From Nitrospirota bacterium (GTDB lineage Bacteria > Nitrospirota > Nitrospiria > Nitrospirales > Nitrospiraceae), in the NCBI GenBank assembly GCA_963703955.1, contig CAVPGK010000011.1:160001-224000 (forward strand): a stretch of 64,000 nt of DNA, written 5' to 3'. The notes under the pieces are model-generated. The model did no database searches. It worked only from the letters and a program-made list of their open reading frames with translations, and was not told the origin of the DNA. The position numbers were made by a program, and so were the translations under genes. Shown one piece after another: positions 1 through 64,000 of the stretch. The number at the start of each line of letters is the position of its first letter. Positions within the stretch are counted from its first letter, which is position 1.

Positions 1-230
1 CTGCAAGTAAAGTCAGGCAGGATCTCTCGGATACCCTGAATCGAGTTGCCCATGGAAGGCAGCGAGTCGTCCTTGTGCGCCGCGGGAAGGAGATCGCGGC
101 TTTGATTCCGATTGAAGATCTGCGATTGCTTGAGGCCTTGGAAGACCCTATTAACCTGGCCGACGCACGCGCCTCACTCGCCGAGGCCAATAAGATCCTT
201 GAGGTCATCATGAAGGAACTTGGTCTCTAA
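1..230 (+). CDS. Phd/YefM-family antitoxin (5' partial)
   Basis: Manual translation from base 3: ASKVRQDLSDTLNRVAHGRQRVVLVRRGKEIAALIPIEDLRLLEALED...ELGL*, a typical Phd/YefM pattern; not in the ORF track. Confidence 0.8.
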   Translation, partial: ASKVRQDLSDTLNRVAHGRQRVVLVRRGKEIAALIPIEDLRLLEALEDPINLADARASLAEANKILEVIMKELGL

Positions 231-241
231 GGCTTACCCGC

Positions 242-491
242 TTGGCTTATTCGGTTCATCTCGCCCCCACCGCTGAGCTCAACTCGGAGCTCTCGACAAA
301 CCTGCCCGACAGAGGATCGTTCGTTGCCTTCGGATGCTAGAGGACAATCCGCGCCCGCGCGGGATCCAGAAGCTCACTGACCCGGAGAATTTCTACCGCA
401 TCCGAGAAGGCTAAAACATCAAGGACAAAGATGATCATTCTCATCGTCAGAATTGGGCATTGGAAAGATGTACGTACGGTCCAGCTACTGA
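242..491 (+). pseudogene. RelE/StbE-family toxin, frameshifted with internal stop
   Basis: Pieces in different frames: MAYSVHLAPTAE / LDKPARQRIVRCLRMLEDNPRPRGIQKLTDPENFYRIREG* / IILIVRIGHWKDV; directly downstream of the antitoxin. Confidence 0.75.
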
Positions 492-621
492 AGACTTATC
501 CTCCCGCCCTAATCATTAGGCGGTCAGTACACGTCAAGCGGGGAAGGAGATTAGAATTCCTGGAGGGATTTCTCTCCGCTCGCTCAATAGAATAGGCGAG
601 CGGTTCAAACGAAGTTTGGTA

Positions 622-649
622 TGGTGGAGGGTACGGGAGTCGAACCCCC
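622..649 (-). repeat. Diverged tRNA-Ala 3'-end fragment (att scar)
   Basis: TGGTGGAGGGTACGGGAGTCGAACCCCC matches 24613-24640 at 24 of 28 positions; the reverse complement reads T-loop TTCGACT, acceptor strand, CCA. Confidence 0.8.
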
Positions 650-785
650 TCCCTCGCGGGCTCGGCTCTGAAACTTGCCTCGCCTGCTCTTACAAAGGGG
701 CCAGCCCCCTCGCATGCTCCCCGCGAAGGGGGCTCACCCCCTTCGTAACCCCCGGTCGGGGGTTCAAATCTTATTCATCTTTTTT
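622..785. mobile_element. Putative non-autonomous tRNA-anchored mini-element with hairpins
   Basis: Bounded by tRNA 3'-end copies at 622 and 786; perfect hairpin CGAAGGGGG-CTCA-CCCCCTTCG (724-745); inverted 17-nt copy of the tRNA T-arm at 754-770. Confidence 0.5.
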
Positions 786-798
786 TGGTGGAGGGCAG
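786..798. repeat. att core, left end of island A
   Basis: TGGTGGAGGGCAG, identical to 24613-24625 (last 13 nt of tRNA-Ala). Confidence 0.85.
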
Positions 799-926
799 CC
801 GATAAATGATTTATTGAGACCGGCAATTCGCATTCCGTTGCGCGCTCACAGCGCGGCCGTCAACGAGCAAAAGTAGCGCAAGATTGATCCGCGAGCCAGG
901 GCGAGGAAGACACAAGTGCCGCTGTA

Positions 927-1109
927 TTACTTGGGCGGGGACTGAGGCATCGCTGCCACGGCGGATGCAGTGGACGTCTGCATGGATGCCTTCAATTCTT
1001 GAATGGCTCTCGCGACGTCACCCTCGGTCGATCCGAATCGGTCTTCCATTACTTTGATGGCCTGATTAATCGCCTTTGTCATTTTTTTGATCTGCTCCTC
1101 AGGTGTCAT
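927..1109 (-). CDS. Small hypothetical protein
   Basis: 60-aa ORF with AAGGAG RBS upstream; helical composition. Confidence 0.5.
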   Translation of the reverse strand: MTPEEQIKKMTKAINQAIKVMEDRFGSTEGDVARAIQELKASMQTSTASAVAAMPQSPPK

Positions 1110-1456
1110 GGAACGTCTCCTTATGGGCGTTCTAACTCTATTCGACGATGGCCCTTGTAATCAAACGTGAGTCAGGATCGCCTGGAAATACAGCTAGAGG
1201 GTATACCTCTGAGCCAATGCAGTCAGGTTAAAATTGCTCAGTTTTCAAGAACCACGAGCCTCCTGTCCGATCTTCTCAGGGATCTCGAAGGATTGCAAGA
1301 GGTCAGCACGCAAAAGCTGGCAGTCATGCCAGTCAGCCGCCGAAGGCGCGGGAATGATGACCTGCGGGTTTGTTTGTTCGCTGGTCGCAGGGGTTGTGGT
1401 CGGGTGATCCTGGTGCCACGCGTCCACCAGTAAGGTGAGGGTATGGGCATAGGCCA

Positions 1457-1620
1457 GTTGCTCGTTTCGCTGGCTGGAAGGGGATGAGTGGGCGAGCCGT
1501 GTCAAGAACGCATTCGACCAAAATTTCTTGAGTGCGAGTGTGGGCCTGACCGTCCAGGAGCATGAGCCGAACCGGCTCGGCGGGGTCAACATCCTGAAGA
1601 GCGAACTGGTCGAATTTTCC
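1457..1620 (+). pseudogene. HK97-type prohead protease remnant
   Basis: Manual translation 1465-1620: FRWLEGDEWASRVKNAFDQNFLSASVGLTVQEHEPNRLGGVNILKSELVEFS, resembling the S-(V/I)-G-F ... EL-x-E-x-S motifs of HK97 maturation proteases; no start codon, frame broken on both sides. Confidence 0.55.
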
Positions 1621-1627
1621 CGCCTTC

Positions 1628-1894
1628 ATGTTTGCGGACGACGACACCCGGGTCCGCATCATTGACGACCCGTTGCATCTACGTGATGACCGCACCCGGC
1701 AGCACATTGGGGAGCGCATGGAGGGGGTGATGCGGCGGGGCCTCGCACAGAACGAACCCATCTACCGAGTCGATCCGGCCGTCATGCGGGAGGCGGCCAA
1801 AACGCTCGCCTCACGACTCGAACGATATACGTACGACCTCATTGCGCACGAGGTCCATGCGGCCATCAATGCCATCCGAGGACGCGTCGATTAA
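1628..1894 (+). CDS. Hypothetical protein (possibly C-terminal part of the protease gene)
   Basis: 88-aa ORF immediately after the protease remnant, same strand. Confidence 0.4.
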   Translation: MFADDDTRVRIIDDPLHLRDDRTRQHIGERMEGVMRRGLAQNEPIYRVDPAVMREAAKTLASRLERYTYDLIAHEVHAAINAIRGRVD

Positions 1895-1926
1895 ACGACG
1901 GATCACACCACAGGAGGGACTGCCGA

Positions 1927-2153
1927 TGAGTGATCTCTCTGACCTGACCCATGAAACGAGCAACAGTCTTCGGGAGGAAATCTTCGAGAACCAACGCAAA
2001 AGCATGGCCCGCCGCGAGGCGATCCGCCTACTGGAACCGGTGTTGAGACGCGCACAGCAGCGGGCGATCGAGGAGGCGCGGCGGCCTATTAAGCTCTATT
2101 ACATCGAAGGGCTTCAGGACTTTGACCCGTCGCTACGGCTGTGGCCACTGTGA
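1927..2153 (+). CDS. Hypothetical protein
   Basis: GGAGGG RBS, MSDLSDLTHETSNSLREEIF..., co-oriented with neighbours. Confidence 0.45.
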
Positions 2154-2189
2154 GTCAGGCCGATACCAACACGTCAGAAGGGAGGCGTC

Positions 2190-2642
2190 ATGTTGAGGAG
2201 TAAGAATGGGCCCGCCACGATGCCGGACCTCGAGGTCCCGATCGATCAATACCCGGACGTCATCACGGCGCGAGAGGGCTTGCAGGCCGCGATTGAACAG
2301 CAAGAGAGGCTCTCTGCCGAATGGGCGACGGTGCAGGAGACGCTCAGGACGGACATCCCGACCTCCTCGTCGAGACGCTTGTCGTCGGCAGAGGAGAAAA
2401 GACTCGCGCTCAAGCGGCGCACGAGTTTACTAGACGAATTCGAGCAGGCCGAAGAGGCCGTCGCGCTGGCCCGCGCCCGACTCGCACAGGCGCGAGCCGA
2501 CGCAAAACAGATGTTCTTGGATATTCATCTGCCGAGGCTGCGTGAGCTGTTCCATGAGGCGTGCGCCCCGCTGGATGAGGTGGCCGAACGCGTCGATGCC
2601 TCGGGGAGTGGTATCGGCAGCTGTGCGACCTCGGGCAACTGA
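2190..2642 (+). CDS. Coiled-coil hypothetical protein, probably frameshifted near 2600
   Basis: GGAGG RBS; heptad-rich E/A/R/L sequence that degrades after VAERVDA. Confidence 0.5.
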   Translation: MLRSKNGPATMPDLEVPIDQYPDVITAREGLQAAIEQQERLSAEWATVQETLRTDIPTSSSRRLSSAEEKRLALKRRTSLLDEFEQAEEAVALARARLAQARADAKQMFLDIHLPRLRELFHEACAPLDEVAERVDASGSGIGSCATSGN

Positions 2643-3224
2643 ACGACGCGGACCGGGCCAGATTTCAATATCCGTTGAGTCATTTCATCTTGACGTATGG
2701 CAGCCCGCACTGGCACGAGACCCGACAGATGTTTCGCGAGCAGGGATTGCTGTGACAGCCGGGGGCCAACAGACGGTGCGGGATTCGGCGCCGACGATCT
2801 GGGCTGCGCGCCCCCGGTGATTACGTGGCGCACCCAGAACGGATCAAGTGGAGGAGCCCGCACGGCGTGGTCGCCGTCGTGCGTTGTGCGACCCAACCGC
2901 TCACCTGCCTCCAATCGGTACCTCCCGCAATCGACCGGGTGAGCGGGCGCGACCTCTTTTCTCTCCTACCCATGTCAGGAGTCGGGAGTTGGGAGATCGT
3001 CGCTGGAAGCGCCCGTGGGTGGGGGGAATCTGAGCGGCACGACCGTGTGTGTCAGGGGTACGGCATGAGCGATCTGTCGAGCGTGTTCATTTGCATAGAG
3101 CGCGTCATGAGGAATCGCCGTGAGGTGGGCCTGGAAGGCGCTAGGACGAGCCGGACGCTATCATCCCCTGAAGTTTGGGGTAGGATCAATCACCTTGAGC
3201 TAACTGCATGCGACGGGGCGGTGG

Positions 3225-3485
3225 TCAGTTTGAGTTCATCCATGTTATCGCCATGGCCAATGCAGCATCATTCGCCTCTTCGTTGGAAGCAAAAGGCTTA
3301 GTAGTGTCGCCATAAATCGGGGTTATGGTTTCTATGCGTTCATCAGTGGATTCCCGAATCTGAGCCGCAGGAATCCAGCCAACTCCAGGGCGTTCATAAG
3401 ACACAAGGCGAAATCGACGATTGTTATAAATGACCCATTCATGCATTTGAAGAATCTCCACGTGCTTCGTCTCTGCCCACTTCAA
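3225..3485 (-). CDS. Hypothetical protein
   Basis: 86-aa ORF, lower GC, protein-like composition. Confidence 0.45.
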   Translation of the reverse strand: MKWAETKHVEILQMHEWVIYNNRRFRLVSYERPGVGWIPAAQIRESTDERIETITPIYGDTTKPFASNEEANDAALAMAITWMNSN

Positions 3486-3512
3486 GGGTTGATGGGTGCG
3501 TTGGGGTTTCCG

Positions 3513-3755
3513 TCATGGTTTCTTCCTTTCATCATGGAGCAGCCAGCTCGCCGGAATCACCGCCTGTTGCCCGGTCAAGGGATGATGCACCCGGATCTGC
3601 CGTCTCCCCACTGGTTCGAGAAAGACACCTTCCAAACGACCGAACAGCGGACTGTCCCAACTCACGCCTTGAACGGCTGTCAAGGGTGGGACGAGTGCGG
3701 TCATAAGCCGCTGGACCTTGTCTTGTTCATCGCTCAGTATCTCAAACAGGCTCAT
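3513..3755 (-). CDS. Hypothetical protein
   Basis: 80-aa ORF with GGAGG RBS. Confidence 0.5.
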   Translation of the reverse strand: MSLFEILSDEQDKVQRLMTALVPPLTAVQGVSWDSPLFGRLEGVFLEPVGRRQIRVHHPLTGQQAVIPASWLLHDERKKP

Positions 3756-3991
3756 TCATCAACCTCCCCGGCGAGGCAGGCTCTATGGTTTTGGATTGCT
3801 TTCGCGTATGGTCCTGGTCGCTTGAGCTTATTGATATGGCCACTCGTGTAGTATGGTAGAAACTCGCGTATCGTCATTGCTTAGACATCCTAATGGTTAA
3901 GTAGTGGTGCAGGGTACCACACTACGTAACATATCGCTCATTTTCCTTATCTGGCAAAATAGGAGGCTAGTGTAGGTACTTATGCCATGAC

Positions 3992-4114
3992 ATGCTGTCA
4001 AAACAGGAGGGTGTCCGCTTTCCGGCATACATCGTGCTGGTCGGGGTCAGCTTGCTCCTCTGGGCCCTGGTCATCGTGCTGCCGTGGGCACGGACGCGAC
4101 GGCGGAAACCGTAA
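3992..4114 (+). CDS. Small single-pass membrane peptide (40 aa)
   Basis: MLSKQEGVRFPAYIVLVGVSLLLWALVIVLPWARTRRRKP*: one hydrophobic helix and a basic tail; below the ORF track cutoff. Confidence 0.4.
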   Translation: MLSKQEGVRFPAYIVLVGVSLLLWALVIVLPWARTRRRKP

Positions 4115-4317
4115 GGGACGCTCCGAGACGAAGTAACGACAAGGACGCGGGCGCACGCACAAACAAATATCGTCATGTAACGATATTAAATTGCCGAAGC
4201 AACTCAACGATGTGATGTAGCGCAGACGAATCGAGGACGGGACCGGGGGTCCATCTCTATCCGAGGTGCCCCCTTTTTCTGTATCGTAGGTACGTCTAAA
4301 CGCACGCAGGAGACACG

Positions 4318-4650
4318 ATGAGGCGGTGTGAGCAGTGCCACACAGACTTTGAGCCGAAACACCCCAGAGCGCGATTCTGTTCGTCCCACTGTCGGGGGGC
4401 CGCGTGGTATGGGCAGCGGCACATGAGGCTGATGACCCTCCGGGGCCTGGTCGTGCGGGTGATCGAGGAAGTGGATGGGCGGGCAACTGTCCGTGAGGAC
4501 CACAAAAGTGTTTTGGCGGAAGAGCCGAAAGAACATCGCCACAATCTCGAACACGAGACGCGTGAGTGGTCGCGACCCGAAGCGCTGCGCCTTTTGCGGG
4601 CAGAAGGCCTGGGCCGGACGCACCGACCTCAGCGGGGTGTTTCTCTGTGA
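4318..4650 (+). CDS. Small Zn-finger protein (CxxC...CxxxC)
   Basis: AGGAG RBS; MRRCEQC...RFCSSHCR; 3' half overlaps the next ORF, so the true end is uncertain. Confidence 0.5.
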   Translation: MRRCEQCHTDFEPKHPRARFCSSHCRGAAWYGQRHMRLMTLRGLVVRVIEEVDGRATVREDHKSVLAEEPKEHRHNLEHETREWSRPEALRLLRAEGLGRTHRPQRGVSL

Positions 4651-4711
4651 ATCGTGCTGCCAGCGGGGCGAGCGACTACTGAAAGAACGGAGACTCAAGA
4701 AGGAGGAGTGA
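4475..4711 (+). CDS. Small basic Zn-finger protein
   Basis: CAFCG...LCESC motif pair. Confidence 0.4.
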   Translation: MGGQLSVRTTKVFWRKSRKNIATISNTRRVSGRDPKRCAFCGQKAWAGRTDLSGVFLCESCCQRGERLLKERRLKKEE

Positions 4712-4714
4712 GCG

Positions 4715-5026
4715 ATGGCACTCGCCGACTGGCTGATTCGCATCGGAGGCATCATGACGCTTGACAACTGGCTGATCCTCATCGGAGCCATCATGATGCT
4801 CATCGGACTAGGACTGGCCTTCGTCTCGACTCGCATGATTGCAGAGGTGGGAGCAGCCCGTAGGGGCCTTCTTCTCTTCGGACTCGAACCAGGAAGTCCT
4901 AAGGAGATTGAGCGGGCTCGCTTGCTGAAACGGTCTGACGTAGCATTTTGGTTGGGATTGGGATTCACGGCTGCCGGCATCATCTTCCAGACCGTCGGCG
5001 CGCTGTTAGCGGGAAACCCTCATTAA
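4715..5026 (+). CDS. Small membrane protein
   Basis: GGAGGAG RBS; two hydrophobic segments; imperfect 39-bp tandem duplication at the N-terminus. Confidence 0.55.
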   Translation: MALADWLIRIGGIMTLDNWLILIGAIMMLIGLGLAFVSTRMIAEVGAARRGLLLFGLEPGSPKEIERARLLKRSDVAFWLGLGFTAAGIIFQTVGALLAGNPH

Positions 5027-5039
5027 GGGAGGATTGACC

Positions 5040-6772
5040 ATGAACGTCGCCCTGTACGCTCGATTCAGCAGTGAACACCAACGGGAGACCTCCATTACCG
5101 ACCAGTTTCGGAACTGCGAGCAATACGCAGCGCGCCAAGGCTGGACCGTCACGCATCGCTACGAGGACAAGGCGATCTCCGGGGCGACGGCCGAGCGTCC
5201 CGGCTATCAGCAGATGCTGAAAGATGCGCAGGCGCATCGGTTCGACGCGCTGTTGATCGACGACTTCTCGCGCCTCTCGCGTGATCAGGTCGAGACGGAG
5301 CAAGCCCGACGACGGATGGTGCACTGGAAGGTGCGGCTGATCGGCGTCTCCGACGGCATCGATACCGCCGCCAAGGGGCACAAGCTGCTCTCCGGGTTCA
5401 AGGGGATCATGAATGAAGTCTTCCTCGACGATCTGAAGGACAAAGTCAGTCGCGGGATGGTGGGGCAAGCCCTGAAGGGCTATCACTGCGGCGGGCGGTC
5501 ATATGGCTACACGCTCAAATCCGACTATGATGCGAGCAAGCCCGATCAGGCACGATCGGCGATTCTCGGCTCTCGGCTGGCGATCCATCCGGAGCAGGCG
5601 CGATGGGTCCGGTGGATTTTCCAACAGTATGCGGACGGCTGGTCGCCGCTGAAGATCGTCAACGAACTCAACCGCAAGGCGATTCCTCCGCCTGGCGCCG
5701 CCTATCGCCGCACGTCCACGCGACGCCCCTCCTGGTGCGCCAGTGCGCTGCACGGCGATCTGAATCAAGGCACGGGCTTGCTCAATAACCCGCTGTACAT
5801 CGGGCAGTCGATCTGGAACCGGTCGCGGTGGGAGAAAGACCCCGACACCAAGCGCAAGAACGCTTCCTGCGCGACCGGAGCGAGTGGGTGGTCACCCCGG
5901 CCCCGCATCTGCGCATCGTGACCGACGATCTCTGGGAGCGCGTCAAGGCGCGCCAGCGGGAGATCAGACACAGCAGTGCGGCGATCCGTGAGGCGTTGCA
6001 CGTCAACGCCCGGACCGGGCGCGGGCCGAAGTATCTCTTCTCCGGGCTGCTCATCTGTGGGGCGTGCGGCGGGAAGTACGTCATTACCGAACCGCATCGC
6101 TACGGCTGTAGCACCTGGCTCTATCGCGGCGAGTCGGTGTGCGCCAATACGGTGAAGGTCTCACGGACATTGGTCGAGACGTTGCTCCTGGAGTCCATCC
6201 AGCGCGACCTCTTCACCGACGAGGCGCTCGCCCTCTTCAAGCAGGAGACGGCCCGATTATTAGCAGAGCGGCGACAGGCGCAGACGCCTGATCTCGTGCA
6301 GGCCAAGGCCCGCCTCGCGCAGGTGGAGCAGCAGATTGCACACATGCTGGCGGCGATCAAGGAGGGCTTCCGATCCGACACGCTCAAGCAAGAGTTAGAG
6401 GAGGCGGAACGGGAACGCGCCCGGCTACAGACCACGATCCACGGGCAGCGCCAGACGCTCGACAAGGTGGCCGACGTCCTCCCCAACGCGGTGGCGCGAT
6501 TCAAGACGCTCGTCGAGAATCTGTCCACCGTGACGCAGAAGCAGGTCGATAAGGCGCGTGGGATTCTTCGGGACTTGGTGGGGAAGCAGATTCCGTTACA
6601 CCCGACCACCCACGGCACGGAGCGGTATCTGACGGCGGAATTGTCCGGGGATTATGCGGGGCTGATCCGGCTCGTCCTGGGTCAAAATAAGTTTGGTGGA
6701 GGGCAGGTGTTACGCCCGTGGTTGGCAACATCACTTTCTTTTGAACTGAAGGGCACTGCGATTGCTGCCTGA
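5040..6772 (+). CDS. Large serine recombinase (integrase), split by a 1-nt frameshift near 5858
   Basis: MNVALYARFSS catalytic motif, DDFSRLSRD, recombinase domain (LLNNPLYIG), Zn-ribbon (LFSGLLICGACG...YGC...C) and coiled coil; ORFs 5034-5921 and 5828-6772 join at DPDTKRK/RFLRDRSEW. Confidence 0.9.
6694..6707. repeat. att core, junction of islands A and B
   Basis: TGGTGGAGGGCAGG, identical to 24613-24626; encodes GGGQ within the recombinase ORF. Confidence 0.85.
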
Positions 6773-6914
6773 GCTTGATAGAGGCAATACGGGTTCAAAT
6801 CCCCAACGGGATATTTCCCAAGGGGGCCATGCAGTTATCCCATTCTTCCTAAACATCACCGTGAGCGCAGTGTGGGTCAAAACGATGCGTTCACATCCTT
6901 GAGAATCGAGCCAG

Positions 6915-7262
6915 AAGCCCAATCCCCGCAATACCCAAGCATGGGCTTACCCGATGAAACGTGCCCTGAGGGAGCACGGTACACGGGCAATAGACCGCAG
7001 AACCAGCCTTGGGAAGGCGCTCGACCGTTGGGGATCAACTGGTCTCTGACCTGGGCGGACTTGAACAGGTTTCGACTCAACAGCACGCCATCATCAATGT
7101 CGCGGTCAAAACCAAGCTACTACTCGATAGCATTGACGCCTGGCTCTTGCAGCAACCTAGCCTCATCAACCCTCGCAAGCGATCCGTTCATCCGGTAGTC
7201 CTTCAGAGACAGCAACTTGCCGATAGCCTCATCCGCGCAATGGACCAGCTCGGCTTAGATGG
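6915..7262 (+). pseudogene. Frameshifted phage-satellite-like helical protein (possibly small terminase-like)
   Basis: Across frames: KHGLT/MKRALREHGTRAIDRRTSLGKALDRW/DQLVSDLGGLEQVSTQQHAIINVAVKTKLLLDSIDAWLL...; similar fragment at ~1250-1328. Confidence 0.45.
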
Positions 7263-7480
7263 CTCTGCAACCTGTCTCAATCCTGGTCGTACTCATGGTT
7301 ATCCTTCCAGTCATTATCCATCAGCGTCGAATGTTTCGCCTTCCGGCATCTGCTCTCCCAACAGGAGTTGCCGGCCCACCCATGGAGCGCTGTCTGCGCT
7401 CTATGCGTCACGTCGAGCCCAACGGTGTACGGACCAATCCGGTCACCTCACGACCGCCGTTTGGAATCGATCCCGGCCCA

Positions 7481-7681
7481 CTAGATTGGCTGAACCGTCG
7501 CGCCAGCCGGTTCTCGATCGGTCTCGGATCGCGATCGCCGCCGTCTGACCCCCTCCGGCTCTTCCTTCAGCGACCAGAACACTCCTGCGGCCATCGCGAG
7601 TGCGACCAAGCCAACTATTATGAGAGAGAAGGACTCGGTTGGAGGAAGTCCGTTCCAGAACTCGACAGTGCGCGAACCCAT
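7481..7681 (-). CDS. Small membrane protein
   Basis: AAGGAG RBS, one transmembrane segment, downstream of hsp20. Confidence 0.4.
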   Translation of the reverse strand: MGSRTVEFWNGLPPTESFSLIIVGLVALAMAAGVFWSLKEEPEGVRRRRSRSETDREPAGATVQPI

Positions 7682-7742
7682 TGCATCGCTCCTTCGGCAT
7701 CTGACATGGCATGGGAGGTGACAGGTCTCGCCCGCATCTCGG

Positions 7743-8192
7743 CTATGCCACTTTCACCTCGATCGCTTTCGGTTTCGCCTTTTCGGACTTCGGTAGGTGG
7801 ACATGCAGCACGCCATCTGTGAACTCCGCCATGACCTTCATGTCGTCGGCATCGTCCGGCACGGTGAAGCTCCTCACGAATGTTCCATATGTCCGCTCGA
7901 TCCGGTGATACTTCTTCCCTTTTTCCTCCTTCTCTTGCTTTCGTTCGCCCTGGATGGTCAACACCCCGTCCTGCACCGTGACTTTCACGTCTTCCTTCTT
8001 CACTTCGGGCAGTTCGGCTTTGATCACATATTCTTTGGCGTCTTCGCTGATATCCACGGCTGGAGACCAGTCCGCCACGGTCAGTGTCTCCTTGCTACCC
8101 TCCTGCCGTGCCGGTAATCGACCGAGTAGGCGGGTGAACCGCTCGCTCATTTCCTCAAGCTCCCGAGATGGATCCAAACGCAACAGATTCAT
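7743..8192 (-). CDS. Hsp20/alpha-crystallin small heat-shock protein
   Basis: WSPAVDISE...AELPEV...VLTIQGER...ERTYGTFVRSF...DGVLHVHLPK. Confidence 0.95.
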   Translation of the reverse strand: MNLLRLDPSRELEEMSERFTRLLGRLPARQEGSKETLTVADWSPAVDISEDAKEYVIKAELPEVKKEDVKVTVQDGVLTIQGERKQEKEEKGKKYHRIERTYGTFVRSFTVPDDADDMKVMAEFTDGVLHVHLPKSEKAKPKAIEVKVA

Positions 8193-8327
8193 GGCGACCT
8201 CCTTTATACTTTTATATTGTTCCCCACACCTCGATATGGTACCGGATGCTCTATCCTCCTGGATCCGACATACGTTCCTACAGGCTGATCCTGGCTGCCT
8301 CCCTCGAGACCAAGGCTGCTGCTATGA

Positions 8328-8740
8328 TCATGCGCCCTGCATGGCGGCCGTGAGTTCCGGGCGCGGAACACCTCCCATCGTGAGACCATCACTGCCGCGG
8401 TCCACAACCACCCGCTGCCCGGGCCGGATCTCGCCTGCAATGATCTTCTCGGAGAGCGGCTCAAGGACATGCTCTTGGATCGTCCGTCGCAGCGGACGCG
8501 CGCCGAACGCCGGCTCGTACCCCACCTTCGCTAGGAAGTCTTTGGCGGACTCCGTCAGCTCGATCTCCAGGTCGCGCTGGGCGATCAACCGCGCCATGCT
8601 CCGCATCTGGATATCCACGATCTCGCGGATTCGCCGCGCATCGAGCCGCTTAAAGACGATGGCGGCATCGATGCGGTCAAGAACTCCGGTCGGAACGTGG
8701 CCCGCAATGCCTCGAGCACCCGTTTTCTCGGCCTCCCACC
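8328..8740 (-). pseudogene. Clp ATPase (ClpB-like) C-terminal remnant
   Basis: VLEALRATFRPEFL / RIDAAIVFKRL...GYEPAFGARPLRRTIQ; frameshifted, N-terminal domains absent. Confidence 0.85.
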
Positions 8741-8862
8741 GGTAGGGTTTAGCGTCATACAGTGTTTCAATAACAGAAATTTTCTGAAACGAACAAAAAG
8801 AACATAAGTAATCTCTCAATCACCGATTCCATTACTCGGCTCACGAAGGCGGTATGACGCGT

Positions 8863-9117
8863 TCACGAGGCCTTTGGTTCGGCATCTTGGTATCCCGCAC
8901 CCACATAGCTTCCGGCCCAGTGGGCATACCGACGGTTAACCCAGGTCATGACCTCATCCTTCTGTGCCTCGCCATACCGTTTCTGAAGCACGCTGCCAAA
9001 CGTGGCGAGATTGCCCTCGATCTCGAGAAGATCCTCATCCGTAATCTTCTCCCACTTTGCCTTGAGGAGCGCTTTGAGTTGGGTCCAGAACTGTCCGAAC
9101 TGTTCCTGATTCATCAT
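8863..9117 (-). CDS. CsbD-like general stress protein
   Basis: MNQEQFGQFWTQLK...KWEKITDEDLLEIEG...LQKRYG; AAGGAG RBS. Confidence 0.8.
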   Translation of the reverse strand: MMNQEQFGQFWTQLKALLKAKWEKITDEDLLEIEGNLATFGSVLQKRYGEAQKDEVMTWVNRRYAHWAGSYVGAGYQDAEPKAS

Positions 9118-9249
9118 GTGCTCCTTGGTTATGGGTGATGGAATCGCAGACCGCTCCGCCTCCTCACGACGGTCGAAACGCATGAACACGATCCAGACCT
9201 CGTCGTCGAACACGGACACGCTGGCGCAGAAGCGGTGCAGACCGTGAAA

Positions 9250-9904
9250 TTAGTCGTGCAGAACGACGTTGAGGAGGGAGCTGTGCACATGGAAGCCACC
9301 ATTGTAGTCCAGGAAGCCAAGTTTACGGAACCTATTCATGAAGAAACTGACGCGGGACCGCGTGGTGCCGATCATCTCAGCCAGCGTTTCTTGACTGACC
9401 TTCGCAATGACCGGCTCCGGCTTACCTTCTTTCCCAAAGTGGGCCAGCAGTAGGAGGATCCGCGCCAGCCGCTTCTCGGCTGAATTAAAGAGTTGATCCA
9501 CCAAGTCCTCTTGGATGCGAATATTGTTCGCCAGCAGATAGGACATAAACAGCTCGGCGAACGTGGGCTCCTCGTGAAGCGCGCGGATCATGGCGTCTTT
9601 GTCGATGCCCACGATCTTGGAGTCTTCCAGGGCGGTCGCGGTGGCCGTCCGAACCGTCTGCCCGGCGAGGCAGGATTCTCCAAAAAAGGCACCCGGTTCC
9701 AGAATCGCGACGACAGCTTCTTTGCCCTGTTGCGAGACCACGGTCAGCTTGACCGTGCCCGCCTGGATATAGAACACGGCTTCCGCCGCATCCCCTTGCG
9801 AAAAGAGAATCTGCTTCTTTCGGACCTGGCAGGGTCGTTTTTCCGCTGCCGACTTGTGTGAGGAACGTCTTGGGATGAAACGGCGTGGTTCGTTTGCGTG
9901 CCAT
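9250..9904 (-). CDS. Crp/Fnr-family regulator, 1-nt frameshift near 9830
   Basis: N-terminus MARKRTTPFHPKTFLTQVGSGKTTL in one frame joins VRKKQILFSQGD...FFGESCL...SQETLAEMIGTTRSRVS (cNMP domain plus HTH) in another. Confidence 0.85.
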
Positions 9905-10865
9905 CGGCCTACTCGCCTTGACTTCTCCGCCACTCTTTGTGTGAGCAGATGGGAGTAGCGGGGCATCAGACCAGGCACCCGATCGATCTTTTTTTTTGGT
10001 GTCCCGGGGAAGATGGGACGTGGACATGGCAGCTCCTTCCCTTCATCGTGTGAAAGATCTGATAATTCTGTAAGGGAGAGTCCTACCGAATCGTGAATCT
10101 GCATGTGGAATGCCAGCCTACAGCGGACGTGCAGCGCGCCCCAATCCCTTGGAATCATGAGTAAAGGCCGTACTCAGCGGCATGGAACACCGGCAAAGAG
10201 CCTGTGGCATTATGGGTCATGGAAAAGCGAGGCTCTGTCCTCTAATTCCACATTGCTTAGTGCGTGGCGGCTCACGACTTAGAAAGACTATGTGCAGTTC
10301 AGCGAGAAGGGAGGTTTCTGATCTGATAAGTGGTAAGAGATCCTGGCCATTTACGTTGACCGTTTCTAAAAATGGATTCAAGCCAATAGCTTTGTAACCC
10401 TGAATCGGTGGATACATCCAGAGCTGTCGTAACTGCGGATCCAGATACAGTATTATTTTATGCTTATCTTCCTTGCCTCCATTGGCCTTGAGTGGCCCCC
10501 TATACGTCAGCCTAACTCCATAGAGAAAGCTCCCAGCCGCAACCTATGCAATAAGCAAGGGAGAAGCGGAAGGTCTTGAAAACACTGGAGCCGGTCTTCG
10601 GCGGCTGATCTGCCCCTATCTGCCTCAATAACCTCGCCGGCCCAAACCTGCTGGTATTCGTCCTTTCTTCAGAATCTCTTGGAAGTCCACAAATATCCCA
10701 TCTGGTCCTCTCCGGCTATCATCTGGCACCGGGCATGCTTAATCATGAACAAGTGTGTCTAAACGCCGAAACGGAAATGTTGCGGCGTGATGAGAAAAAA
10801 GACTAATGGGAGTCTCAAGTTGATCATACTATTGTAACTAAGCACCGAAGCGGATCGGGCACGAC

Positions 10866-11070
10866 ATGGATATATCTGCGCCAGTCATTCGTCTCGACGG
10901 AGTTGAAAAGGCTTTTGCTGCACAGGAGATGTTGTAAGGGGCTGAACCTAAAGATCCTGCGCGGAAAGGTCACCACGGTCGTTGGTCTCAGCGGCGACGG
11001 AACAAGTGTGTGATTGAAACACATGATAGCCTGACCGGCCCGACCATGGGCAGGTGCTGGTTGATAAGGA
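10866..11070 (+). pseudogene. ABC transporter ATPase (MlaF-like) N-terminal remnant
   Basis: MDISAPVIRLDGVEKAFAAQEML / GLNLKILRGKVTTVVGLSGDGTSV*LKHMI / RPDHGQVLVD: decayed Walker A region. Confidence 0.6.
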
Positions 11071-11247
11071 GGAAATCGCATGACTGGAAGGACGCGCGCT
11101 CAATGACGTGTGGAAGAAATTCCGTTCGCATTAGGGTCGACACCGTTTGACTCCCTGTAGGTATGTGACGAAGTAGCCTTCCCTTGACTGGCTGGAAGCG
11201 GAGGAGCTCATTCCGGATAACGAGAGAGAGTAGCGTAGGGGGGATGT

Positions 11248-13851
11248 ATGGACATGAACCGCGTGACGCTGAAGCTTCAAGAGGCACTGCAGGCTGCCTC
11301 AGCCCACGCGATGCGCCGAAGCCATCAAGGCATTGACATCGAGCACCTGCTGCTGGCGCTGATGGAACAAGAAGCAGGTCTGACCGGTCCGCTGTTTGAA
11401 CAGGCGGGGGTCTCTGCGGCCGCGGTACAGAAGGCCGCCGAGGCGGCCTTAGACAGGCTTCCACAGGTGGAGGGGCCCGGATCAGCGCCTGGACAGGTCT
11501 ATGTGACCCAGCGCTTGTCGTACGTGCTGACCCAGGCCGAACAGGAGATGCGAGGACTGCACGATGAATATGTGAGCGTGGAGCATGTCCTTCTCGCGAT
11601 GGTGGTAGAAGGGGGTATTTTTAGACAGCTCGGATTAACCCGCGATCGTCTGTTGTCCGCGCTTCAACAAATACGGGGGAACCAACGGGTGACAAGTCAG
11701 GACCCCGAAAGCACCTATCAAGCGCTTGAGAAGTACGGTCGTGATCTGACCAGACTAGCCGGGCAAGGTAAGCTGGACCCGGTCGTGGGACGGGACGAAG
11801 AAATCAGACGGGTGATTCAGATCCTGTCCCGACGGACGAAAAATAATCCGGTACTCATCGGTGAGCCCGGCGTAGGGAAGACGGCGATCGTGGAGGGATT
11901 AGCCCAGCGAATTGTCAAAGGAGATGTGCCCGAAGGCCTGAAGCACAAACGCCTCATCGTGCTCGACATGGGAGCCTTGATCGCTGGAGCCAAGTATCGT
12001 GGCGAATTCGAGGACCGCCTTAAGGCGGTCCTCAAGGAAGTCCAGTCGGGACATGGGCAGATTCTGATGTTCATCGATGAGTTGCATACAGTAGTTGGCG
12101 CGGGTGCGGCTGAAGGAGCGATGGATGCGGCCAACATGCTCAAGCCCTTGCTGGCCCGCGGCGAACTGCACATGATTGGGGCAACCACACTCGATGAGTA
12201 CCGCAAGCATATTGAAAAGGATGCTGCGCTCGAACGCAGGTTTCAGCCTGTCATCATCGGTGAACCGACGGTTGAGGACACGATCTCGATCCTACGAGGA
12301 CTCAAAGAACGATACGAAATCCACCACGGTGTGCGTATCAAGGATGCCGCACTGATCGCAGCCGCCAAACTATCGCACCGATACATCGCGGACCGCTTCT
12401 TACCGGACAAGGCCATTGATCTGGTGGATGAGGGAGCCGCCCGTCTCCGGACTGAGATCGACAGTCTACCGGCAGAGCTGGACGAGATCTCGCGGAAGGT
12501 GCTGCAGTTGGAGATTGAGCGCGAAGCGCTCCGCAAGGAAAGCGACCCCGCCAGCCGCACACGATTAGCGGCGCTAGAAGAGGAGTTGGCCGAAAAGGTA
12601 CGCGATCGGGATGTGCTGAAGACCCACTGGGAAACAGAGAAAGTGTCTGTTGGTCGTCTGCATAAGTTTCGTCAACAGATCGAAGCCATGAAACAGGAGA
12701 TGGAACGGGCCGAACGGGCCTACGACCTGAATCGGGTCTCGGAGTTGCGGTATGGCGAATTGCCCAAGTTGGAGCGGCAACTCGCCGCAGAGGAACAGCA
12801 CCTGGTGAAGAAGCAAAACGGACATCGGTTGCTGAAGGAGGAAGTGGATGAAGATGACATTGCGGAGGTCGTCAGCCGCTGGACGGGCATTCCCGTCGCT
12901 CGCCTGGTGCAAGGTGAGATGGAGAAGCTGCTGCATCTGCAGGACCTCTTGCACAAGCGTGTGGTCGGTCAGGAGGAGGCGGTTCGGGCCGTTGCAGATG
13001 CTGTGATACGCGCTCGGTCGGGAATCAAGGATCCCTCCCGGCCGATCGGCTCATTCCTGTTCCTTGGTCCAACGGGCGTTGGGAAAACAGAGCTCGCACG
13101 TGCCTTAGCTGCAACACTCTTCGATGATGAAGCGAATCTCATTCGCATTGATATGTCGGAATATATGGAGAAACACACCGTCGCTCGGCTCATCGGCGCT
13201 CCGCCCGGCTATGTGGGGTATGAGGAAGGCGGCCAACTCACAGAGGCGGTCCGGCGTCGTCCGTTTTCCGTGATTCTGTTCGATGAAATCGAGAAGGCCC
13301 ACCATGACGTGTTCAATGTGTTGCTCCAGGTGATGGATGACGGCCGACTCACCGACTCGCATGGTCGCACCGTGGACTTCAAAAATACGGTGTTGATCAT
13401 GACCTCGAATATCGGAAGTCAGGACATCTTGGAGGCCCAGCAGCGACAGGTGCCGTATGAAGAGATGAAGAAGGTGGCCATGACTGACCTCCGCCGGCAC
13501 TTCCGGCCAGAGTTTTTGAACCGCGTTGATGAGACGGTGGTGTTCCATCCGCTCTCCACGGCGCAGTTGGTCAGGATTGTGGACATCCAGTTGACTCGTC
13601 TGGAAGAGCGTCTGGCCGAGCGGAGGATTTCTCTTGAACTCACTGCTCAGGCGAAGGCTGACCTCGCTCAACGCGGCTATGATCCTGTGTACGGCGCGCG
13701 GCCACTCAAGCGATTGATCCAGCAGGATCTCGAAACACCAATCGGTTATGTACTCGTGAGGGGTGAGCTACGGGACGGCGGTACGGCTCATGTGGAGCTC
13801 AAAGACGGGAAGATCGTGGTGATACCGACAGGTCGGGCCCAAGTTGCGTAA
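11248..13851 (+). CDS. clpB: ATP-dependent disaggregase ClpB
   Basis: 867 aa; Clp-N domain, two Walker A motifs ([16 protein letters not shown]), long middle coiled coil, GARPL. Confidence 0.97.
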
Positions 13852-14109
13852 AGAAAGCAAGATGCACCGGAAGAGATGCTCGGTTACTGAGTACAGTTGA
13901 CGGACACAGTCGCACAAACATCCGAGTGTTCAGCTCCGATACGCAGTTTGCCTCGCGATGTATGGGCAGCCATTGTGGCCAGCTTCGTCATGGACATCTC
14001 GAGCCAGAAGGCCATCAGGAGCGCTGCAAGCAGCGCCAGCGCTCCGTCGAACAAGAACGGTGCAGGCGTCCGTCGAATCCGGACCAGGGTCCGACCCCTT
14101 GCCATAGCA

Positions 14110-14699
14110 CATCCGCGATCACCGAAGCCTACGATCGGCTAAGCGACGGCAGTTCACGATCTTGTGGACGTGGCGGTTCGGAGCAGCGCGACGGCGGAAG
14201 ATTTCCCTGACGCGAGCTTTGCCGGCCAGCAAGAGACCTACCTCAATGTTCAAGGACATCAGGCGTTGTTGGAAGCGTGCAAACCGTGCTTTGCCTCGCT
14301 GTTTACCGATCGCGCCATTTCGTACCGAGTGGACAAGGAGTTCGACCATCTGAAGATCGCGCTGTCAATCGGCGTGCAACGGATGGTGCGCTCCGATCTG
14401 GCGACGTCAGGCATTATGTTTTCCATCGATACCGAAACGGGATTCAAGGATGCCGTCTTGATCAATGCGTCCTATGGGTTGGGGGAAAATGTCGTCCAGG
14501 GTGCGTGGTTGCCAGCGTCATCAAAGTTGCGAAGGCGAAGGGGAGAAAGATCGGGATCTGTGGTCAGGTCCCCAGTGACTATCCGGACTTCGCGAAGTTT
14601 TTGGTTGAGCAGGGCATTGATAGCATCTCGCTCAATCCCGACGCGGTGATGAAAACCACCGCCATGATCCTGGAACTAGAACAGTCTGTGCGGAGATGA
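14110..14699 (+). pseudogene. ppsA: Phosphoenolpyruvate synthase remnant with large internal deletion
   Basis: [12 protein letters not shown]...[11 protein letters not shown]...[10 protein letters not shown] joined out of frame at ~14505 to C-terminal [15 protein letters not shown]...[10 protein letters not shown]. Confidence 0.88.
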
Positions 14700-14786
14700 C
14701 AGAGGTAGGTTCATCGCTACGCTCGATATCGTAATGGCATCAACAACCCCCGACGTGGTCGATTGAACAGCTAGAAACGAAGTGAC

Positions 14787-15719
14787 ATGGAATTCAAGGA
14801 CTACTACAAGCTTCTCGAGATTGAGCGCACGGCGACGGCCGACGACATCAAAAGCGCATACCGCAAGCTGGCGCGAAAATATCATCCGGACGTGAGTAAA
14901 GAGCCGCAAGCGGAAGCGCGCTTTAAGGAAATCGGCGAAGCCTTCGAAGTGCTTCAGGACCCGGAGAAGCGCGCCGCCTACGACCAACTCGGCAATCGCT
15001 GGCGGGCGGGGCAAGAATTTACCCCTCCGCCGGACTGGGCTGCGGGCTTCGAGTTCACCCCCAGCGGCGCTTCCGCGGCGGATGCCACAGACTATAGCGA
15101 CTTCTTCTCCGCCCTGTTCGGCAACTTCTCCCGTCACAGCACATCCACCCGTGCTCATGGCGAGGACCATCATGCCAAGATCTTCATTGCACTCGAGGTT
15201 GCGTTTCACGGCGGAACACACACGATTACCCTGCGTTCACCTCAGGTGAATGAGCAAGGTCAGCTGGTGCTGCAGGAGCGGTCGCTCAACATACAGATTC
15301 CCAAAGGCATCCGTGAAGGCCAGCATATCCGACTGACGCGGCAAGGCGCGCCGGGAGCCAACGGAATGCCCGCGGGTGACCTCTATCTCGAGATCTGTTT
15401 TCACCCCCACCCCCTGTACCAGTTACAAGGCCGCGACCTGTCTCTCTCATTGCCGCTTGCACCGTGGGAAGCGGCCCTCGGGGCCACGGTCAAAGCGCCG
15501 ACCCCAACCGGTGTGGTTGAAGTTAAAATTCCCCCGGGCTCGCAGAGCGGGCGAAAGCTAAGACTTAAGGGACGCGGCATCCCCGGCGAACCGGCGGGCG
15601 ATCTCTATCTTGTCCTGGAAGTGGTCCTTCCGACAGCGGACACGGAGCAGGCACAACAGATCTATCAAACCATGGCGCGGGAACTGGCCTTCAATCCGCG
15701 CCAAGCACTGGGGGTCTAA
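14787..15719 (+). CDS. cbpA: DnaJ-class co-chaperone CbpA
   Basis: J-domain with HPD, no Zn finger, DnaJ C-terminal domain; followed by cbpM. Confidence 0.92.
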   Translation: MEFKDYYKLLEIERTATADDIKSAYRKLARKYHPDVSKEPQAEARFKEIGEAFEVLQDPEKRAAYDQLGNRWRAGQEFTPPPDWAAGFEFTPSGASAADATDYSDFFSALFGNFSRHSTSTRAHGEDHHAKIFIALEVAFHGGTHTITLRSPQVNEQGQLVLQERSLNIQIPKGIREGQHIRLTRQGAPGANGMPAGDLYLEICFHPHPLYQLQGRDLSLSLPLAPWEAALGATVKAPTPTGVVEVKIPPGSQSGRKLRLKGRGIPGEPAGDLYLVLEVVLPTADTEQAQQIYQTMARELAFNPRQALGV

Positions 15720-15721
15720 TT

Positions 15722-16042
15722 ATGGATAGGGAGGAGGAGCTTCTGACAGGAAGCGTGATCGGTGATGAGGGTGTGCTGTCGATCGAGGAGTTGGCGAGAG
15801 CCTGTAGCGCGGAGGCGCAGTGGATCATCGAATTGGTGGCCGTGGGGGTGCTGGAGCCGCAAGGTACGGAGACCTCGCGCTGGCGATTCCGTGCGACGGA
15901 TCTTACCTGTGCCCGCCGAGTGGCCCGCCTCCAACGGGATTTTAATGCCAGTCTCGATGCGGCCGCAGTGATGCTCGATCTGCTCGATCAGATCGAACAG
16001 TTGCGCGCTCGGCTGAAGCGGGCCGGCCTGGATGTGGAATAG
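15722..16042 (+). CDS. cbpM: Chaperone modulator CbpM
   Basis: MerR-like LSIEELARAC...ELVAVGVLEP...RLQRDF; synteny with cbpA. Confidence 0.9.
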   Translation: MDREEELLTGSVIGDEGVLSIEELARACSAEAQWIIELVAVGVLEPQGTETSRWRFRATDLTCARRVARLQRDFNASLDAAAVMLDLLDQIEQLRARLKRAGLDVE

Positions 16043-16170
16043 GTCTGCAGCACAAGGGACGCGGGGGGAGCTGACTCGTCGTGCCGCTCTTAGGTCACTG
16101 CCGTTGCCTGCTTCTGGCACCTGGGCAGCCGTTGGCGATTTAATGATCGGCACTCTTACGGACATGAGCC

Positions 16171-16605
16171 ATGAGTGATATGATGCGTGTTCTGTGCCCC
16201 CGGTGCTACACCATCAATCGCGTCCCGGCAGCACGCTTCGCGGATCGCCCTAAATGTGGCCAGTGCCACGAGCGGCTGTTCACCGGACACCCGATTGCGC
16301 TGACGGCGGCGGACTTCGACATGCACGCCACCCGAAGCGACATTCCGCTGGTCGTGGATTTTTGGGCGCCGTGGTGCGGGCCCTGCCGAATGATGGCTCC
16401 AGCGTATGAGCAGGCTGCCAAGATTCTGGAGCCACACCTTCGCCTGGCCAAGGTGAACACGGAAGAGGAACAGGCGCTTGGGGCCCGCTTCGGCATTCAA
16501 AGTATCCCGACCGTGATATTGCTTCGCGGAGGGCATGAAGTGGCGCGGCAATCCGGGGCCCTCGGCGCGCAGGACATCGTGCAGTGGGTCCGTGCCCATC
16601 TGTGA
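16171..16605 (+). CDS. trxC: Thioredoxin 2
   Basis: N-terminal CPRC/CGQC Zn site and WAPWCGPC. Confidence 0.93.
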   Translation: MSDMMRVLCPRCYTINRVPAARFADRPKCGQCHERLFTGHPIALTAADFDMHATRSDIPLVVDFWAPWCGPCRMMAPAYEQAAKILEPHLRLAKVNTEEEQALGARFGIQSIPTVILLRGGHEVARQSGALGAQDIVQWVRAHL

Positions 16606-17935
16606 TTCGAACATTCGACGCGCGCGACTTCTCCTGTTACGGGTATGGTGCAGTCTGAGGCCGGATTGAGGAAAGGGGCATAGCACGAGCGTGAGCCTAT
16701 GTGCCCAACCGGCCAGAGCCTGCCATAGAGGAATGAACTACCCCCTGTGGCTAGACCAGCCGCCATGTGAGTCAGGCACCACACGGGGCAGTTCCTCAAG
16801 GTGCCGCTGGCCTACGTTTCGTGTTTTGGGCAGGTCCCTAGACGAGACAACCACGGCAGCTTGAAAGGCGCTCAAAGTTCTCAACGATGAGGGGTGCTTC
16901 CCCTCCCACCCCTGCGACTGCGTGAGCGATTGTCTACCACGCCTGGCTGTCTCGGGCTCGTTGATTTCGAGGAGAGAATGATTATCTAAGAACTGAAGGA
17001 GGTGGAGTGAGAGTTGAGGCGTTTGAGTTTGACCCACCTTTGTGTAGCCAGCGTGCATAGGGCATCGCTTCTGCTTCAGTGGCGGGGTGGGTTCAAGGTA
17101 CACGCTCTCGATCGTCGGTGCCGCTAGGTGCAGCCGTAGATGCGAGTCTGAACCAAAAGTGAAGCGTGGGGCAATCAGCCTTAGGCGACTGAAGGATTGC
17201 TGGACCTGGCCCCGTTCGGATGGCAGCCCCGGTGTTCCACACAAGGGCGGGCCGTTTTGTGTGTGACCGCATGGTTCCTTCCTCGCACTTTCTCCATCTT
17301 CATGAGAGCCTGCAGAATTATCCCCTACAGCGAATAACGACATATGGGTCTCATAAAAGCAACACCACATGATTATGATCGAGGGAATTCGCGAGGAGGA
17401 TAATAAAAAAACGAAGCGGAGGCCAGTCCAGAGAGCTCTGTGTCGATTGTGGAAGTCTTGGAGGGGTTTTAGGCTTCCCGCTCATCCTGGCGGGCCTGCT
17501 CACCGCCCCTGCGCTTGACCTCGATTCCCTTGAGTGTTCCTCTCCCCGAGTCCTCCGCTCACTTATAAGATAACCGTCCGTCGCGAGAAATCAATCGGTG
17601 GAGCGGCCCCGTTCAGTCAAGACCGTTCCCTGACTCACGGTGGCAGGCGGTCTCCTGTTCCCAGGATCAATCGTCGGCACCAGGGCACCTGAACGGTGGC
17701 CTCACAGCTGGGGGTAGATCACGGGACGGTGGCTCGGTGACTATCAAAGTCTTGCATACTTCTTAGCACAGCACGCGGTGGATACGCATTGGGCTTTCCA
17801 GTAGACTGACCTCCCAACGAATGGCGGACTCTGGTGGGCCATGCTGCAAAGGCCGACCGTAGCCGACGTGCCAGTTGCGATGCCGTTCGTAACTTCTTGA
17901 GGCAGATGCGTATTCGTATAACTAGGAGGCACGAG

Positions 17936-18391
17936 ATGAACGATCAAGACACACAACGTGCGGTTGGGATTCTCAACCACATTATGGAGCATGAGTTGGC
18001 AGGAGTCGTACGGTATATGCATTACTCCCTCATGATCTATGGCTATAATCGCATTCCGATCGTGTCTTGGCTGAAAAGTAATGCCGACGAGAGCTTTGCA
18101 CATGCACATAAAGCCGGAGAACTGGTCACCTTGCTAGGCGGCCACCCGTCGCTGAGAATTGGGGCACTCTTGGAAACTGAGAAGCATGATGTGGGAGACA
18201 TCCTCGAGGAAAGCTTGGAGCACGAGAAGGCTGCCATCGCCTCCTATTACGAACTCCTGAAAGTCTCCGAAGGAAAGTCCGTGCTGTTGGAAGAATATGC
18301 ACGAGAGATGATCGTCAGCGAAGAGCTGCACCTTGACGAGGCGAACAAGATGTTGCGGAAGTCAGGTGATGTTCAACCATTTCGCTCCTGA
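17936..18391 (+). CDS. Bacterioferritin-like ferritin-family protein
   Basis: ELAGVVRY...DESFAHA...EHE...EELH di-iron pattern; AGGAGG RBS. Confidence 0.85.
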   Translation: MNDQDTQRAVGILNHIMEHELAGVVRYMHYSLMIYGYNRIPIVSWLKSNADESFAHAHKAGELVTLLGGHPSLRIGALLETEKHDVGDILEESLEHEKAAIASYYELLKVSEGKSVLLEEYAREMIVSEELHLDEANKMLRKSGDVQPFRS

Positions 18392-18759
18392 CCTAACCCT
18401 TCAATCCACCGGGCAGGAAAACGTGGAAAGAAACGAGTGTGGGGAGCTAGTGTCGTCTCGGCCGCGCTGGGAGACCAAAATGGTTTCCCGCCGATACCCC
18501 ACGCGCCGCTCTTGGCTTCTTCCACCAGTACCCACGTTGCGTCACGCAGCTGTTCTCCGCTGCTCGCGCCCGATTCAAAAGAAACTGCTGAAAAGGAAGT
18601 TGGCGTGAGTGCGCGAACGATTTCGGAACTTTTCTTAACGAGAATCCAGACCTAACCTTAAGCGCTGGAAAATGAGAAGGCGAGTCTCATCGGACAAGGC
18701 GTGAAACAATCGGGCGGCCTTCTCAGGATGCTTGATACTGATGGTCACCATAGAGCATC

Positions 18760-18787
18760 TTACACATCAATAATAGTTGATGTGTAA
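18760..18787. promoter_or_regulatory. Palindromic operator (ArsR/SmtB-like) upstream of cadI/arsI remnant
   Basis: TTACACATCAA-TAATAG-TTGATGTGTAA: perfect 11-bp inverted repeat. Confidence 0.55.
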
Positions 18788-18887
18788 AATCGCGTCATTT
18801 CGGATTCTGCATCCTTTTCGACCGATCTCCGTCTATAGAAACGAAGGCAATGGGGCCTTCACTCGAAACAAAGATAAGGAGACCGCC

Positions 18888-19049
18888 ATGAGACTACATC
18901 TGTCCCTCGACGTCCGTAGCGTCCCAGAATCAGTGGAGTTCTATCAAAAGGTGTTTGGAATCACCCCGCAGAAGCAAACCAGCGACTATGCCAAGTTTGA
19001 TCTGTCCCGTCCGGCTTTGAACCTGTCTCTTGTCTCATCGACAGGCTGA
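18888..19049 (+). pseudogene. ArsI/CadI-family glyoxalase-fold protein, truncated
   Basis: MRLHLSLDVRSVPESVEFYQKVFG..P.K...DYAKFDL..PALNLSL then a stop at 53 aa. Confidence 0.75.
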
Positions 19050-19252
19050 ATCAAAAGAACTGGACGATACTTCGCTCGGATCACAAGAAATTCTTCATTC
19101 GTTTCAAGCATTGGAGTCTGCATCGGAATGGAGCGCTTAAACGCATCCTTGCCCGCAGGCTCGATATGAAATTTTGAAGCGAGGGTCTTCCTGGATCCGC
19201 GATCTGTCCTGTCTCGGGGGTCGGGGTGATTAAGCGGGAAAGTACAGTTCTC

Positions 19253-20113
19253 TCAGGGAACCACGATAATGGGACAGGGAGCCTGATGCAGAACGGCGTG
19301 AGAGACGCTGCCGAGCAAGAGCCGTTCCACTTTGCCCGGACGCCGAGTCCCTACGAGAATCAGATCCGCCGCGGTTTCAGCCGCCCATCCAGAGATGGCC
19401 ACCTCCGGTCTGCCCACCGTTACGACGCTGGTGGCACGATAACCGATCTTCCTCAGCCGCGAGACCACCTCATCGACGAATTGCCGGGCCACCTCTACGA
19501 TCTTCTTGTTGACGCTGTCCGCTGTCTCGATCCCCACCGGCCATAAGAGAGGGAAGAGCACGACGGTCAGGGCCGTGATCTCGACAGCCTCGGGAAACGG
19601 TTTGGCAGTCAGAAACTTGAACACTGCCTCAGCATCTGCCACCCCGCTCAGCGCGATGACAAGACGACGAAGTCCTTGCATGGGCCTATTGACCATCCAG
19701 ACCGGGCAGTGAGAGTGTAAGATGACGTTGTGGGTAACACTCCCCAGTACCAGTTCCTTGAGTGAACCAAGCCCCCGACTGCCCAGGACGATCAAATTCG
19801 ACCGTTCTTTTGCCGCCGTGGCAAGAATGACTTCAGCAGCCGTGCCCTTCTCTACACGGGTTGAAACCGCCTGGACAGTAGAGGGCAGGAGGGATTGCAT
19901 TTGTTGGATCAGGTGTTCGCCGTCTTCCTGACGCTGTTGCTCCAACGTGGTATACAGCCCTGAAGAGATCTCTGGGACAATCGTCGGGTACGTCCACGTT
20001 GGAATATCCAATACGTGCAGGACCGTCACTGATTGCATGGGGGCCAAGTAGCTGAGGGAGCGTGCGGCTTCTCGGGCTTCCTCCGATCCATCTACGGCGA
20101 GCAAAATGCGCAT
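19253..20113 (-). CDS. Tandem-domain universal stress protein
   Basis: MRILLAVDGS...LIVLGSRG...LGSVT...LLGSVSHAVLHQAPCP. Confidence 0.93.
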   Translation of the reverse strand: MRILLAVDGSEEAREAARSLSYLAPMQSVTVLHVLDIPTWTYPTIVPEISSGLYTTLEQQRQEDGEHLIQQMQSLLPSTVQAVSTRVEKGTAAEVILATAAKERSNLIVLGSRGLGSLKELVLGSVTHNVILHSHCPVWMVNRPMQGLRRLVIALSGVADAEAVFKFLTAKPFPEAVEITALTVVLFPLLWPVGIETADSVNKKIVEVARQFVDEVVSRLRKIGYRATSVVTVGRPEVAISGWAAETAADLILVGTRRPGKVERLLLGSVSHAVLHQAPCPIIVVP

Positions 20114-20681
20114 GACCCCCTCCATAATCAGGCATGTCGCTTCTATGCAGGTGAGAGCGAACACTTGCTGTATAGCATAGAGAGGTGGTGTTTCGACACT
20201 CCCCCCTGCTCTCTTGCGCCCCACCGCTTGACGTCGAGAGACCTCTGAACGTGTACGCAAAGCATGGTTCTCACTAGTGCCGGTTGACCCAAAACCACAA
20301 ACCTGGACCGGGTAGAGCAATACGATCCTGCCCTACAAATTAATTGGCTTTGGATACCTGAACCCCTTGAGTAGCCGCTAGAAATACTTTTATGTAGTTG
20401 ACAGGTATCAAAAATTGTTTCCTGCCGCGTAATCCTCTTGTAATACCGCTTGAAGCGGTTCAGCGCTTCAAGACATGAGCGGCAATCCATTCTTTGGCTT
20501 CATGTGCAACGGTCACCGGAGCCTCAAGGTCATTGAGACCGAATGAGGTGCCGTTGCGCCAAGCGCCGGACTGATCTCTGAACGGCCGTGAGAATCGCGA
20601 TGAGAGAGAAACCCGGCCGCAGTGGGCCCTGGAAGGCTATCGCCGGCCGATCAGGACAGGTGGCCCAGTGGCTTTAGACGG

Positions 20682-20912
20682 TTAGAAAGGATATTTTCGC
20701 GAAGGCCTGTGCATCGAAGGACTGGGAACTCGGTCATTTTCCTCTTCTGGAACGATCTTAATTTCTAATTCTTGAGGATGCGGAATTAGCCCTTGTGTTA
20801 GTCCGAATGTCTCTTGGGACATGGCTAGCGCCGCCTTCTGTTCCGTGGTTAAGTCTAGCATCGTTTCGGGGTCCATCAGAAAATCAGTATCCCAAGAATA
20901 CTTCTCTATCAT
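20682..20912 (-). pseudogene. Hypothetical protein fragment
   Basis: Low-GC, protein-like frame that extends a short way upstream to an in-frame stop. Confidence 0.3.
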
Positions 20913-21224
20913 CCCTCCGAAATCGATCTCCTCAATTCCAGCTGATGCGGGGATGGCCCGTATTTACTGATGCATCAGCGTTGTTCAACACCCTTCAATA
21001 CTTTAACCTCTCTTTACCTCACTTTGCCGCTTCTTTCCTTAATTTACCTCTCTCGCTAACACCGTAATAACACTACCCGGGTGGCACCCTTGTTACGGTA
21101 GCAAGGTGGTCGTCAGGCACCGGTAGGGTACAGAGGCGTACAGTATTTTACGATAGATTGTTTTGGAATGAAAAAAAAGACTTTGGAGAGCATTAGCCAC
21201 TTTGTAGTCAATGAAGGCAACTAA

Positions 21225-22737
21225 CCTTAATCCGAAAATAAAAAATTCGGGTTTTTGCTGAACCGGATCAACAAAAAAGGCCTCCTGTGTGGTAAAGAGA
21301 GCGGGCGCGCCAACGCACGACTCTCAACGCAGGAGGCCCCGAAAATGCGCTTGAGACTAGCAAGCCTACGCCGCATTGTCAAAGGTGATCTCCGCGTGGA
21401 ATTCGTCCGCCAGGAGTTGACCTCGTACAGTGGATTGGAACTGCTGCGCCGGTACTTTGCCTTGCTCGATTTGCATCGCCGCATCCGACAGGCCTTCAGC
21501 GCCTACGGACTCGCCGGCGACTATGGGTGTGGGCGCCTGGTCCTGCTGATCATCGCCCTGCTCGTCGTCGGCGCGCGCCGGCTGGAGCATCTGCGCTATA
21601 TCGCCCATGATCCGCTCGTGGGGCGACTGTGTGGCCTCGCACGGATTCCCTCGGATCGTACGGTCGTCAACTGGCTCAAGCAGTTTACCCAGGAGGCCCT
21701 GCAGGCGCTGATCACCCTCAATAGCGCACTGCTCTATCGAGCAAATCGAGCGGCTGGGCTTGAGCCGACTGACCATTGATGTGGATGGCACGGTCGTGCG
21801 GACTGGCGGCGCGGTCGCGTGGGCCTTTCGGGGCTTCAACCCCCATCATCGCAAAGATCCCAGTTACTATCCGCTGCTGGCGCATCTGGCGCAGACCGGC
21901 CAGATCCTGCGCCTGCGCAACCGGCCGGGCAACGTGCATGACAGTCGGGGCGCCGTCACCTTTGTGCGGGACCTGGTCCGTGAACTGCGCGGCCGGTTCG
22001 GGCGTGCCCTCCCGCTGGAATTCCGTATGGACGCGGCCTTCTTCCAGCAGGAGATCCTGGCGCTGCTGGTCCGGGAGGGCTGCGAGTACGCCATCAAGGT
22101 CGGCTTCTGGACCTGGCTGGACCTCAAGGCACGGGTCGCCGCTCAGACCCGCTGGGACCGTGTCGACGACCAAGTGAGTTGCTGTGAGGCCAAGGTCCCC
22201 GTTGAGCCCTGGGGCCTGACATTGCGGGTCGTCCTCTATCGCAAGCAGGTCCGCCACGAGACCCGCAAGAATTTCCAACTCGATCTCTTCTCCCCCGATG
22301 ACGGACACTTCGAGTACTCGGCGGTGACGACCAACAAGGCGCTCAGCGGCCCGTCGCTCTGGGCCTTCATGGCCGGCCGCGGGGCCCAGGAGAAGACGTT
22401 GGCGGAACTCAAGGGCGAATTCGCGCTGGACGTGGTCCCCACGAACCACTACGGCGCCAACAGTGCCTGGCAGCAGCTCAGCGTGCTGGGCCATAACCTG
22501 CTGCGGAGCTTCCAGCTCCACACGCTGGCGACGCTGAAACCCCGAACACGCAAGCGCACCTACGCCTATGTCTTGCAGAGTATGCGGACCTTGCGTTTCC
22601 TGTTCATCAACCGGGCTGGCCGACTGACGCGGATCGCCGACCACCAGGTGCTGCGAATGACCAGCAATCCGGCTACGGAGGCGCTGTACTCGCAAGTCTC
22701 CCATGCCTTGGTGACCTAATTTATTTTCGGATTAAGG
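21225..22737 (+). mobile_element. IS1380-family insertion sequence (1513 bp)
   Basis: Perfect 18-bp terminal inverted repeats CCTTAATCCGAAAATAAA (21225-21242, 22720-22737); 4-bp target duplication CTAA (21221-21224, 22738-22741). Confidence 0.93.
21345..22719 (+). CDS. IS1380-family DDE transposase, 1-nt frameshift near 21738
   Basis: LTSYSGL, TIDVDGT, YYPL, LRNRPGNVHD, FRMDAAF, RGAQEKTLAELK motifs; ORFs join as LLY/EQIERLGLSRLTIDVDG. Confidence 0.9.
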
Positions 22738-22907
22738 CTAATTCGGCGAGCGTCATATACAAACAAAGATGAGCGAAGATGCTTGATAGCATCGTCAAGA
22801 TCCGCCCTGTCTGAACAGTCAAGCGGAGTGTCAACGGTCAGAAGATGGATGAGCCGGTTCGTCGCGACAAGAAACTCACTGATCTCATGCTTCCGTTCCA
22901 TCTTCAC
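22716..22907 (-). CDS. Small hypothetical protein whose 3' end is replaced by the IS end
   Basis: ORF reads into the right inverted repeat; removing the IS gives ...DARRISCLH*. Confidence 0.35.
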   Translation of the reverse strand: MKMERKHEISEFLVATNRLIHLLTVDTPLDCSDRADLDDAIKHLRSSLFVYDARRISLNPKIN

Positions 22908-23517
22908 CCAGTCAGCAGGACCCCTTTTGAACCGGGGGTGATCGTTAGTAGATCATAATACGTAAATAAGAAGAGTCAATATAACCAACAAGGAAAATTC
23001 AGCAGGCTATTCTTTGGGTGATGAAGACGTTCGTTCCTCCGGTTTGCCCCACATGGCCCGGAACACCCCGCACTGGTCAGGCGTTATTTCCCGACCTGAA
23101 CCATCAATTCCATATCGGATCAGTTGGAGGTTCAGCGAGCGGAGGCGAGTGGGAGCAAGGTGGTCGCACGAGCGCGAGTCCGGGAGGAAGGGGCCGCGAC
23201 CCAGCCGCAACCTACCTGCCCCGTAACGATGGGCACACCCCCCACCGGGCATCAGCTTGGGTCCCATTTCTGGCTTGCATAGGATTGGCAAAAGCAAGGG
23301 GTAACTATCTCGTCTCTTGACAGCAGTGTCCAAAAAGCTTACTTGGATGCTGCCCTGCTCACCAAGGAGGGCAATATGACATTTGTCGCAAGCCGACTTG
23401 TTTCTGGGTGACGTTCTGTTTCGCTGGAGGAGATGAGCTATATGACAAAGGAGAAAATGGCAGCTCTTGAAGGTAATCGCAGGAGCGGCGCTAGCAGTCA
23501 TCATAGCGGTCTACTCT

Positions 23518-23671
23518 AAGGAGAAAATCAAGAAGAAGACATTTGTGAAGACCACCCTCAAGCCGGGCGAGCATGTCCTGTACAAAAAAATACGCTGCCA
23601 GAGAAGTGGAGGGCAACGACGAAGAGTTGGTGCTGGTTCGTGAAGAGGATGTCTTGGGTTATCTTCGGTAA
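23518..23671 (+). pseudogene. GroES co-chaperonin C-terminal remnant
   Basis: FVKTTLKPGEHVLYK/KYAAREVEGNDEELVLVREEDVLGYLR*; frameshift in an A7 run. Confidence 0.7.
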
Positions 23672-23726
23672 TTGACATTCTTCACAGAAAGAGAATTGGT
23701 CTCAAATCGGGGCCAGGAGAGCGATC

Positions 23727-24038
23727 ATGAAGATGCTGACCATTGTCTGCGGGGAGAAGCTTGAAGAGGAGATCCTCGCCGTGTTTAAGGACCTGGGAAT
23801 CAAAGGCTATACGGTCATTTCGGGCGTGGGAGGCAGTGGTCAGACCGGAACGGTATCCGGGACCGGCGGCTGGACCGATCGAAATAAGCTGTTCATGGTC
23901 GCGCTCGAAGATGATCACATTCACATGACACAGGTGCTGAACGCCGTGAGGGAGATCCATACCAGGCATGTTCACGGGTACCGTGGCCTTGAGATCCCGC
24001 TCAAAGTATTCCTTCAACCCTGCGAAGTCATCCTCTAA
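23727..24038 (+). CDS. P-II-like small protein
   Basis: MKMLTIV...LGIKGYTVISGVGGSG.TG pattern; AGGAG RBS. Confidence 0.75.
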   Translation: MKMLTIVCGEKLEEEILAVFKDLGIKGYTVISGVGGSGQTGTVSGTGGWTDRNKLFMVALEDDHIHMTQVLNAVREIHTRHVHGYRGLEIPLKVFLQPCEVIL

Positions 24039-24085
24039 CGATCGTATGCCCGAATCCTTGACCGACTTGAGAATGGCGAAGAGGA

Positions 24086-24634
24086 TTGGATATCCTCGAC
24101 TCGGCTATCCTCCACGCCATGAACGAGGCTCTCGATGAACGAGTCCTCGAAGCCTCGGTTGCAGCTGCCCTGGAACGGATCAGGAATGAGCAGAAGAAGT
24201 TCCCGGATCAACGCGGGGCTCTTGAACGGGAGCTTTCATTGATTCAGACGCGCCTACATCATCTCGTGGAACTTGTCGCCAACGGCAAGGGGACTGATTC
24301 GGTAGTCGCATCGCTGCATGAGGAGGAAACACGGAAGAAGGTCTTGGTGGACGAACTTTCGAGACTCGATAACCTCGCCCAAGTGGTTTCCCTGGACGAG
24401 AAGCGTCTAGCCAAGGAACTTCGAAGCCGTCTGGGAGACATCCCCGCCCTCTTCGCTCGCCACGTACCTCTAGCCCGCCAGATGCTTAGGAAGCTTCTGG
24501 ACGGGCACATCGTCTGCGAGCCGATCTTGGAAGGCGGGAAACGAGGTTATCGGTTCACGGCCACAGGGACCTTCGACCGTTTACTGACCCGCGTGAAGGT
24601 TGTCAACGAAAGTGGTGGAGGGCAGGGGATTTGA
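24086..24634 (+). pseudogene. Large serine recombinase C-terminal remnant reading into the tRNA antisense strand
   Basis: Coiled coil plus ARQMLRKLLDGHI motif paralleling ARGILRDLVGKQI of the island A recombinase; ends VNESGGGQGI*; catalytic domain missing. Confidence 0.8.
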
Positions 24635-24688
24635 ACCCCCGACCCCGACGTTGCGAACGTCGTGCTCTCCCAACTGAGCTAGCCCCCC
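24613..24688 (-). tRNA. tRNA-Ala(CGC)
   Basis: 76 nt GGGGGGCTAGCTCAGTTGGGAGAGCACGACGTTCGCAACGTCGGGGTCGGGGGTTCAAATCCCCTGCCCTCCACCA; anticodon CGC, G3:U70 pair, encoded CCA. Confidence 0.97.
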
Positions 24689-24808
24689 ACCCTGCCGTGA
24701 TCCGAGCGTCACCTTCTTGAGCGCGGGAATGCCGGCGGAATTACCTCCAGCCGTTGGCCGCGAAGGAGACGAGAAGAAGATTATATACCAGCCTATTCGC
24801 AGACTCTA

Positions 24809-25072
24809 CTAATTGATGGAATCCATCACACCCCAGGTCGCCAGAGCTCGCTCATTCAGGAGTCGCATGAAACGGGCGCGCAGGATCAGGTCGAACACGT
24901 CGCCTTTGGTCGGACATAGTTCAACGATGATCTCGCGCGCATGCTCAATGACCGCCAAGGCTTCTTGGCGGCTCATGGCCGTGTAGCGAAGTCGGTACGA
25001 CGTCAGGTCCGCAAGCAGGCGCACTTGGGTCATCCGCACCTGTTCATCACGAACCTCTTCGGGGCTGATCAT
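24809..25072 (-). CDS. Hypothetical protein
   Basis: 87 aa; start overlaps the purN stop. Confidence 0.7.
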   Translation of the reverse strand: MISPEEVRDEQVRMTQVRLLADLTSYRLRYTAMSRQEALAVIEHAREIIVELCPTKGDVFDLILRARFMRLLNERALATWGVMDSIN

Positions 25073-25749
25073 TGTGACGACTCACCTGGACTCATCAGGG
25101 AACCCTCCGCCATTTCAGGAACCCCCGTGAGAAGAACCCGCCGTCCGTCTACTCGCAAACTACCGTCGGCGTACAGTTGAACCGCCTTCGGATAGATCTT
25201 GTGCTCCTCGATCAGAATTCGTGCTGATAGGGTCTCGGCGGTATCGTCGTTGAGAACGGGTACGGCCGCTTGAATGATGATCGGCCCTTCGTCAACTCCT
25301 TCCGTCACAAAATGCACGGTGCACCCGGCGAGCTTCACCCCCCAGTCCAGAGCTTTCCCTTGCACATCCAATCCCGGAAAAGCCGGTAGGAGCGACGGAT
25401 GGATATTCATCATGCGGTTCGGAAATGCGCCGATCAGAACCTTCGTCACAATCTTCATGTAGCCAGCGAGCAGGACAAGCTCGACCTCATGCTTTCTTAG
25501 GACTTCCAGGATCGCGCGATCGTACGCCTCACGGCTGTCGGCCCGAGCGGTATAGGGCTTGGGATCGAGGAACACGCCGGTGAGGCCGTGCTTGCGGGCC
25601 CGTTCAAGCGCCTGGGCGTCCTTCTTGTTGCTGACGACCACCGCAATCTCGGCCGTGAGCGCGCCGGATTCAATGGCGTCAATGATCGCCTGAAGGTTCG
25701 ACCCGCGGCCCGACGCCAGCACGCCGATGCGAAGCTTACCGGTTCGCAT
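25069..25749 (-). CDS. purN: Phosphoribosylglycinamide formyltransferase
   Basis: [37 protein letters not shown]. Confidence 0.96.
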
Positions 25750-26785
25750 GAGCCCCAACGTACTCCACTCGCGCATCCCCCTCCCCGGCCACAATCTCGC
25801 CGATCCGGTAGGCCTGGTCTCCCAACTCAGCCGCGCGCGCGATGACTCCGGCTACATGATCAGCCGCGACGGTGAGCACAAGACCGATTCCCATGTTGAA
25901 GACCCGGTGCATCTCGTCTTTATGAATACGGCCGCGCTGTTCGAGAACAGTGAGAATCGGCGGTACCGGCCATGTCCCTCGATACAGCTTGGCCACACAG
26001 TGTTTCGGGAGGACCCTTGGAATATTTTCCGTCAAGCCCCCGCCCGTAATATGCGCTATGCCTTTGATCGGAAACGCGGCGGCTAACGAGAGAATCTGTT
26101 TGGCGTAAATCCTGGTCGGCGTCAGGAGCGCCTCGCCCATGGATCGATCCAATTCAGAGAGCCGGCTGTCGACCGTGAGGCCGGCCTCCTCGAGCAATAC
26201 CCGCCGGGCTAAGGAATAGCCGTTGCTGTGTAGGCCGGTGGAGGCCAGCCCAATGACGGCGTCACCTGGGCGGATCTCGTGCCCGTCGATAATCTTCGCT
26301 CGATCTACCACCCCGACGGCAAAGCCCGCAAGGTCATATTCGCCGTCAGCGTAGAAAGACGGCATTTCCGCGGTCTCGCCGCCGATCAACGCGCATCCGG
26401 CTTGCCGACAGCCTTCGGCAATGCCTTTGACGATTGCTTCTCCCTTAGGGACGGACAGTTTCCCCGTCGCCAGATAGTCCAGAAAAAAGAGTGGCTCTGC
26501 CCCACTGACCGCGACGTCGTTCACGCACATCGCGACCAGATCGATGCCCACCGTGTCGTGCTTGTCCATCAGGAAGGCGATTTTGAGCTTCGTCCCGACC
26601 CCATCGGTCCCTGAGACGAGGACGGGATCTGAATACCGTGACGCCTCGAACCGGAAGAGACCCCCGAACCCACCTAGGTCGGTGAGTACTTCCGGTCGGA
26701 AGGTGGATCGCACCAAGGGGGTAATCCGGCGCACGAATTCGTTGCCGGCTTCGATATCGACTCCAGCTTGTTTATAAGTCGCCAT
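25736..26785 (-). CDS. purM: AIR synthase
   Basis: [42 protein letters not shown]. Confidence 0.97.
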
Positions 26786-26820
26786 CGGCGCGGCATCTTA
26801 CCGGAGCCTGTCGGGATAGG

Positions 26821-28119
26821 TCAACGTGCCAGCTCGACCAGCGTTTCTACATGCGCGGTCTGCGGAAACATATCAAAGGGCTGGCACCGGGACAGGCGGT
26901 AGCCGTCGCCAGAGAGCCGGCCGAGGTCACGGGCGAGCGTGGGAGCATCGCAGGAGAGGTAGAGGATTCGTGGGATGTCCAACCGGCCGAGGGCTTGTAG
27001 GCATTCCCGGTCCAAGCCAGCTCGCGGTGGATCGACCAGCGCAACATCATACTCCCCGTTGTGGACTGACTCCAGCATGGTCTCCGCCTGCAGAGGCCGA
27101 AACCGGCAACGTCCGATATGGTTTGTTTTCGCCGCATAACGCGCATCCGCCAGGGCATAGGGATTCGATTCGACTTCAGTCACCAGAGCGCCGCGCCGCG
27201 CCAGGGGAAGGCCGAATGAGCCGATCCCCGCATACAACTCGAGCACGCGAAGGCCCGGGGCAGGCGCAACCCAGCCGGTAACCGTCCGCGCAAGCGTCTC
27301 GTTCAACAGCCAGTTCGCTTGCATGAACGACCGGTCGCTGATGCGGAAAATCAGCTCATCCAATCTGTCGGCAATCCAGTCCTGTCCCTCAACCCATCGT
27401 TGCCACCGTCCAGGTTTACCGGCGGTGATTACTAGGCCCACGATATCCGGGATATCACGAAAGAGCCCGAGGAGCGCACGCGCCTGTTCACGGGTGGCAG
27501 GACCGGTCCGGAGTGCGAGCAGTGTCGAGCCAAACGAGACCGACCGCCGAACCTCGAGCGCGTCAATCCGAAGTGGAAGCCGATGTTGTTCCGCCAAACG
27601 TCTGGTGACCTCTTGAACGATCCCGCGGGTCGCCTCGGGCACCAGCAGGCAGGACGAAGCCTCCACCGGTTGATGGGTGCGCTGTTCGTGAAGTCCCAGC
27701 GCAAAGCCCGCGCCTTGACGGAAGACCGCAAATCGGATGGTGCTGCGATACCCATATGGACTTGGAGACGCAACGACCGGAGGGATCTCCTCAATCCGGA
27801 GCTTGCCCACACGCGCCAGGGTTTCTCTAAGAATCTCCCGCTTCTGAGCAAGCTGAGCCTCATATCGAATGTGCTGGAACTGACAGCCACCGCAGACTTC
27901 GTACACCGAACAGGGCGGCGCGACGCGGTCCGGCGAGGAAACCAGCACGCGAGTAACCGCGGCGTCCTGAACACCCTTGTGGATGGCCCCACCTGCAACC
28001 GACACCGTCTCCGACGGGATCGCTCCCCGCACAAACAAGATCTGCGAGCCAAGACGGGCCAGGCCCCGTCCTCCCTGCACCAGCTTTTCGATTGTCACCG
28101 TGGGTTCCTGTTCAGCCAT
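26821..28119 (-). CDS. rlmD: 23S rRNA m5U methyltransferase (RlmD/TrmA family)
   Basis: TRAM domain, C..Y..CGGC, DPPRAG, YLSC, DMFPQTAHVE. Confidence 0.88.
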   Translation of the reverse strand: MAEQEPTVTIEKLVQGGRGLARLGSQILFVRGAIPSETVSVAGGAIHKGVQDAAVTRVLVSSPDRVAPPCSVYEVCGGCQFQHIRYEAQLAQKREILRETLARVGKLRIEEIPPVVASPSPYGYRSTIRFAVFRQGAGFALGLHEQRTHQPVEASSCLLVPEATRGIVQEVTRRLAEQHRLPLRIDALEVRRSVSFGSTLLALRTGPATREQARALLGLFRDIPDIVGLVITAGKPGRWQRWVEGQDWIADRLDELIFRISDRSFMQANWLLNETLARTVTGWVAPAPGLRVLELYAGIGSFGLPLARRGALVTEVESNPYALADARYAAKTNHIGRCRFRPLQAETMLESVHNGEYDVALVDPPRAGLDRECLQALGRLDIPRILYLSCDAPTLARDLGRLSGDGYRLSRCQPFDMFPQTAHVETLVELAR

Positions 28120-28354
28120 GAGCATCATGCGCACCCAACAACGATTGCTTGCCAAAGAACATCTGATCCTGTAGAACCAACTACATCAGCCGCAACTAGG
28201 CAGCGGCTTAGGTCCTGGCTATTGCCCTGACAGAGACAGCAGTTGGCAGCCTTGCCCCGACGAGAAGCGCTGACGATCACCAATCGCCGACGAGGCACAT
28301 CACGGAGCATTATACACTTCACGGCGCTGATTCCATGGTCATTATGGACGCCCC

Positions 28355-28993
28355 ATGCGTATCTTGATTGTCGATGACTCCTCAGATGAACGATTGTTGA
28401 TTCACCGTATTCTCAAGGATGCGGGGTGTGGAGAGTTACTCAGCGCCACATCGGCTGGTCACGCCCTGGAATTACTTGGCGTAAAAACTCCTGCAACCCG
28501 CGAGGCGACGGTTGACCTCATTTTGCTGGACATCAGGATGCCCGATATGGACGGGATCGAAGCCTGCCGGCGGATCAAGGCCGATGACCGCTACAAGGAT
28601 ATTCCCATCCTCATGGTTACGGTCAAGGACAAGACCCAATTTCTGGAAGCGGCGTTTGAAGCGGGGGCGATGGACTACATCAGCAAACCCATCGATAAGG
28701 TCGAACTGATGGCGCGCGTCCGATCAGCATGGAGGCTGAAGCAGGAAACGGACCGCCGCAAGGCCTGGGAGGCTCAATTGACAAAGAACATCCAGGACTT
28801 GACTCACTCACTCCGACAGGCCGAGGCGTTCCAGGGAATTATCCCGATCTGTTCGTCATGCAAGAAGATCCGCACAGACCAGACTTCGTGGCAGCCACTC
28901 GAGGAATACATCCAAGCCCACTCTAAAGCCAAGTTCAGTTACGACCTTTGCTCCGAATGCTGCGCCAAACTCTACCCCGGCGCCGGCGCGTAG
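28355..28993 (+). CDS. Response regulator with C-terminal Cys-rich domain
   Basis: ILIVDD, LLDIRMPDMDG, DYISKP; IPICSSCKKIR...LCSEC. Confidence 0.9.
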   Translation: MRILIVDDSSDERLLIHRILKDAGCGELLSATSAGHALELLGVKTPATREATVDLILLDIRMPDMDGIEACRRIKADDRYKDIPILMVTVKDKTQFLEAAFEAGAMDYISKPIDKVELMARVRSAWRLKQETDRRKAWEAQLTKNIQDLTHSLRQAEAFQGIIPICSSCKKIRTDQTSWQPLEEYIQAHSKAKFSYDLCSECCAKLYPGAGA

Positions 28994-29115
28994 CTCGAGG
29001 TGCCTGGGTTTGCGTCTCGGAATGCGCTTTTCCATTTGCCGTCCATAGTTCCTTCGCCTATACTGAACACTCTCACCTTCATCGTCCCACTTCCCCTTCG
29101 CAGAAAGGATACAGC

Positions 29116-29715
29116 ATGACCAGCATGGTTCTCCTCTCCACCGGCATCGCAGCCGTTGTGTCGGCCTTGGTGGCTTGGCGGGTGACGGCGGCGATGGGGT
29201 CCGCGCAAGGCAACGCTGAGGCCGCGGTTCCACGACATCGGACACTGCAGGCCGAGCAGTTCCTGCTGACGGACGAGAAGGGCAGGATTTGCGCTGAACT
29301 CAGCACACAGGCCGGCTTGCCTCAGCTCGTTTTCTTCAACCAGGAGGGAAAGAAGCGCGCTACCTTCAGGGTGCACGCCGACAATGGGCCGGCGCTTCTC
29401 TTTCTGGACAATGCGGAGAATCCGCGGACTTTCTTGGGACTCGACGCTCAGAGCTTTTCCAAATTGGCTCTTTCGAGCATGGATGGGAAAGAACAGGTGG
29501 TGCTCACCGGCCAAGACAACGGCTCCGCGCTCCTGCTCTGCGATCGAGCGGGTCAGCATCGAGTAGGACTGATCGCGGGAGAAGACGGCCTGTCGGGCCT
29601 CAGCCTCTTCGACGGCAGCAACACCAACCGAGCCACCCTCTCGGTCATCGAGAAAGGCATCTGCTCCTTCGTCCTCATGAACGAAACTGGTAAGGTCGTC
29701 TGGCAAGCACCCTAA
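29116..29715 (+). CDS. Exported/membrane-anchored beta-repeat hypothetical protein
   Basis: N-terminal hydrophobic helix; repeated G-x-x-L-x-(F/L)-x-D-x-x-G-x-x-R units. Confidence 0.7.
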   Translation: MTSMVLLSTGIAAVVSALVAWRVTAAMGSAQGNAEAAVPRHRTLQAEQFLLTDEKGRICAELSTQAGLPQLVFFNQEGKKRATFRVHADNGPALLFLDNAENPRTFLGLDAQSFSKLALSSMDGKEQVVLTGQDNGSALLLCDRAGQHRVGLIAGEDGLSGLSLFDGSNTNRATLSVIEKGICSFVLMNETGKVVWQAP

Positions 29716-29935
29716 AGAACAAATGAGGTAGTATTTCGTCTCGAGGAGGGCAATGCCTCGGCCCAATCGAAAATTATTTCAGTACCATTGCGGCTGTATT
29801 TCACGAAGTTTTCATGGAGAAGGAAAACGGAAACTGACCGAGTCTTCGAGGGAATTTCCGAAGGCTTCCCTCGACGAAGCCTCAGTGGGCCGCTCCGGAG
29901 GCGCGGGAGCGTCGAGCCCTGGCACACCCTCTTTC

Positions 29936-31333
29936 CTAACTTTCCGGACGCAGTTCAATATTGAGTAATTTTATCTTCCGGTGGAGGTGGCTGCGCTCGA
30001 TCTGCAGATCATCGGCTGTGCGCGAGACGTTCCAACTGTGCTCGCGCAACTTGCGGCTGATGTATTCCCGTTCAAAGGCGTTCCGCGCGTCGCGCAGAGA
30101 CTCATAGTGCTTGGCCGCCAGCACGCTCATGCTGGACGTGCCGGAGGATGCTCCCATGGGCACCCCAACGCGAGACTGCAGAAACATCGCGGCATGCGAG
30201 GCTTCGATCACGGCCCCGGGGACCATGATCATCAAACGCTCGATTAGGTTGCGAAGCTCTCGAATATTCCCCGGCCAGTCGTATTGTTTCAGAACCTCCA
30301 TCGCTTCCGGCGTGACCTCTTTGACCTTCAACCCCTGTTCCTCCGCGTGGGTTTGCAGGAAATGCCGGACCAGCAATGGGATATCCTCACGCCGGTCGCG
30401 AAGCGGCGGCACCTCCATCGGCAGCACGTTCAGGCGGTAGAACAGATCGTCGCGAAAATGTCCCTTTTCGATTTCCTGCGCGAGGTTCTTGTTCGACGCC
30501 GCGATGACGCGCACATCCACCTTGATCACCTTGATGCCGCCCACCCGCATGAATTGCTGCTCCTGCAACACCCGTAACACCTTTGCCTGTGTGTTGAGGC
30601 TCATGTCCCCGATTTCATCCAGAAACAACGTACCGCCGTCCGCCTGCTCGAATTGGCCCCGCTTCTGAACCGTGGCCCCTGTAAACGCGCCGCGTTCGTG
30701 CCCGAGCAATTCGCTTTCGATCAAATTTTCCGGGATGGCTGCGCAATTGACCGCCACGAAGGGTTTGTCCCGCCGGGGACTCTGCTGATGAATAGCGCGG
30801 GCGACTAATTCCTTTCCCGTTCCGTTCTCTCCTGAGACGAGGACGCGGCCGTTGGTAGGTCCAGCCGTTGCGATCAACTGGCGGAGTCGCTGCATGGCCG
30901 GAGACGTCCCGACCAGCTCAAAGCGCCGTTCGACCTTTGCGCGCAGCGTGAGATTCTCTTCCTCCAACCGATGTTGGTCAAGCGCATGGCGCACACGCAG
31001 CGTGACGTTTTCCAGCGACAGCGGTTTCTCGATGTAGTCATACGCGCCTAGTTTAATGGCTTTGACCGCCGTCTCGATGGACCCGTGCCCCGACATCATC
31101 ATCACTTGCAATCGCGGGAACTGCTCGCGCGCGCGCTTGAGGGTTTGCAAGCCATCCATCTCAGGCATCCAGATGTCCAGCAGCAACAGATCGGGCGGGT
31201 CCGCCGCCATCACTTTCAGCGCCTCTCCCCCACTCTTGGCTACGGTGACCCCATAGCCTTCGTCCTCCAGCACGCGGCTCAGGGAATTGAGGATGGGTTC
31301 CTCATCGTCGACGATCAGAATTGACTCCGCCAT
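29936..31333 (-). CDS. Sigma-54-dependent response regulator (NtrX-like)
   Basis: Receiver domain, GENGTGKE, GAFTGA, WPGNIREL, Fis-type HTH. Confidence 0.93.
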   Translation of the reverse strand: MAESILIVDDEEPILNSLSRVLEDEGYGVTVAKSGGEALKVMAADPPDLLLLDIWMPEMDGLQTLKRAREQFPRLQVMMMSGHGSIETAVKAIKLGAYDYIEKPLSLENVTLRVRHALDQHRLEEENLTLRAKVERRFELVGTSPAMQRLRQLIATAGPTNGRVLVSGENGTGKELVARAIHQQSPRRDKPFVAVNCAAIPENLIESELLGHERGAFTGATVQKRGQFEQADGGTLFLDEIGDMSLNTQAKVLRVLQEQQFMRVGGIKVIKVDVRVIAASNKNLAQEIEKGHFRDDLFYRLNVLPMEVPPLRDRREDIPLLVRHFLQTHAEEQGLKVKEVTPEAMEVLKQYDWPGNIRELRNLIERLMIMVPGAVIEASHAAMFLQSRVGVPMGASSGTSSMSVLAAKHYESLRDARNAFEREYISRKLREHSWNVSRTADDLQIERSHLHRKIKLLNIELRPES

Positions 31334-31433
31334 GGGCACCTTATGCAAAGGTTTCAGAGATCAGGCGTCGGCGTCGACTTCTGATTAGTGACTCAAAGCT
31401 GAACGTTGAACGCTGATCAATGGATTGTTGTCG

Positions 31434-33845
31434 CTACACTGGTAATTCAAAGGTAAAGACCGCACCTTTGGGTTGATTATTGGCGGCCCGGATATGGCCA
31501 TCGTGATCCGTGATGATCCGATGGACAATGGCAAGGCCCAGGCCGGTGCCGGTCTTCTTGCGCGAAAAGTAGGGGACAAACAAGCGTTCCTGGTCTTCCG
31601 GATTGATGCCCATCCCTTCATCGGCCACGCTCACCACAGCCCGGTGCCGCTTGTAATCGTGCTTCGTCGAGACCCACAGACGGCCCTTTTGGTTCATCGC
31701 CTGGACCGCATTATCGAACAGGTTCACGAACACCCGCTTGAATTGCTCGCGATCGAAATTCAGCAACGGAAGTGCCTCCTCCAGATCCACGACAAATTCG
31801 ATATCTTTGTGAGCCCCGCCGTAGAGCGTGACGACTTCCCGAATCACGTCGTGAATGGATTGCCGCGCCATCTGCGGCAGAGGCATCCGCGCGAACTTTG
31901 AGAATTCATCGATCATGTGTTTGAGACTGTTGACCTCATTGACGATCACGTCGGTTGACTCGTCAAAAATGCTTTCGAAGTCGGACGACTTCTCATAGAA
32001 TTTTTTGCGGAGCCGCTGGGCGGAAAGTTGGATGGGCGTTAGCGGATTCTTGATCTCGTGGGCCACCCGCCGCGCCACCTCCTGCCAGGCAGCGACCTTC
32101 TGCGCCTTGATCAACTCGGTCAGATCCTCAAAGACGAGCACGAAGCCCAAATCCTGGCCGCCCTCGCTCCGCATCCGGGATAGATTCAAGCCGACCGTCA
32201 AAAACTTACCCTGAACCTCCATGGGCCCTTCCAGCGAGTGACTCTCCCGCCCATCGGCCAGAATGCGATCATAGGCCGTCTGAAACAGGTCCAGGCCGAG
32301 ATCTTTGAACGCCTCGCTGACCGGACGCCCGCGAAGCCGATCGCCCCACACTCCCAGGATGCGTTCCGCCGAGGGGTTGAACGTCGTGATGATGCCTGCC
32401 CGGTCGATCGATAACACGCCGGCGGCGATCGTGTCCACCACGGCTTCGGTATAGGCCCGCCGATCGTCCAGTTCGAGGTTCGATTGGCGGAGCGAGTTGT
32501 TCACTTCTTCCAATTTGGACTTATTGATTTTCAAATCACGGGTCATCCGATTGAAGGATTCCACGAGCGTTCCGATTTCATCGGTGGCCTTGGCGACAAT
32601 CCTGACATTGAGGTTGCCTCGGGCGATGGCCACGGTGGCCTCCGCCAGCCGCTGGATCGGAACGGTAATGCCGCGAGCCACATAGAATCCGAACCATGTG
32701 GCGCCGAAGAGGATCAAGACGGTGATCACCCCGACGAACAAGTAGGCACCTGCCTTGATCGGGTTTTTCATCGCCTTGACTTTCTTGTACTCCGTATATT
32801 GATTGGAGATTTCCGCCCATTTGGTCAGAAGCGATCCGGGAACGTAGTTGTCAACCACGACGACGCCCGCCACCGCCCCTTGTTTCATGTTGGAAAGGAT
32901 GGGAACACCGGCACGGATGAGCTTCCCATTCAGCGACTCCTGCTCGGACGTCAATTCACGGTTCCCGTTCAAGACTTGGAGCACGAGCTGTCCCACGGGA
33001 AGATCCAGCACCATAGCCGGCACGTTGGGATCCACGGTCTTGGTGAGGGTTTCCATCTTGGAAGAGAAGACTTCCACACCGGCGACATTGTGCTCCGCCC
33101 GCTTGCGGGACATGGTGGCCACCAAGAGATCCCGCTGTTCGGCGGTCATCATATCCTCACGAAAGATCTCTCTGCCGATGGCGCGCGCGCTGTTCACGGC
33201 CAAGCTAATATGACCTTCACGGTTCATGCGGGCCACATCGTAGGCGTCTTTGAGCACCGCCTCGATTTGGTCGTTGAACCAGACGTCCACCGCTTTGTTG
33301 ACCAGCCCGCTGAGCACAATGGCCAGCAATACTGTTGGAACGAGGGAGAAGCCGATAAAGGCCGCCACTAGCTTCGTGCGGAACCCCGATCCCAACAGGC
33401 GATGCCGGCGTTCAAAATAGGCTTTGATCAGGTTTCTGGACAGCAATAGACTAAGGACGACCAAGCCGATCAGGTCCAGATTGATCAGGAGCAGAACGAA
33501 AGCATACCCTGCGCCGGGCATCAGGGAATCGTTCTCCACCCCGCCGGGCAGCGCATAGTGCGAATAGTAAATCGTCAGGACCAGGCACGGAATCAAAAAC
33601 AGGAGAACGATCCAAACTGGGCGCAAATGCGGCCCTCGTCGATCGCCTTCGACAGCCGTCTCTTCAGGTTGGCGAGGCAACGGCTCCTGCTGCACCAATG
33701 ACCGCTCGTCGAGCTCAGGGGCTTGGGGAAGAGCCCTTCGGCCGATCCCTTGCGCGGAGCTTAGGGCCGATCCCTCAACAGATGTGTCTGGCCTGCTTGG
33801 ACGCTTTGGCACGTCACTGGTAGAGCGAAAGAGGTCGGCCATCAC
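31434..33845 (-). CDS. HAMP/PAS sensor histidine kinase (NtrY-like)
   Basis: Transmembrane helices, HAMP, PAS, AWQEVARRVAHEIKNPLTPIQLSAQRL, GTGLGL; start uncertain. Confidence 0.92.
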   Translation of the reverse strand: MMADLFRSTSDVPKRPSRPDTSVEGSALSSAQGIGRRALPQAPELDERSLVQQEPLPRQPEETAVEGDRRGPHLRPVWIVLLFLIPCLVLTIYYSHYALPGGVENDSLMPGAGYAFVLLLINLDLIGLVVLSLLLSRNLIKAYFERRHRLLGSGFRTKLVAAFIGFSLVPTVLLAIVLSGLVNKAVDVWFNDQIEAVLKDAYDVARMNREGHISLAVNSARAIGREIFREDMMTAEQRDLLVATMSRKRAEHNVAGVEVFSSKMETLTKTVDPNVPAMVLDLPVGQLVLQVLNGNRELTSEQESLNGKLIRAGVPILSNMKQGAVAGVVVVDNYVPGSLLTKWAEISNQYTEYKKVKAMKNPIKAGAYLFVGVITVLILFGATWFGFYVARGITVPIQRLAEATVAIARGNLNVRIVAKATDEIGTLVESFNRMTRDLKINKSKLEEVNNSLRQSNLELDDRRAYTEAVVDTIAAGVLSIDRAGIITTFNPSAERILGVWGDRLRGRPVSEAFKDLGLDLFQTAYDRILADGRESHSLEGPMEVQGKFLTVGLNLSRMRSEGGQDLGFVLVFEDLTELIKAQKVAAWQEVARRVAHEIKNPLTPIQLSAQRLRKKFYEKSSDFESIFDESTDVIVNEVNSLKHMIDEFSKFARMPLPQMARQSIHDVIREVVTLYGGAHKDIEFVVDLEEALPLLNFDREQFKRVFVNLFDNAVQAMNQKGRLWVSTKHDYKRHRAVVSVADEGMGINPEDQERLFVPYFSRKKTGTGLGLAIVHRIITDHDGHIRAANNQPKGAVFTFELPV

Positions 33846-35134
33846 GCACTCCGACTGGTCTGCCTAGATACCCAGGCGGCTTCAAAGTCACGATACGTCG
33901 TTTGAAAGACGATTTCAAATGCCGCGGCAAACTCCGGTGTCATTGCAAGAGTCTCGATCAGGCGCCGGACTTTGGTCAAACCGTAAAGATCGACGATCGT
34001 CCGCGTGGCGCTATAGCCTTCGGCATAGGCGAGTTGGACGTCCCGTGGTGGAAGGTCCACGAAGCTTCCATGGAGCGCGTGTAGCGGGATCAGTTCACCC
34101 CGACGGCGCGCGAGGATGTCTCGGCCCCAGGTGACTGGACGGCCCTCAAAATAGAGTGCCAAGCCTTCCTGCAGCCAGGTGGGCGCGTGTCCCCGGCTCA
34201 GCCGGTGGACGATCGCATGCGTGTATTCATGGGCAAGGGCTGCGTCGGCATCGTGGCCCCTTTTCAACACCGTTCCAGTGGCTAGATGGATCTTGCCGTC
34301 GTAGAGGCCGCCGACCCAATCCGGGCTTCCCGTCAGTCTCTTGAATCGATCGGCAGAGTAGAGAATGACGATCATGACGTCATCGGAATTCCACCCCAGC
34401 TGTCGACCGACGACCTCGTAGAGCCGTTCGAGGCGAGCGATTACGTCGTTCGCGATTCGACGTTGGCCGATCTCAAATTTCAGAACAAAATGAGGGCTCA
34501 GGATCCGGGACAGGTGCGCCTCTTCCTGAGAAGCCCGACGCGCGGTAAAGAGGCCGTCTTGCACGGTTAGATCGTTGGGATCCTGCCGAGCGGCCGCTTC
34601 GTAGTGCCTGACGGAGGCTTCCAATTCGTCGCGCTTGAAGTACAGCTCGCCCAACAGCGCGTGGACGTGTTGGACGTCCGCATCGAGCTCAAGCGCCCGG
34701 GCCAACGCCGCAATCGCGAGATCATGCTGACCGAGCCGGTACCGGCTGAGTCCCAACCCCATCAATAAGGACGGCTCATTGGGGAATAGACGGGTTGCCT
34801 CAGTGAAGGCCAGTGCCGCCCGGTCGAATTCGCCGGATTGAATGAACCCCCACGCGGCTTCCGCTCGTGATGCCATCGGATAGGGGTTGGGCCGACTTTT
34901 CTCAGGAGCGACCGACTCAGGCCCGACCTTGGTCTTCGAGGATTGATCGTCCATCAACCGACCATGGACGGTCGTTTGCGGAGTGCCCGATGGGATCGCC
35001 GGGGTCATGACGGCGGTGGACACTTCGCCGCCGATCTCTCCGCGATCATGGATCTTCCACACGACTCCCCATCCTCCGATGAGAACGAGGAGCCCGAGTG
35101 AGATAACGGTCCACCGACGCGCTTCAAGGTTCAT
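33842..35134 (-). CDS. TPR-containing peptidase MA-family metallohydrolase
   Basis: TPR repeats, LAHEYTH, PTWLQEGLA. Confidence 0.85.
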   Translation of the reverse strand: MNLEARRWTVISLGLLVLIGGWGVVWKIHDRGEIGGEVSTAVMTPAIPSGTPQTTVHGRLMDDQSSKTKVGPESVAPEKSRPNPYPMASRAEAAWGFIQSGEFDRAALAFTEATRLFPNEPSLLMGLGLSRYRLGQHDLAIAALARALELDADVQHVHALLGELYFKRDELEASVRHYEAAARQDPNDLTVQDGLFTARRASQEEAHLSRILSPHFVLKFEIGQRRIANDVIARLERLYEVVGRQLGWNSDDVMIVILYSADRFKRLTGSPDWVGGLYDGKIHLATGTVLKRGHDADAALAHEYTHAIVHRLSRGHAPTWLQEGLALYFEGRPVTWGRDILARRRGELIPLHALHGSFVDLPPRDVQLAYAEGYSATRTIVDLYGLTKVRRLIETLAMTPEFAAAFEIVFQTTYRDFEAAWVSRQTSRSA

Positions 35135-35246
35135 CAAGGATCCCCGCCCTCATCTGCCACACAAAGGGTACGACGAGCGAACATGAAAGACGATGACACA
35201 GGTTGGGGCAATGCACAGAGGAAGGAAGACAATGGCCGACGCGGGC

Positions 35247-35675
35247 CTAGGGCGATTTCGTCGCCGGCTTCGCCGAGGCGAGATCCACGTACTTCATCCG
35301 CAACGCATAGAGCATATCGGTCAGTACGCTTTGCTCCTCGGCCATGAGATTCCCCTTGGTCTTACCTTCCAACATAGAGAGGATATCGATGATTTCCTTC
35401 GCTTGCGACAGATTCACCGGCATCCGTCCCTGCTGCGGATCGAGTTGTTCTCCCATAAGCATCAAGGCCGACGTGCCGAGCGAGAAGATAAAGGAAGAGA
35501 ACGTAACAGGCTGGCGAGGTTCCTGGTCATGAGCCGGTTCCGCGGCGGCGGAACGCGAAAATTCAGCCTGAGTCGCCGATGAGGCTGAAGACCCCGCGGC
35601 GGATGACTCGGCGTGCTCATCACCCCGCCCCCGGCGATCTCGAATGACGAAGGATTTGCTGTCTTCTTCAGTCAT
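35247..35675 (-). CDS. DUF1844-like protein
   Basis: FSSFIFSL...A...IDILSMLEGKTKGNL..EE...L...LYALRMKYV. Confidence 0.8.
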   Translation of the reverse strand: MTEEDSKSFVIRDRRGRGDEHAESSAAGSSASSATQAEFSRSAAAEPAHDQEPRQPVTFSSFIFSLGTSALMLMGEQLDPQQGRMPVNLSQAKEIIDILSMLEGKTKGNLMAEEQSVLTDMLYALRMKYVDLASAKPATKSP

Positions 35676-35831
35676 GACGCATCCGACGGGTGTATCGCTG
35701 TGAAATATTACACACTTTCGTGTATTCATGCAAGCCATCGCCCGATTGAATCGCACCGAGAAATCCATGATAATGGCGCGAACCTCGCGTGATCGATAAG
35801 CCGGCCACAGACCTCCGGGGATCAACAAGCA

Positions 35832-36662
35832 ATGTCTAAACGGTTCGATGATCTCGTACAATTGATGGCCAAGCTCCGAGCCCCCGACGGCTGTCCGTGG
35901 GATCGTAAGCAAACCCATGAATCACTGAAACCCTATCTCATCGAGGAAGCATACGAGGTTCTCGAGAGCATTGACCAGAATGATCCGCCCAAGCTTCGGG
36001 AAGAGCTGGGCGATCTGCTCCTACAGGTGCTTTTCCATGGGCAAATCGGCTCCGAGCAGGGGACCTTTACGCTCGAACAGGTCATGCAATCGCTGACGGA
36101 CAAATTGATTCGTCGCCATCCTCATGTCTTCGGTACCCTTGAACAGAAGGCAGGTACCCTCAACCCCGAGGAGGTCAAGGTCCGGTGGGAGCAAATCAAG
36201 CGCGATGAACGAACGGGCACCGGTCAGAGAGGCTCGGCGCTGGACGGCGTTCCGAAGACCCTCCCCGCTCTTCTTCGCGCGTACCAGGTGCAAGCCCGCG
36301 CGTCCCGAGTGGGCTTTGATTGGCCAGGGATCGAACCGGTGCTCCAAAAGCTTGAGGAGGAATTGCAGGAACTTCGCGAGGCCATGGCAGTTCCATCAAT
36401 CCCCACCTCGTCCGAGTCGCGTCAGACATCCCGGACACAGATTGAGGCGGAGCTCGGGGATGTCCTGTTCACCTTGGTCAACGTCGCACGCTTTCTGAAG
36501 GTCAATCCGGAAGAAGCCCTCCGGAAGACCATTACCCGCTTTTCACATCGATTTGAATTTATCGAAGCGCAGGCGACCGCCTCCGGTCGAACACTCGAAG
36601 AGATGACGCTGACGGAAATGGATGCCCTGTGGGAGGAAGCCAAACATAAGACGTTGGATTGA
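35832..36662 (+). CDS. mazG: Nucleoside triphosphate pyrophosphohydrolase
   Basis: LRAPDGCPWDRKQT, EEAYE, EELGDLL, RRHPHVF, second ELGD. Confidence 0.96.
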   Translation: MSKRFDDLVQLMAKLRAPDGCPWDRKQTHESLKPYLIEEAYEVLESIDQNDPPKLREELGDLLLQVLFHGQIGSEQGTFTLEQVMQSLTDKLIRRHPHVFGTLEQKAGTLNPEEVKVRWEQIKRDERTGTGQRGSALDGVPKTLPALLRAYQVQARASRVGFDWPGIEPVLQKLEEELQELREAMAVPSIPTSSESRQTSRTQIEAELGDVLFTLVNVARFLKVNPEEALRKTITRFSHRFEFIEAQATASGRTLEEMTLTEMDALWEEAKHKTLD

Positions 36663-36674
36663 GACACGAACCTG

Positions 36675-37307
36675 ATGGACAACGAAGAGCATCCGTACGA
36701 GGAAGGTAAGAGAGCCGGGGCCCACCCCTTCGTCGTGATCTTCGGCGTTATCATCGGGCTGTGGTTGCTCATTGTCGTCTTTCTTCCAGGTCCCAAACGG
36801 GATCGGCAGGGCACCGTGCCCGAGAATCCTGAAAACGTTCAGAAAGTCGCTGAAGAACCCGATGCGGCTCCCGTGATGTTTCGTGTGGTGGCCACGATCT
36901 CTGACGTCAACGCCGTCAGTATCGTCGTCCCGCAACAAACCACCACTAGCCAGATTGTCGGTCTCTTAAAGCGCTTCCGCCAAGCGCGTCTCAACAACAC
37001 ACTGTCCGAGCTAGTGCCTCCCACTACGCTCGGTCACAAACTAGGTACGCACGCCATCGCAGACATTTACATCTTTTCCGATCCCAAATATGCTGCTCCG
37101 GATGCGGTTCGCGTGCTCGCCCGGGGAGCCCACGTTCCCGGCGAACTCTATCCTCAAGCCATCCCGTTCGAGGTCGCGATGGAACAGGTGCGCGGTCACT
37201 ATCGGATCGATCTTAACGATACGGGAAACCCCGATCGGGCCTCCTTGGGATTCGCTGATGAATCCGGTGTTCACTCGAAACAATACCGGCGCTTGTTTGG
37301 CACGTAA
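36675..37307 (+). CDS. Membrane-anchored hypothetical protein
   Basis: 210 aa, single N-terminal transmembrane helix. Confidence 0.7.
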   Translation: MDNEEHPYEEGKRAGAHPFVVIFGVIIGLWLLIVVFLPGPKRDRQGTVPENPENVQKVAEEPDAAPVMFRVVATISDVNAVSIVVPQQTTTSQIVGLLKRFRQARLNNTLSELVPPTTLGHKLGTHAIADIYIFSDPKYAAPDAVRVLARGAHVPGELYPQAIPFEVAMEQVRGHYRIDLNDTGNPDRASLGFADESGVHSKQYRRLFGT

Positions 37308-37523
37308 CCCGGATTCTTTAGGACACCCTCTCCAGAGGTCGTTTCACCGGCTCCTTCACCCTCCCGGTCCCAAGCACGCCGGGACGCGCCTTCCCATTGC
37401 CTGAGCCTACCAAGAGAGGTTCTTCATTGTTTTCACCCGCCCACCCCAAGCCAGCCAGGACCGGCTTTCTTCCCATGGTCCCGGTCAGTAGGGTATTCGT
37501 GAAAATTCGGGTCAATATCAATC

Positions 37524-37722
37524 TTGTACACAATTTCTTCCCAGCCTTGCCGACTGATCCATTTCCTTCCTGCAAAGTTGGCTCGTAACTCTCTCCGTCA
37601 ACTATATCTTGGGGGTGCTGCCGTCTCGAATACAATGCTTAAAACTTGTGCAGGTCGTTCGTTGAGAGTCCAGTGTGGGCTATTATCCTACAGCCTCTGG
37701 GTTATTCACACACTTGTCCACA
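37524..37722. promoter_or_regulatory. Cluster of DnaA-box-like 9-mers in a 505-bp intergenic region
   Basis: TTATTCACA (37702-37710), TTGTCCACA (37714-37722), TTGTACACA (37524-37532), TTATCCTACA (37683-37692). Confidence 0.45.
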
Positions 37723-37812
37723 GATTCTGGGGATGCGGAATTTGACCAAGAACCAGTACCCACGGACTGCCTGACCGAATCCTGAGATGAAAATCCGAGA
37801 AGGGAGGTGAGG

Positions 37813-38238
37813 TTAGGATGGGCCTCGCAGTTTCAAATCAACTTTACCGAGGATTTCCTGCCGTAACGACGGCTTATTTTCATTCATCCACGTTTCCAAT
37901 CGTGGGAAGAGGTGGGCTAGCGGGCCGGTGAACGGGCCGACCATGACGTCGTACCGTTCCAAGAACATTGCTTCCTCGTTGGCAATCTGAAGCTTGTGAT
38001 CGGCAATCCGCCGGGACAACAGTTGATTGATGAGCAGTTGTTGACCAGGGCTTCCGCCCTCGATGTCCAACAGCTTCTTCTTGCAATAATCCAATTCGTC
38101 AGAGATGGCGACCTTCACTCGCACTGCATGCGGCGTGGGCCACTGGGCTCGTTGGACCGAGTAATCGTAGGAGAGCACCAATTCGCGCGGCTCTCGGTAG
38201 GGACCACTGACGTTCAGGATCGTAAATGGGTTTTTCAT
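37813..38238 (-). CDS. Hypothetical protein
   Basis: 141-aa ORF downstream of the heme genes, protein-like. Confidence 0.7.
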   Translation of the reverse strand: MKNPFTILNVSGPYREPRELVLSYDYSVQRAQWPTPHAVRVKVAISDELDYCKKKLLDIEGGSPGQQLLINQLLSRRIADHKLQIANEEAMFLERYDVMVGPFTGPLAHLFPRLETWMNENKPSLRQEILGKVDLKLRGPS

Positions 38239-38320
38239 GGGAATAGACTGAACGGATATCTGCACGTACAAGACAGGCGGCTCCGTCCTCGGAGATCAAG
38301 TTTGCGACTCGTTTCGGACT

Positions 38321-38932
38321 CTATCGTCTTCGTTCAAACTGAACAAATTTCACCTCACCTTCTCCTTCGGTTGGTCCTCGCCACCCCCGCAAGCCGTCCT
38401 GAACATTGTAGAGATTCGTATACCCCTTGCGGCTCAAGAAGTCGCAGGCCAACCTGCTCCGATCCCCGTTCATGCAATAGACAAAGATCTTGTCCACCAT
38501 CTCCGGAATATCGCTCTTGTACCGGGCCTCGAGCTCTTCGAAAGGGACCAGTTTGGCGCCAGCCGCGTGTTTCACCATGTATTCCCTGGAGGTTCTGACA
38601 TCCACCAGCAGAACATGATCGGACTGCGGCCCTCTCTCCTGCTCGATGATCCGTTGCGCTTCCTCAGCCGAGACGTCCGTATACAAACGCCCATTGAGAA
38701 TCAGATCCGGAGAAACAGGCCTGCCCTCAACCACCGTGGCCAGTTGGAGGCGCAGTGGTTGAACGGCCTCGTGAAGTTCTTCCGGAAATCGCTTCACCCG
38801 GTTGTCAGTATAGTATTGGTCGCGCTTGAGTTGTTTCAGTTCTTTGGTCAACCTGAAGGTCCGTCGCAAGACGAATAGGCCGATGGCCAACGCGGAGAGA
38901 CAAAGGACCCAGAGCACTCCTTCCATACGCAC
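38321..38932 (-). CDS. Membrane-anchored rhodanese-domain protein
   Basis: LVDVRT..EY...H..GA, VYCMNGDRS, GGL-like DGLRGW. Confidence 0.88.
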   Translation of the reverse strand: MRMEGVLWVLCLSALAIGLFVLRRTFRLTKELKQLKRDQYYTDNRVKRFPEELHEAVQPLRLQLATVVEGRPVSPDLILNGRLYTDVSAEEAQRIIEQERGPQSDHVLLVDVRTSREYMVKHAAGAKLVPFEELEARYKSDIPEMVDKIFVYCMNGDRSRLACDFLSRKGYTNLYNVQDGLRGWRGPTEGEGEVKFVQFERRR

Positions 38933-38978
38933 CTCGACGACGCACTATAAGTCGCCCCTTGGTCCTTGGCAAGCGCTT

Positions 38979-40436
38979 TCAGGACCGGGACCCCAATAGA
39001 TGGCGAATGACGCGCTCGGCCGTCTCGGTCCCATCGCGGATGCAGTCGGGGATACCGATTCCCCGATACCCCGCCCCGGTCACATACATTCCTGGAAATG
39101 CTTGCAGCGCGTCTTGAATCTTCTGAAGTCGCTCGAGATGACCCAAGGTGTACTGGGGCATGCCTCGCTCCCACCGATTCACTTCCACGTAGATCGGGGA
39201 CTCGGTAATTCCCGCGATCTCCTTTAATTCGTTCTTGACCCGTTGCGTCAACGTGCGGTCATCAACCGCGAGGATCTCCTCGCGCCCGACCCCGCCAACG
39301 TAGCAACGAACCAGGCTCTGCGAAAGCGGGGATCGGTGGCTCCACTTCTGTGACGTCCAGGTCGCGGCCAATAGATCCCGCTGTTCAACACGAGGCACGA
39401 CGAACCCGAACCCTTTCACCCACGGGCCCAGATCGGTGCGGCCATAGGCCAAGGATACCGTGGCGGTGGAGGCATAGGGGATGGCGCCTAGGATATCCGC
39501 CGCTCCAGGAGATAGGTCACGAATCAGCTCACCGGACACATAAGCCGGCGTGGCCAGAACGACCGCGTCCGTGGAAACGACCGGGTGGGCGTCGAACAAG
39601 AGCGCATAGGCTGGCTCGCCGGTCTGAGTGGAGCGCGCTCTGATCGTGGTGACTCGCTGGCCCAGCCTCAACTGGGTTCCCGCTTTTTCAAGGCGGGTAA
39701 TTGTGGTGTTGGTCATTGTATTCAAGCCGTCGCGGAGCGTGACGAACATCGTCCGGCGTTCCGAACCAGGATTACTCGACGGTCTCATTTCCTCTCGACC
39801 TGCCAAGAGTCCGCGGATGAGGCTACCGTGCTGTCGCTCCATGTCATGAAATCGCGGGAAGGTCGCGCGAAGGCTCATCCGTTCCGCATCGCCGGCGTAG
39901 ATGCCGGCCATCAACGGCTCGATGATCCGTTCAAACGCCTCGCGTCCGAGCCGTCGCCGAAAAAACGAGGCGAGCGATTCATCGTCGCCCGCCACCCGCC
40001 TCCGCGGAATCGCCAGGTCCATTGCCATGCGAGCTTTCCCCGACCACGATAAGAGCCCGCTTCGAAGAAACGGACCGATCTCTGTCGGAACCATCATGAC
40101 CAGTCCCTCGGGAAGCGGTCGAAGTCGCCCTCGCGAAAAAACAAAGGCCTTGTTCTCAAGCGGATTGGTGTTGATCAACTGATCACCCAAGCCCAGTTCC
40201 CGGCACAGATCCAGCGCCCACGGCTTCTGGGACAGGAACGAGTCGGGCCCGGCTTCAATCACCAGGCCGCCGACCGTATGGGTCACGATCTTTCCACCCC
40301 ACGCGCGCCCCGCTTCGATCACGCTACAGGTCAGCGGGAGACCCGCCGCAGCCGCGCGAACGTGGAGCGCGAAAGCCGTCGCCAGCCCAGCAATCCCGCC
40401 GCCGACAATGGCCACATGTTTGGGAGAGACTGCCAC
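38979..40436 (-). CDS. hemG: Protoporphyrinogen/coproporphyrinogen oxidase (HemY type)
   Basis: GGGIAGL FAD motif, EAGPDSF, GIYAGD, GFGFVVP, MPQY, GIGIPDC. Confidence 0.93.
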   Translation of the reverse strand: MAVSPKHVAIVGGGIAGLATAFALHVRAAAAGLPLTCSVIEAGRAWGGKIVTHTVGGLVIEAGPDSFLSQKPWALDLCRELGLGDQLINTNPLENKAFVFSRGRLRPLPEGLVMMVPTEIGPFLRSGLLSWSGKARMAMDLAIPRRRVAGDDESLASFFRRRLGREAFERIIEPLMAGIYAGDAERMSLRATFPRFHDMERQHGSLIRGLLAGREEMRPSSNPGSERRTMFVTLRDGLNTMTNTTITRLEKAGTQLRLGQRVTTIRARSTQTGEPAYALLFDAHPVVSTDAVVLATPAYVSGELIRDLSPGAADILGAIPYASTATVSLAYGRTDLGPWVKGFGFVVPRVEQRDLLAATWTSQKWSHRSPLSQSLVRCYVGGVGREEILAVDDRTLTQRVKNELKEIAGITESPIYVEVNRWERGMPQYTLGHLERLQKIQDALQAFPGMYVTGAGYRGIGIPDCIRDGTETAERVIRHLLGSRS

Positions 40437-40442
40437 GGAGTG

Positions 40443-41387
40443 TTACCGGACCGTAGAGGAGAGGTGTTCCTCCAAAACTGACGCGAGTGTCTCGATCAAC
40501 GGCGCACCGGCATTCAACATGGGAATCCGTTCGAGCTGCATGCCCTTGGATTCAGCCAGGCGTTTGAACTCGATGTCCACATCGTAGAGCACCTCAAGAT
40601 GATCGGAAATAAATCCGATGGGCGCGATGAGGACGGCCCGGTGGCCGTCACGGTGCAACGCGTCGATCGTCTCCTCGACGGTCGGCCCCAGCCACTTTTC
40701 CCCGGTTAGGCCCTGACTTTGATACGCAAATCGCGCGGACACGTGCCCCAGACGCTCGCATACCGCCGCCATCGTCACACGGACTTCCTCCGGGTAAGGA
40801 TCCTTCATCTCGAGAATCCGTTCGGGCAGACTATGAGCGGTAAAGATGATAGGGACATCCGCGCGAACGTCGGCCGGGAACTTGTTCAAGCTCGTGGTAA
40901 TGTTTTCAGCGACTGCCTTCGTGAGACCCGGATGGCGATGCCAGCTCTGAACGAAACTGATCGGAAAATCACCGCCTAACTCCGCTCTGGCCTCCTCCAC
41001 CTTCTTGACATAGGCGCCGATGCTGAGGGATGAATATTGTGGCGCCATACAGAGCCCAACCAGCCGTTCGGGTTGATCGTCCAGAAGCTCGGCGTAGGCC
41101 TGTTTGATGTAGGGATGCCAATGGCGGAGCCCGACATAGACACGAAACCCCTCCCCGCCCGGTCCGTTTAGTTTCTGTTCAAGCCGCCGCGCGACTTCGC
41201 GAGTAATACCCAGCACCGGCGAGCTGCCTCCCGTCGCTCGATACCGTTCGCGAATTTCGTGCAGGAGGTCCGGAGGCGTCGGCCGCCCTCCCCGAACGTC
41301 TTGTAGATAGGGCTCCACATTGTCCAGGCTGTCAGGCCCTCCCATGGCCATCAACAGCACCGCCACCGGCTTCATCGACCCAGGCAT
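40443..41387 (-). CDS. hemH: Ferrochelatase
   Basis: LLMAMGGP, GGSSP, TAHSLP, YQS, WLGP, GFISDHLEVLYDVD. Confidence 0.95.
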   Translation of the reverse strand: MPGSMKPVAVLLMAMGGPDSLDNVEPYLQDVRGGRPTPPDLLHEIRERYRATGGSSPVLGITREVARRLEQKLNGPGGEGFRVYVGLRHWHPYIKQAYAELLDDQPERLVGLCMAPQYSSLSIGAYVKKVEEARAELGGDFPISFVQSWHRHPGLTKAVAENITTSLNKFPADVRADVPIIFTAHSLPERILEMKDPYPEEVRVTMAAVCERLGHVSARFAYQSQGLTGEKWLGPTVEETIDALHRDGHRAVLIAPIGFISDHLEVLYDVDIEFKRLAESKGMQLERIPMLNAGAPLIETLASVLEEHLSSTVR

Positions 41388-41416
41388 CTCTCTCCCCTGT
41401 TGGTATCCTGCCTCTC

Positions 41417-41541
41417 CAGAATGCTTAAAAAGGTCTTCCAACAAGGCCGCAGACGAGAAAAAACCGCAAGCGTAGCCTCTGGGCTACGTTAAGGATTTTT
41501 TCGAGTCGAGAACGAAGTTGGAGGCCTTTTTTAGCATTCTG
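41417..41541. repeat. 125-bp palindromic REP/MITE-like element between hemE and hemH
   Basis: Imperfect ~25-bp terminal inverted repeat CAGAATGCTTAAAAAGGTCTTCCAAC / GTTGGAGGCCTTTTTTAGCATTCTG; central hairpin CGTAGCC-TCTG-GGCTACG. Confidence 0.8.
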
Positions 41542-41542
41542 C

Positions 41543-42568
41543 CTAGCGCTGGCTGAGCTTGTGGACAAGATCCACGGCCGCCGCCACGGATTCGACCGGA
41601 GTGTTGGGTAGGATCCCGTGGCCGAGATTAAAGATGTGGCCGGCTCGCCCGCCTACTCGCTGAAGAATATCTTCAATTCTCCGCTCGATCTCATGCAGAG
41701 GCGCAAAGAGCGCGACGGGATCGAGGTTCCCCTGAATCGCCACGTCATGACCCAACGTCGCCCAGGCGTCATCCAGATGAACCCGCCAATCCACCCCGAT
41801 GACATCCCCGCCAGCTTCGCGCATCAGGGATAGCAGGGCCGCGGTGCCGGTGCCGAAATGAATCAGAGGCACGCCCTCACGCTTCAAGCCGTTGAAGATC
41901 AATTGGACGTGCGGCAGGACATATTCGGAGTAATCACCCGGCGAAAGGCAACCCACCCAACTATCGAACAACTGAACCGCCTGAGCCCCGGCGTGAATCT
42001 GTCGGCGGAGGTACCCGGTCACGACTCTCGCGAGCTTGTCCATCAGCCGGTGCCATGCTTCCGGCTCCCGATACATGAACTGTTTCGTCTCAATGTAATT
42101 TCTCGAGCCTCCGCCCTCGATCGCATAACTGGCCAGCGTGAACGGGGCGCCGGCAAATCCGATGAGCGGCACTCTGTCTCGCAGGGCGCGGGCGGCGACT
42201 CCGATGGCATCGTACACGTAGCCGAGCTCGTCACCCTCCACCGGACGCAGGCCATCGACCGCCGCGCGGTTGCGCACGGGATTCCGGATCACGGGACCTT
42301 CGGCCTCCACGAATTCCACCTGAATGCCCATGGGCACGAGCGGCAGTAGAATGTCGGCGAAAATAATGGCCGCATCCAACGCAAACCTGTCGATCGGCTG
42401 AAGCGTCACCTGGGCCGCCAACTCAGGCGTCTTGCACACATCCAAGATGGAATGCTTCGCGCGAACGATCTGATATTCATTCATATAGCGGCCAGCCTGG
42501 CGCATGAACCACACGGGGGTGCAGTCCACCGGTTCACGACGACAGGCCTTGAGAAAACGATCGTTCAT
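41543..42568 (-). CDS. hemE: Uroporphyrinogen decarboxylase
   Basis: PVWFMRQAGRY, DAAIIFADIL, QLFDSW, QGNLDP, FNLGHGI. Confidence 0.97.
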   Translation of the reverse strand: MNDRFLKACRREPVDCTPVWFMRQAGRYMNEYQIVRAKHSILDVCKTPELAAQVTLQPIDRFALDAAIIFADILLPLVPMGIQVEFVEAEGPVIRNPVRNRAAVDGLRPVEGDELGYVYDAIGVAARALRDRVPLIGFAGAPFTLASYAIEGGGSRNYIETKQFMYREPEAWHRLMDKLARVVTGYLRRQIHAGAQAVQLFDSWVGCLSPGDYSEYVLPHVQLIFNGLKREGVPLIHFGTGTAALLSLMREAGGDVIGVDWRVHLDDAWATLGHDVAIQGNLDPVALFAPLHEIERRIEDILQRVGGRAGHIFNLGHGILPNTPVESVAAAVDLVHKLSQR

Positions 42569-42716
42569 AAGCGTCGTGCATTCTAGTGAGTGAGGAAGAA
42601 GCTGTCAAATAAGGGCATCCTGGTCAGACACTCACTCTGATCGAGCCAGGATGCAAGAACACAAGCGGAATTGATACCATCCTGCATGTCTGTTTGTTAC
42701 TTGGTAGGAGGACACC

Positions 42717-43643
42717 ATGAAGATCGTTGTCGCTGGAGGGTCAGGCTTCATCGGACGCCCCCTGTGTCAGGCTCTTCTTCAAGACCAGCACCAGGTCACA
42801 GTTCTGTCACGAAGTGCGGCGGCAACCAAAGACCTTCTCGATTCCCGTATCGACATCATCGAATGGGATGGGCATATCCCGGAAGGCTGGGAACAAACTC
42901 TCGATACGGCCGACGTGATCATCAACTTAACCGGAGAAGCGATTGCGGACAAGCGGTGGTCACAAGATCGTAAGCAGGTTCTTCGTGATAGTCGGATCGG
43001 CACCACCCGGGCAATCGTCCAGGCTCTCTCTCGTGTCTCGACCCGGCCTCGGACCCTGATCAATGCTTCCGCCATCGGCTATTACGGACCTCGTGATGCG
43101 ACCCCGGTCACTGAAGAGAGTCAATCTGGGTCAGATTTCCTGGCCAAGCTCTGTATAGATTGGGAACGGGAGGCGACGCAGGCCGAAAGCTTGGGCATAC
43201 GTGTCATTCGGCTTCGGACGGGAATCGTCCTTGGAAAAAACGGCGGCGCTTTACCCCGGATGTTGCTTCCATTTTACTTTTTTCTGGGCGGTCCAATCGC
43301 GCCCGGTCATCAATGGATGTCATGGATTCATGAGCAAGATGTCCTCGGCCTGATTCGGTGGATACTCGCCAATCAACAAGTCCACGGACCTCTGAATGCC
43401 GTGGCACCACAACCCGTCACCATGCGAGAATTTTGCCGAACGTTAGGGCATGTCCTGAGGCGGCCTTCCTGGTTGCCGGTGCCAGAGCCTGCCTTGCGGC
43501 TTGCGCTTGGCGAACTGGCCACAATTTTGACGACCGGCCAATGCGTGGAGCCGACCGTGGCCCTGCGCGGCGGGTACGTCTTCAAGTACTCCTCCATAGA
43601 GCCGGCGCTTCGTGAGATTATAGGGAAATCATCCAGCCGTTGA
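42717..43643 (+). CDS. TIGR01777-family NAD-dependent epimerase/oxidoreductase
   Basis: GGSGFIG, NLTGE.IA..RW, ASAIGYYG, SWIH..D. Confidence 0.9.
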   Translation: MKIVVAGGSGFIGRPLCQALLQDQHQVTVLSRSAAATKDLLDSRIDIIEWDGHIPEGWEQTLDTADVIINLTGEAIADKRWSQDRKQVLRDSRIGTTRAIVQALSRVSTRPRTLINASAIGYYGPRDATPVTEESQSGSDFLAKLCIDWEREATQAESLGIRVIRLRTGIVLGKNGGALPRMLLPFYFFLGGPIAPGHQWMSWIHEQDVLGLIRWILANQQVHGPLNAVAPQPVTMREFCRTLGHVLRRPSWLPVPEPALRLALGELATILTTGQCVEPTVALRGGYVFKYSSIEPALREIIGKSSSR

Positions 43644-43915
43644 TTGACACCCGCCACATCCATTCGGATCGGGATCAGTCCCGTCTGCTCGGCGACGAAG
43701 CGCGGTTTGACGGACGGTACAAGAGGGACGCCGGGGCTCATTCAACTGATGGAGTAGTTGGGATTGAAACCAGAAGGAGCTTTGAGGGGGCCAGAGCAGG
43801 AGACTCTCTCGGCTAGAAGCCATAGAACATCGTTTGACCCCTCCAGCTTGTGGATCAAATTGGCAGCAACGACGGCGGGTCTATAGATGAGAAGCGGGTA
43901 ATCAAATGGCTGTCT

Positions 43916-44176
43916 TTACTTCTGAACCGCTCTGTCGACGATTGGTGCAAGCGATTGTGGTTTATCCATCCAATTCGCCAGTGCTTCTATTGCGCACGAC
44001 CGTCCGCACAGATACTGCGGTTCCGCTGCGGCAGACCCGTCTGGATGGCTTTGGAGAGCGACCTCTAATGGCTGAAGATACGCACCCTGTTCAGTCGTGG
44101 TTAGCGCATACCAGTGGTTCACTTCCTTCTTCACCGCCTGACAGCCATCACAGATGATTTGGGTGACGATGGGCAT
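43916..44176 (-). CDS. Small Cys-motif hypothetical protein
   Basis: GGAGG RBS; CDGC...NHW...LCGRSC. Confidence 0.65.
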   Translation of the reverse strand: MPIVTQIICDGCQAVKKEVNHWYALTTTEQGAYLQPLEVALQSHPDGSAAAEPQYLCGRSCAIEALANWMDKPQSLAPIVDRAVQK

Positions 44177-44306
44177 GTTTCCTCCAGCCTGAGAGGATCC
44201 TTGTCCTAGATTGCCAAGCTTCGACGCAGCTAGGGATCAACATATAGAAAAGGCATGCTTCAAGGGAATTGGCCGAAGGTATGGTTCATCCTTCGAAAGG
44301 CAGAGG

Positions 44307-44353
44307 CGCCTGCATGAGTGGCGCGGAGCATCCCTCGATGCCGTTGTTAAGGC
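44307..44353 (-). other. attC-like integron recombination site, truncated at R'
   Basis: Minus strand right after the stop: GCCTTAAC-AACGG-CATCGAGG...ACTCATG-CAGGC-G; L'' carries the extra base at position 4 relative to L'. Confidence 0.55.
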
Positions 44354-44354
44354 C

Positions 44355-45011
44355 TCATGGCGATAGTGCCGCCTCAATGAATCGGCGTGTACCGTAGTCG
44401 TTGTTGGCGAAAAGGAGTAGGCGAAGGGTTTGCCCTTTGGCATGGGATTTCCGAGCAACGCGCCTGGCGCACGTCTTTATGGCATTTAATTCAGCCCGCC
44501 TGTCGTCGGGTAGTGAGGCATCCCCTGCCAATACCCAAAGAGTCCTTCCATCCGGAAGCTGCTCGCTTACAATCGTGGTATGCCACCCTGCAGACGTCAG
44601 TTGGCTCATTAATATCGGGTGAGTTCTCGTCAAGAAAACGCCAATCTCCACAGCTGAGTTCGGCTTAGCCGGGAGCCATAGAGTTCCCTTGCTCTTGTGC
44701 TGCGACCAGGGGCCCGGCCTCAGTTCTGAGGTTGGAATGATCACACCGAAAGGAAACTCGTAGCGACTTTGGGGATCGATCGTCCAAGTGTCGAGAAACC
44801 TCGGTGGTGTCCCGGGGGATAACCACTTTTGAAAATCAGGGGCTCTGACATGGCACTTTCCGCTCTCATGCAGACTTACCTTCAGCAGTCCGCCCAGCGT
44901 TCGGGCGGCAACGTAGACATCACTGCTGCTGGACGACCACAACACCAGCCACTCGGACGACCTGTTGGCTGCCGGATCACCTACTCCGAACCGAGCTGAG
45001 CGCGTTAACAT
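44355..45011 (-). CDS. Hypothetical protein, likely gene-cassette derived
   Basis: 218-aa ORF with TTAGAC 10 nt upstream of ATG and an attC-like site after the stop. Confidence 0.7.
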   Translation of the reverse strand: MLTRSARFGVGDPAANRSSEWLVLWSSSSSDVYVAARTLGGLLKVSLHESGKCHVRAPDFQKWLSPGTPPRFLDTWTIDPQSRYEFPFGVIIPTSELRPGPWSQHKSKGTLWLPAKPNSAVEIGVFLTRTHPILMSQLTSAGWHTTIVSEQLPDGRTLWVLAGDASLPDDRRAELNAIKTCARRVARKSHAKGQTLRLLLFANNDYGTRRFIEAALSP

Positions 45012-45276
45012 AACTAACGAGGTCTAATGGATGAGCACTCAACTGCGCACTTCCCATGCTGATAACTTCAACACTCGACTGGGAGGCAAGTGCACTGGCA
45101 CATCCAACACTTCTTCAAGAGCTCGTCCTGTTCCACCGATCGGGATAGGCTACCAGCCCGCAGTATATCAACGTCGATCATTCGGAGGAGGCAACTGGGT
45201 GATTCTTACTGCGGCCGTCAGTTCACCCGCCCACCTCGAGCTAGCCAAGACCGGCAAGGCGTATGAATGATCAGGC

Positions 45277-46404
45277 TCATCTTTCCATTGAAGAACGACG
45301 GTGGGAGTCCGTTTTGTTAACCTGCGTCAGCCGGATCGGCACGCGACGCGCTCCCCATCGCCCTGGTGCGCCAGTGAAGAGTCCCGCGCAGGCCATCCCA
45401 CAGGCTGGGCACCACCCGGCGTCCGTCAGATTCCACTTGGTCAACTCATACCAGTCACGGCCGATCAGTTGTTCGCCGCACTGGTAGCAGTAGGTGCTGC
45501 CGCCTGGCTCGTCATGGACATTGCCCGTGTAGGCATAACGCAACCCGTTCTTCGTTGCGATGCGCCGCGCCATGGAGAGCGTGGCCGGCGGTGTCGGTGG
45601 TTTATCGATCATCTTCCAGTCCGGATGGAACGCCGTGAAGTGGAGGGGTACAGCCGGACCGAGGCGGTCAACAACCCACTGCGTCATCTCTTCGATCTCC
45701 CGTTCAGAGTCATTTTCTCCGGGAATCAAGAGCGTCGTGATTTCCAGCCAGACGTTCGTCTGGTGCTTGAGATACATCAACGTGTCAAGCACGGGTTGCA
45801 AACTCCCCGCGCAAACCTGTCTGTAGAAGCGCTCGCTGAACCCCTTGAGATCGACATTGGCGGCATCCATGTACCGGTAGAACTCGGCGCGTGGCTCCTC
45901 ACACACATAGCCGGCCGTCACCGCCACGGACTTGAGACCGCGCTCATGGCAGGCCTGGGCCACATCGATGGCGTATTCGTGGAAGATCACCGGGTCATTA
46001 TACGTGAAGGCGACACTGCGGCATCCCAACTCCAGAGCGGCGCGCGCGATCGTCTCCGGTTGAGCTTCATCGGCGAGTGTGTCCGTTTCACGGGACTTGC
46101 TGATGTCCCAATTCTGGCAAAACTTGCAGGCCAGGTTGCAGCCCGCCGTACCGAACGACAGCACCGCCGTCCCCGGCAGAAAGTGATTCAGCGGCTTCTT
46201 CTCGATCGGGTCGACACAGAAGCCGCTAGAGCGCCCATACGAGGTTAAGACGATCTGGCCATTCCGGCGGGCGCGCACAAAGCACAGGCCTTGCTGTCCT
46301 TCCTGCAACTTGCAGAACCGGGGGCAGAGGTCACACTGAACGCGTCCATCGTCGAGTGCGTGCCAGTATTTGGTCGGGAACGCTCCGGCCACGGTACTGC
46401 TCAT
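45277..46404 (-). CDS. amrS: AmmeMemoRadiSam system radical SAM enzyme
   Basis: CDLCPRFC, DPIEKKPLNHF, GCNLACKFCQNW, FTYNDP, YTGNV. Confidence 0.92.
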   Translation of the reverse strand: MSSTVAGAFPTKYWHALDDGRVQCDLCPRFCKLQEGQQGLCFVRARRNGQIVLTSYGRSSGFCVDPIEKKPLNHFLPGTAVLSFGTAGCNLACKFCQNWDISKSRETDTLADEAQPETIARAALELGCRSVAFTYNDPVIFHEYAIDVAQACHERGLKSVAVTAGYVCEEPRAEFYRYMDAANVDLKGFSERFYRQVCAGSLQPVLDTLMYLKHQTNVWLEITTLLIPGENDSEREIEEMTQWVVDRLGPAVPLHFTAFHPDWKMIDKPPTPPATLSMARRIATKNGLRYAYTGNVHDEPGGSTYCYQCGEQLIGRDWYELTKWNLTDAGWCPACGMACAGLFTGAPGRWGARRVPIRLTQVNKTDSHRRSSMER

Positions 46405-46680
46405 CGAAAGGGTGCCTCCTCCAGTACCATTCATATCATACATATCATATTGTACTAGGGAGATTGGGGGCTAGGAACTGCCGGCTCGCCTTGTGTTCAT
46501 GCCCGACGTGATATCGGTTCTCCTGACCTCGCTTATCAGGTAAGTTGAGCCGATTAAGGGATTTTCAATGATGCCGGGTTTGGAGTATACAGGTATCTGA
46601 GCGGAAAGTCGGTGCACACATCAACCGACTACCCACCAGCTTAGACGCATTGGCTTTCTTGCATCGAAAGGAGTTCAGAG

Positions 46681-47262
46681 ATGAAGATGCTTCTTTCGAA
46701 GATGGCGACTTGCCTCGGTGGTCTGCTATTTCTTGGCCTTAGCTCTGAGCATGTTCGTGCAGATCTTATCAATCCGCTCATCATCGATAACAAGCCGCTG
46801 CGATTTGAAGCAAACGTTGAGAACATTGGCCTGACTGCTTCCGCCATCGTGCTCGGCGGGACAGACCTTCAAGGCTTCAGCGGAAATTGGAGCGCCGTGA
46901 TTCAACAGAGCACCTTCGACGCGGCAGGAGTGAATAACGATATCCAGTTCGAACTATTTCACAATATAGCACCAGACCCTGCGTTGCTGGAGCAGGCGCC
47001 GAATCTGGTCTTGAAGTCGCCGCCGGGCCTTTTTAATGTAGTCCCGGGTGCCCTGTTCCCCGGCCTGGTTGGATCTGCTGATCATGGTCGCGTGCACGAG
47101 GATGCATTCCACATCACTTATGCGCCTTTGGCGGCAGGCGTCTCATCACTGCTGACCATCCAGATGGTGCACACACCCGAACCATCAACCCTCTTCCTTC
47201 TGGCCTCCGGGCTAGCAGGACTCGCGGGGTTCGCAAGTAGGTCGATTTGGAAACGGGTATGA
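46681..47262 (+). CDS. PEP-CTERM sorting-domain protein
   Basis: Signal peptide; C-terminal TPEPSTLFLLASGLAGLAG plus basic tail. Confidence 0.88.
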   Translation: MKMLLSKMATCLGGLLFLGLSSEHVRADLINPLIIDNKPLRFEANVENIGLTASAIVLGGTDLQGFSGNWSAVIQQSTFDAAGVNNDIQFELFHNIAPDPALLEQAPNLVLKSPPGLFNVVPGALFPGLVGSADHGRVHEDAFHITYAPLAAGVSSLLTIQMVHTPEPSTLFLLASGLAGLAGFASRSIWKRV

Positions 47263-47452
47263 GGTCAGAAAGCAGAAGCCGATAGTGTGCTCTGTCCTTC
47301 ACGAAACAAAAAAGATGACGTCACTCCTCGATTTGTCAAGATCGTCGGTACGGCCATTGGTTGAAGGGGGGAAGGATTCACCCGACGGGTTAAGGATCGC
47401 CCCGATTGCCGTCTTCTGATCGTTATGATCAAGCCGTTGGAACAGCTAATAA

Positions 47453-47557
47453 GGACTGAGTATTGAGGTCTGAGGACTGAGGTCCTCGAATGCAAACAGA
47501 AGAACTGGAGCCGCAACGGAATTGGTCGCTCAACCCTCAGCACTCAGTCCTCAGCAC
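47453..47557. repeat. Inverted arrays of heptamer repeats
   Basis: GGACTGA/GTATTGA/GGTCTGA/GGACTGA facing TCAACCC/TCAGCAC/TCAGTCC/TCAGCAC. Confidence 0.7.
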
Positions 47558-47585
47558 TGCTCAGGCAATTGGAAGGGAGGAACTT

Positions 47586-48047
47586 ATGGCTTTCGAATTG
47601 ACGAGTTCTGCCTTTAAAGAAGGAGAGGTTATTCCCAAAAAATACACATGCGAGGGGCCTGATGCATCGCCTCTCTTGCGTTGGGGAAATCCGCCGCAGG
47701 GAACTCGGAGCTTTACCCTCATTGCCGACGATCCCGATGCCCCGGTCGGCACGTGGGTGCATTGGGTCATCTTTAATCTTCCCGCAGATGCGCGCGAGTT
47801 GCCCGAAGGGGTGCCGGCGCAGGACACTCTCCCGAACGGTGCGCGACAAGGCCTGAATGACTTCAAACGCGTCGGGTATGGCGGCCCCTGCCCGCCGCCC
47901 GGGAAGCCCCACCGCTACTATTTCAAACTTTATGCTCTGGATAAGGTCCTCGATCTAAAGCCACGCGTGACCAAGGCGCACGTACTCGAAGCAAGCAAGG
48001 GCCACGTGCTGGCAGAAGCCCAGCTCATGGGGAAGTTCGGGCGGTGA
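47586..48047 (+). CDS. YbhB/YbcL (PEBP/RKIP-like) protein
   Basis: DDPDAP.GTWVHW, GYGGPCPP.G..HRYYF.LYALD. Confidence 0.93.
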   Translation: MAFELTSSAFKEGEVIPKKYTCEGPDASPLLRWGNPPQGTRSFTLIADDPDAPVGTWVHWVIFNLPADARELPEGVPAQDTLPNGARQGLNDFKRVGYGGPCPPPGKPHRYYFKLYALDKVLDLKPRVTKAHVLEASKGHVLAEAQLMGKFGR

Positions 48048-48106
48048 AGAGATTCCAGATCGGCGAGGTAGACTCTACCTCCGACGTTGAGAAAGGCTCT
48101 CGCGCA

Positions 48107-49096
48107 TCATCCCATCGGCAGGATACCCACGCCCTCCTGAAATTCGACCTTGCTGCCGAAGACGGCGCACTTCGCGCGCATGCGCTCTTGAAGAAAAGCC
48201 ACTTCCGGCCCTCGTGCCAGCCGAACCCCCAAGTTCTCGATCGCCACCGGGTGGAGCCGGAGACAAGCGATGCGACTCTGTTCTATTTCGAGCATGAACA
48301 GGAAGGATAGATCATTGCGCTCCTGGGGATCGACGGCGTAGTCGTCCACAAAGTCGCCGGTCGAGTACAGAATGACCTTGCCCTTGTAGAGCTCGATGCC
48401 CTGTGGAGAATGGTTCGAATGCCCCCAATAGAGATCGGCGCCGAGGTCAAGGAGCTCATGGGCCAAGGCGCGCAGAGCCGCGGAGGGCGGCCCCCAATTA
48501 GGACCTACATGGGCGCTGACGATCACGAAGTGGGCGTGACTGCGCGCTCGGCCGATCGCCTTGGTGAGACGGGCCCGGTAGGGCTCAACCAGTCCCTGTG
48601 AGTCGTACGCGATGTAATTCACGCCCGGGGTCCCCTCGGTCGCTTCCCATTCGGGCTCATTGTCCGTCAGCGAGATGACCGCTAGACGTGCCTCCGGCAA
48701 TTCGAGGAGGGCCGGCGCCAAAGCCTCGTCAAGATGAAGGCCTGCGCCGGCATGCCGAATGCCGGCGCGATCCAACAGCGCGAGGCACTCCGACAATGCC
48801 TCAACCCCGTAATCCAAAGTGTGATTATTGGCCAGGCTAACACAATCGATCCGAGCGGCTCGGAGGACATCGATGGCCCGAGGATGGGCCCGAAAGTGAA
48901 AGACTTTAGTCTCAGGCTTCCAGGCGAACCCTCGGCTGCTAATGACACATTCGAGATTGACTAATCTCAGATCCGCAGCTAGGAGCAACGTTAGGACATC
49001 TCCCCATACGATCTCCGGCGGCAGAGAGGCATTCCTAATCACAGAGTGATCCACGAGCCGTCCCAGCATCACATCTCCCGTCAACCCGATCTTCAT
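48107..49096 (-). CDS. CapA-family metallophosphoesterase
   Basis: GDVMLGR, NLEC, SLANNHTLDYG, GHSNH, YSTGDF. Confidence 0.9.
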   Translation of the reverse strand: MKIGLTGDVMLGRLVDHSVIRNASLPPEIVWGDVLTLLLAADLRLVNLECVISSRGFAWKPETKVFHFRAHPRAIDVLRAARIDCVSLANNHTLDYGVEALSECLALLDRAGIRHAGAGLHLDEALAPALLELPEARLAVISLTDNEPEWEATEGTPGVNYIAYDSQGLVEPYRARLTKAIGRARSHAHFVIVSAHVGPNWGPPSAALRALAHELLDLGADLYWGHSNHSPQGIELYKGKVILYSTGDFVDDYAVDPQERNDLSFLFMLEIEQSRIACLRLHPVAIENLGVRLARGPEVAFLQERMRAKCAVFGSKVEFQEGVGILPMG

Positions 49097-49192
49097 CGCT
49101 TTCTGGCGTCGCTCACAGGCGAGTGCGCATGACGGACTCTGGGCATCTCAACCCGGCCATTCACGGCTCCATGAAACGGCGTCTCATGAGAA

Positions 49193-50056
49193 TCATCGGA
49201 TCCGCACAACCAACACGGAACAGCTCGTTCGGTGCAGCACCGTATGGGAGACGCTACCCAACAGTCGACCAATACCTCGATGCCGGGATCCCATCACTAT
49301 CACATCCGCATTGCGTTTGGAGGCCTCAGCCAGAATCTTGCTTGCAGGCGCTCCGTCGACGACGACACCGACCGCACGGTATCCAATTGCCGAAAGACGT
49401 GACGCCGTCCCTTCGACGAAGCCCATGGCATACGCCAGCATCTCCTTCCGAAGCGATTCCGGAATCATCGCACCAACAGGCCATGCCGGATTGGCAAACG
49501 GGATCACGGTCAGGACTGTGGCATCGCAGGGGCCTGTAAATGGTTGCTTCGATAAAAAATTGAAGACGGTGTCGGCGTCATCCCGGTCCTCCAGCGCTAG
49601 GACCAGGTTCCGTATGGGTCGGGACGGCGTCGCGACAACCAATGTTGAACACGGGGCATGGGTCACGACCCGGTGGGTGATACTACCCAGAATAAGCTCA
49701 CGCACCGCTCCGACGCCCCGCGATCCCATGGTAATGAGGTCCACCCGTTCTTGTTCCGCAATCGACAGAATCACGTCAGTGGGCCTACCGATCTCGATCC
49801 GTTTGGAGACAGGCCATGACTGTAACGGAAGCAGCGAAACGGCCGTCTTGAGGATACGCTCGCCTTCTTCGCGCATCCTGCTTTCCACAGTCATAGAGAG
49901 ATCGTGTGCGATCTCAGGCACCACCATGGGATAGGCCAGCGTCGGGACATCGAGCGCATATACCATGATCAAAGCCTCCGCACCGGCCACATGCGAGAGA
50001 GCGCGAACCGCTTCATGCGAATGAGCCGATCCATCCACCGCCACCAGAATACGCAT
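49193..50056 (-). CDS. Tandem-domain universal stress protein
   Basis: MRILVAVDGS...MGSRG...LGSIT...LLGSVSHTVLH; paralog of 19253-20113. Confidence 0.93.
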   Translation of the reverse strand: MRILVAVDGSAHSHEAVRALSHVAGAEALIMVYALDVPTLAYPMVVPEIAHDLSMTVESRMREEGERILKTAVSLLPLQSWPVSKRIEIGRPTDVILSIAEQERVDLITMGSRGVGAVRELILGSITHRVVTHAPCSTLVVATPSRPIRNLVLALEDRDDADTVFNFLSKQPFTGPCDATVLTVIPFANPAWPVGAMIPESLRKEMLAYAMGFVEGTASRLSAIGYRAVGVVVDGAPASKILAEASKRNADVIVMGSRHRGIGRLLGSVSHTVLHRTSCSVLVVRIR

Positions 50057-50189
50057 GAGGCCCCTCCTTTTCTTTGGTCCTCTCAACACGCTAGGGTCTG
50101 ATTCCTCGAGTGGAAGCGTGATACGCTTGCAATCTCCTTTCACTTCAAGTCTGGCTGAACGACGCGCTCACGTTGGTACCACAGTCGTC

Positions 50190-50370
50190 AGATGACGCAC
50201 AGTAACCAGCGGAGCGCTGCCAGTGAGGCATAAAAAGTCGCCCCGGTTGCAATCCCATCACCGACCAGAATCACGATCTGACCCGTTGAAGTTGGGGGCG
50301 TTTCCTTTTCGGTACCGAGCGAGCCTCGATTAATCTCCTTCTGACGTTTGAACTCGGCCTCAAACTGGCC
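50190..50370 (-). pseudogene. Phosphoribosyltransferase fragment
   Basis: Manual translation: ...TGQIVILVGDGIATGATFYASLAALR, matching the PRPP-binding motif VILVDDGIATGAT. Confidence 0.5.
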
Positions 50371-50688
50371 AGATCATACCTCCCATTCATGGAGGACATC
50401 GATATTGAGGGCAAGAACTATGCTCATCCATATCTGGACAGAAGCATGCCATCGCAGCGAGCTGACAAGAGCCGGCTGAGTTGACGGTCGAACTACCTTT
50501 TCGAAGACGAAGGATATGGCGCGAATCTCCACGGATTCAGGGGATGCGCTGGTGAATTCTGCTACAGCAGACCCGTTTCGATGTAAGAAAGCGCTCCCAA
50601 CCCGCCTGATTTCTTAGCCTTCTCCATACAGGGGGGAGACAGGCAGTTGGTCTATCCATTGCAGAAATAGTAGTGGATAAGGACACAC

Positions 50689-52452
50689 ATGACCTGGGAC
50701 ACGATCATTAAATCGCGGCGGGACTGGGAGGTCGTTCCGAATCTCTATGACTATGAGAAGGTTCGAGCCGCCTACTCCTGGGATACAGCCCGCCGCGAGC
50801 TCGAAGGACTTCCTGAGGACCAGGGCCTCAATATCGCTCATGAAGCAGTCGACCGGCACGCAGGCGGTAGTCGGTGTGACCACTTGGCGATCCGCTGGCT
50901 TGGTAAACATGGAGAGGTCCGCGACTACACCTATGCCCAGCTCCGGGGTCTCACGAACCGGTTTGCAAACGTCCTGCAGACAGTCGGTGTCGGGAAAGGC
51001 GATCGAGTCTATGCGCTTACCGGGCGCATTCCGGAGCTCTATATCACCGCTCTCGGTACTTTCAAGAATCGGAGCGCCTTCTGTCCTCTCTTTTCAGCCT
51101 TTGGACCGGAGCCTATCCGAACGCGCCTGGCAATAGGTCAGGCGAAGGTCCTGGTGACGACGGAGTCGCTCTACCATCGGAAGGTTGTTGGACTCCGTTC
51201 AACGCTGCCGCACCTCCAACACATCCTCCTTATCGGGGATGATCACAAGCCAACCGATGTGCCTCATACTTTGGACTATCACCGATTGATGGTCGAAGCC
51301 AGTGATCAATTCGTGATCGGACGAACCGAACCCGAAGACATGGCGCTTCTCCACTTTACCAGCGGGACGACCGGGACTCCGAAGGGCGCAGTTCACGTTC
51401 ATGAGGCTGTTGTGGCTCACTACATCACTGGGAAGCTCGCCTTGGATTTACACAAGGAAGACATTTTTTGGTGCACGGCCGACCCAGGCTGGGTGACAGG
51501 CACGTCGTACGGCATCATCGCCCCGTTAACCAACGGCGTGACCAGTATCGTAGACGAGGCCGACTTCGACGCCGAACGTTGGTATCACATTTTGCAGGAC
51601 CAGAAGGTGTCGGTTTGGTACACCGCCCCCACGGCTATTCGCATGATGATGAAGGCCGGTACGAATCTGCTCCGTCAATACCAGTTTCCAACTCTTCGTT
51701 TTCTTGCCAGCGTGGGGGAACCGCTCAATCCAGAAGGCGTCATCTGGGGACAGCATGCCTTTGGCTTGCCGTTTCACGACAACTGGTGGCAGACCGAGAC
51801 GGGCGGGATCATGATTGCCAACTACACCGCCATGGACATTCGACCTGGCTCGATGGGCCGACCACTGCCGGGTATTGATGCAGCGATTGTGCAGAAGAAC
51901 AAAGAAGGGTGTCTTGAGGTGATCGACAAGCCCGACGTCCAAGGCGAGCTGGCCTTACGCCCGGGATGGCCTTCGATGTTCCGTGCCTATTGGAACGAGC
52001 CGGAACGTTACAGGAAATGCTTCGTCGAAGGGTGGTACCTGACCGGCGATCTCGCCAAGCGGGACACGGATGGCTACTTTTGGTTTGTGGGACGGGTGGA
52101 TGATGTCATCAAAACCTCCGGCCATTTGATTGGTCCGTTCGAGGTTGAGAGTGTCCTGATGGAACACAAGGCTGTGGCTGAGGCCGGGGTCATTGGCAAA
52201 CCCGACCCTGTCGCCATGGAGGTCGTCAAAGCCTTCGTTTCCCTCAAGGACGGCTACGAGCCGACCCACGCGCTTCAGCGCGAGCTGCTGGGTCTTGCGC
52301 GCGCTCGACTCGGCGCGGTGGTTGCGCCGAAAGAGATCGAGTTCCTCCCGACCTTGCCGAAAACACGGAGTGGAAAGATCATGCGTCGCCTGCTCAAGGC
52401 TCGAGAGCTTGGATTGCCCGAAGGGGATACCTCAACGCTGGAAGCCAGTTAG
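50689..52452 (+). CDS. acsA: Acetate--CoA ligase
   Basis: [41 protein letters not shown]. Confidence 0.93.
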
Positions 52453-52463
52453 GAGGTTGCGGC

Positions 52464-53435
52464 ATGGATATGGCGGTCGATCGCTTGCAAGCCCTCGAAT
52501 TCTTGCGCCAGATGTTGCGTGTCCGACGGTTCGAGGAGCAGTGCGCGGAGCTCTACAGCCTTGGAAAGATCCGTGGCTTTCTGCATCTCTATATCGGGGA
52601 GGAAGCGGTGGCAGTTGGGGCAATCCCATTGCTCACGGCAGACGACTCCATCGTCGCGACGTATCGTGAGCACGGGCACGCGCTCGTGCGCGGAACTTCC
52701 ATGGCCTCTTTGATGGCTGAACTCTATGGAAAGGCCAACGGCTGCGCCCGTGGTCGTGGCGGCTCCATGCACTTCTTCGATGCGTCGCGACGTTTCTACG
52801 GAGGGTTGGCCATCGTCGCTGGCGGGCTACCCGTCGCAGTCGGGCTCGCACTCGCCGACAAGTTGCAAGGTCGCCCCCGCGTCACGGCCTGTTTCTTTGG
52901 AGACGGCGCGGTCGCAGAGGGTGAGTTTCACGAGTCGCTCAACCTTGCAGCGCTCTGGAAACTCCCTGTGCTCTTTCTCTGCGAGAACAACCTCTATGCA
53001 ATGGGAACTGCGCTTGCGCGACACCAAGCGCAGACCGACATCGCCTTCAAGGCCAGAGGGTATAACCTGCCGGCGGAACCGGTCGACGGGATGGACGTCC
53101 TCGCTGTCTCGGCGGCCACGCGACAGGCCGTCGATGTCGTGCGCCGTGGAGAAGGACCATACCTCCTGGAGTTTCGAACCTATCGGTTTCGGGCTCACTC
53201 CATGTATGATTCCGAACTGTATCGAAGCAAAGAAGAAGTTGAACAGTGGAAGGAACGCGATCCCATCGTGGCCTTCGAGGGGATCCTGAGGGAATGGAAA
53301 TGCCTCACTTCCGATGATCTCGCCAAGATGGAAGAGGGCATCGAGGCTGAGATCGAGGAGGCCATCGCTTTTGCCGAAGCCAGTCCCTGGGAGCCGGTCG
53401 AAGATCTCCTGAAAGATGTGTCGACACCGAATTAG
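52464..53435 (+). CDS. pdhA: Pyruvate dehydrogenase-like E1 alpha
   Basis: [21 protein letters not shown]...ENN, YRFRAHS. Confidence 0.92.
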
Positions 53436-53445
53436 GCGGTAGCCC

Positions 53446-53949
53446 TTGCAGAAGCTGGCAGGTGGCGACCGACGTTCAATCGGGCGGGCGAATGAAGTCG
53501 TCGCCGATGTACTCAAGAACCCCTCGCGTTTCGAGGAGGTTATGGCAGGGTTGCTGGAGGGTAAAGACCCGCGTGTGCGCCTCCGGGCCGCGGACGCAAT
53601 CGAAAAGATCACCGCCAGGCATCCAGAATATCTCGGTCCGTTCACGCGCAGACTGATCGCACTCGCGGCGCGCGCCGCGGCTCCGGAGATCCGCTGGCAT
53701 CTCGCGCAAATGCTCCCACGGCTGGAGCTGAGTCGAGACAACCGGGGCCGGGTGGTGAAGACGCTGCTTGCTTATCTCAAGGATGAGAGCCGGATCGTCC
53801 GGACCTTCGCCATGCAGGCGCTGGCCGATCTTGCGGAAGGTGATCGGCGGCTGCGTCCCTACGCGGCGAAGCTCATTAAGCGTTTGACGACAACTGGAAG
53901 CCCAGCCGTGCAGAGCCGAGGGCGCAAGCTCCTGGAACGATTGGCATGA
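53446..53949 (+). CDS. HEAT-repeat hypothetical protein
   Basis: [36 protein letters not shown]; stop overlaps the pdhB start. Confidence 0.75.
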
Positions 53950-54923
53950 AGAAGATCACCTATCGCGAAGCGGTGCGGGCCGGGTTGCGCGAAGCGTTGC
54001 AAAGCGACCCGCGTGTTTTTCTCATGGGAGAGGACGTGGGACGCTACGGTGGCACGTATGCCTGCAGCAAGGGACTCCTGGAGGAATTCGGACCTGAGCG
54101 AATTCGCGACACCCCGCTTTCGGAGTCCACCTTCGTAGGCGCCGGCATTGGAGCAGCGCTCAACGGCATGAAGCCGATCGTTGAAGTCATGACCGTCAAC
54201 TTCAGCCTGCTGGCCCTCGATCAGATTGTCAACAACGCAGCCACGATCCGGCACATGTCCGGGGGACAGTACAGCATTCCCCTCATCGTGCGCATGGCCA
54301 CGGGCGCCGGCCGACAGGTCGCGGCCCAGCACTCGCACAGCCTGGAAGGCTGGTATGCCCATATTCCAGGCATCACAGTGCTGACACCGGCGACGGTGAC
54401 CGACGCAAGAGGCATGCTGCTCACAGCGCTCCGCGAGCCGGACCCGGTGTTTATTTTCGAGCATGCCTACCTCTATGCGATGGAAGGCGAGCTGGAGGAA
54501 AATACCGGCCCGGTGGACATCTCGAAGGCCGCTGTGCGAAGGTCAGGGCATGATGTCACCGTCATCACCTATGGTGGCTCATTGCGGAAAGCCCTGGAGG
54601 CTGCGGAGCGTTTGGCCGGTGATGGAGTCGATGCCGAGGTCATCGACCTGCGCGTGCTTCGCCCTCTCGACACGCCGACCATTCTGGCATCGGTGAAAAA
54701 GACGCACCGCGCCCTCATCGTGGACGAAGCTTGGCGTACCGGCAGTTTTGCAGCGGAGGTCAGCGCACAGATTATGGAGGGCGCGTTCTATGACCTCGAC
54801 GCACCGGTGGGCCGTGTCTGCAGCGCCGAGGTACCCATTCCCTATCCAAAACACCTGGAAGACGCCGCGCTTCCTCAGGCGCACACCATCGCTAACGCCG
54901 TCCAGGAGATGTGCCGTGGCTGA
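53946..54923 (+). CDS. pdhB: Pyruvate dehydrogenase-like E1 beta
   Basis: [29 protein letters not shown]. Confidence 0.92.
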
Positions 54924-56115
54924 GTTCCTCATGCCCACGCTCGGAGCGGACATGAGCGCCGGGACGCTCGTTGCCTGGCACAAGAAGGTCGGCGATCGTG
55001 TCACGCGCGGCGAGATCATTGCCGAGGTCGATACCGACAAGGCGGCGATTGACGTCGAGGTATTCACGACCGGCGTCATTGAGAAAATCATGGTACAGCC
55101 AGGGGAAAAGGTGCCGGTGGGAACGGCCCTCGCGATCATCCGCGAAGAAGGCAAGCCAACTGCAGCGACTCCGCAGACCGCACCGCCTCCAAAAGCTCCC
55201 CTCACCACTTCACCGGCAACGGTCACTCCTTCCTCGGTCCCTGTCCCACCGCAGGCGCAGCCCTCGGTTGAAGTCGGCCGCCTCCGCATTTCTCCGTCCG
55301 CGAAGCAACTGGCGGTAGAGCTGGGAATAGTTCCAGTCACGGTCCTAGGCACCGGTCCAGGCGGCGCGATCACGCGAGAGGATATTCAACGGGCCGCAAC
55401 TGCAAAGCTCGCCGCTGCGGCCCCATCACAGCCCGAGACAATCGGCGACCGGCAGACACGAATGCGACAGGCCATCGCAGCAGCGATGACTCGTTCGAAA
55501 CGAGAAATCCCTCACTACTATCTGAGTACAACCATCGACATGAGTCGAGCCATGACCTGGCTGGCTCAAGAAAACCTCACACGAAGCGTCGCAGACCGCC
55601 TGCTCTATGGGGTCTTGCTGATCAAGGCTGTTGCATTGGCTCTGAGGGAGGTTCCGGAACTGAATACGCTGTGGAAAGATGGGCAAGCGGTCCAGAGTCA
55701 AGCAATTCACGTCGGCGTCGCGATCTCGCTCCGCCAAGGCGGCTTGGTGGCTCCCGCTCTGCACAACACGGACCAACTGAGCCGGGATGAGCTGATGGGA
55801 AACCTAATGGATCTCGTGAAACGGGCGCGCGCAGGGTCCTTGCGCAGCTCGGAACTCTCCGACCCTACCATTACGGTGACCAACCTCGGCGAACAGGGAG
55901 TGGAGACCGTGTTTGGGGTCATCTACCCGCCACAAGTTGCCCTGGTGGGATTCGGCAAGGTGGTGGAACGGCCCTGGGTGGTGGAGAAGCAAGTGGTCTC
56001 CAGGCCGCTCATCACCGCGACGCTCTCGGCTGATCACCGAGTCACCGATGGACATCGCGGCGGCCTCTTCCTCGCAGCGGTGGACCGGCTGATACAGGAA
56101 CCGGCGCGCCTATGA
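54916..56115 (+). CDS. pdhC: Dihydrolipoamide acyltransferase E2
   Basis: GTG start with AGGAG RBS; one lipoyl domain (EVDTDKA), subunit-binding domain (GTGPGGAI), DHRVTDG. Confidence 0.92.
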
Positions 56116-56396
56116 CTTCCAAACTCAAGGCTGGGGAGATTCGACAGGTGGTCCTGCGCATCCTGGGTGAGGTCGCGCCGGAAGCCGATCTCTCATCTCT
56201 CAAGCCGGATGTCAATTTTCGCGAACAGTTGGACATCGACTCGATGGATTTCCTCAATTTCGTGATCGCCTTGCACGAGTCGCTGCTCGTCGATATTCCC
56301 GAGGCGGAGTATCCGAAGCTCGCCACCCTCAACGGCTGCATTGAGTACTTTCTGGCGCTTGCTGAGGGCCACGAGGCAGGAGCAACTGGCCCATGA
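56112..56396 (+). CDS. Acyl carrier protein
   Basis: LDIDSMDF phosphopantetheine site; overlaps both neighbours. Confidence 0.88.
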
Positions 56397-58279
56397 TGGG
56401 CGAGCGACAGAGTCCTGCGGACAAAGCGGAGCACCGAAACATGGCGCTCATGCAACAGCTTCGCACCCTGTACGAAGAGATCGTTGAGCGGGCCAGCCAT
56501 GCCCGACTGGCCTTCCCTTGTTCCAGCAAAGAGGCCGAATGGAGCCGTGACAACCTGCTCTCGTATCTCGTCTTGCGAGAGCACGATCTGTCAGACCTGC
56601 AGGTAGAACTGGCCGAGCAGGGGCTCTCTTCGCTTGGCCGGCTTGAGGGCTGCGTGCTCGGCAGCCTCACAGGGGTCCTGCGCCATCTCGGCGCCCTGCC
56701 GCCGGATTCCGGCCTGGCTGCGCCGGACTTTGCGCAGGCCCGATCGCTTCTTGCGCAGCGAAGCCGGGCGCTCCTGGGTCGCCCTCGTGAGGGACGCGGC
56801 ACCCGGATCATGGTCACGCTTGATGCCGATACCATTCACCAGCCCGACCTCCTGGAACAGTTGCTTGTGAAGGGCATGGATATCGCCCGCATCAATTGCG
56901 CGCACGATACGTCTTGCGAGTGGGAGAGGATCATTGATGCCATCCGCCACGCCGAGGAGCGCCTCACTCGGGGAGGACAGGACATCGGTCGGCGCTGCCG
57001 GATCCTGATGGACTTGGCCGGTCCCAAGGTTCGGACCGGCCCTCTGACACTCCAGACACGCCCGCTGAAGCTCTCCGTGCCGAAGGATGCTCGTGGGAGG
57101 CCCAGCCGCGTCCTGGAAGGATACCTAGACAGTGATGCATCTGAAACTCACCTGATCCGTCCTCCTGGTGAACCGCCTAAGTTCGTCATCGCCCTGCCGC
57201 GCCAGTCCGGCCTTGCCAGCTTGTCGCTGGGTGAGGAGATCCGGCTTGTGGATACCCGCGACCGCACGCGTATCATGCGCGTGATCGAGCGTACGAGTCC
57301 TGTGCTGGTTCGCGTCAGCCTGGAGCGGACGGCCTATTTGCAGGAGGGCATGGAACTGCGCGCCGCGTACGGCAAGGTATTTAGCGTCGGCCCAGTCAGC
57401 CCGCAGCCGGTGGATGTGCGGATGAAGGCCGGAGACCTACTGCATCTCTACCGCGATCCACAACGGCTAGGCCATTGCGCACAAGGAAAGAACCCTGCAG
57501 GGATCAGTTGCACCCTGCCGCAGGTGCTCGACTATGTCCGTCCCGGCCACCGCGTATTCATTGACGACGGCAAGATCGCGGCGCTGGTCCGGGCCGCTCA
57601 GGATGAGTACTTGGAGCTAGAAATCACGGCCCCTCAGGGTATTCCGATTCGTCTGAGGTCTGAAAAGGGTTTGAATTTTCCTGACTCGACGATAGAGCTC
57701 CCGGCCCTGACTCCTCAGGATCGACAGGACCTGCTGTTCGTCGTCAAGCACGCCAACGCGGTCGGCCTGTCCTTCGTGCATCGTCCCGCGGATCTCGACG
57801 ATCTTCGTGCGGCCCTGGAAGAGTTGGGCCACCCCGACCTTGGCATCGTGGTGAAGATCGAGACCAGGGAGGCGATCCACCGGCTGGCTCAGTTCCTGCT
57901 CGCCGGGCTGGCTCTCCCTAAGCTCGGGGTCATGATCGCCCGTGGGGATCTGGCGGTCGAAGTAGGGTTTGAAAATCTGTCTCTGGTACAGGAAGACATC
58001 CTGTGTCTTTGCGAAGCCGCGCACGTTCCCGTGATCTGGGCGACCCAGGTGCTTGAAACCCTGGCCAAGCGCGGGATGCCCGCCCGCGCCGAGATCACGG
58101 ATGCGGCGATGGGGCAGCGGGCGGAATGTGTGATGCTGAACAAGGGCGAACACGTGATCGAGGCGGTCAAGACACTGGCCGAACTGTTGAGCTCGGAAGA
58201 GCGGCACCGCATCAAGAAGCGACAGGTCTTCAGGGATATCACGGTTCAACACGGCGTATTCGTCACGAACGGCCACTGA
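56393..58279 (+). CDS. Atypical long pyruvate kinase-family protein
   Basis: ARINCAH, DLAGPKVRTG, KIET, MIARGDLAVE, ATQVLE, RAEITDA, CVMLNKG; N-terminal extension, enlarged lid region, no C-terminal allosteric domain. Confidence 0.88.
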   Translation: MMGERQSPADKAEHRNMALMQQLRTLYEEIVERASHARLAFPCSSKEAEWSRDNLLSYLVLREHDLSDLQVELAEQGLSSLGRLEGCVLGSLTGVLRHLGALPPDSGLAAPDFAQARSLLAQRSRALLGRPREGRGTRIMVTLDADTIHQPDLLEQLLVKGMDIARINCAHDTSCEWERIIDAIRHAEERLTRGGQDIGRRCRILMDLAGPKVRTGPLTLQTRPLKLSVPKDARGRPSRVLEGYLDSDASETHLIRPPGEPPKFVIALPRQSGLASLSLGEEIRLVDTRDRTRIMRVIERTSPVLVRVSLERTAYLQEGMELRAAYGKVFSVGPVSPQPVDVRMKAGDLLHLYRDPQRLGHCAQGKNPAGISCTLPQVLDYVRPGHRVFIDDGKIAALVRAAQDEYLELEITAPQGIPIRLRSEKGLNFPDSTIELPALTPQDRQDLLFVVKHANAVGLSFVHRPADLDDLRAALEELGHPDLGIVVKIETREAIHRLAQFLLAGLALPKLGVMIARGDLAVEVGFENLSLVQEDILCLCEAAHVPVIWATQVLETLAKRGMPARAEITDAAMGQRAECVMLNKGEHVIEAVKTLAELLSSEERHRIKKRQVFRDITVQHGVFVTNGH

Positions 58280-58425
58280 GTGGCACCACGCGAGCGACAG
58301 GCCGTGTATCGAACGAGGAGAGAGGAGCGATGCGCAAGACTTTGTTCTTCGCGATCCCTAAGGCCGACGATCCCAAATTCGCCACTCTAAACGGATGCGT
58401 TGAGTAGATCTTCCTCCATCCGTAG

Positions 58426-59871
<1,446 letters not shown>

Positions 59872-59873
59872 GG

Positions 59874-60284
59874 GTGAAATCCTTTGTCCTGCACTTACAA
59901 GATGCCATGCACTATGAGCGCATCGAAGGGGTGACCACTTTTGTAGGAGAGGATGATTCAGGCAGTTTCGGAATCCTGGCGGAGCATGGGCGCATGATGA
60001 CCTCCCTTGTGTTTGGTCTGGCACGCTTCCGCATAACGGATGCCCCCTGGGAATACCTGGCGCTGCCGGGAGCCTTGCTGTATTTCGTCGACAATGAACT
60101 TTCGATCAGCACCCGCCGGTATCTCCGCGATAGCGACTACAGCCGTATCAGCCTAGCATTAGACGAACAACTCCTCGCTGAGGAAGCCACTCTTCGCGGC
60201 ATTAAAGAAAGTTTGCGGCGTCTGGAAGAGGGGATGTTTAAACGGTTGAGGAAACTTGAGCGTGGAGGAGACGCAGGACTGTGA
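59874..60284 (+). CDS. atpC: N-type ATPase epsilon subunit
   Basis: GSFGILAEH motif; position after atpD. Confidence 0.88.
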   Translation: MKSFVLHLQDAMHYERIEGVTTFVGEDDSGSFGILAEHGRMMTSLVFGLARFRITDAPWEYLALPGALLYFVDNELSISTRRYLRDSDYSRISLALDEQLLAEEATLRGIKESLRRLEEGMFKRLRKLERGGDAGL

Positions 60285-60550
60285 AGAACCATCAGGCACT
60301 CAAAGAGCAGGTGGCTAAGCAGGTTGCGCGGATGAAGCAAGCGGAAAAAGACCGCCCGACCCTGCTCGCACAAACTGCATATATCGGGACACTCGGTCTG
60401 CTGTTTGTCTTACCCGTTATCGCCGGGGCGTATTTTGGGGACTGGCTGGACAGCCAGTTTGAAGGTTATTCCGTCCTATGGACCATGAGCATGATCTTTC
60501 TTGGTGTGATCGTCGGGGCGGTGAATGTGTACCTTTTTATAGGGGAATAG
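60281..60550 (+). CDS. AtpQ (AtpZ/AtpI-like) membrane protein
   Basis: LPVIAGAYFGDWLD, two transmembrane helices. Confidence 0.8.
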   Translation: MKNHQALKEQVAKQVARMKQAEKDRPTLLAQTAYIGTLGLLFVLPVIAGAYFGDWLDSQFEGYSVLWTMSMIFLGVIVGAVNVYLFIGE

Positions 60551-60553
60551 CAG

Positions 60554-61243
60554 ATGGGGCAAGCGATCACTAGTAACACAATCGTGTTCCATATCGGACC
60601 GATCAGCGTCACACAGGCCGTGATCACGACGTGGGGCATCATGCTGATATTGGGTCTCCTCTGCTGGGGAATGACACGGCGTTTACGCCTTCACCCGGGC
60701 CCGATACAGGTAGTCATTGAAGGCATTGTGGCCACTATCGACGACGGTATTCAGGCTGTGTTGCCTGAGCAGTCACTCCAGGTATTACCGTTCATCGCCA
60801 CTCTATGGATTTTTATTGTGACTGCTAACCTCAGCGGTCTGATCCCCGGTGTCGAGACCCCGACTGCGAATCTGTCGGTGACCGCAGCCTTGGCCATCTT
60901 GGTGTTTCTATCGGTCCACTGGTTTGGCGTTCGCGCGCATGGCCTCAAGAATTACTTGCGTCATTACCTGACTCCGAGTCCGATCCTGTTCCCTTTTCAC
61001 ATTATCAGCGAAGTCACACGCACGCTCGCGCTGGCCATCCGCTTGTTCGGCAACATGATGAGCCTGGAAATGGCGGCTCTTTTGGTCCTGCTTGTGGCCG
61101 GCTTCCTGGCGCCGATTCCTCTGTTGATGTTGCATATCATCGAGGCCCTGGTCCAGGCATATATCTTCGGCATGCTGGCGCTGATCTACATTGCCGGCGC
61201 CATCCAGTCACAACAAGTCAAGCGACAACAGGAGCAGGGATGA
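60554..61243 (+). CDS. atpB: Fo a subunit
   Basis: PTANL, RTLALAIRLFGN, QAYIF. Confidence 0.95.
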   Translation: MGQAITSNTIVFHIGPISVTQAVITTWGIMLILGLLCWGMTRRLRLHPGPIQVVIEGIVATIDDGIQAVLPEQSLQVLPFIATLWIFIVTANLSGLIPGVETPTANLSVTAALAILVFLSVHWFGVRAHGLKNYLRHYLTPSPILFPFHIISEVTRTLALAIRLFGNMMSLEMAALLVLLVAGFLAPIPLLMLHIIEALVQAYIFGMLALIYIAGAIQSQQVKRQQEQG

Positions 61244-61246
61244 CTT

Positions 61247-61513
61247 ATGCGCGACATGACTTGGTTCGCCCTCGCCTCTACTGTGTTTGCCGCAGTGGCC
61301 ATCGCCGTCGGGACCATGTTTCCGGCTATGGCCATGGGACGTGCCATCAGCCAGGCCCTTGAAGCCTTGGCGCGGCAGCCTGAAGCAGAGAGGTCTATCA
61401 CCCGTACCTTATTCATCGGCCTGGCCATGATCGAATCCCTGGCCATTTACTGTTTGGTGATCGCGCTGATCATTCTGTTTAGAAACCCGCTGCTCGAGTA
61501 TCTATTGAAATAG
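61247..61513 (+). CDS. atpE: Fo c subunit
   Basis: ARQPEA loop, AMIESLAIY. Confidence 0.95.
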
Positions 61514-61583
61514 AAGGAGCCCGACGAGCGGAACGAACGATAGTTCAACCCTGATTGCTGCGCGCGATCTAAACGGATGACTC

Positions 61584-62333
61584 ATGGAGCTCAACTGGTC
61601 AACATTTATTCTTGAGATCATCAACTTCCTCGTCCTCATCTGGATCCTGACCCGCTTTCTCTACAAACCAATTCTGAATTCGATCAGGGAACGCAAGGCG
61701 AATATTGAGAAGGCCGTGTCCGCCGCCGAGCAAATTCGAACCGACGCGGAGGTCCTTCGCAAACAACAGCAAGCTCGCCTCGCTGAGTGGGAACGGGAGA
61801 AAGAACAAGCGAAGTCCCAGTTACTCGAGGACATCAATGCCGAACGCACCAGGCTCATGTCACTGCTTCGCACCTCGCTCGAGGAGGAGCGTGAAAAGGC
61901 CAGAGCACTGGTAGAACGTCGCGTGAAAGAGGCCCTCCAGAGGGCCGAAGAAACCGCCATCGTTCAGAGTGGCCAATTCGTCACCGGATTACTGGCACGA
62001 CTGGCTGGTCCTCAGCTCGAAGCACTCATCATTGACCTGTTTCTTCAAGATCTCCAGAAGCTCCCTGCTGAAAAACTCCAGGCTATACAAACGGGCTTGT
62101 CTGGGACGGAAAGCCCGATTAGGGTGACCAGTGCCTATCCACTCACCACTAGCCTGCGCGAATCATTGTCAGGAGCGCTCCAAAAACCCGTCGGAGAACG
62201 AAGACCCTGTGAGTTTCTGGAAGACTACCGTCTTATGGCTGGCCTGCGTGTGAGCATCGGTTCCTGGATGTTGCGTGCAAACCTCCAAGATGAATTGAAA
62301 TTCTTTACCGAGGTTGGACTCCATGGCGACTAA
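61584..62333 (+). CDS. atpF: Fo b subunit with delta-like C-terminal extension
   Basis: [13 protein letters not shown]...FLYKP, coiled coil, VTSAYPL...LMAGLRV. Confidence 0.9.
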
Positions 62334-63810
62334 AGAGAGGCGCGAGGATTCTGGCCTGGTTCGCCGAGCTGCTTGGCTTCATGGGTATCGGTTTGGACTC
62401 CGTATGTCTGAACAGGGAAGCGTACTGTCTGTGGGAGATGGGATTGTCTGGATCAAGGGTCTGCCATCCGCTGCGATGGATGAGATTCTGTATCTTGAAG
62501 ATGGAAGCCGGGCGTTAGTGTTTCACCTGGCAAAAGGCAAGCTCGGTGGAATTCTCCTCCACCAAACTGACGCCTTAACAGCGGGCACAGTCGTCCATCA
62601 TTCCGGTCAATATCTCAGCATTCCAGTGGGAGATGCCTTGCTCGGCCGTGTGATCAACCCGCTTGGCACACCACTGGATGGACTTGCCGCACCGGAATGT
62701 GCCGATCGACGGGACCTCAACATTCTCTCGCCACCTGTTGTGATGCGCGATTTCGTCCATAAGCCTTTGTACACAGGGATCAAGGTCATTGACACGTTGA
62801 TTCCCATTGGGAAGGGGCAGCGAGAGTTGATCATCGGTGACAATGGCACAGGAAAAAGTTCCCTAGCCATTGACACCGTGATCAACCAGCGAGGGAAGGG
62901 TGTCTGGTGTATCTACATCATGATCGGCCAAAAACGCTCGACCGTGGTCAACACCATTGAAACGCTGCGCGACCATGGCGCGATGGACTATTCGACGGTG
63001 GTGGTCGCGGAGGCCACTAACCTACCCGGCCTCAAGTACCTCGCTCCCTTTGCCGGGTGCGCCGTGGCCGAAGAATGGATGTGGCGAGGCAAGGATACGC
63101 TGGTGGTGTATGACGATCTCACCACACATGCGCAAGCCTACCGGGAACTGTCTTTGTTGTTGCGGCGCCCCCCTGGCCGGGAAGCCTACCCCGGGGACAT
63201 CTTTTTTCTGCATTCACGTTTGCTTGAGCGATCAACTTGTCTGGCACCAGCCTACGGCGGCGGCAGCATGACTGCCTTACCCATTGTAGAGACGAGTGAA
63301 GGTGAAATTGCTGCGTACATTCCCACCAATCTGATTTCGATCACCGATGGTCAGATCTACCTGGATCGTCACCTGTTTGCCGCTGGCTTTCTCCCTGCCA
63401 TTGATGTGACCAAGTCGGTGTCGCGCGTTGGCGGAAAAGGCCAGCACCCTCGCATCAAGGAAAGGGCCGGCCGCATGAAGCTGGACTACCTGCAGTTTCT
63501 AGAACTGGAGGTGTTTACCCGCTTTGGTTCGCGTCTGGAGGCCTCGATGGAGGCGAAGATCGGGCGTGGCCGAGTTCTGCGGGAGATTCTCAAGCAGGAG
63601 CGGCTCTCTCCGCTGCCAATCGAGTTCCAGATGGCCTGGCTCGAGGGGTTCAACGAGGGCCTCTTCGACAAAGTGCAGATAGACCAAATCCCCGCCCTGC
63701 TTGATCAACTGGCTATCCATATAAAAGACAGTTCGCTCACCCTTGAAGCGAGTCATGAACAGTGGGCGCAGATCGTGTCTATGTGGCTCAAGGAAAGACC
63801 CGCAGCATGA
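62323..63810 (+). CDS. atpA: F1 alpha subunit
   Basis: [39 protein letters not shown]. Confidence 0.96.
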
Positions 63811-64000
63811 GCAAGCGGTATGAATTAGAGAGACATCTGGGCACCTTGCGCGAACTGAGCGGGATTATGGGAGCGATGAAGAACCTCGCGCTGATGGAAA
63901 CCCATAAAGTGAACCGCTTTCTATCCGCTCAACATCGGGCAGTAACCACCATCGAGTTGGCTGCCGCTGACTTCCTCGCCTTTCATCCAGATGTGAGGGC
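63807..64000 (+). CDS. atpG: F1 gamma subunit (3' partial)
   Basis: [29 protein letters not shown]...; ATGA overlap with atpA. Confidence 0.85.

Follow-up and report, generated by a model that had tools for sequence, protein, structure and literature searches.

The swap of the recombinase C-terminal tail at the att site is real across the recombinase family analyzed here. On the circle, the protein was shown to end in a tail of 21-28 aa that is selected at the protein level, and the tRNA-adjacent form in GI*. A third state, absent from the first-pass annotation, was also shown, in which an island displaced inward in a tandem array, such as island A of this locus, takes the long tail of its neighbor. 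As our tentative first choice among the explanations, sequence and modeling point to a tail that may serve the circle form as a regulatory appendage and is removed by integration.

Organization of the islands and the att core

The window, i.e., the whole 64,000-nucleotide stretch of the Nitrospirota contig that was analyzed, contains two islands in tandem, inserted by large serine recombinases whose gene crosses attP. The features of the array are as follows.

622..770, + strand: tRNA-Ala-like repeat of about 150 bp, with a copy of the tRNA 3' end and T arm, an internal hairpin and an inverted T arm; aligns with 6 similar repeats of related genomes
786..798, + strand: att core copy 1, marking the outer junction of island A
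799..6706, no strand: island A, 5.9 kb, chiefly small ORFs lacking a clear Pfam assignment
6694..6706, + strand: att core copy 2, A/B junction, GGGQ frame; crossover likely 10-11 nt into the core (symmetry scan)
6707..24625, no strand: island B, 17.9 kb, with Hsp20, ClpB, a DnaJ/MerR-like pair, thioredoxin, ferritin-like protein, Usp, Crp, DDE transposase and P-II
24613..24688, - strand: tRNA-Ala(CGC); att core copy 3 is formed by its 3' 13 nt, which overlap recombinase B on the opposite strand

Exact matches to the 13-bp core were located at 786, 6694 and 24613, and these three were the only exact copies in the whole 3.3-Mb assembly. When at most one mismatch was allowed, the window contained 4 matches (0.15 expected), a number reached in 0 of 100 shuffles. 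The core corresponds to the final 13 nt, CCA included, of tRNA-Ala(CGC), and is translated as GGGQ in the recombinase frame; the three positions, the frame and the three tails given in the first-pass annotation were all reproduced, as was its placement of the att site inside the recombinase gene. The target of the islands is the 3' end of tRNA-Ala(CGC), not a tmRNA gene; one relative, L194, does end in tmRNA. The recombinases of these islands plainly target tRNA genes, whereas an island database paper states that serine integrases with such targets are not known (PMC4383910). In 7 of 9 reconstituted attP sites, dyad symmetry had its best center 10-11 nt into the core, with 13-17 of at most 29 positions matching (a count without a formal null).

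The repeat at 622..770 belongs to the host flank, left of the island array; a Rfam search over 500-1000 returned no family at the gathering score. The region 683-947 was spanned by one contig from a soil sequencing run. No circle junction was found over 400-7400 in contigs of 4 sequencing runs. Of the six-gene module of the DsiB islands, with DsiA, ParB and Mom, no member was detected by Pfam scan among 32 hand-picked ORFs of the decayed islands.

Recombinases of islands A and B

5040..6772, + strand: recombinase A, with Resolvase, Recombinase, zinc ribbon and coiled coil (Pfam); now ends in tail B
24086..24634, + strand: recombinase B remnant, 182 aa, reduced to the coiled coil and C-terminal part; C-terminus GGGQGI*

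Recombinase A contained the serine catalytic domain (PF00239, E 5.4e-27), which has no counterpart in remnant B, and also matched PF07508 and PF13408; Ser10 was invariant across 32 relatives. These predicted serine-family domains rule out a tyrosine recombinase. A frame change was seen in recombinase A near 5840-5858 (about 5855) against 4 of 4 homologues (60-70% identity); this frameshift is as assembled, with 5782-6015 left uncovered by the contigs of 4 sequencing runs. The recombinase B remnant, which had no Pfam match, lacked the first ~380 residues; it matched residues ~380-574 at 70-87% identity in four full-length relatives and was 45% identical to a fifth. Each circle here had been proposed to encode a recombinase with its own tail; given the frameshift in A and the truncation of B, neither of which the first-pass annotation mentions, no full enzyme is to be expected from either circle as assembled. 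Both islands are decayed and the system is dead at this locus, as assembled. Intact relatives of the recombinase are common, those of L334 and L391 and P0007 being examples, and they are better subjects for study than this decayed locus.

Conservation of the tails

799..876, + strand: tail A, class 2, 25 codons and stop; orphaned 3' end of the island A recombinase gene
6707..6772, + strand: tail B, 21 codons and stop, class 1, ending IAA (translation, class-1 profile)

Tail B scored 37.8 on the class-1 profile, a value reached by none of 295 null peptides, and tail A scored 36.0 on the class-2 profile, where the single null peptide with an equally high score (1/295) was itself a class-2 tail. 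The hydrophobic pattern that the first-pass annotation had read in both long tails was borne out in one direction: against a class-1 profile from which the window had been left out, tail A scored 11.2 (equally high in 1/295 null peptides and 1/2000 shuffles), and the score of tail B on the class-2 profile was not significant (23/295 null peptides; 82/2000 shuffles).

The class-1 motif occurred in the recombinase frame in all 28 matches from related genomes, 26 of them exactly 21 aa long, the motif patterns having been written after the data were seen and the genomes sharing kinship rather than being independent. Of 27 core copies lying upstream of a tRNA-Ala, 17 carried a tail motif, as did none of 36 copies within long ORFs. 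At L339, recombinase and tail were both in the other register, and in a prophage, the far end, 36.6 kb off, encoded an in-frame tail. The left-end tails of homologous islands were kept in frame and at the protein level, so that the first refuting condition named in the first-pass annotation, a lack of such conservation, did not hold. In codons 8-21, beyond the att arm, pN/pS was 0.52, compared with 0.84 and 1.42 in other frames, and 0 of 200 column shuffles were as low. One antisense frame was likewise low (0.60), as expected because third positions are shared.

These data bear on whether the tail is neutral read-through, conserved through the attP DNA arm and not through the peptide. The first tail codons do overlap the symmetric att arm, and the DsiB ends are divergent (McMurdie, PMC3146451), but the codon-position pattern was strongest beyond the arm, at codons 10-21 (pN/pS 0.46), and the stop position was fixed despite three different stop codons (TAG 14, TAA 6, TGA 6), entropy climbing to 1.83 bits past the stop. 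Neutral read-through is already largely refuted, and we regard it as very improbable.

Searches for free forms and directionality factors

The long-tail (attP) form exists: two circular (terminal-repeat) phage records each carried a single core copy, inside the long-tail gene. Two other candidates for free circles were rejected, L040 because its long tail was supplied by a tandem neighbor, and L087 because the record is a provirus with several core copies. The L028 record gave no pattern match, and no core was present at the far ends of the L041 and L043 records. A viral scan with a single recombinase protein returned no match, and among cultured phages the one distant match, Mae-JY29 (26%), had a C-terminus without such a junction by eye. 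An att search up to 10 kb upstream yielded a repeat of at least 10 bp at only 8 of 75 loci, with a tail-like peptide recognized by eye in 4 and not in the other 4. No conserved RDF candidate was found at 24 loci, where the sole recurring upstream small ORF was HTH-like (named by eye; 9 loci). RDFs share no common fold.

Structural modeling of the long and short forms

Residues 53-276 of the recombinase model aligned to solved integrases (9y66_A, Z 11.6, rmsd 7.2, 204 aligned; 4kis_C, Z 10.2, rmsd 7.1, 171 aligned). In the model, the canonical domains were all shown to stop about 10 residues before GGGQ; the solved folds finish ahead of this motif, so the tail is an appendage. The conserved Tyr269 maps to residue 532 of 9dxf_A, judged from alignment range ends only, and F532 flanks the RDF (PMC11722253). 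The modeled tail strand had a pLDDT of just 54-59, and the tail and DBD2 modeled as two chains gave scores of 0.02, 0.38 and 0.15, which speak neither for nor against the appendage reading.

If the tail is a regulatory appendage, it may fold back as a strand onto the hairpin at the C-terminal end of the second DNA-binding domain, close to the site of the directionality factor, and the end of the class-1 tail may act as a ClpXP tag of the ssrA type. The enzyme encoded by the circle would then be short-lived and poised to integrate, and integration would strip both features, leaving a complete, stable enzyme able to excise later.

Alternatively, the tail could be the normal C-terminus required for full activity, and integration would cripple the enzyme as in Mx8 or SSV1, with excision depending on a neighbor's tail or on enzyme in trans, as McMurdie suggested for DsiB (PMC3146451). 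Protein-level conservation, the strand preceding the tail (longer in the long-form model, 258-268, than in the short-form model, 535-541) and precedents (PMC3146451, PMC6070905) speak for such a role. The cut, however, lies past every domain of solved integrases and behind a glycine linker, and hairpin and helix were still modeled in the short form; we consider crippling by integration quite unlikely.

Likeness of the tails to degradation tags

AA endings were found in 14 of 26 class-1 tails versus 5 of 42 other long tails, and in 0.8% of 1701 long ORFs of the source genome. Among the 26 class-1 ends, LAA (11), LVA (5) and LAV (2) occurred, and 21 ended in AA or VA. The tmRNA tag ended in ALAA in 6 of 6 family genomes, and clpX was found in the source genome, whose own tmRNA was not found in the assembly (82% complete). 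Class-2 tails, including tail A, had no AA end; together with the low count among other tails, this indicates that a tag is not family-wide. An ssrA-like end removed by integration would fit the class 1 sequences and not those of class 2.

The tail might also be solely a degradation tag, lowering the enzyme level in the circle and in inner array islands and leaving direction untouched. A class-1 length fixed at 21 aa with a free AA/VA end (21/26, against 0.8% AA ends among the long ORFs of the genome) is in line with this, and a C-terminal proteolysis tag lost on integration at an attP within a repressor gene is a precedent (PMC3694055). Against it, the alternating hydrophobic core of class 1 (F12, I14, G16; conservation 0.88-0.96) was as fixed as the C-terminal end and was seen again by eye in class 2 and phage tails without AA. 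A tag alone seems somewhat unlikely.

The regulatory appendage reading can be extended to large serine integrases that target tDNA, as a widespread group that would control its direction and stability in cis, an extension we think unlikely to hold in full. The attP tail, common to two recombinase clades only 27-28% identical, would be tethered by the glycine linker ~17 residues from the RDF-contact residue, occupy the RDF site, commit the circle enzyme to integration and mark it for ClpXP. Integration would cut the tail and yield an excision-permissive enzyme, perhaps without a separate RDF, and a newcomer to an array would re-tag, and so lock, the older island. Were direction or half-life set by the tail, serine integrases would have in it a self-contained switch between integration and excision. 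Database entries derived from integrated islands carry tRNA-antisense stubs at their ends, so that the wrong form of genome-mined recombinases may be assayed.

Comparison with known systems

Tail swapping of recombinases is not described in the accessible portions of PMC10083194, PMC12884075, PMC13626063 and PMC3816273. For the SPbeta, phiC31, LI and Bxb1 integrases, which share the catalytic, recombinase and zinc-ribbon domains and the inserted coiled coil, the accessible text describes no state-dependent tail, and a separate protein that binds the DBD2-coiled-coil junction determines direction (PMC11722253, PMC11795197).

In myxophage Mx8, attP also lies inside int (IntP), and the gene acquires a new 3' end on integration, with demonstrated altered activity (PMC6070905, PMC4383910); Mx8 IntP is treated as a tyrosine integrase, unlike the serine enzyme here with its ~21-aa tail beyond the fold. 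The 'suicidal' integrases of the SSV family likewise have the recombination site within the integrase ORF (PMC7253208), but the SSV gene is broken into two parts, whereas the long part here keeps all modeled domains. In the integration-dependent immunity of mycobacteriophage BPs, a gene spans attP and integration removes a C-terminal proteolysis tag (PMC3694055); the split gene there is the repressor, the integrase being tagged in both states, and here it is the recombinase.

The first-pass annotation had named only tyrosine integrases as precedents for attP within int, but an attP inside the recombinase gene is not a first for serine recombinases, as DsiB of the Dehalococcoides ssrA islands had been described with attP overlap in tandem islands, including a 3' fragment donated by the neighbor (McMurdie 2011, PMC3146451). 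DsiB is also a large serine recombinase whose 3' end overlaps an att repeat at a tDNA 3' end, its tandem islands take the stop codon from the neighboring island or target gene, and it was proposed to function on the circle. The target differs, being ssrA for the DsiB islands and tRNA-Ala(CGC) here. The accessible text of the DsiB paper reports divergent ends and contains no conserved tail, selection test or tag, in contrast to the tail conserved here. The attP tail conserved in frame, length and codon pattern therefore appears to be new relative to the DsiB description.

Att core, reading frame and state of the recombinases

Exact copies of a 13-bp core, the reverse complement of the final 13 nt of tRNA-Ala(CGC) (24613-24688), were found at 786, 6694 and 24613, against 0.15 expected in the window even allowing one mismatch, and the assembly contained no further exact copy. 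In the recombinase frame it encodes GGGQ, and the three copies continue into tail A (25 aa), tail B (21 aa) and GI*. Search and translation thus reproduced the core positions, the GGGQ reading and the three tails reported in the first-pass annotation. A T-loop-like stretch in tRNA sense orientation was seen at 6790-6805, just 3' of the tail B stop. Cargo and flanking genes were as follows.

3-500: Phd/YefM antitoxin, then a partner gene seemingly broken (by eye), left of the array
7743-20320: heat and oxidative stress set of island B (Hsp20, full ClpB and a ClpB fragment, DnaJ with MerR-like partner, thioredoxin, ferritin-like protein, Usp, Crp, CsbD-like protein, PPDK fragment)
21255-22719: DDE transposase in island B, split across two ORFs

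Close homologues bear Nitrospira names. Recombinase A has Resolvase, Recombinase and zinc-ribbon domains and at present bears the tail of B; as assembled, its frame changes near 5840-5858 relative to 4/4 homologues. Recombinase B is a 182-aa piece that shares 70-87% identity with four full-length relatives over their C-terminal third. The N-terminal parts of these relatives match only recombinase A (25-28%) in this 82%-complete assembly; A-type and B-type enzymes share 27-28% identity. Neither circle has a whole enzyme as assembled, so the earlier claim that each excised circle encodes a recombinase plus its own tail is not supported here, and the locus is a decayed example. A second recombinase remnant, 45% identical to the C-half of A, was located at G000:C17:219831-220397 (minus strand), with a tRNA-Met 3' end about 2.5 kb away.

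Conservation of the left-end tails

A core search of 301 family genomes gave 329 matches, from which the first 30 loci and the sites of multi-hit genomes were fetched, yielding 198 distinct sites (window counted; 87 with a full tRNA-Ala, 111 others). By patterns drawn up after the data were viewed, class-1 tails (like tail B) occurred at 28 sites, 28/28 in the recombinase frame (26 of 21 aa, one of 20, one of 46), and class-2 tails (like tail A) at 7 sites, six in the recombinase frame and the seventh (L339) one frame on, as is the L339 recombinase. Profiles built without the window assigned tail B to class 1 (0/295 null scores as high) and tail A to class 2. The in-frame conservation across homologous islands that had been proposed as a check was thus observed. 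In a separate check, the tail motif was present in 17/27 core copies upstream of a tRNA-Ala; the other 10 comprised six that are a tRNA-like repeat, two apparently broken class-1 tails and two without explanation. Among 84 unlinked core copies, the motif was found in 0/36 within long ORFs and 18/48 outside.

A conserved repeat of ~150 bp was noted beside tRNA-Ala(CGC) in the window (622-770) and in many relatives (L261, L277, L304, L323, L404, L431). It opens with a copied tRNA 3' end plus T arm, contains a hairpin that also occurs weakly at other places in the genome (C6, C17), and closes with an inverted T arm. The window copy had no Rfam match; the repeat may be a reserve att target, or else a mini-element.

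Codon-position entropy in 26 class-1 tails was 0.85, 0.63 and 1.21 bits, against 1.83 past the stop, and the stop codons were TAG (14), TAA (6) and TGA (6). Their pN/pS was 0.57 over the whole tail, 0.99 and 1.30 in other frames and 0.60 in one antisense frame, with 0.52 in codons 8-21 and 0.46 in codons 10-21. Of 200 column shuffles, 0 reached so low a value, a count that overstates because the genomes are kin. Crossover likely lies 10-11 nt into the core in 7/9 reconstituted attP sites, a figure without a formal null, and codons 8-21 are therefore beyond the att arm. These analyses show protein-level selection on the tail, in addition to the swap and its register; that the tail is neutral is very improbable.

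Overlap and tail states across the family

Antisense tRNA or tmRNA genes with a start between 70 nt ahead of the recombinase ORF end and 30 nt past it were surveyed at 239 loci from three collections. Such an RNA accompanied 75 recombinase ORFs, and its 3' end lay inside the ORF in 75/75, an outcome favoured by the search window. The C-termini of 120 listed homologues were, by eye, mostly tRNA antisense, and the few long tails among them were tail-B-like (P0007, P0021, P0026, P0047) or tail-A-like (P0032). Two registers, GGG-type and VxG-type, occur in the family, of which the recombinase/att overlap is a trait.

A close relative targets a tmRNA gene, likewise with an in-frame overlap (L194:1878-2228). 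At two loci (L149:~11600-11722; L242:~1900-2004) two VAG-type blocks follow one another at the recombinase end, as though the start of a former tail had been retained ahead of a new tRNA junction. No more than 1.5 kb upstream of the recombinase, a small ORF judged HTH-like by eye recurs in 9/24 loci (L103, L181, L185, L186, L190, L195, L198, L207, L208); no match to it was found in island A.

Long-tail and short-tail states both exist in nature. In prophage L031 the recombinase end is tRNA-Met antisense, and the far end, 36.6 kb off, carries an in-frame tail resembling those of its relatives L032 and L033. Among 15 virus records with long-tail genes, L035 (ending in LAA) and L071 are bounded by direct terminal repeats and contain only one core copy, located in the gene; L050 and L069, 100%-complete linear records, contain one core copy each, and other records are tandem arrays (L040).

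Tail structure and possible function

Modelling of the window C-half with tail B gave a mean pLDDT of 86. The tail, at only 54-59, was modelled as a short helix plus a strand; the short form P0002, a homologue, was modelled with a C-terminal hairpin and helix and a disordered end. In most rows the solved integrases align to model residues 53-276, the alignment reaching or almost reaching the end of their modelled chain, and GGGQ (283-286) and the tail therefore lie outside the canonical fold. That the integrated form is crippled is unlikely. Conserved Tyr269 falls on residue 532 of 9dxf_A, presumably the SPbeta integrase from its title; this match by range ends serves as a lead and falls short of an alignment at residue level. 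F532 is flanked by directionality factor (RDF) residues that excision needs, according to PMC11722253.

Class-1 tails (n = 26) ended in LAA (11), LVA (5) or LAV (2), with 14 AA-ended, and AA ends were found in 0.8% of long ORFs of this genome. The tmRNA tag was ANQELALAA in 6/6 family loci, and clpX is present in this genome; terminal LAA is read by ClpX. Class-2 tails have no AA end and other long tails have one in only 5/42, which argues against generality of such a tag. That the tail is a degradation tag only is doubtful. We tentatively favour a circle-form enzyme that would be short-lived and set for integration, its tail perhaps docked near the RDF site, with integration releasing a stable enzyme with the full domain set.

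Comparison with known systems

The tail swap is a real feature with good comparative support and a putative function. In the open-access literature searched, no study describing a serine integrase with a conserved or tagged attP tail was found. The first pass had named tyrosine precedents (Mx8, SSV1); both Mx8 and SSV have the att site inside the integrase gene, as does a serine recombinase gene, dsiB of Dehalococcoides ssrA islands (McMurdie, 2011). In phage BPs, a tag is removed from the repressor in this way. McMurdie (2011) states that the dsiB 3' end always overlaps the att repeat, that its stop comes from the neighbouring island or ssrA, that dsiB ends are divergent, and that DsiB may reach full function solely on the circle or when a neighbour supplies the 3' fragment.
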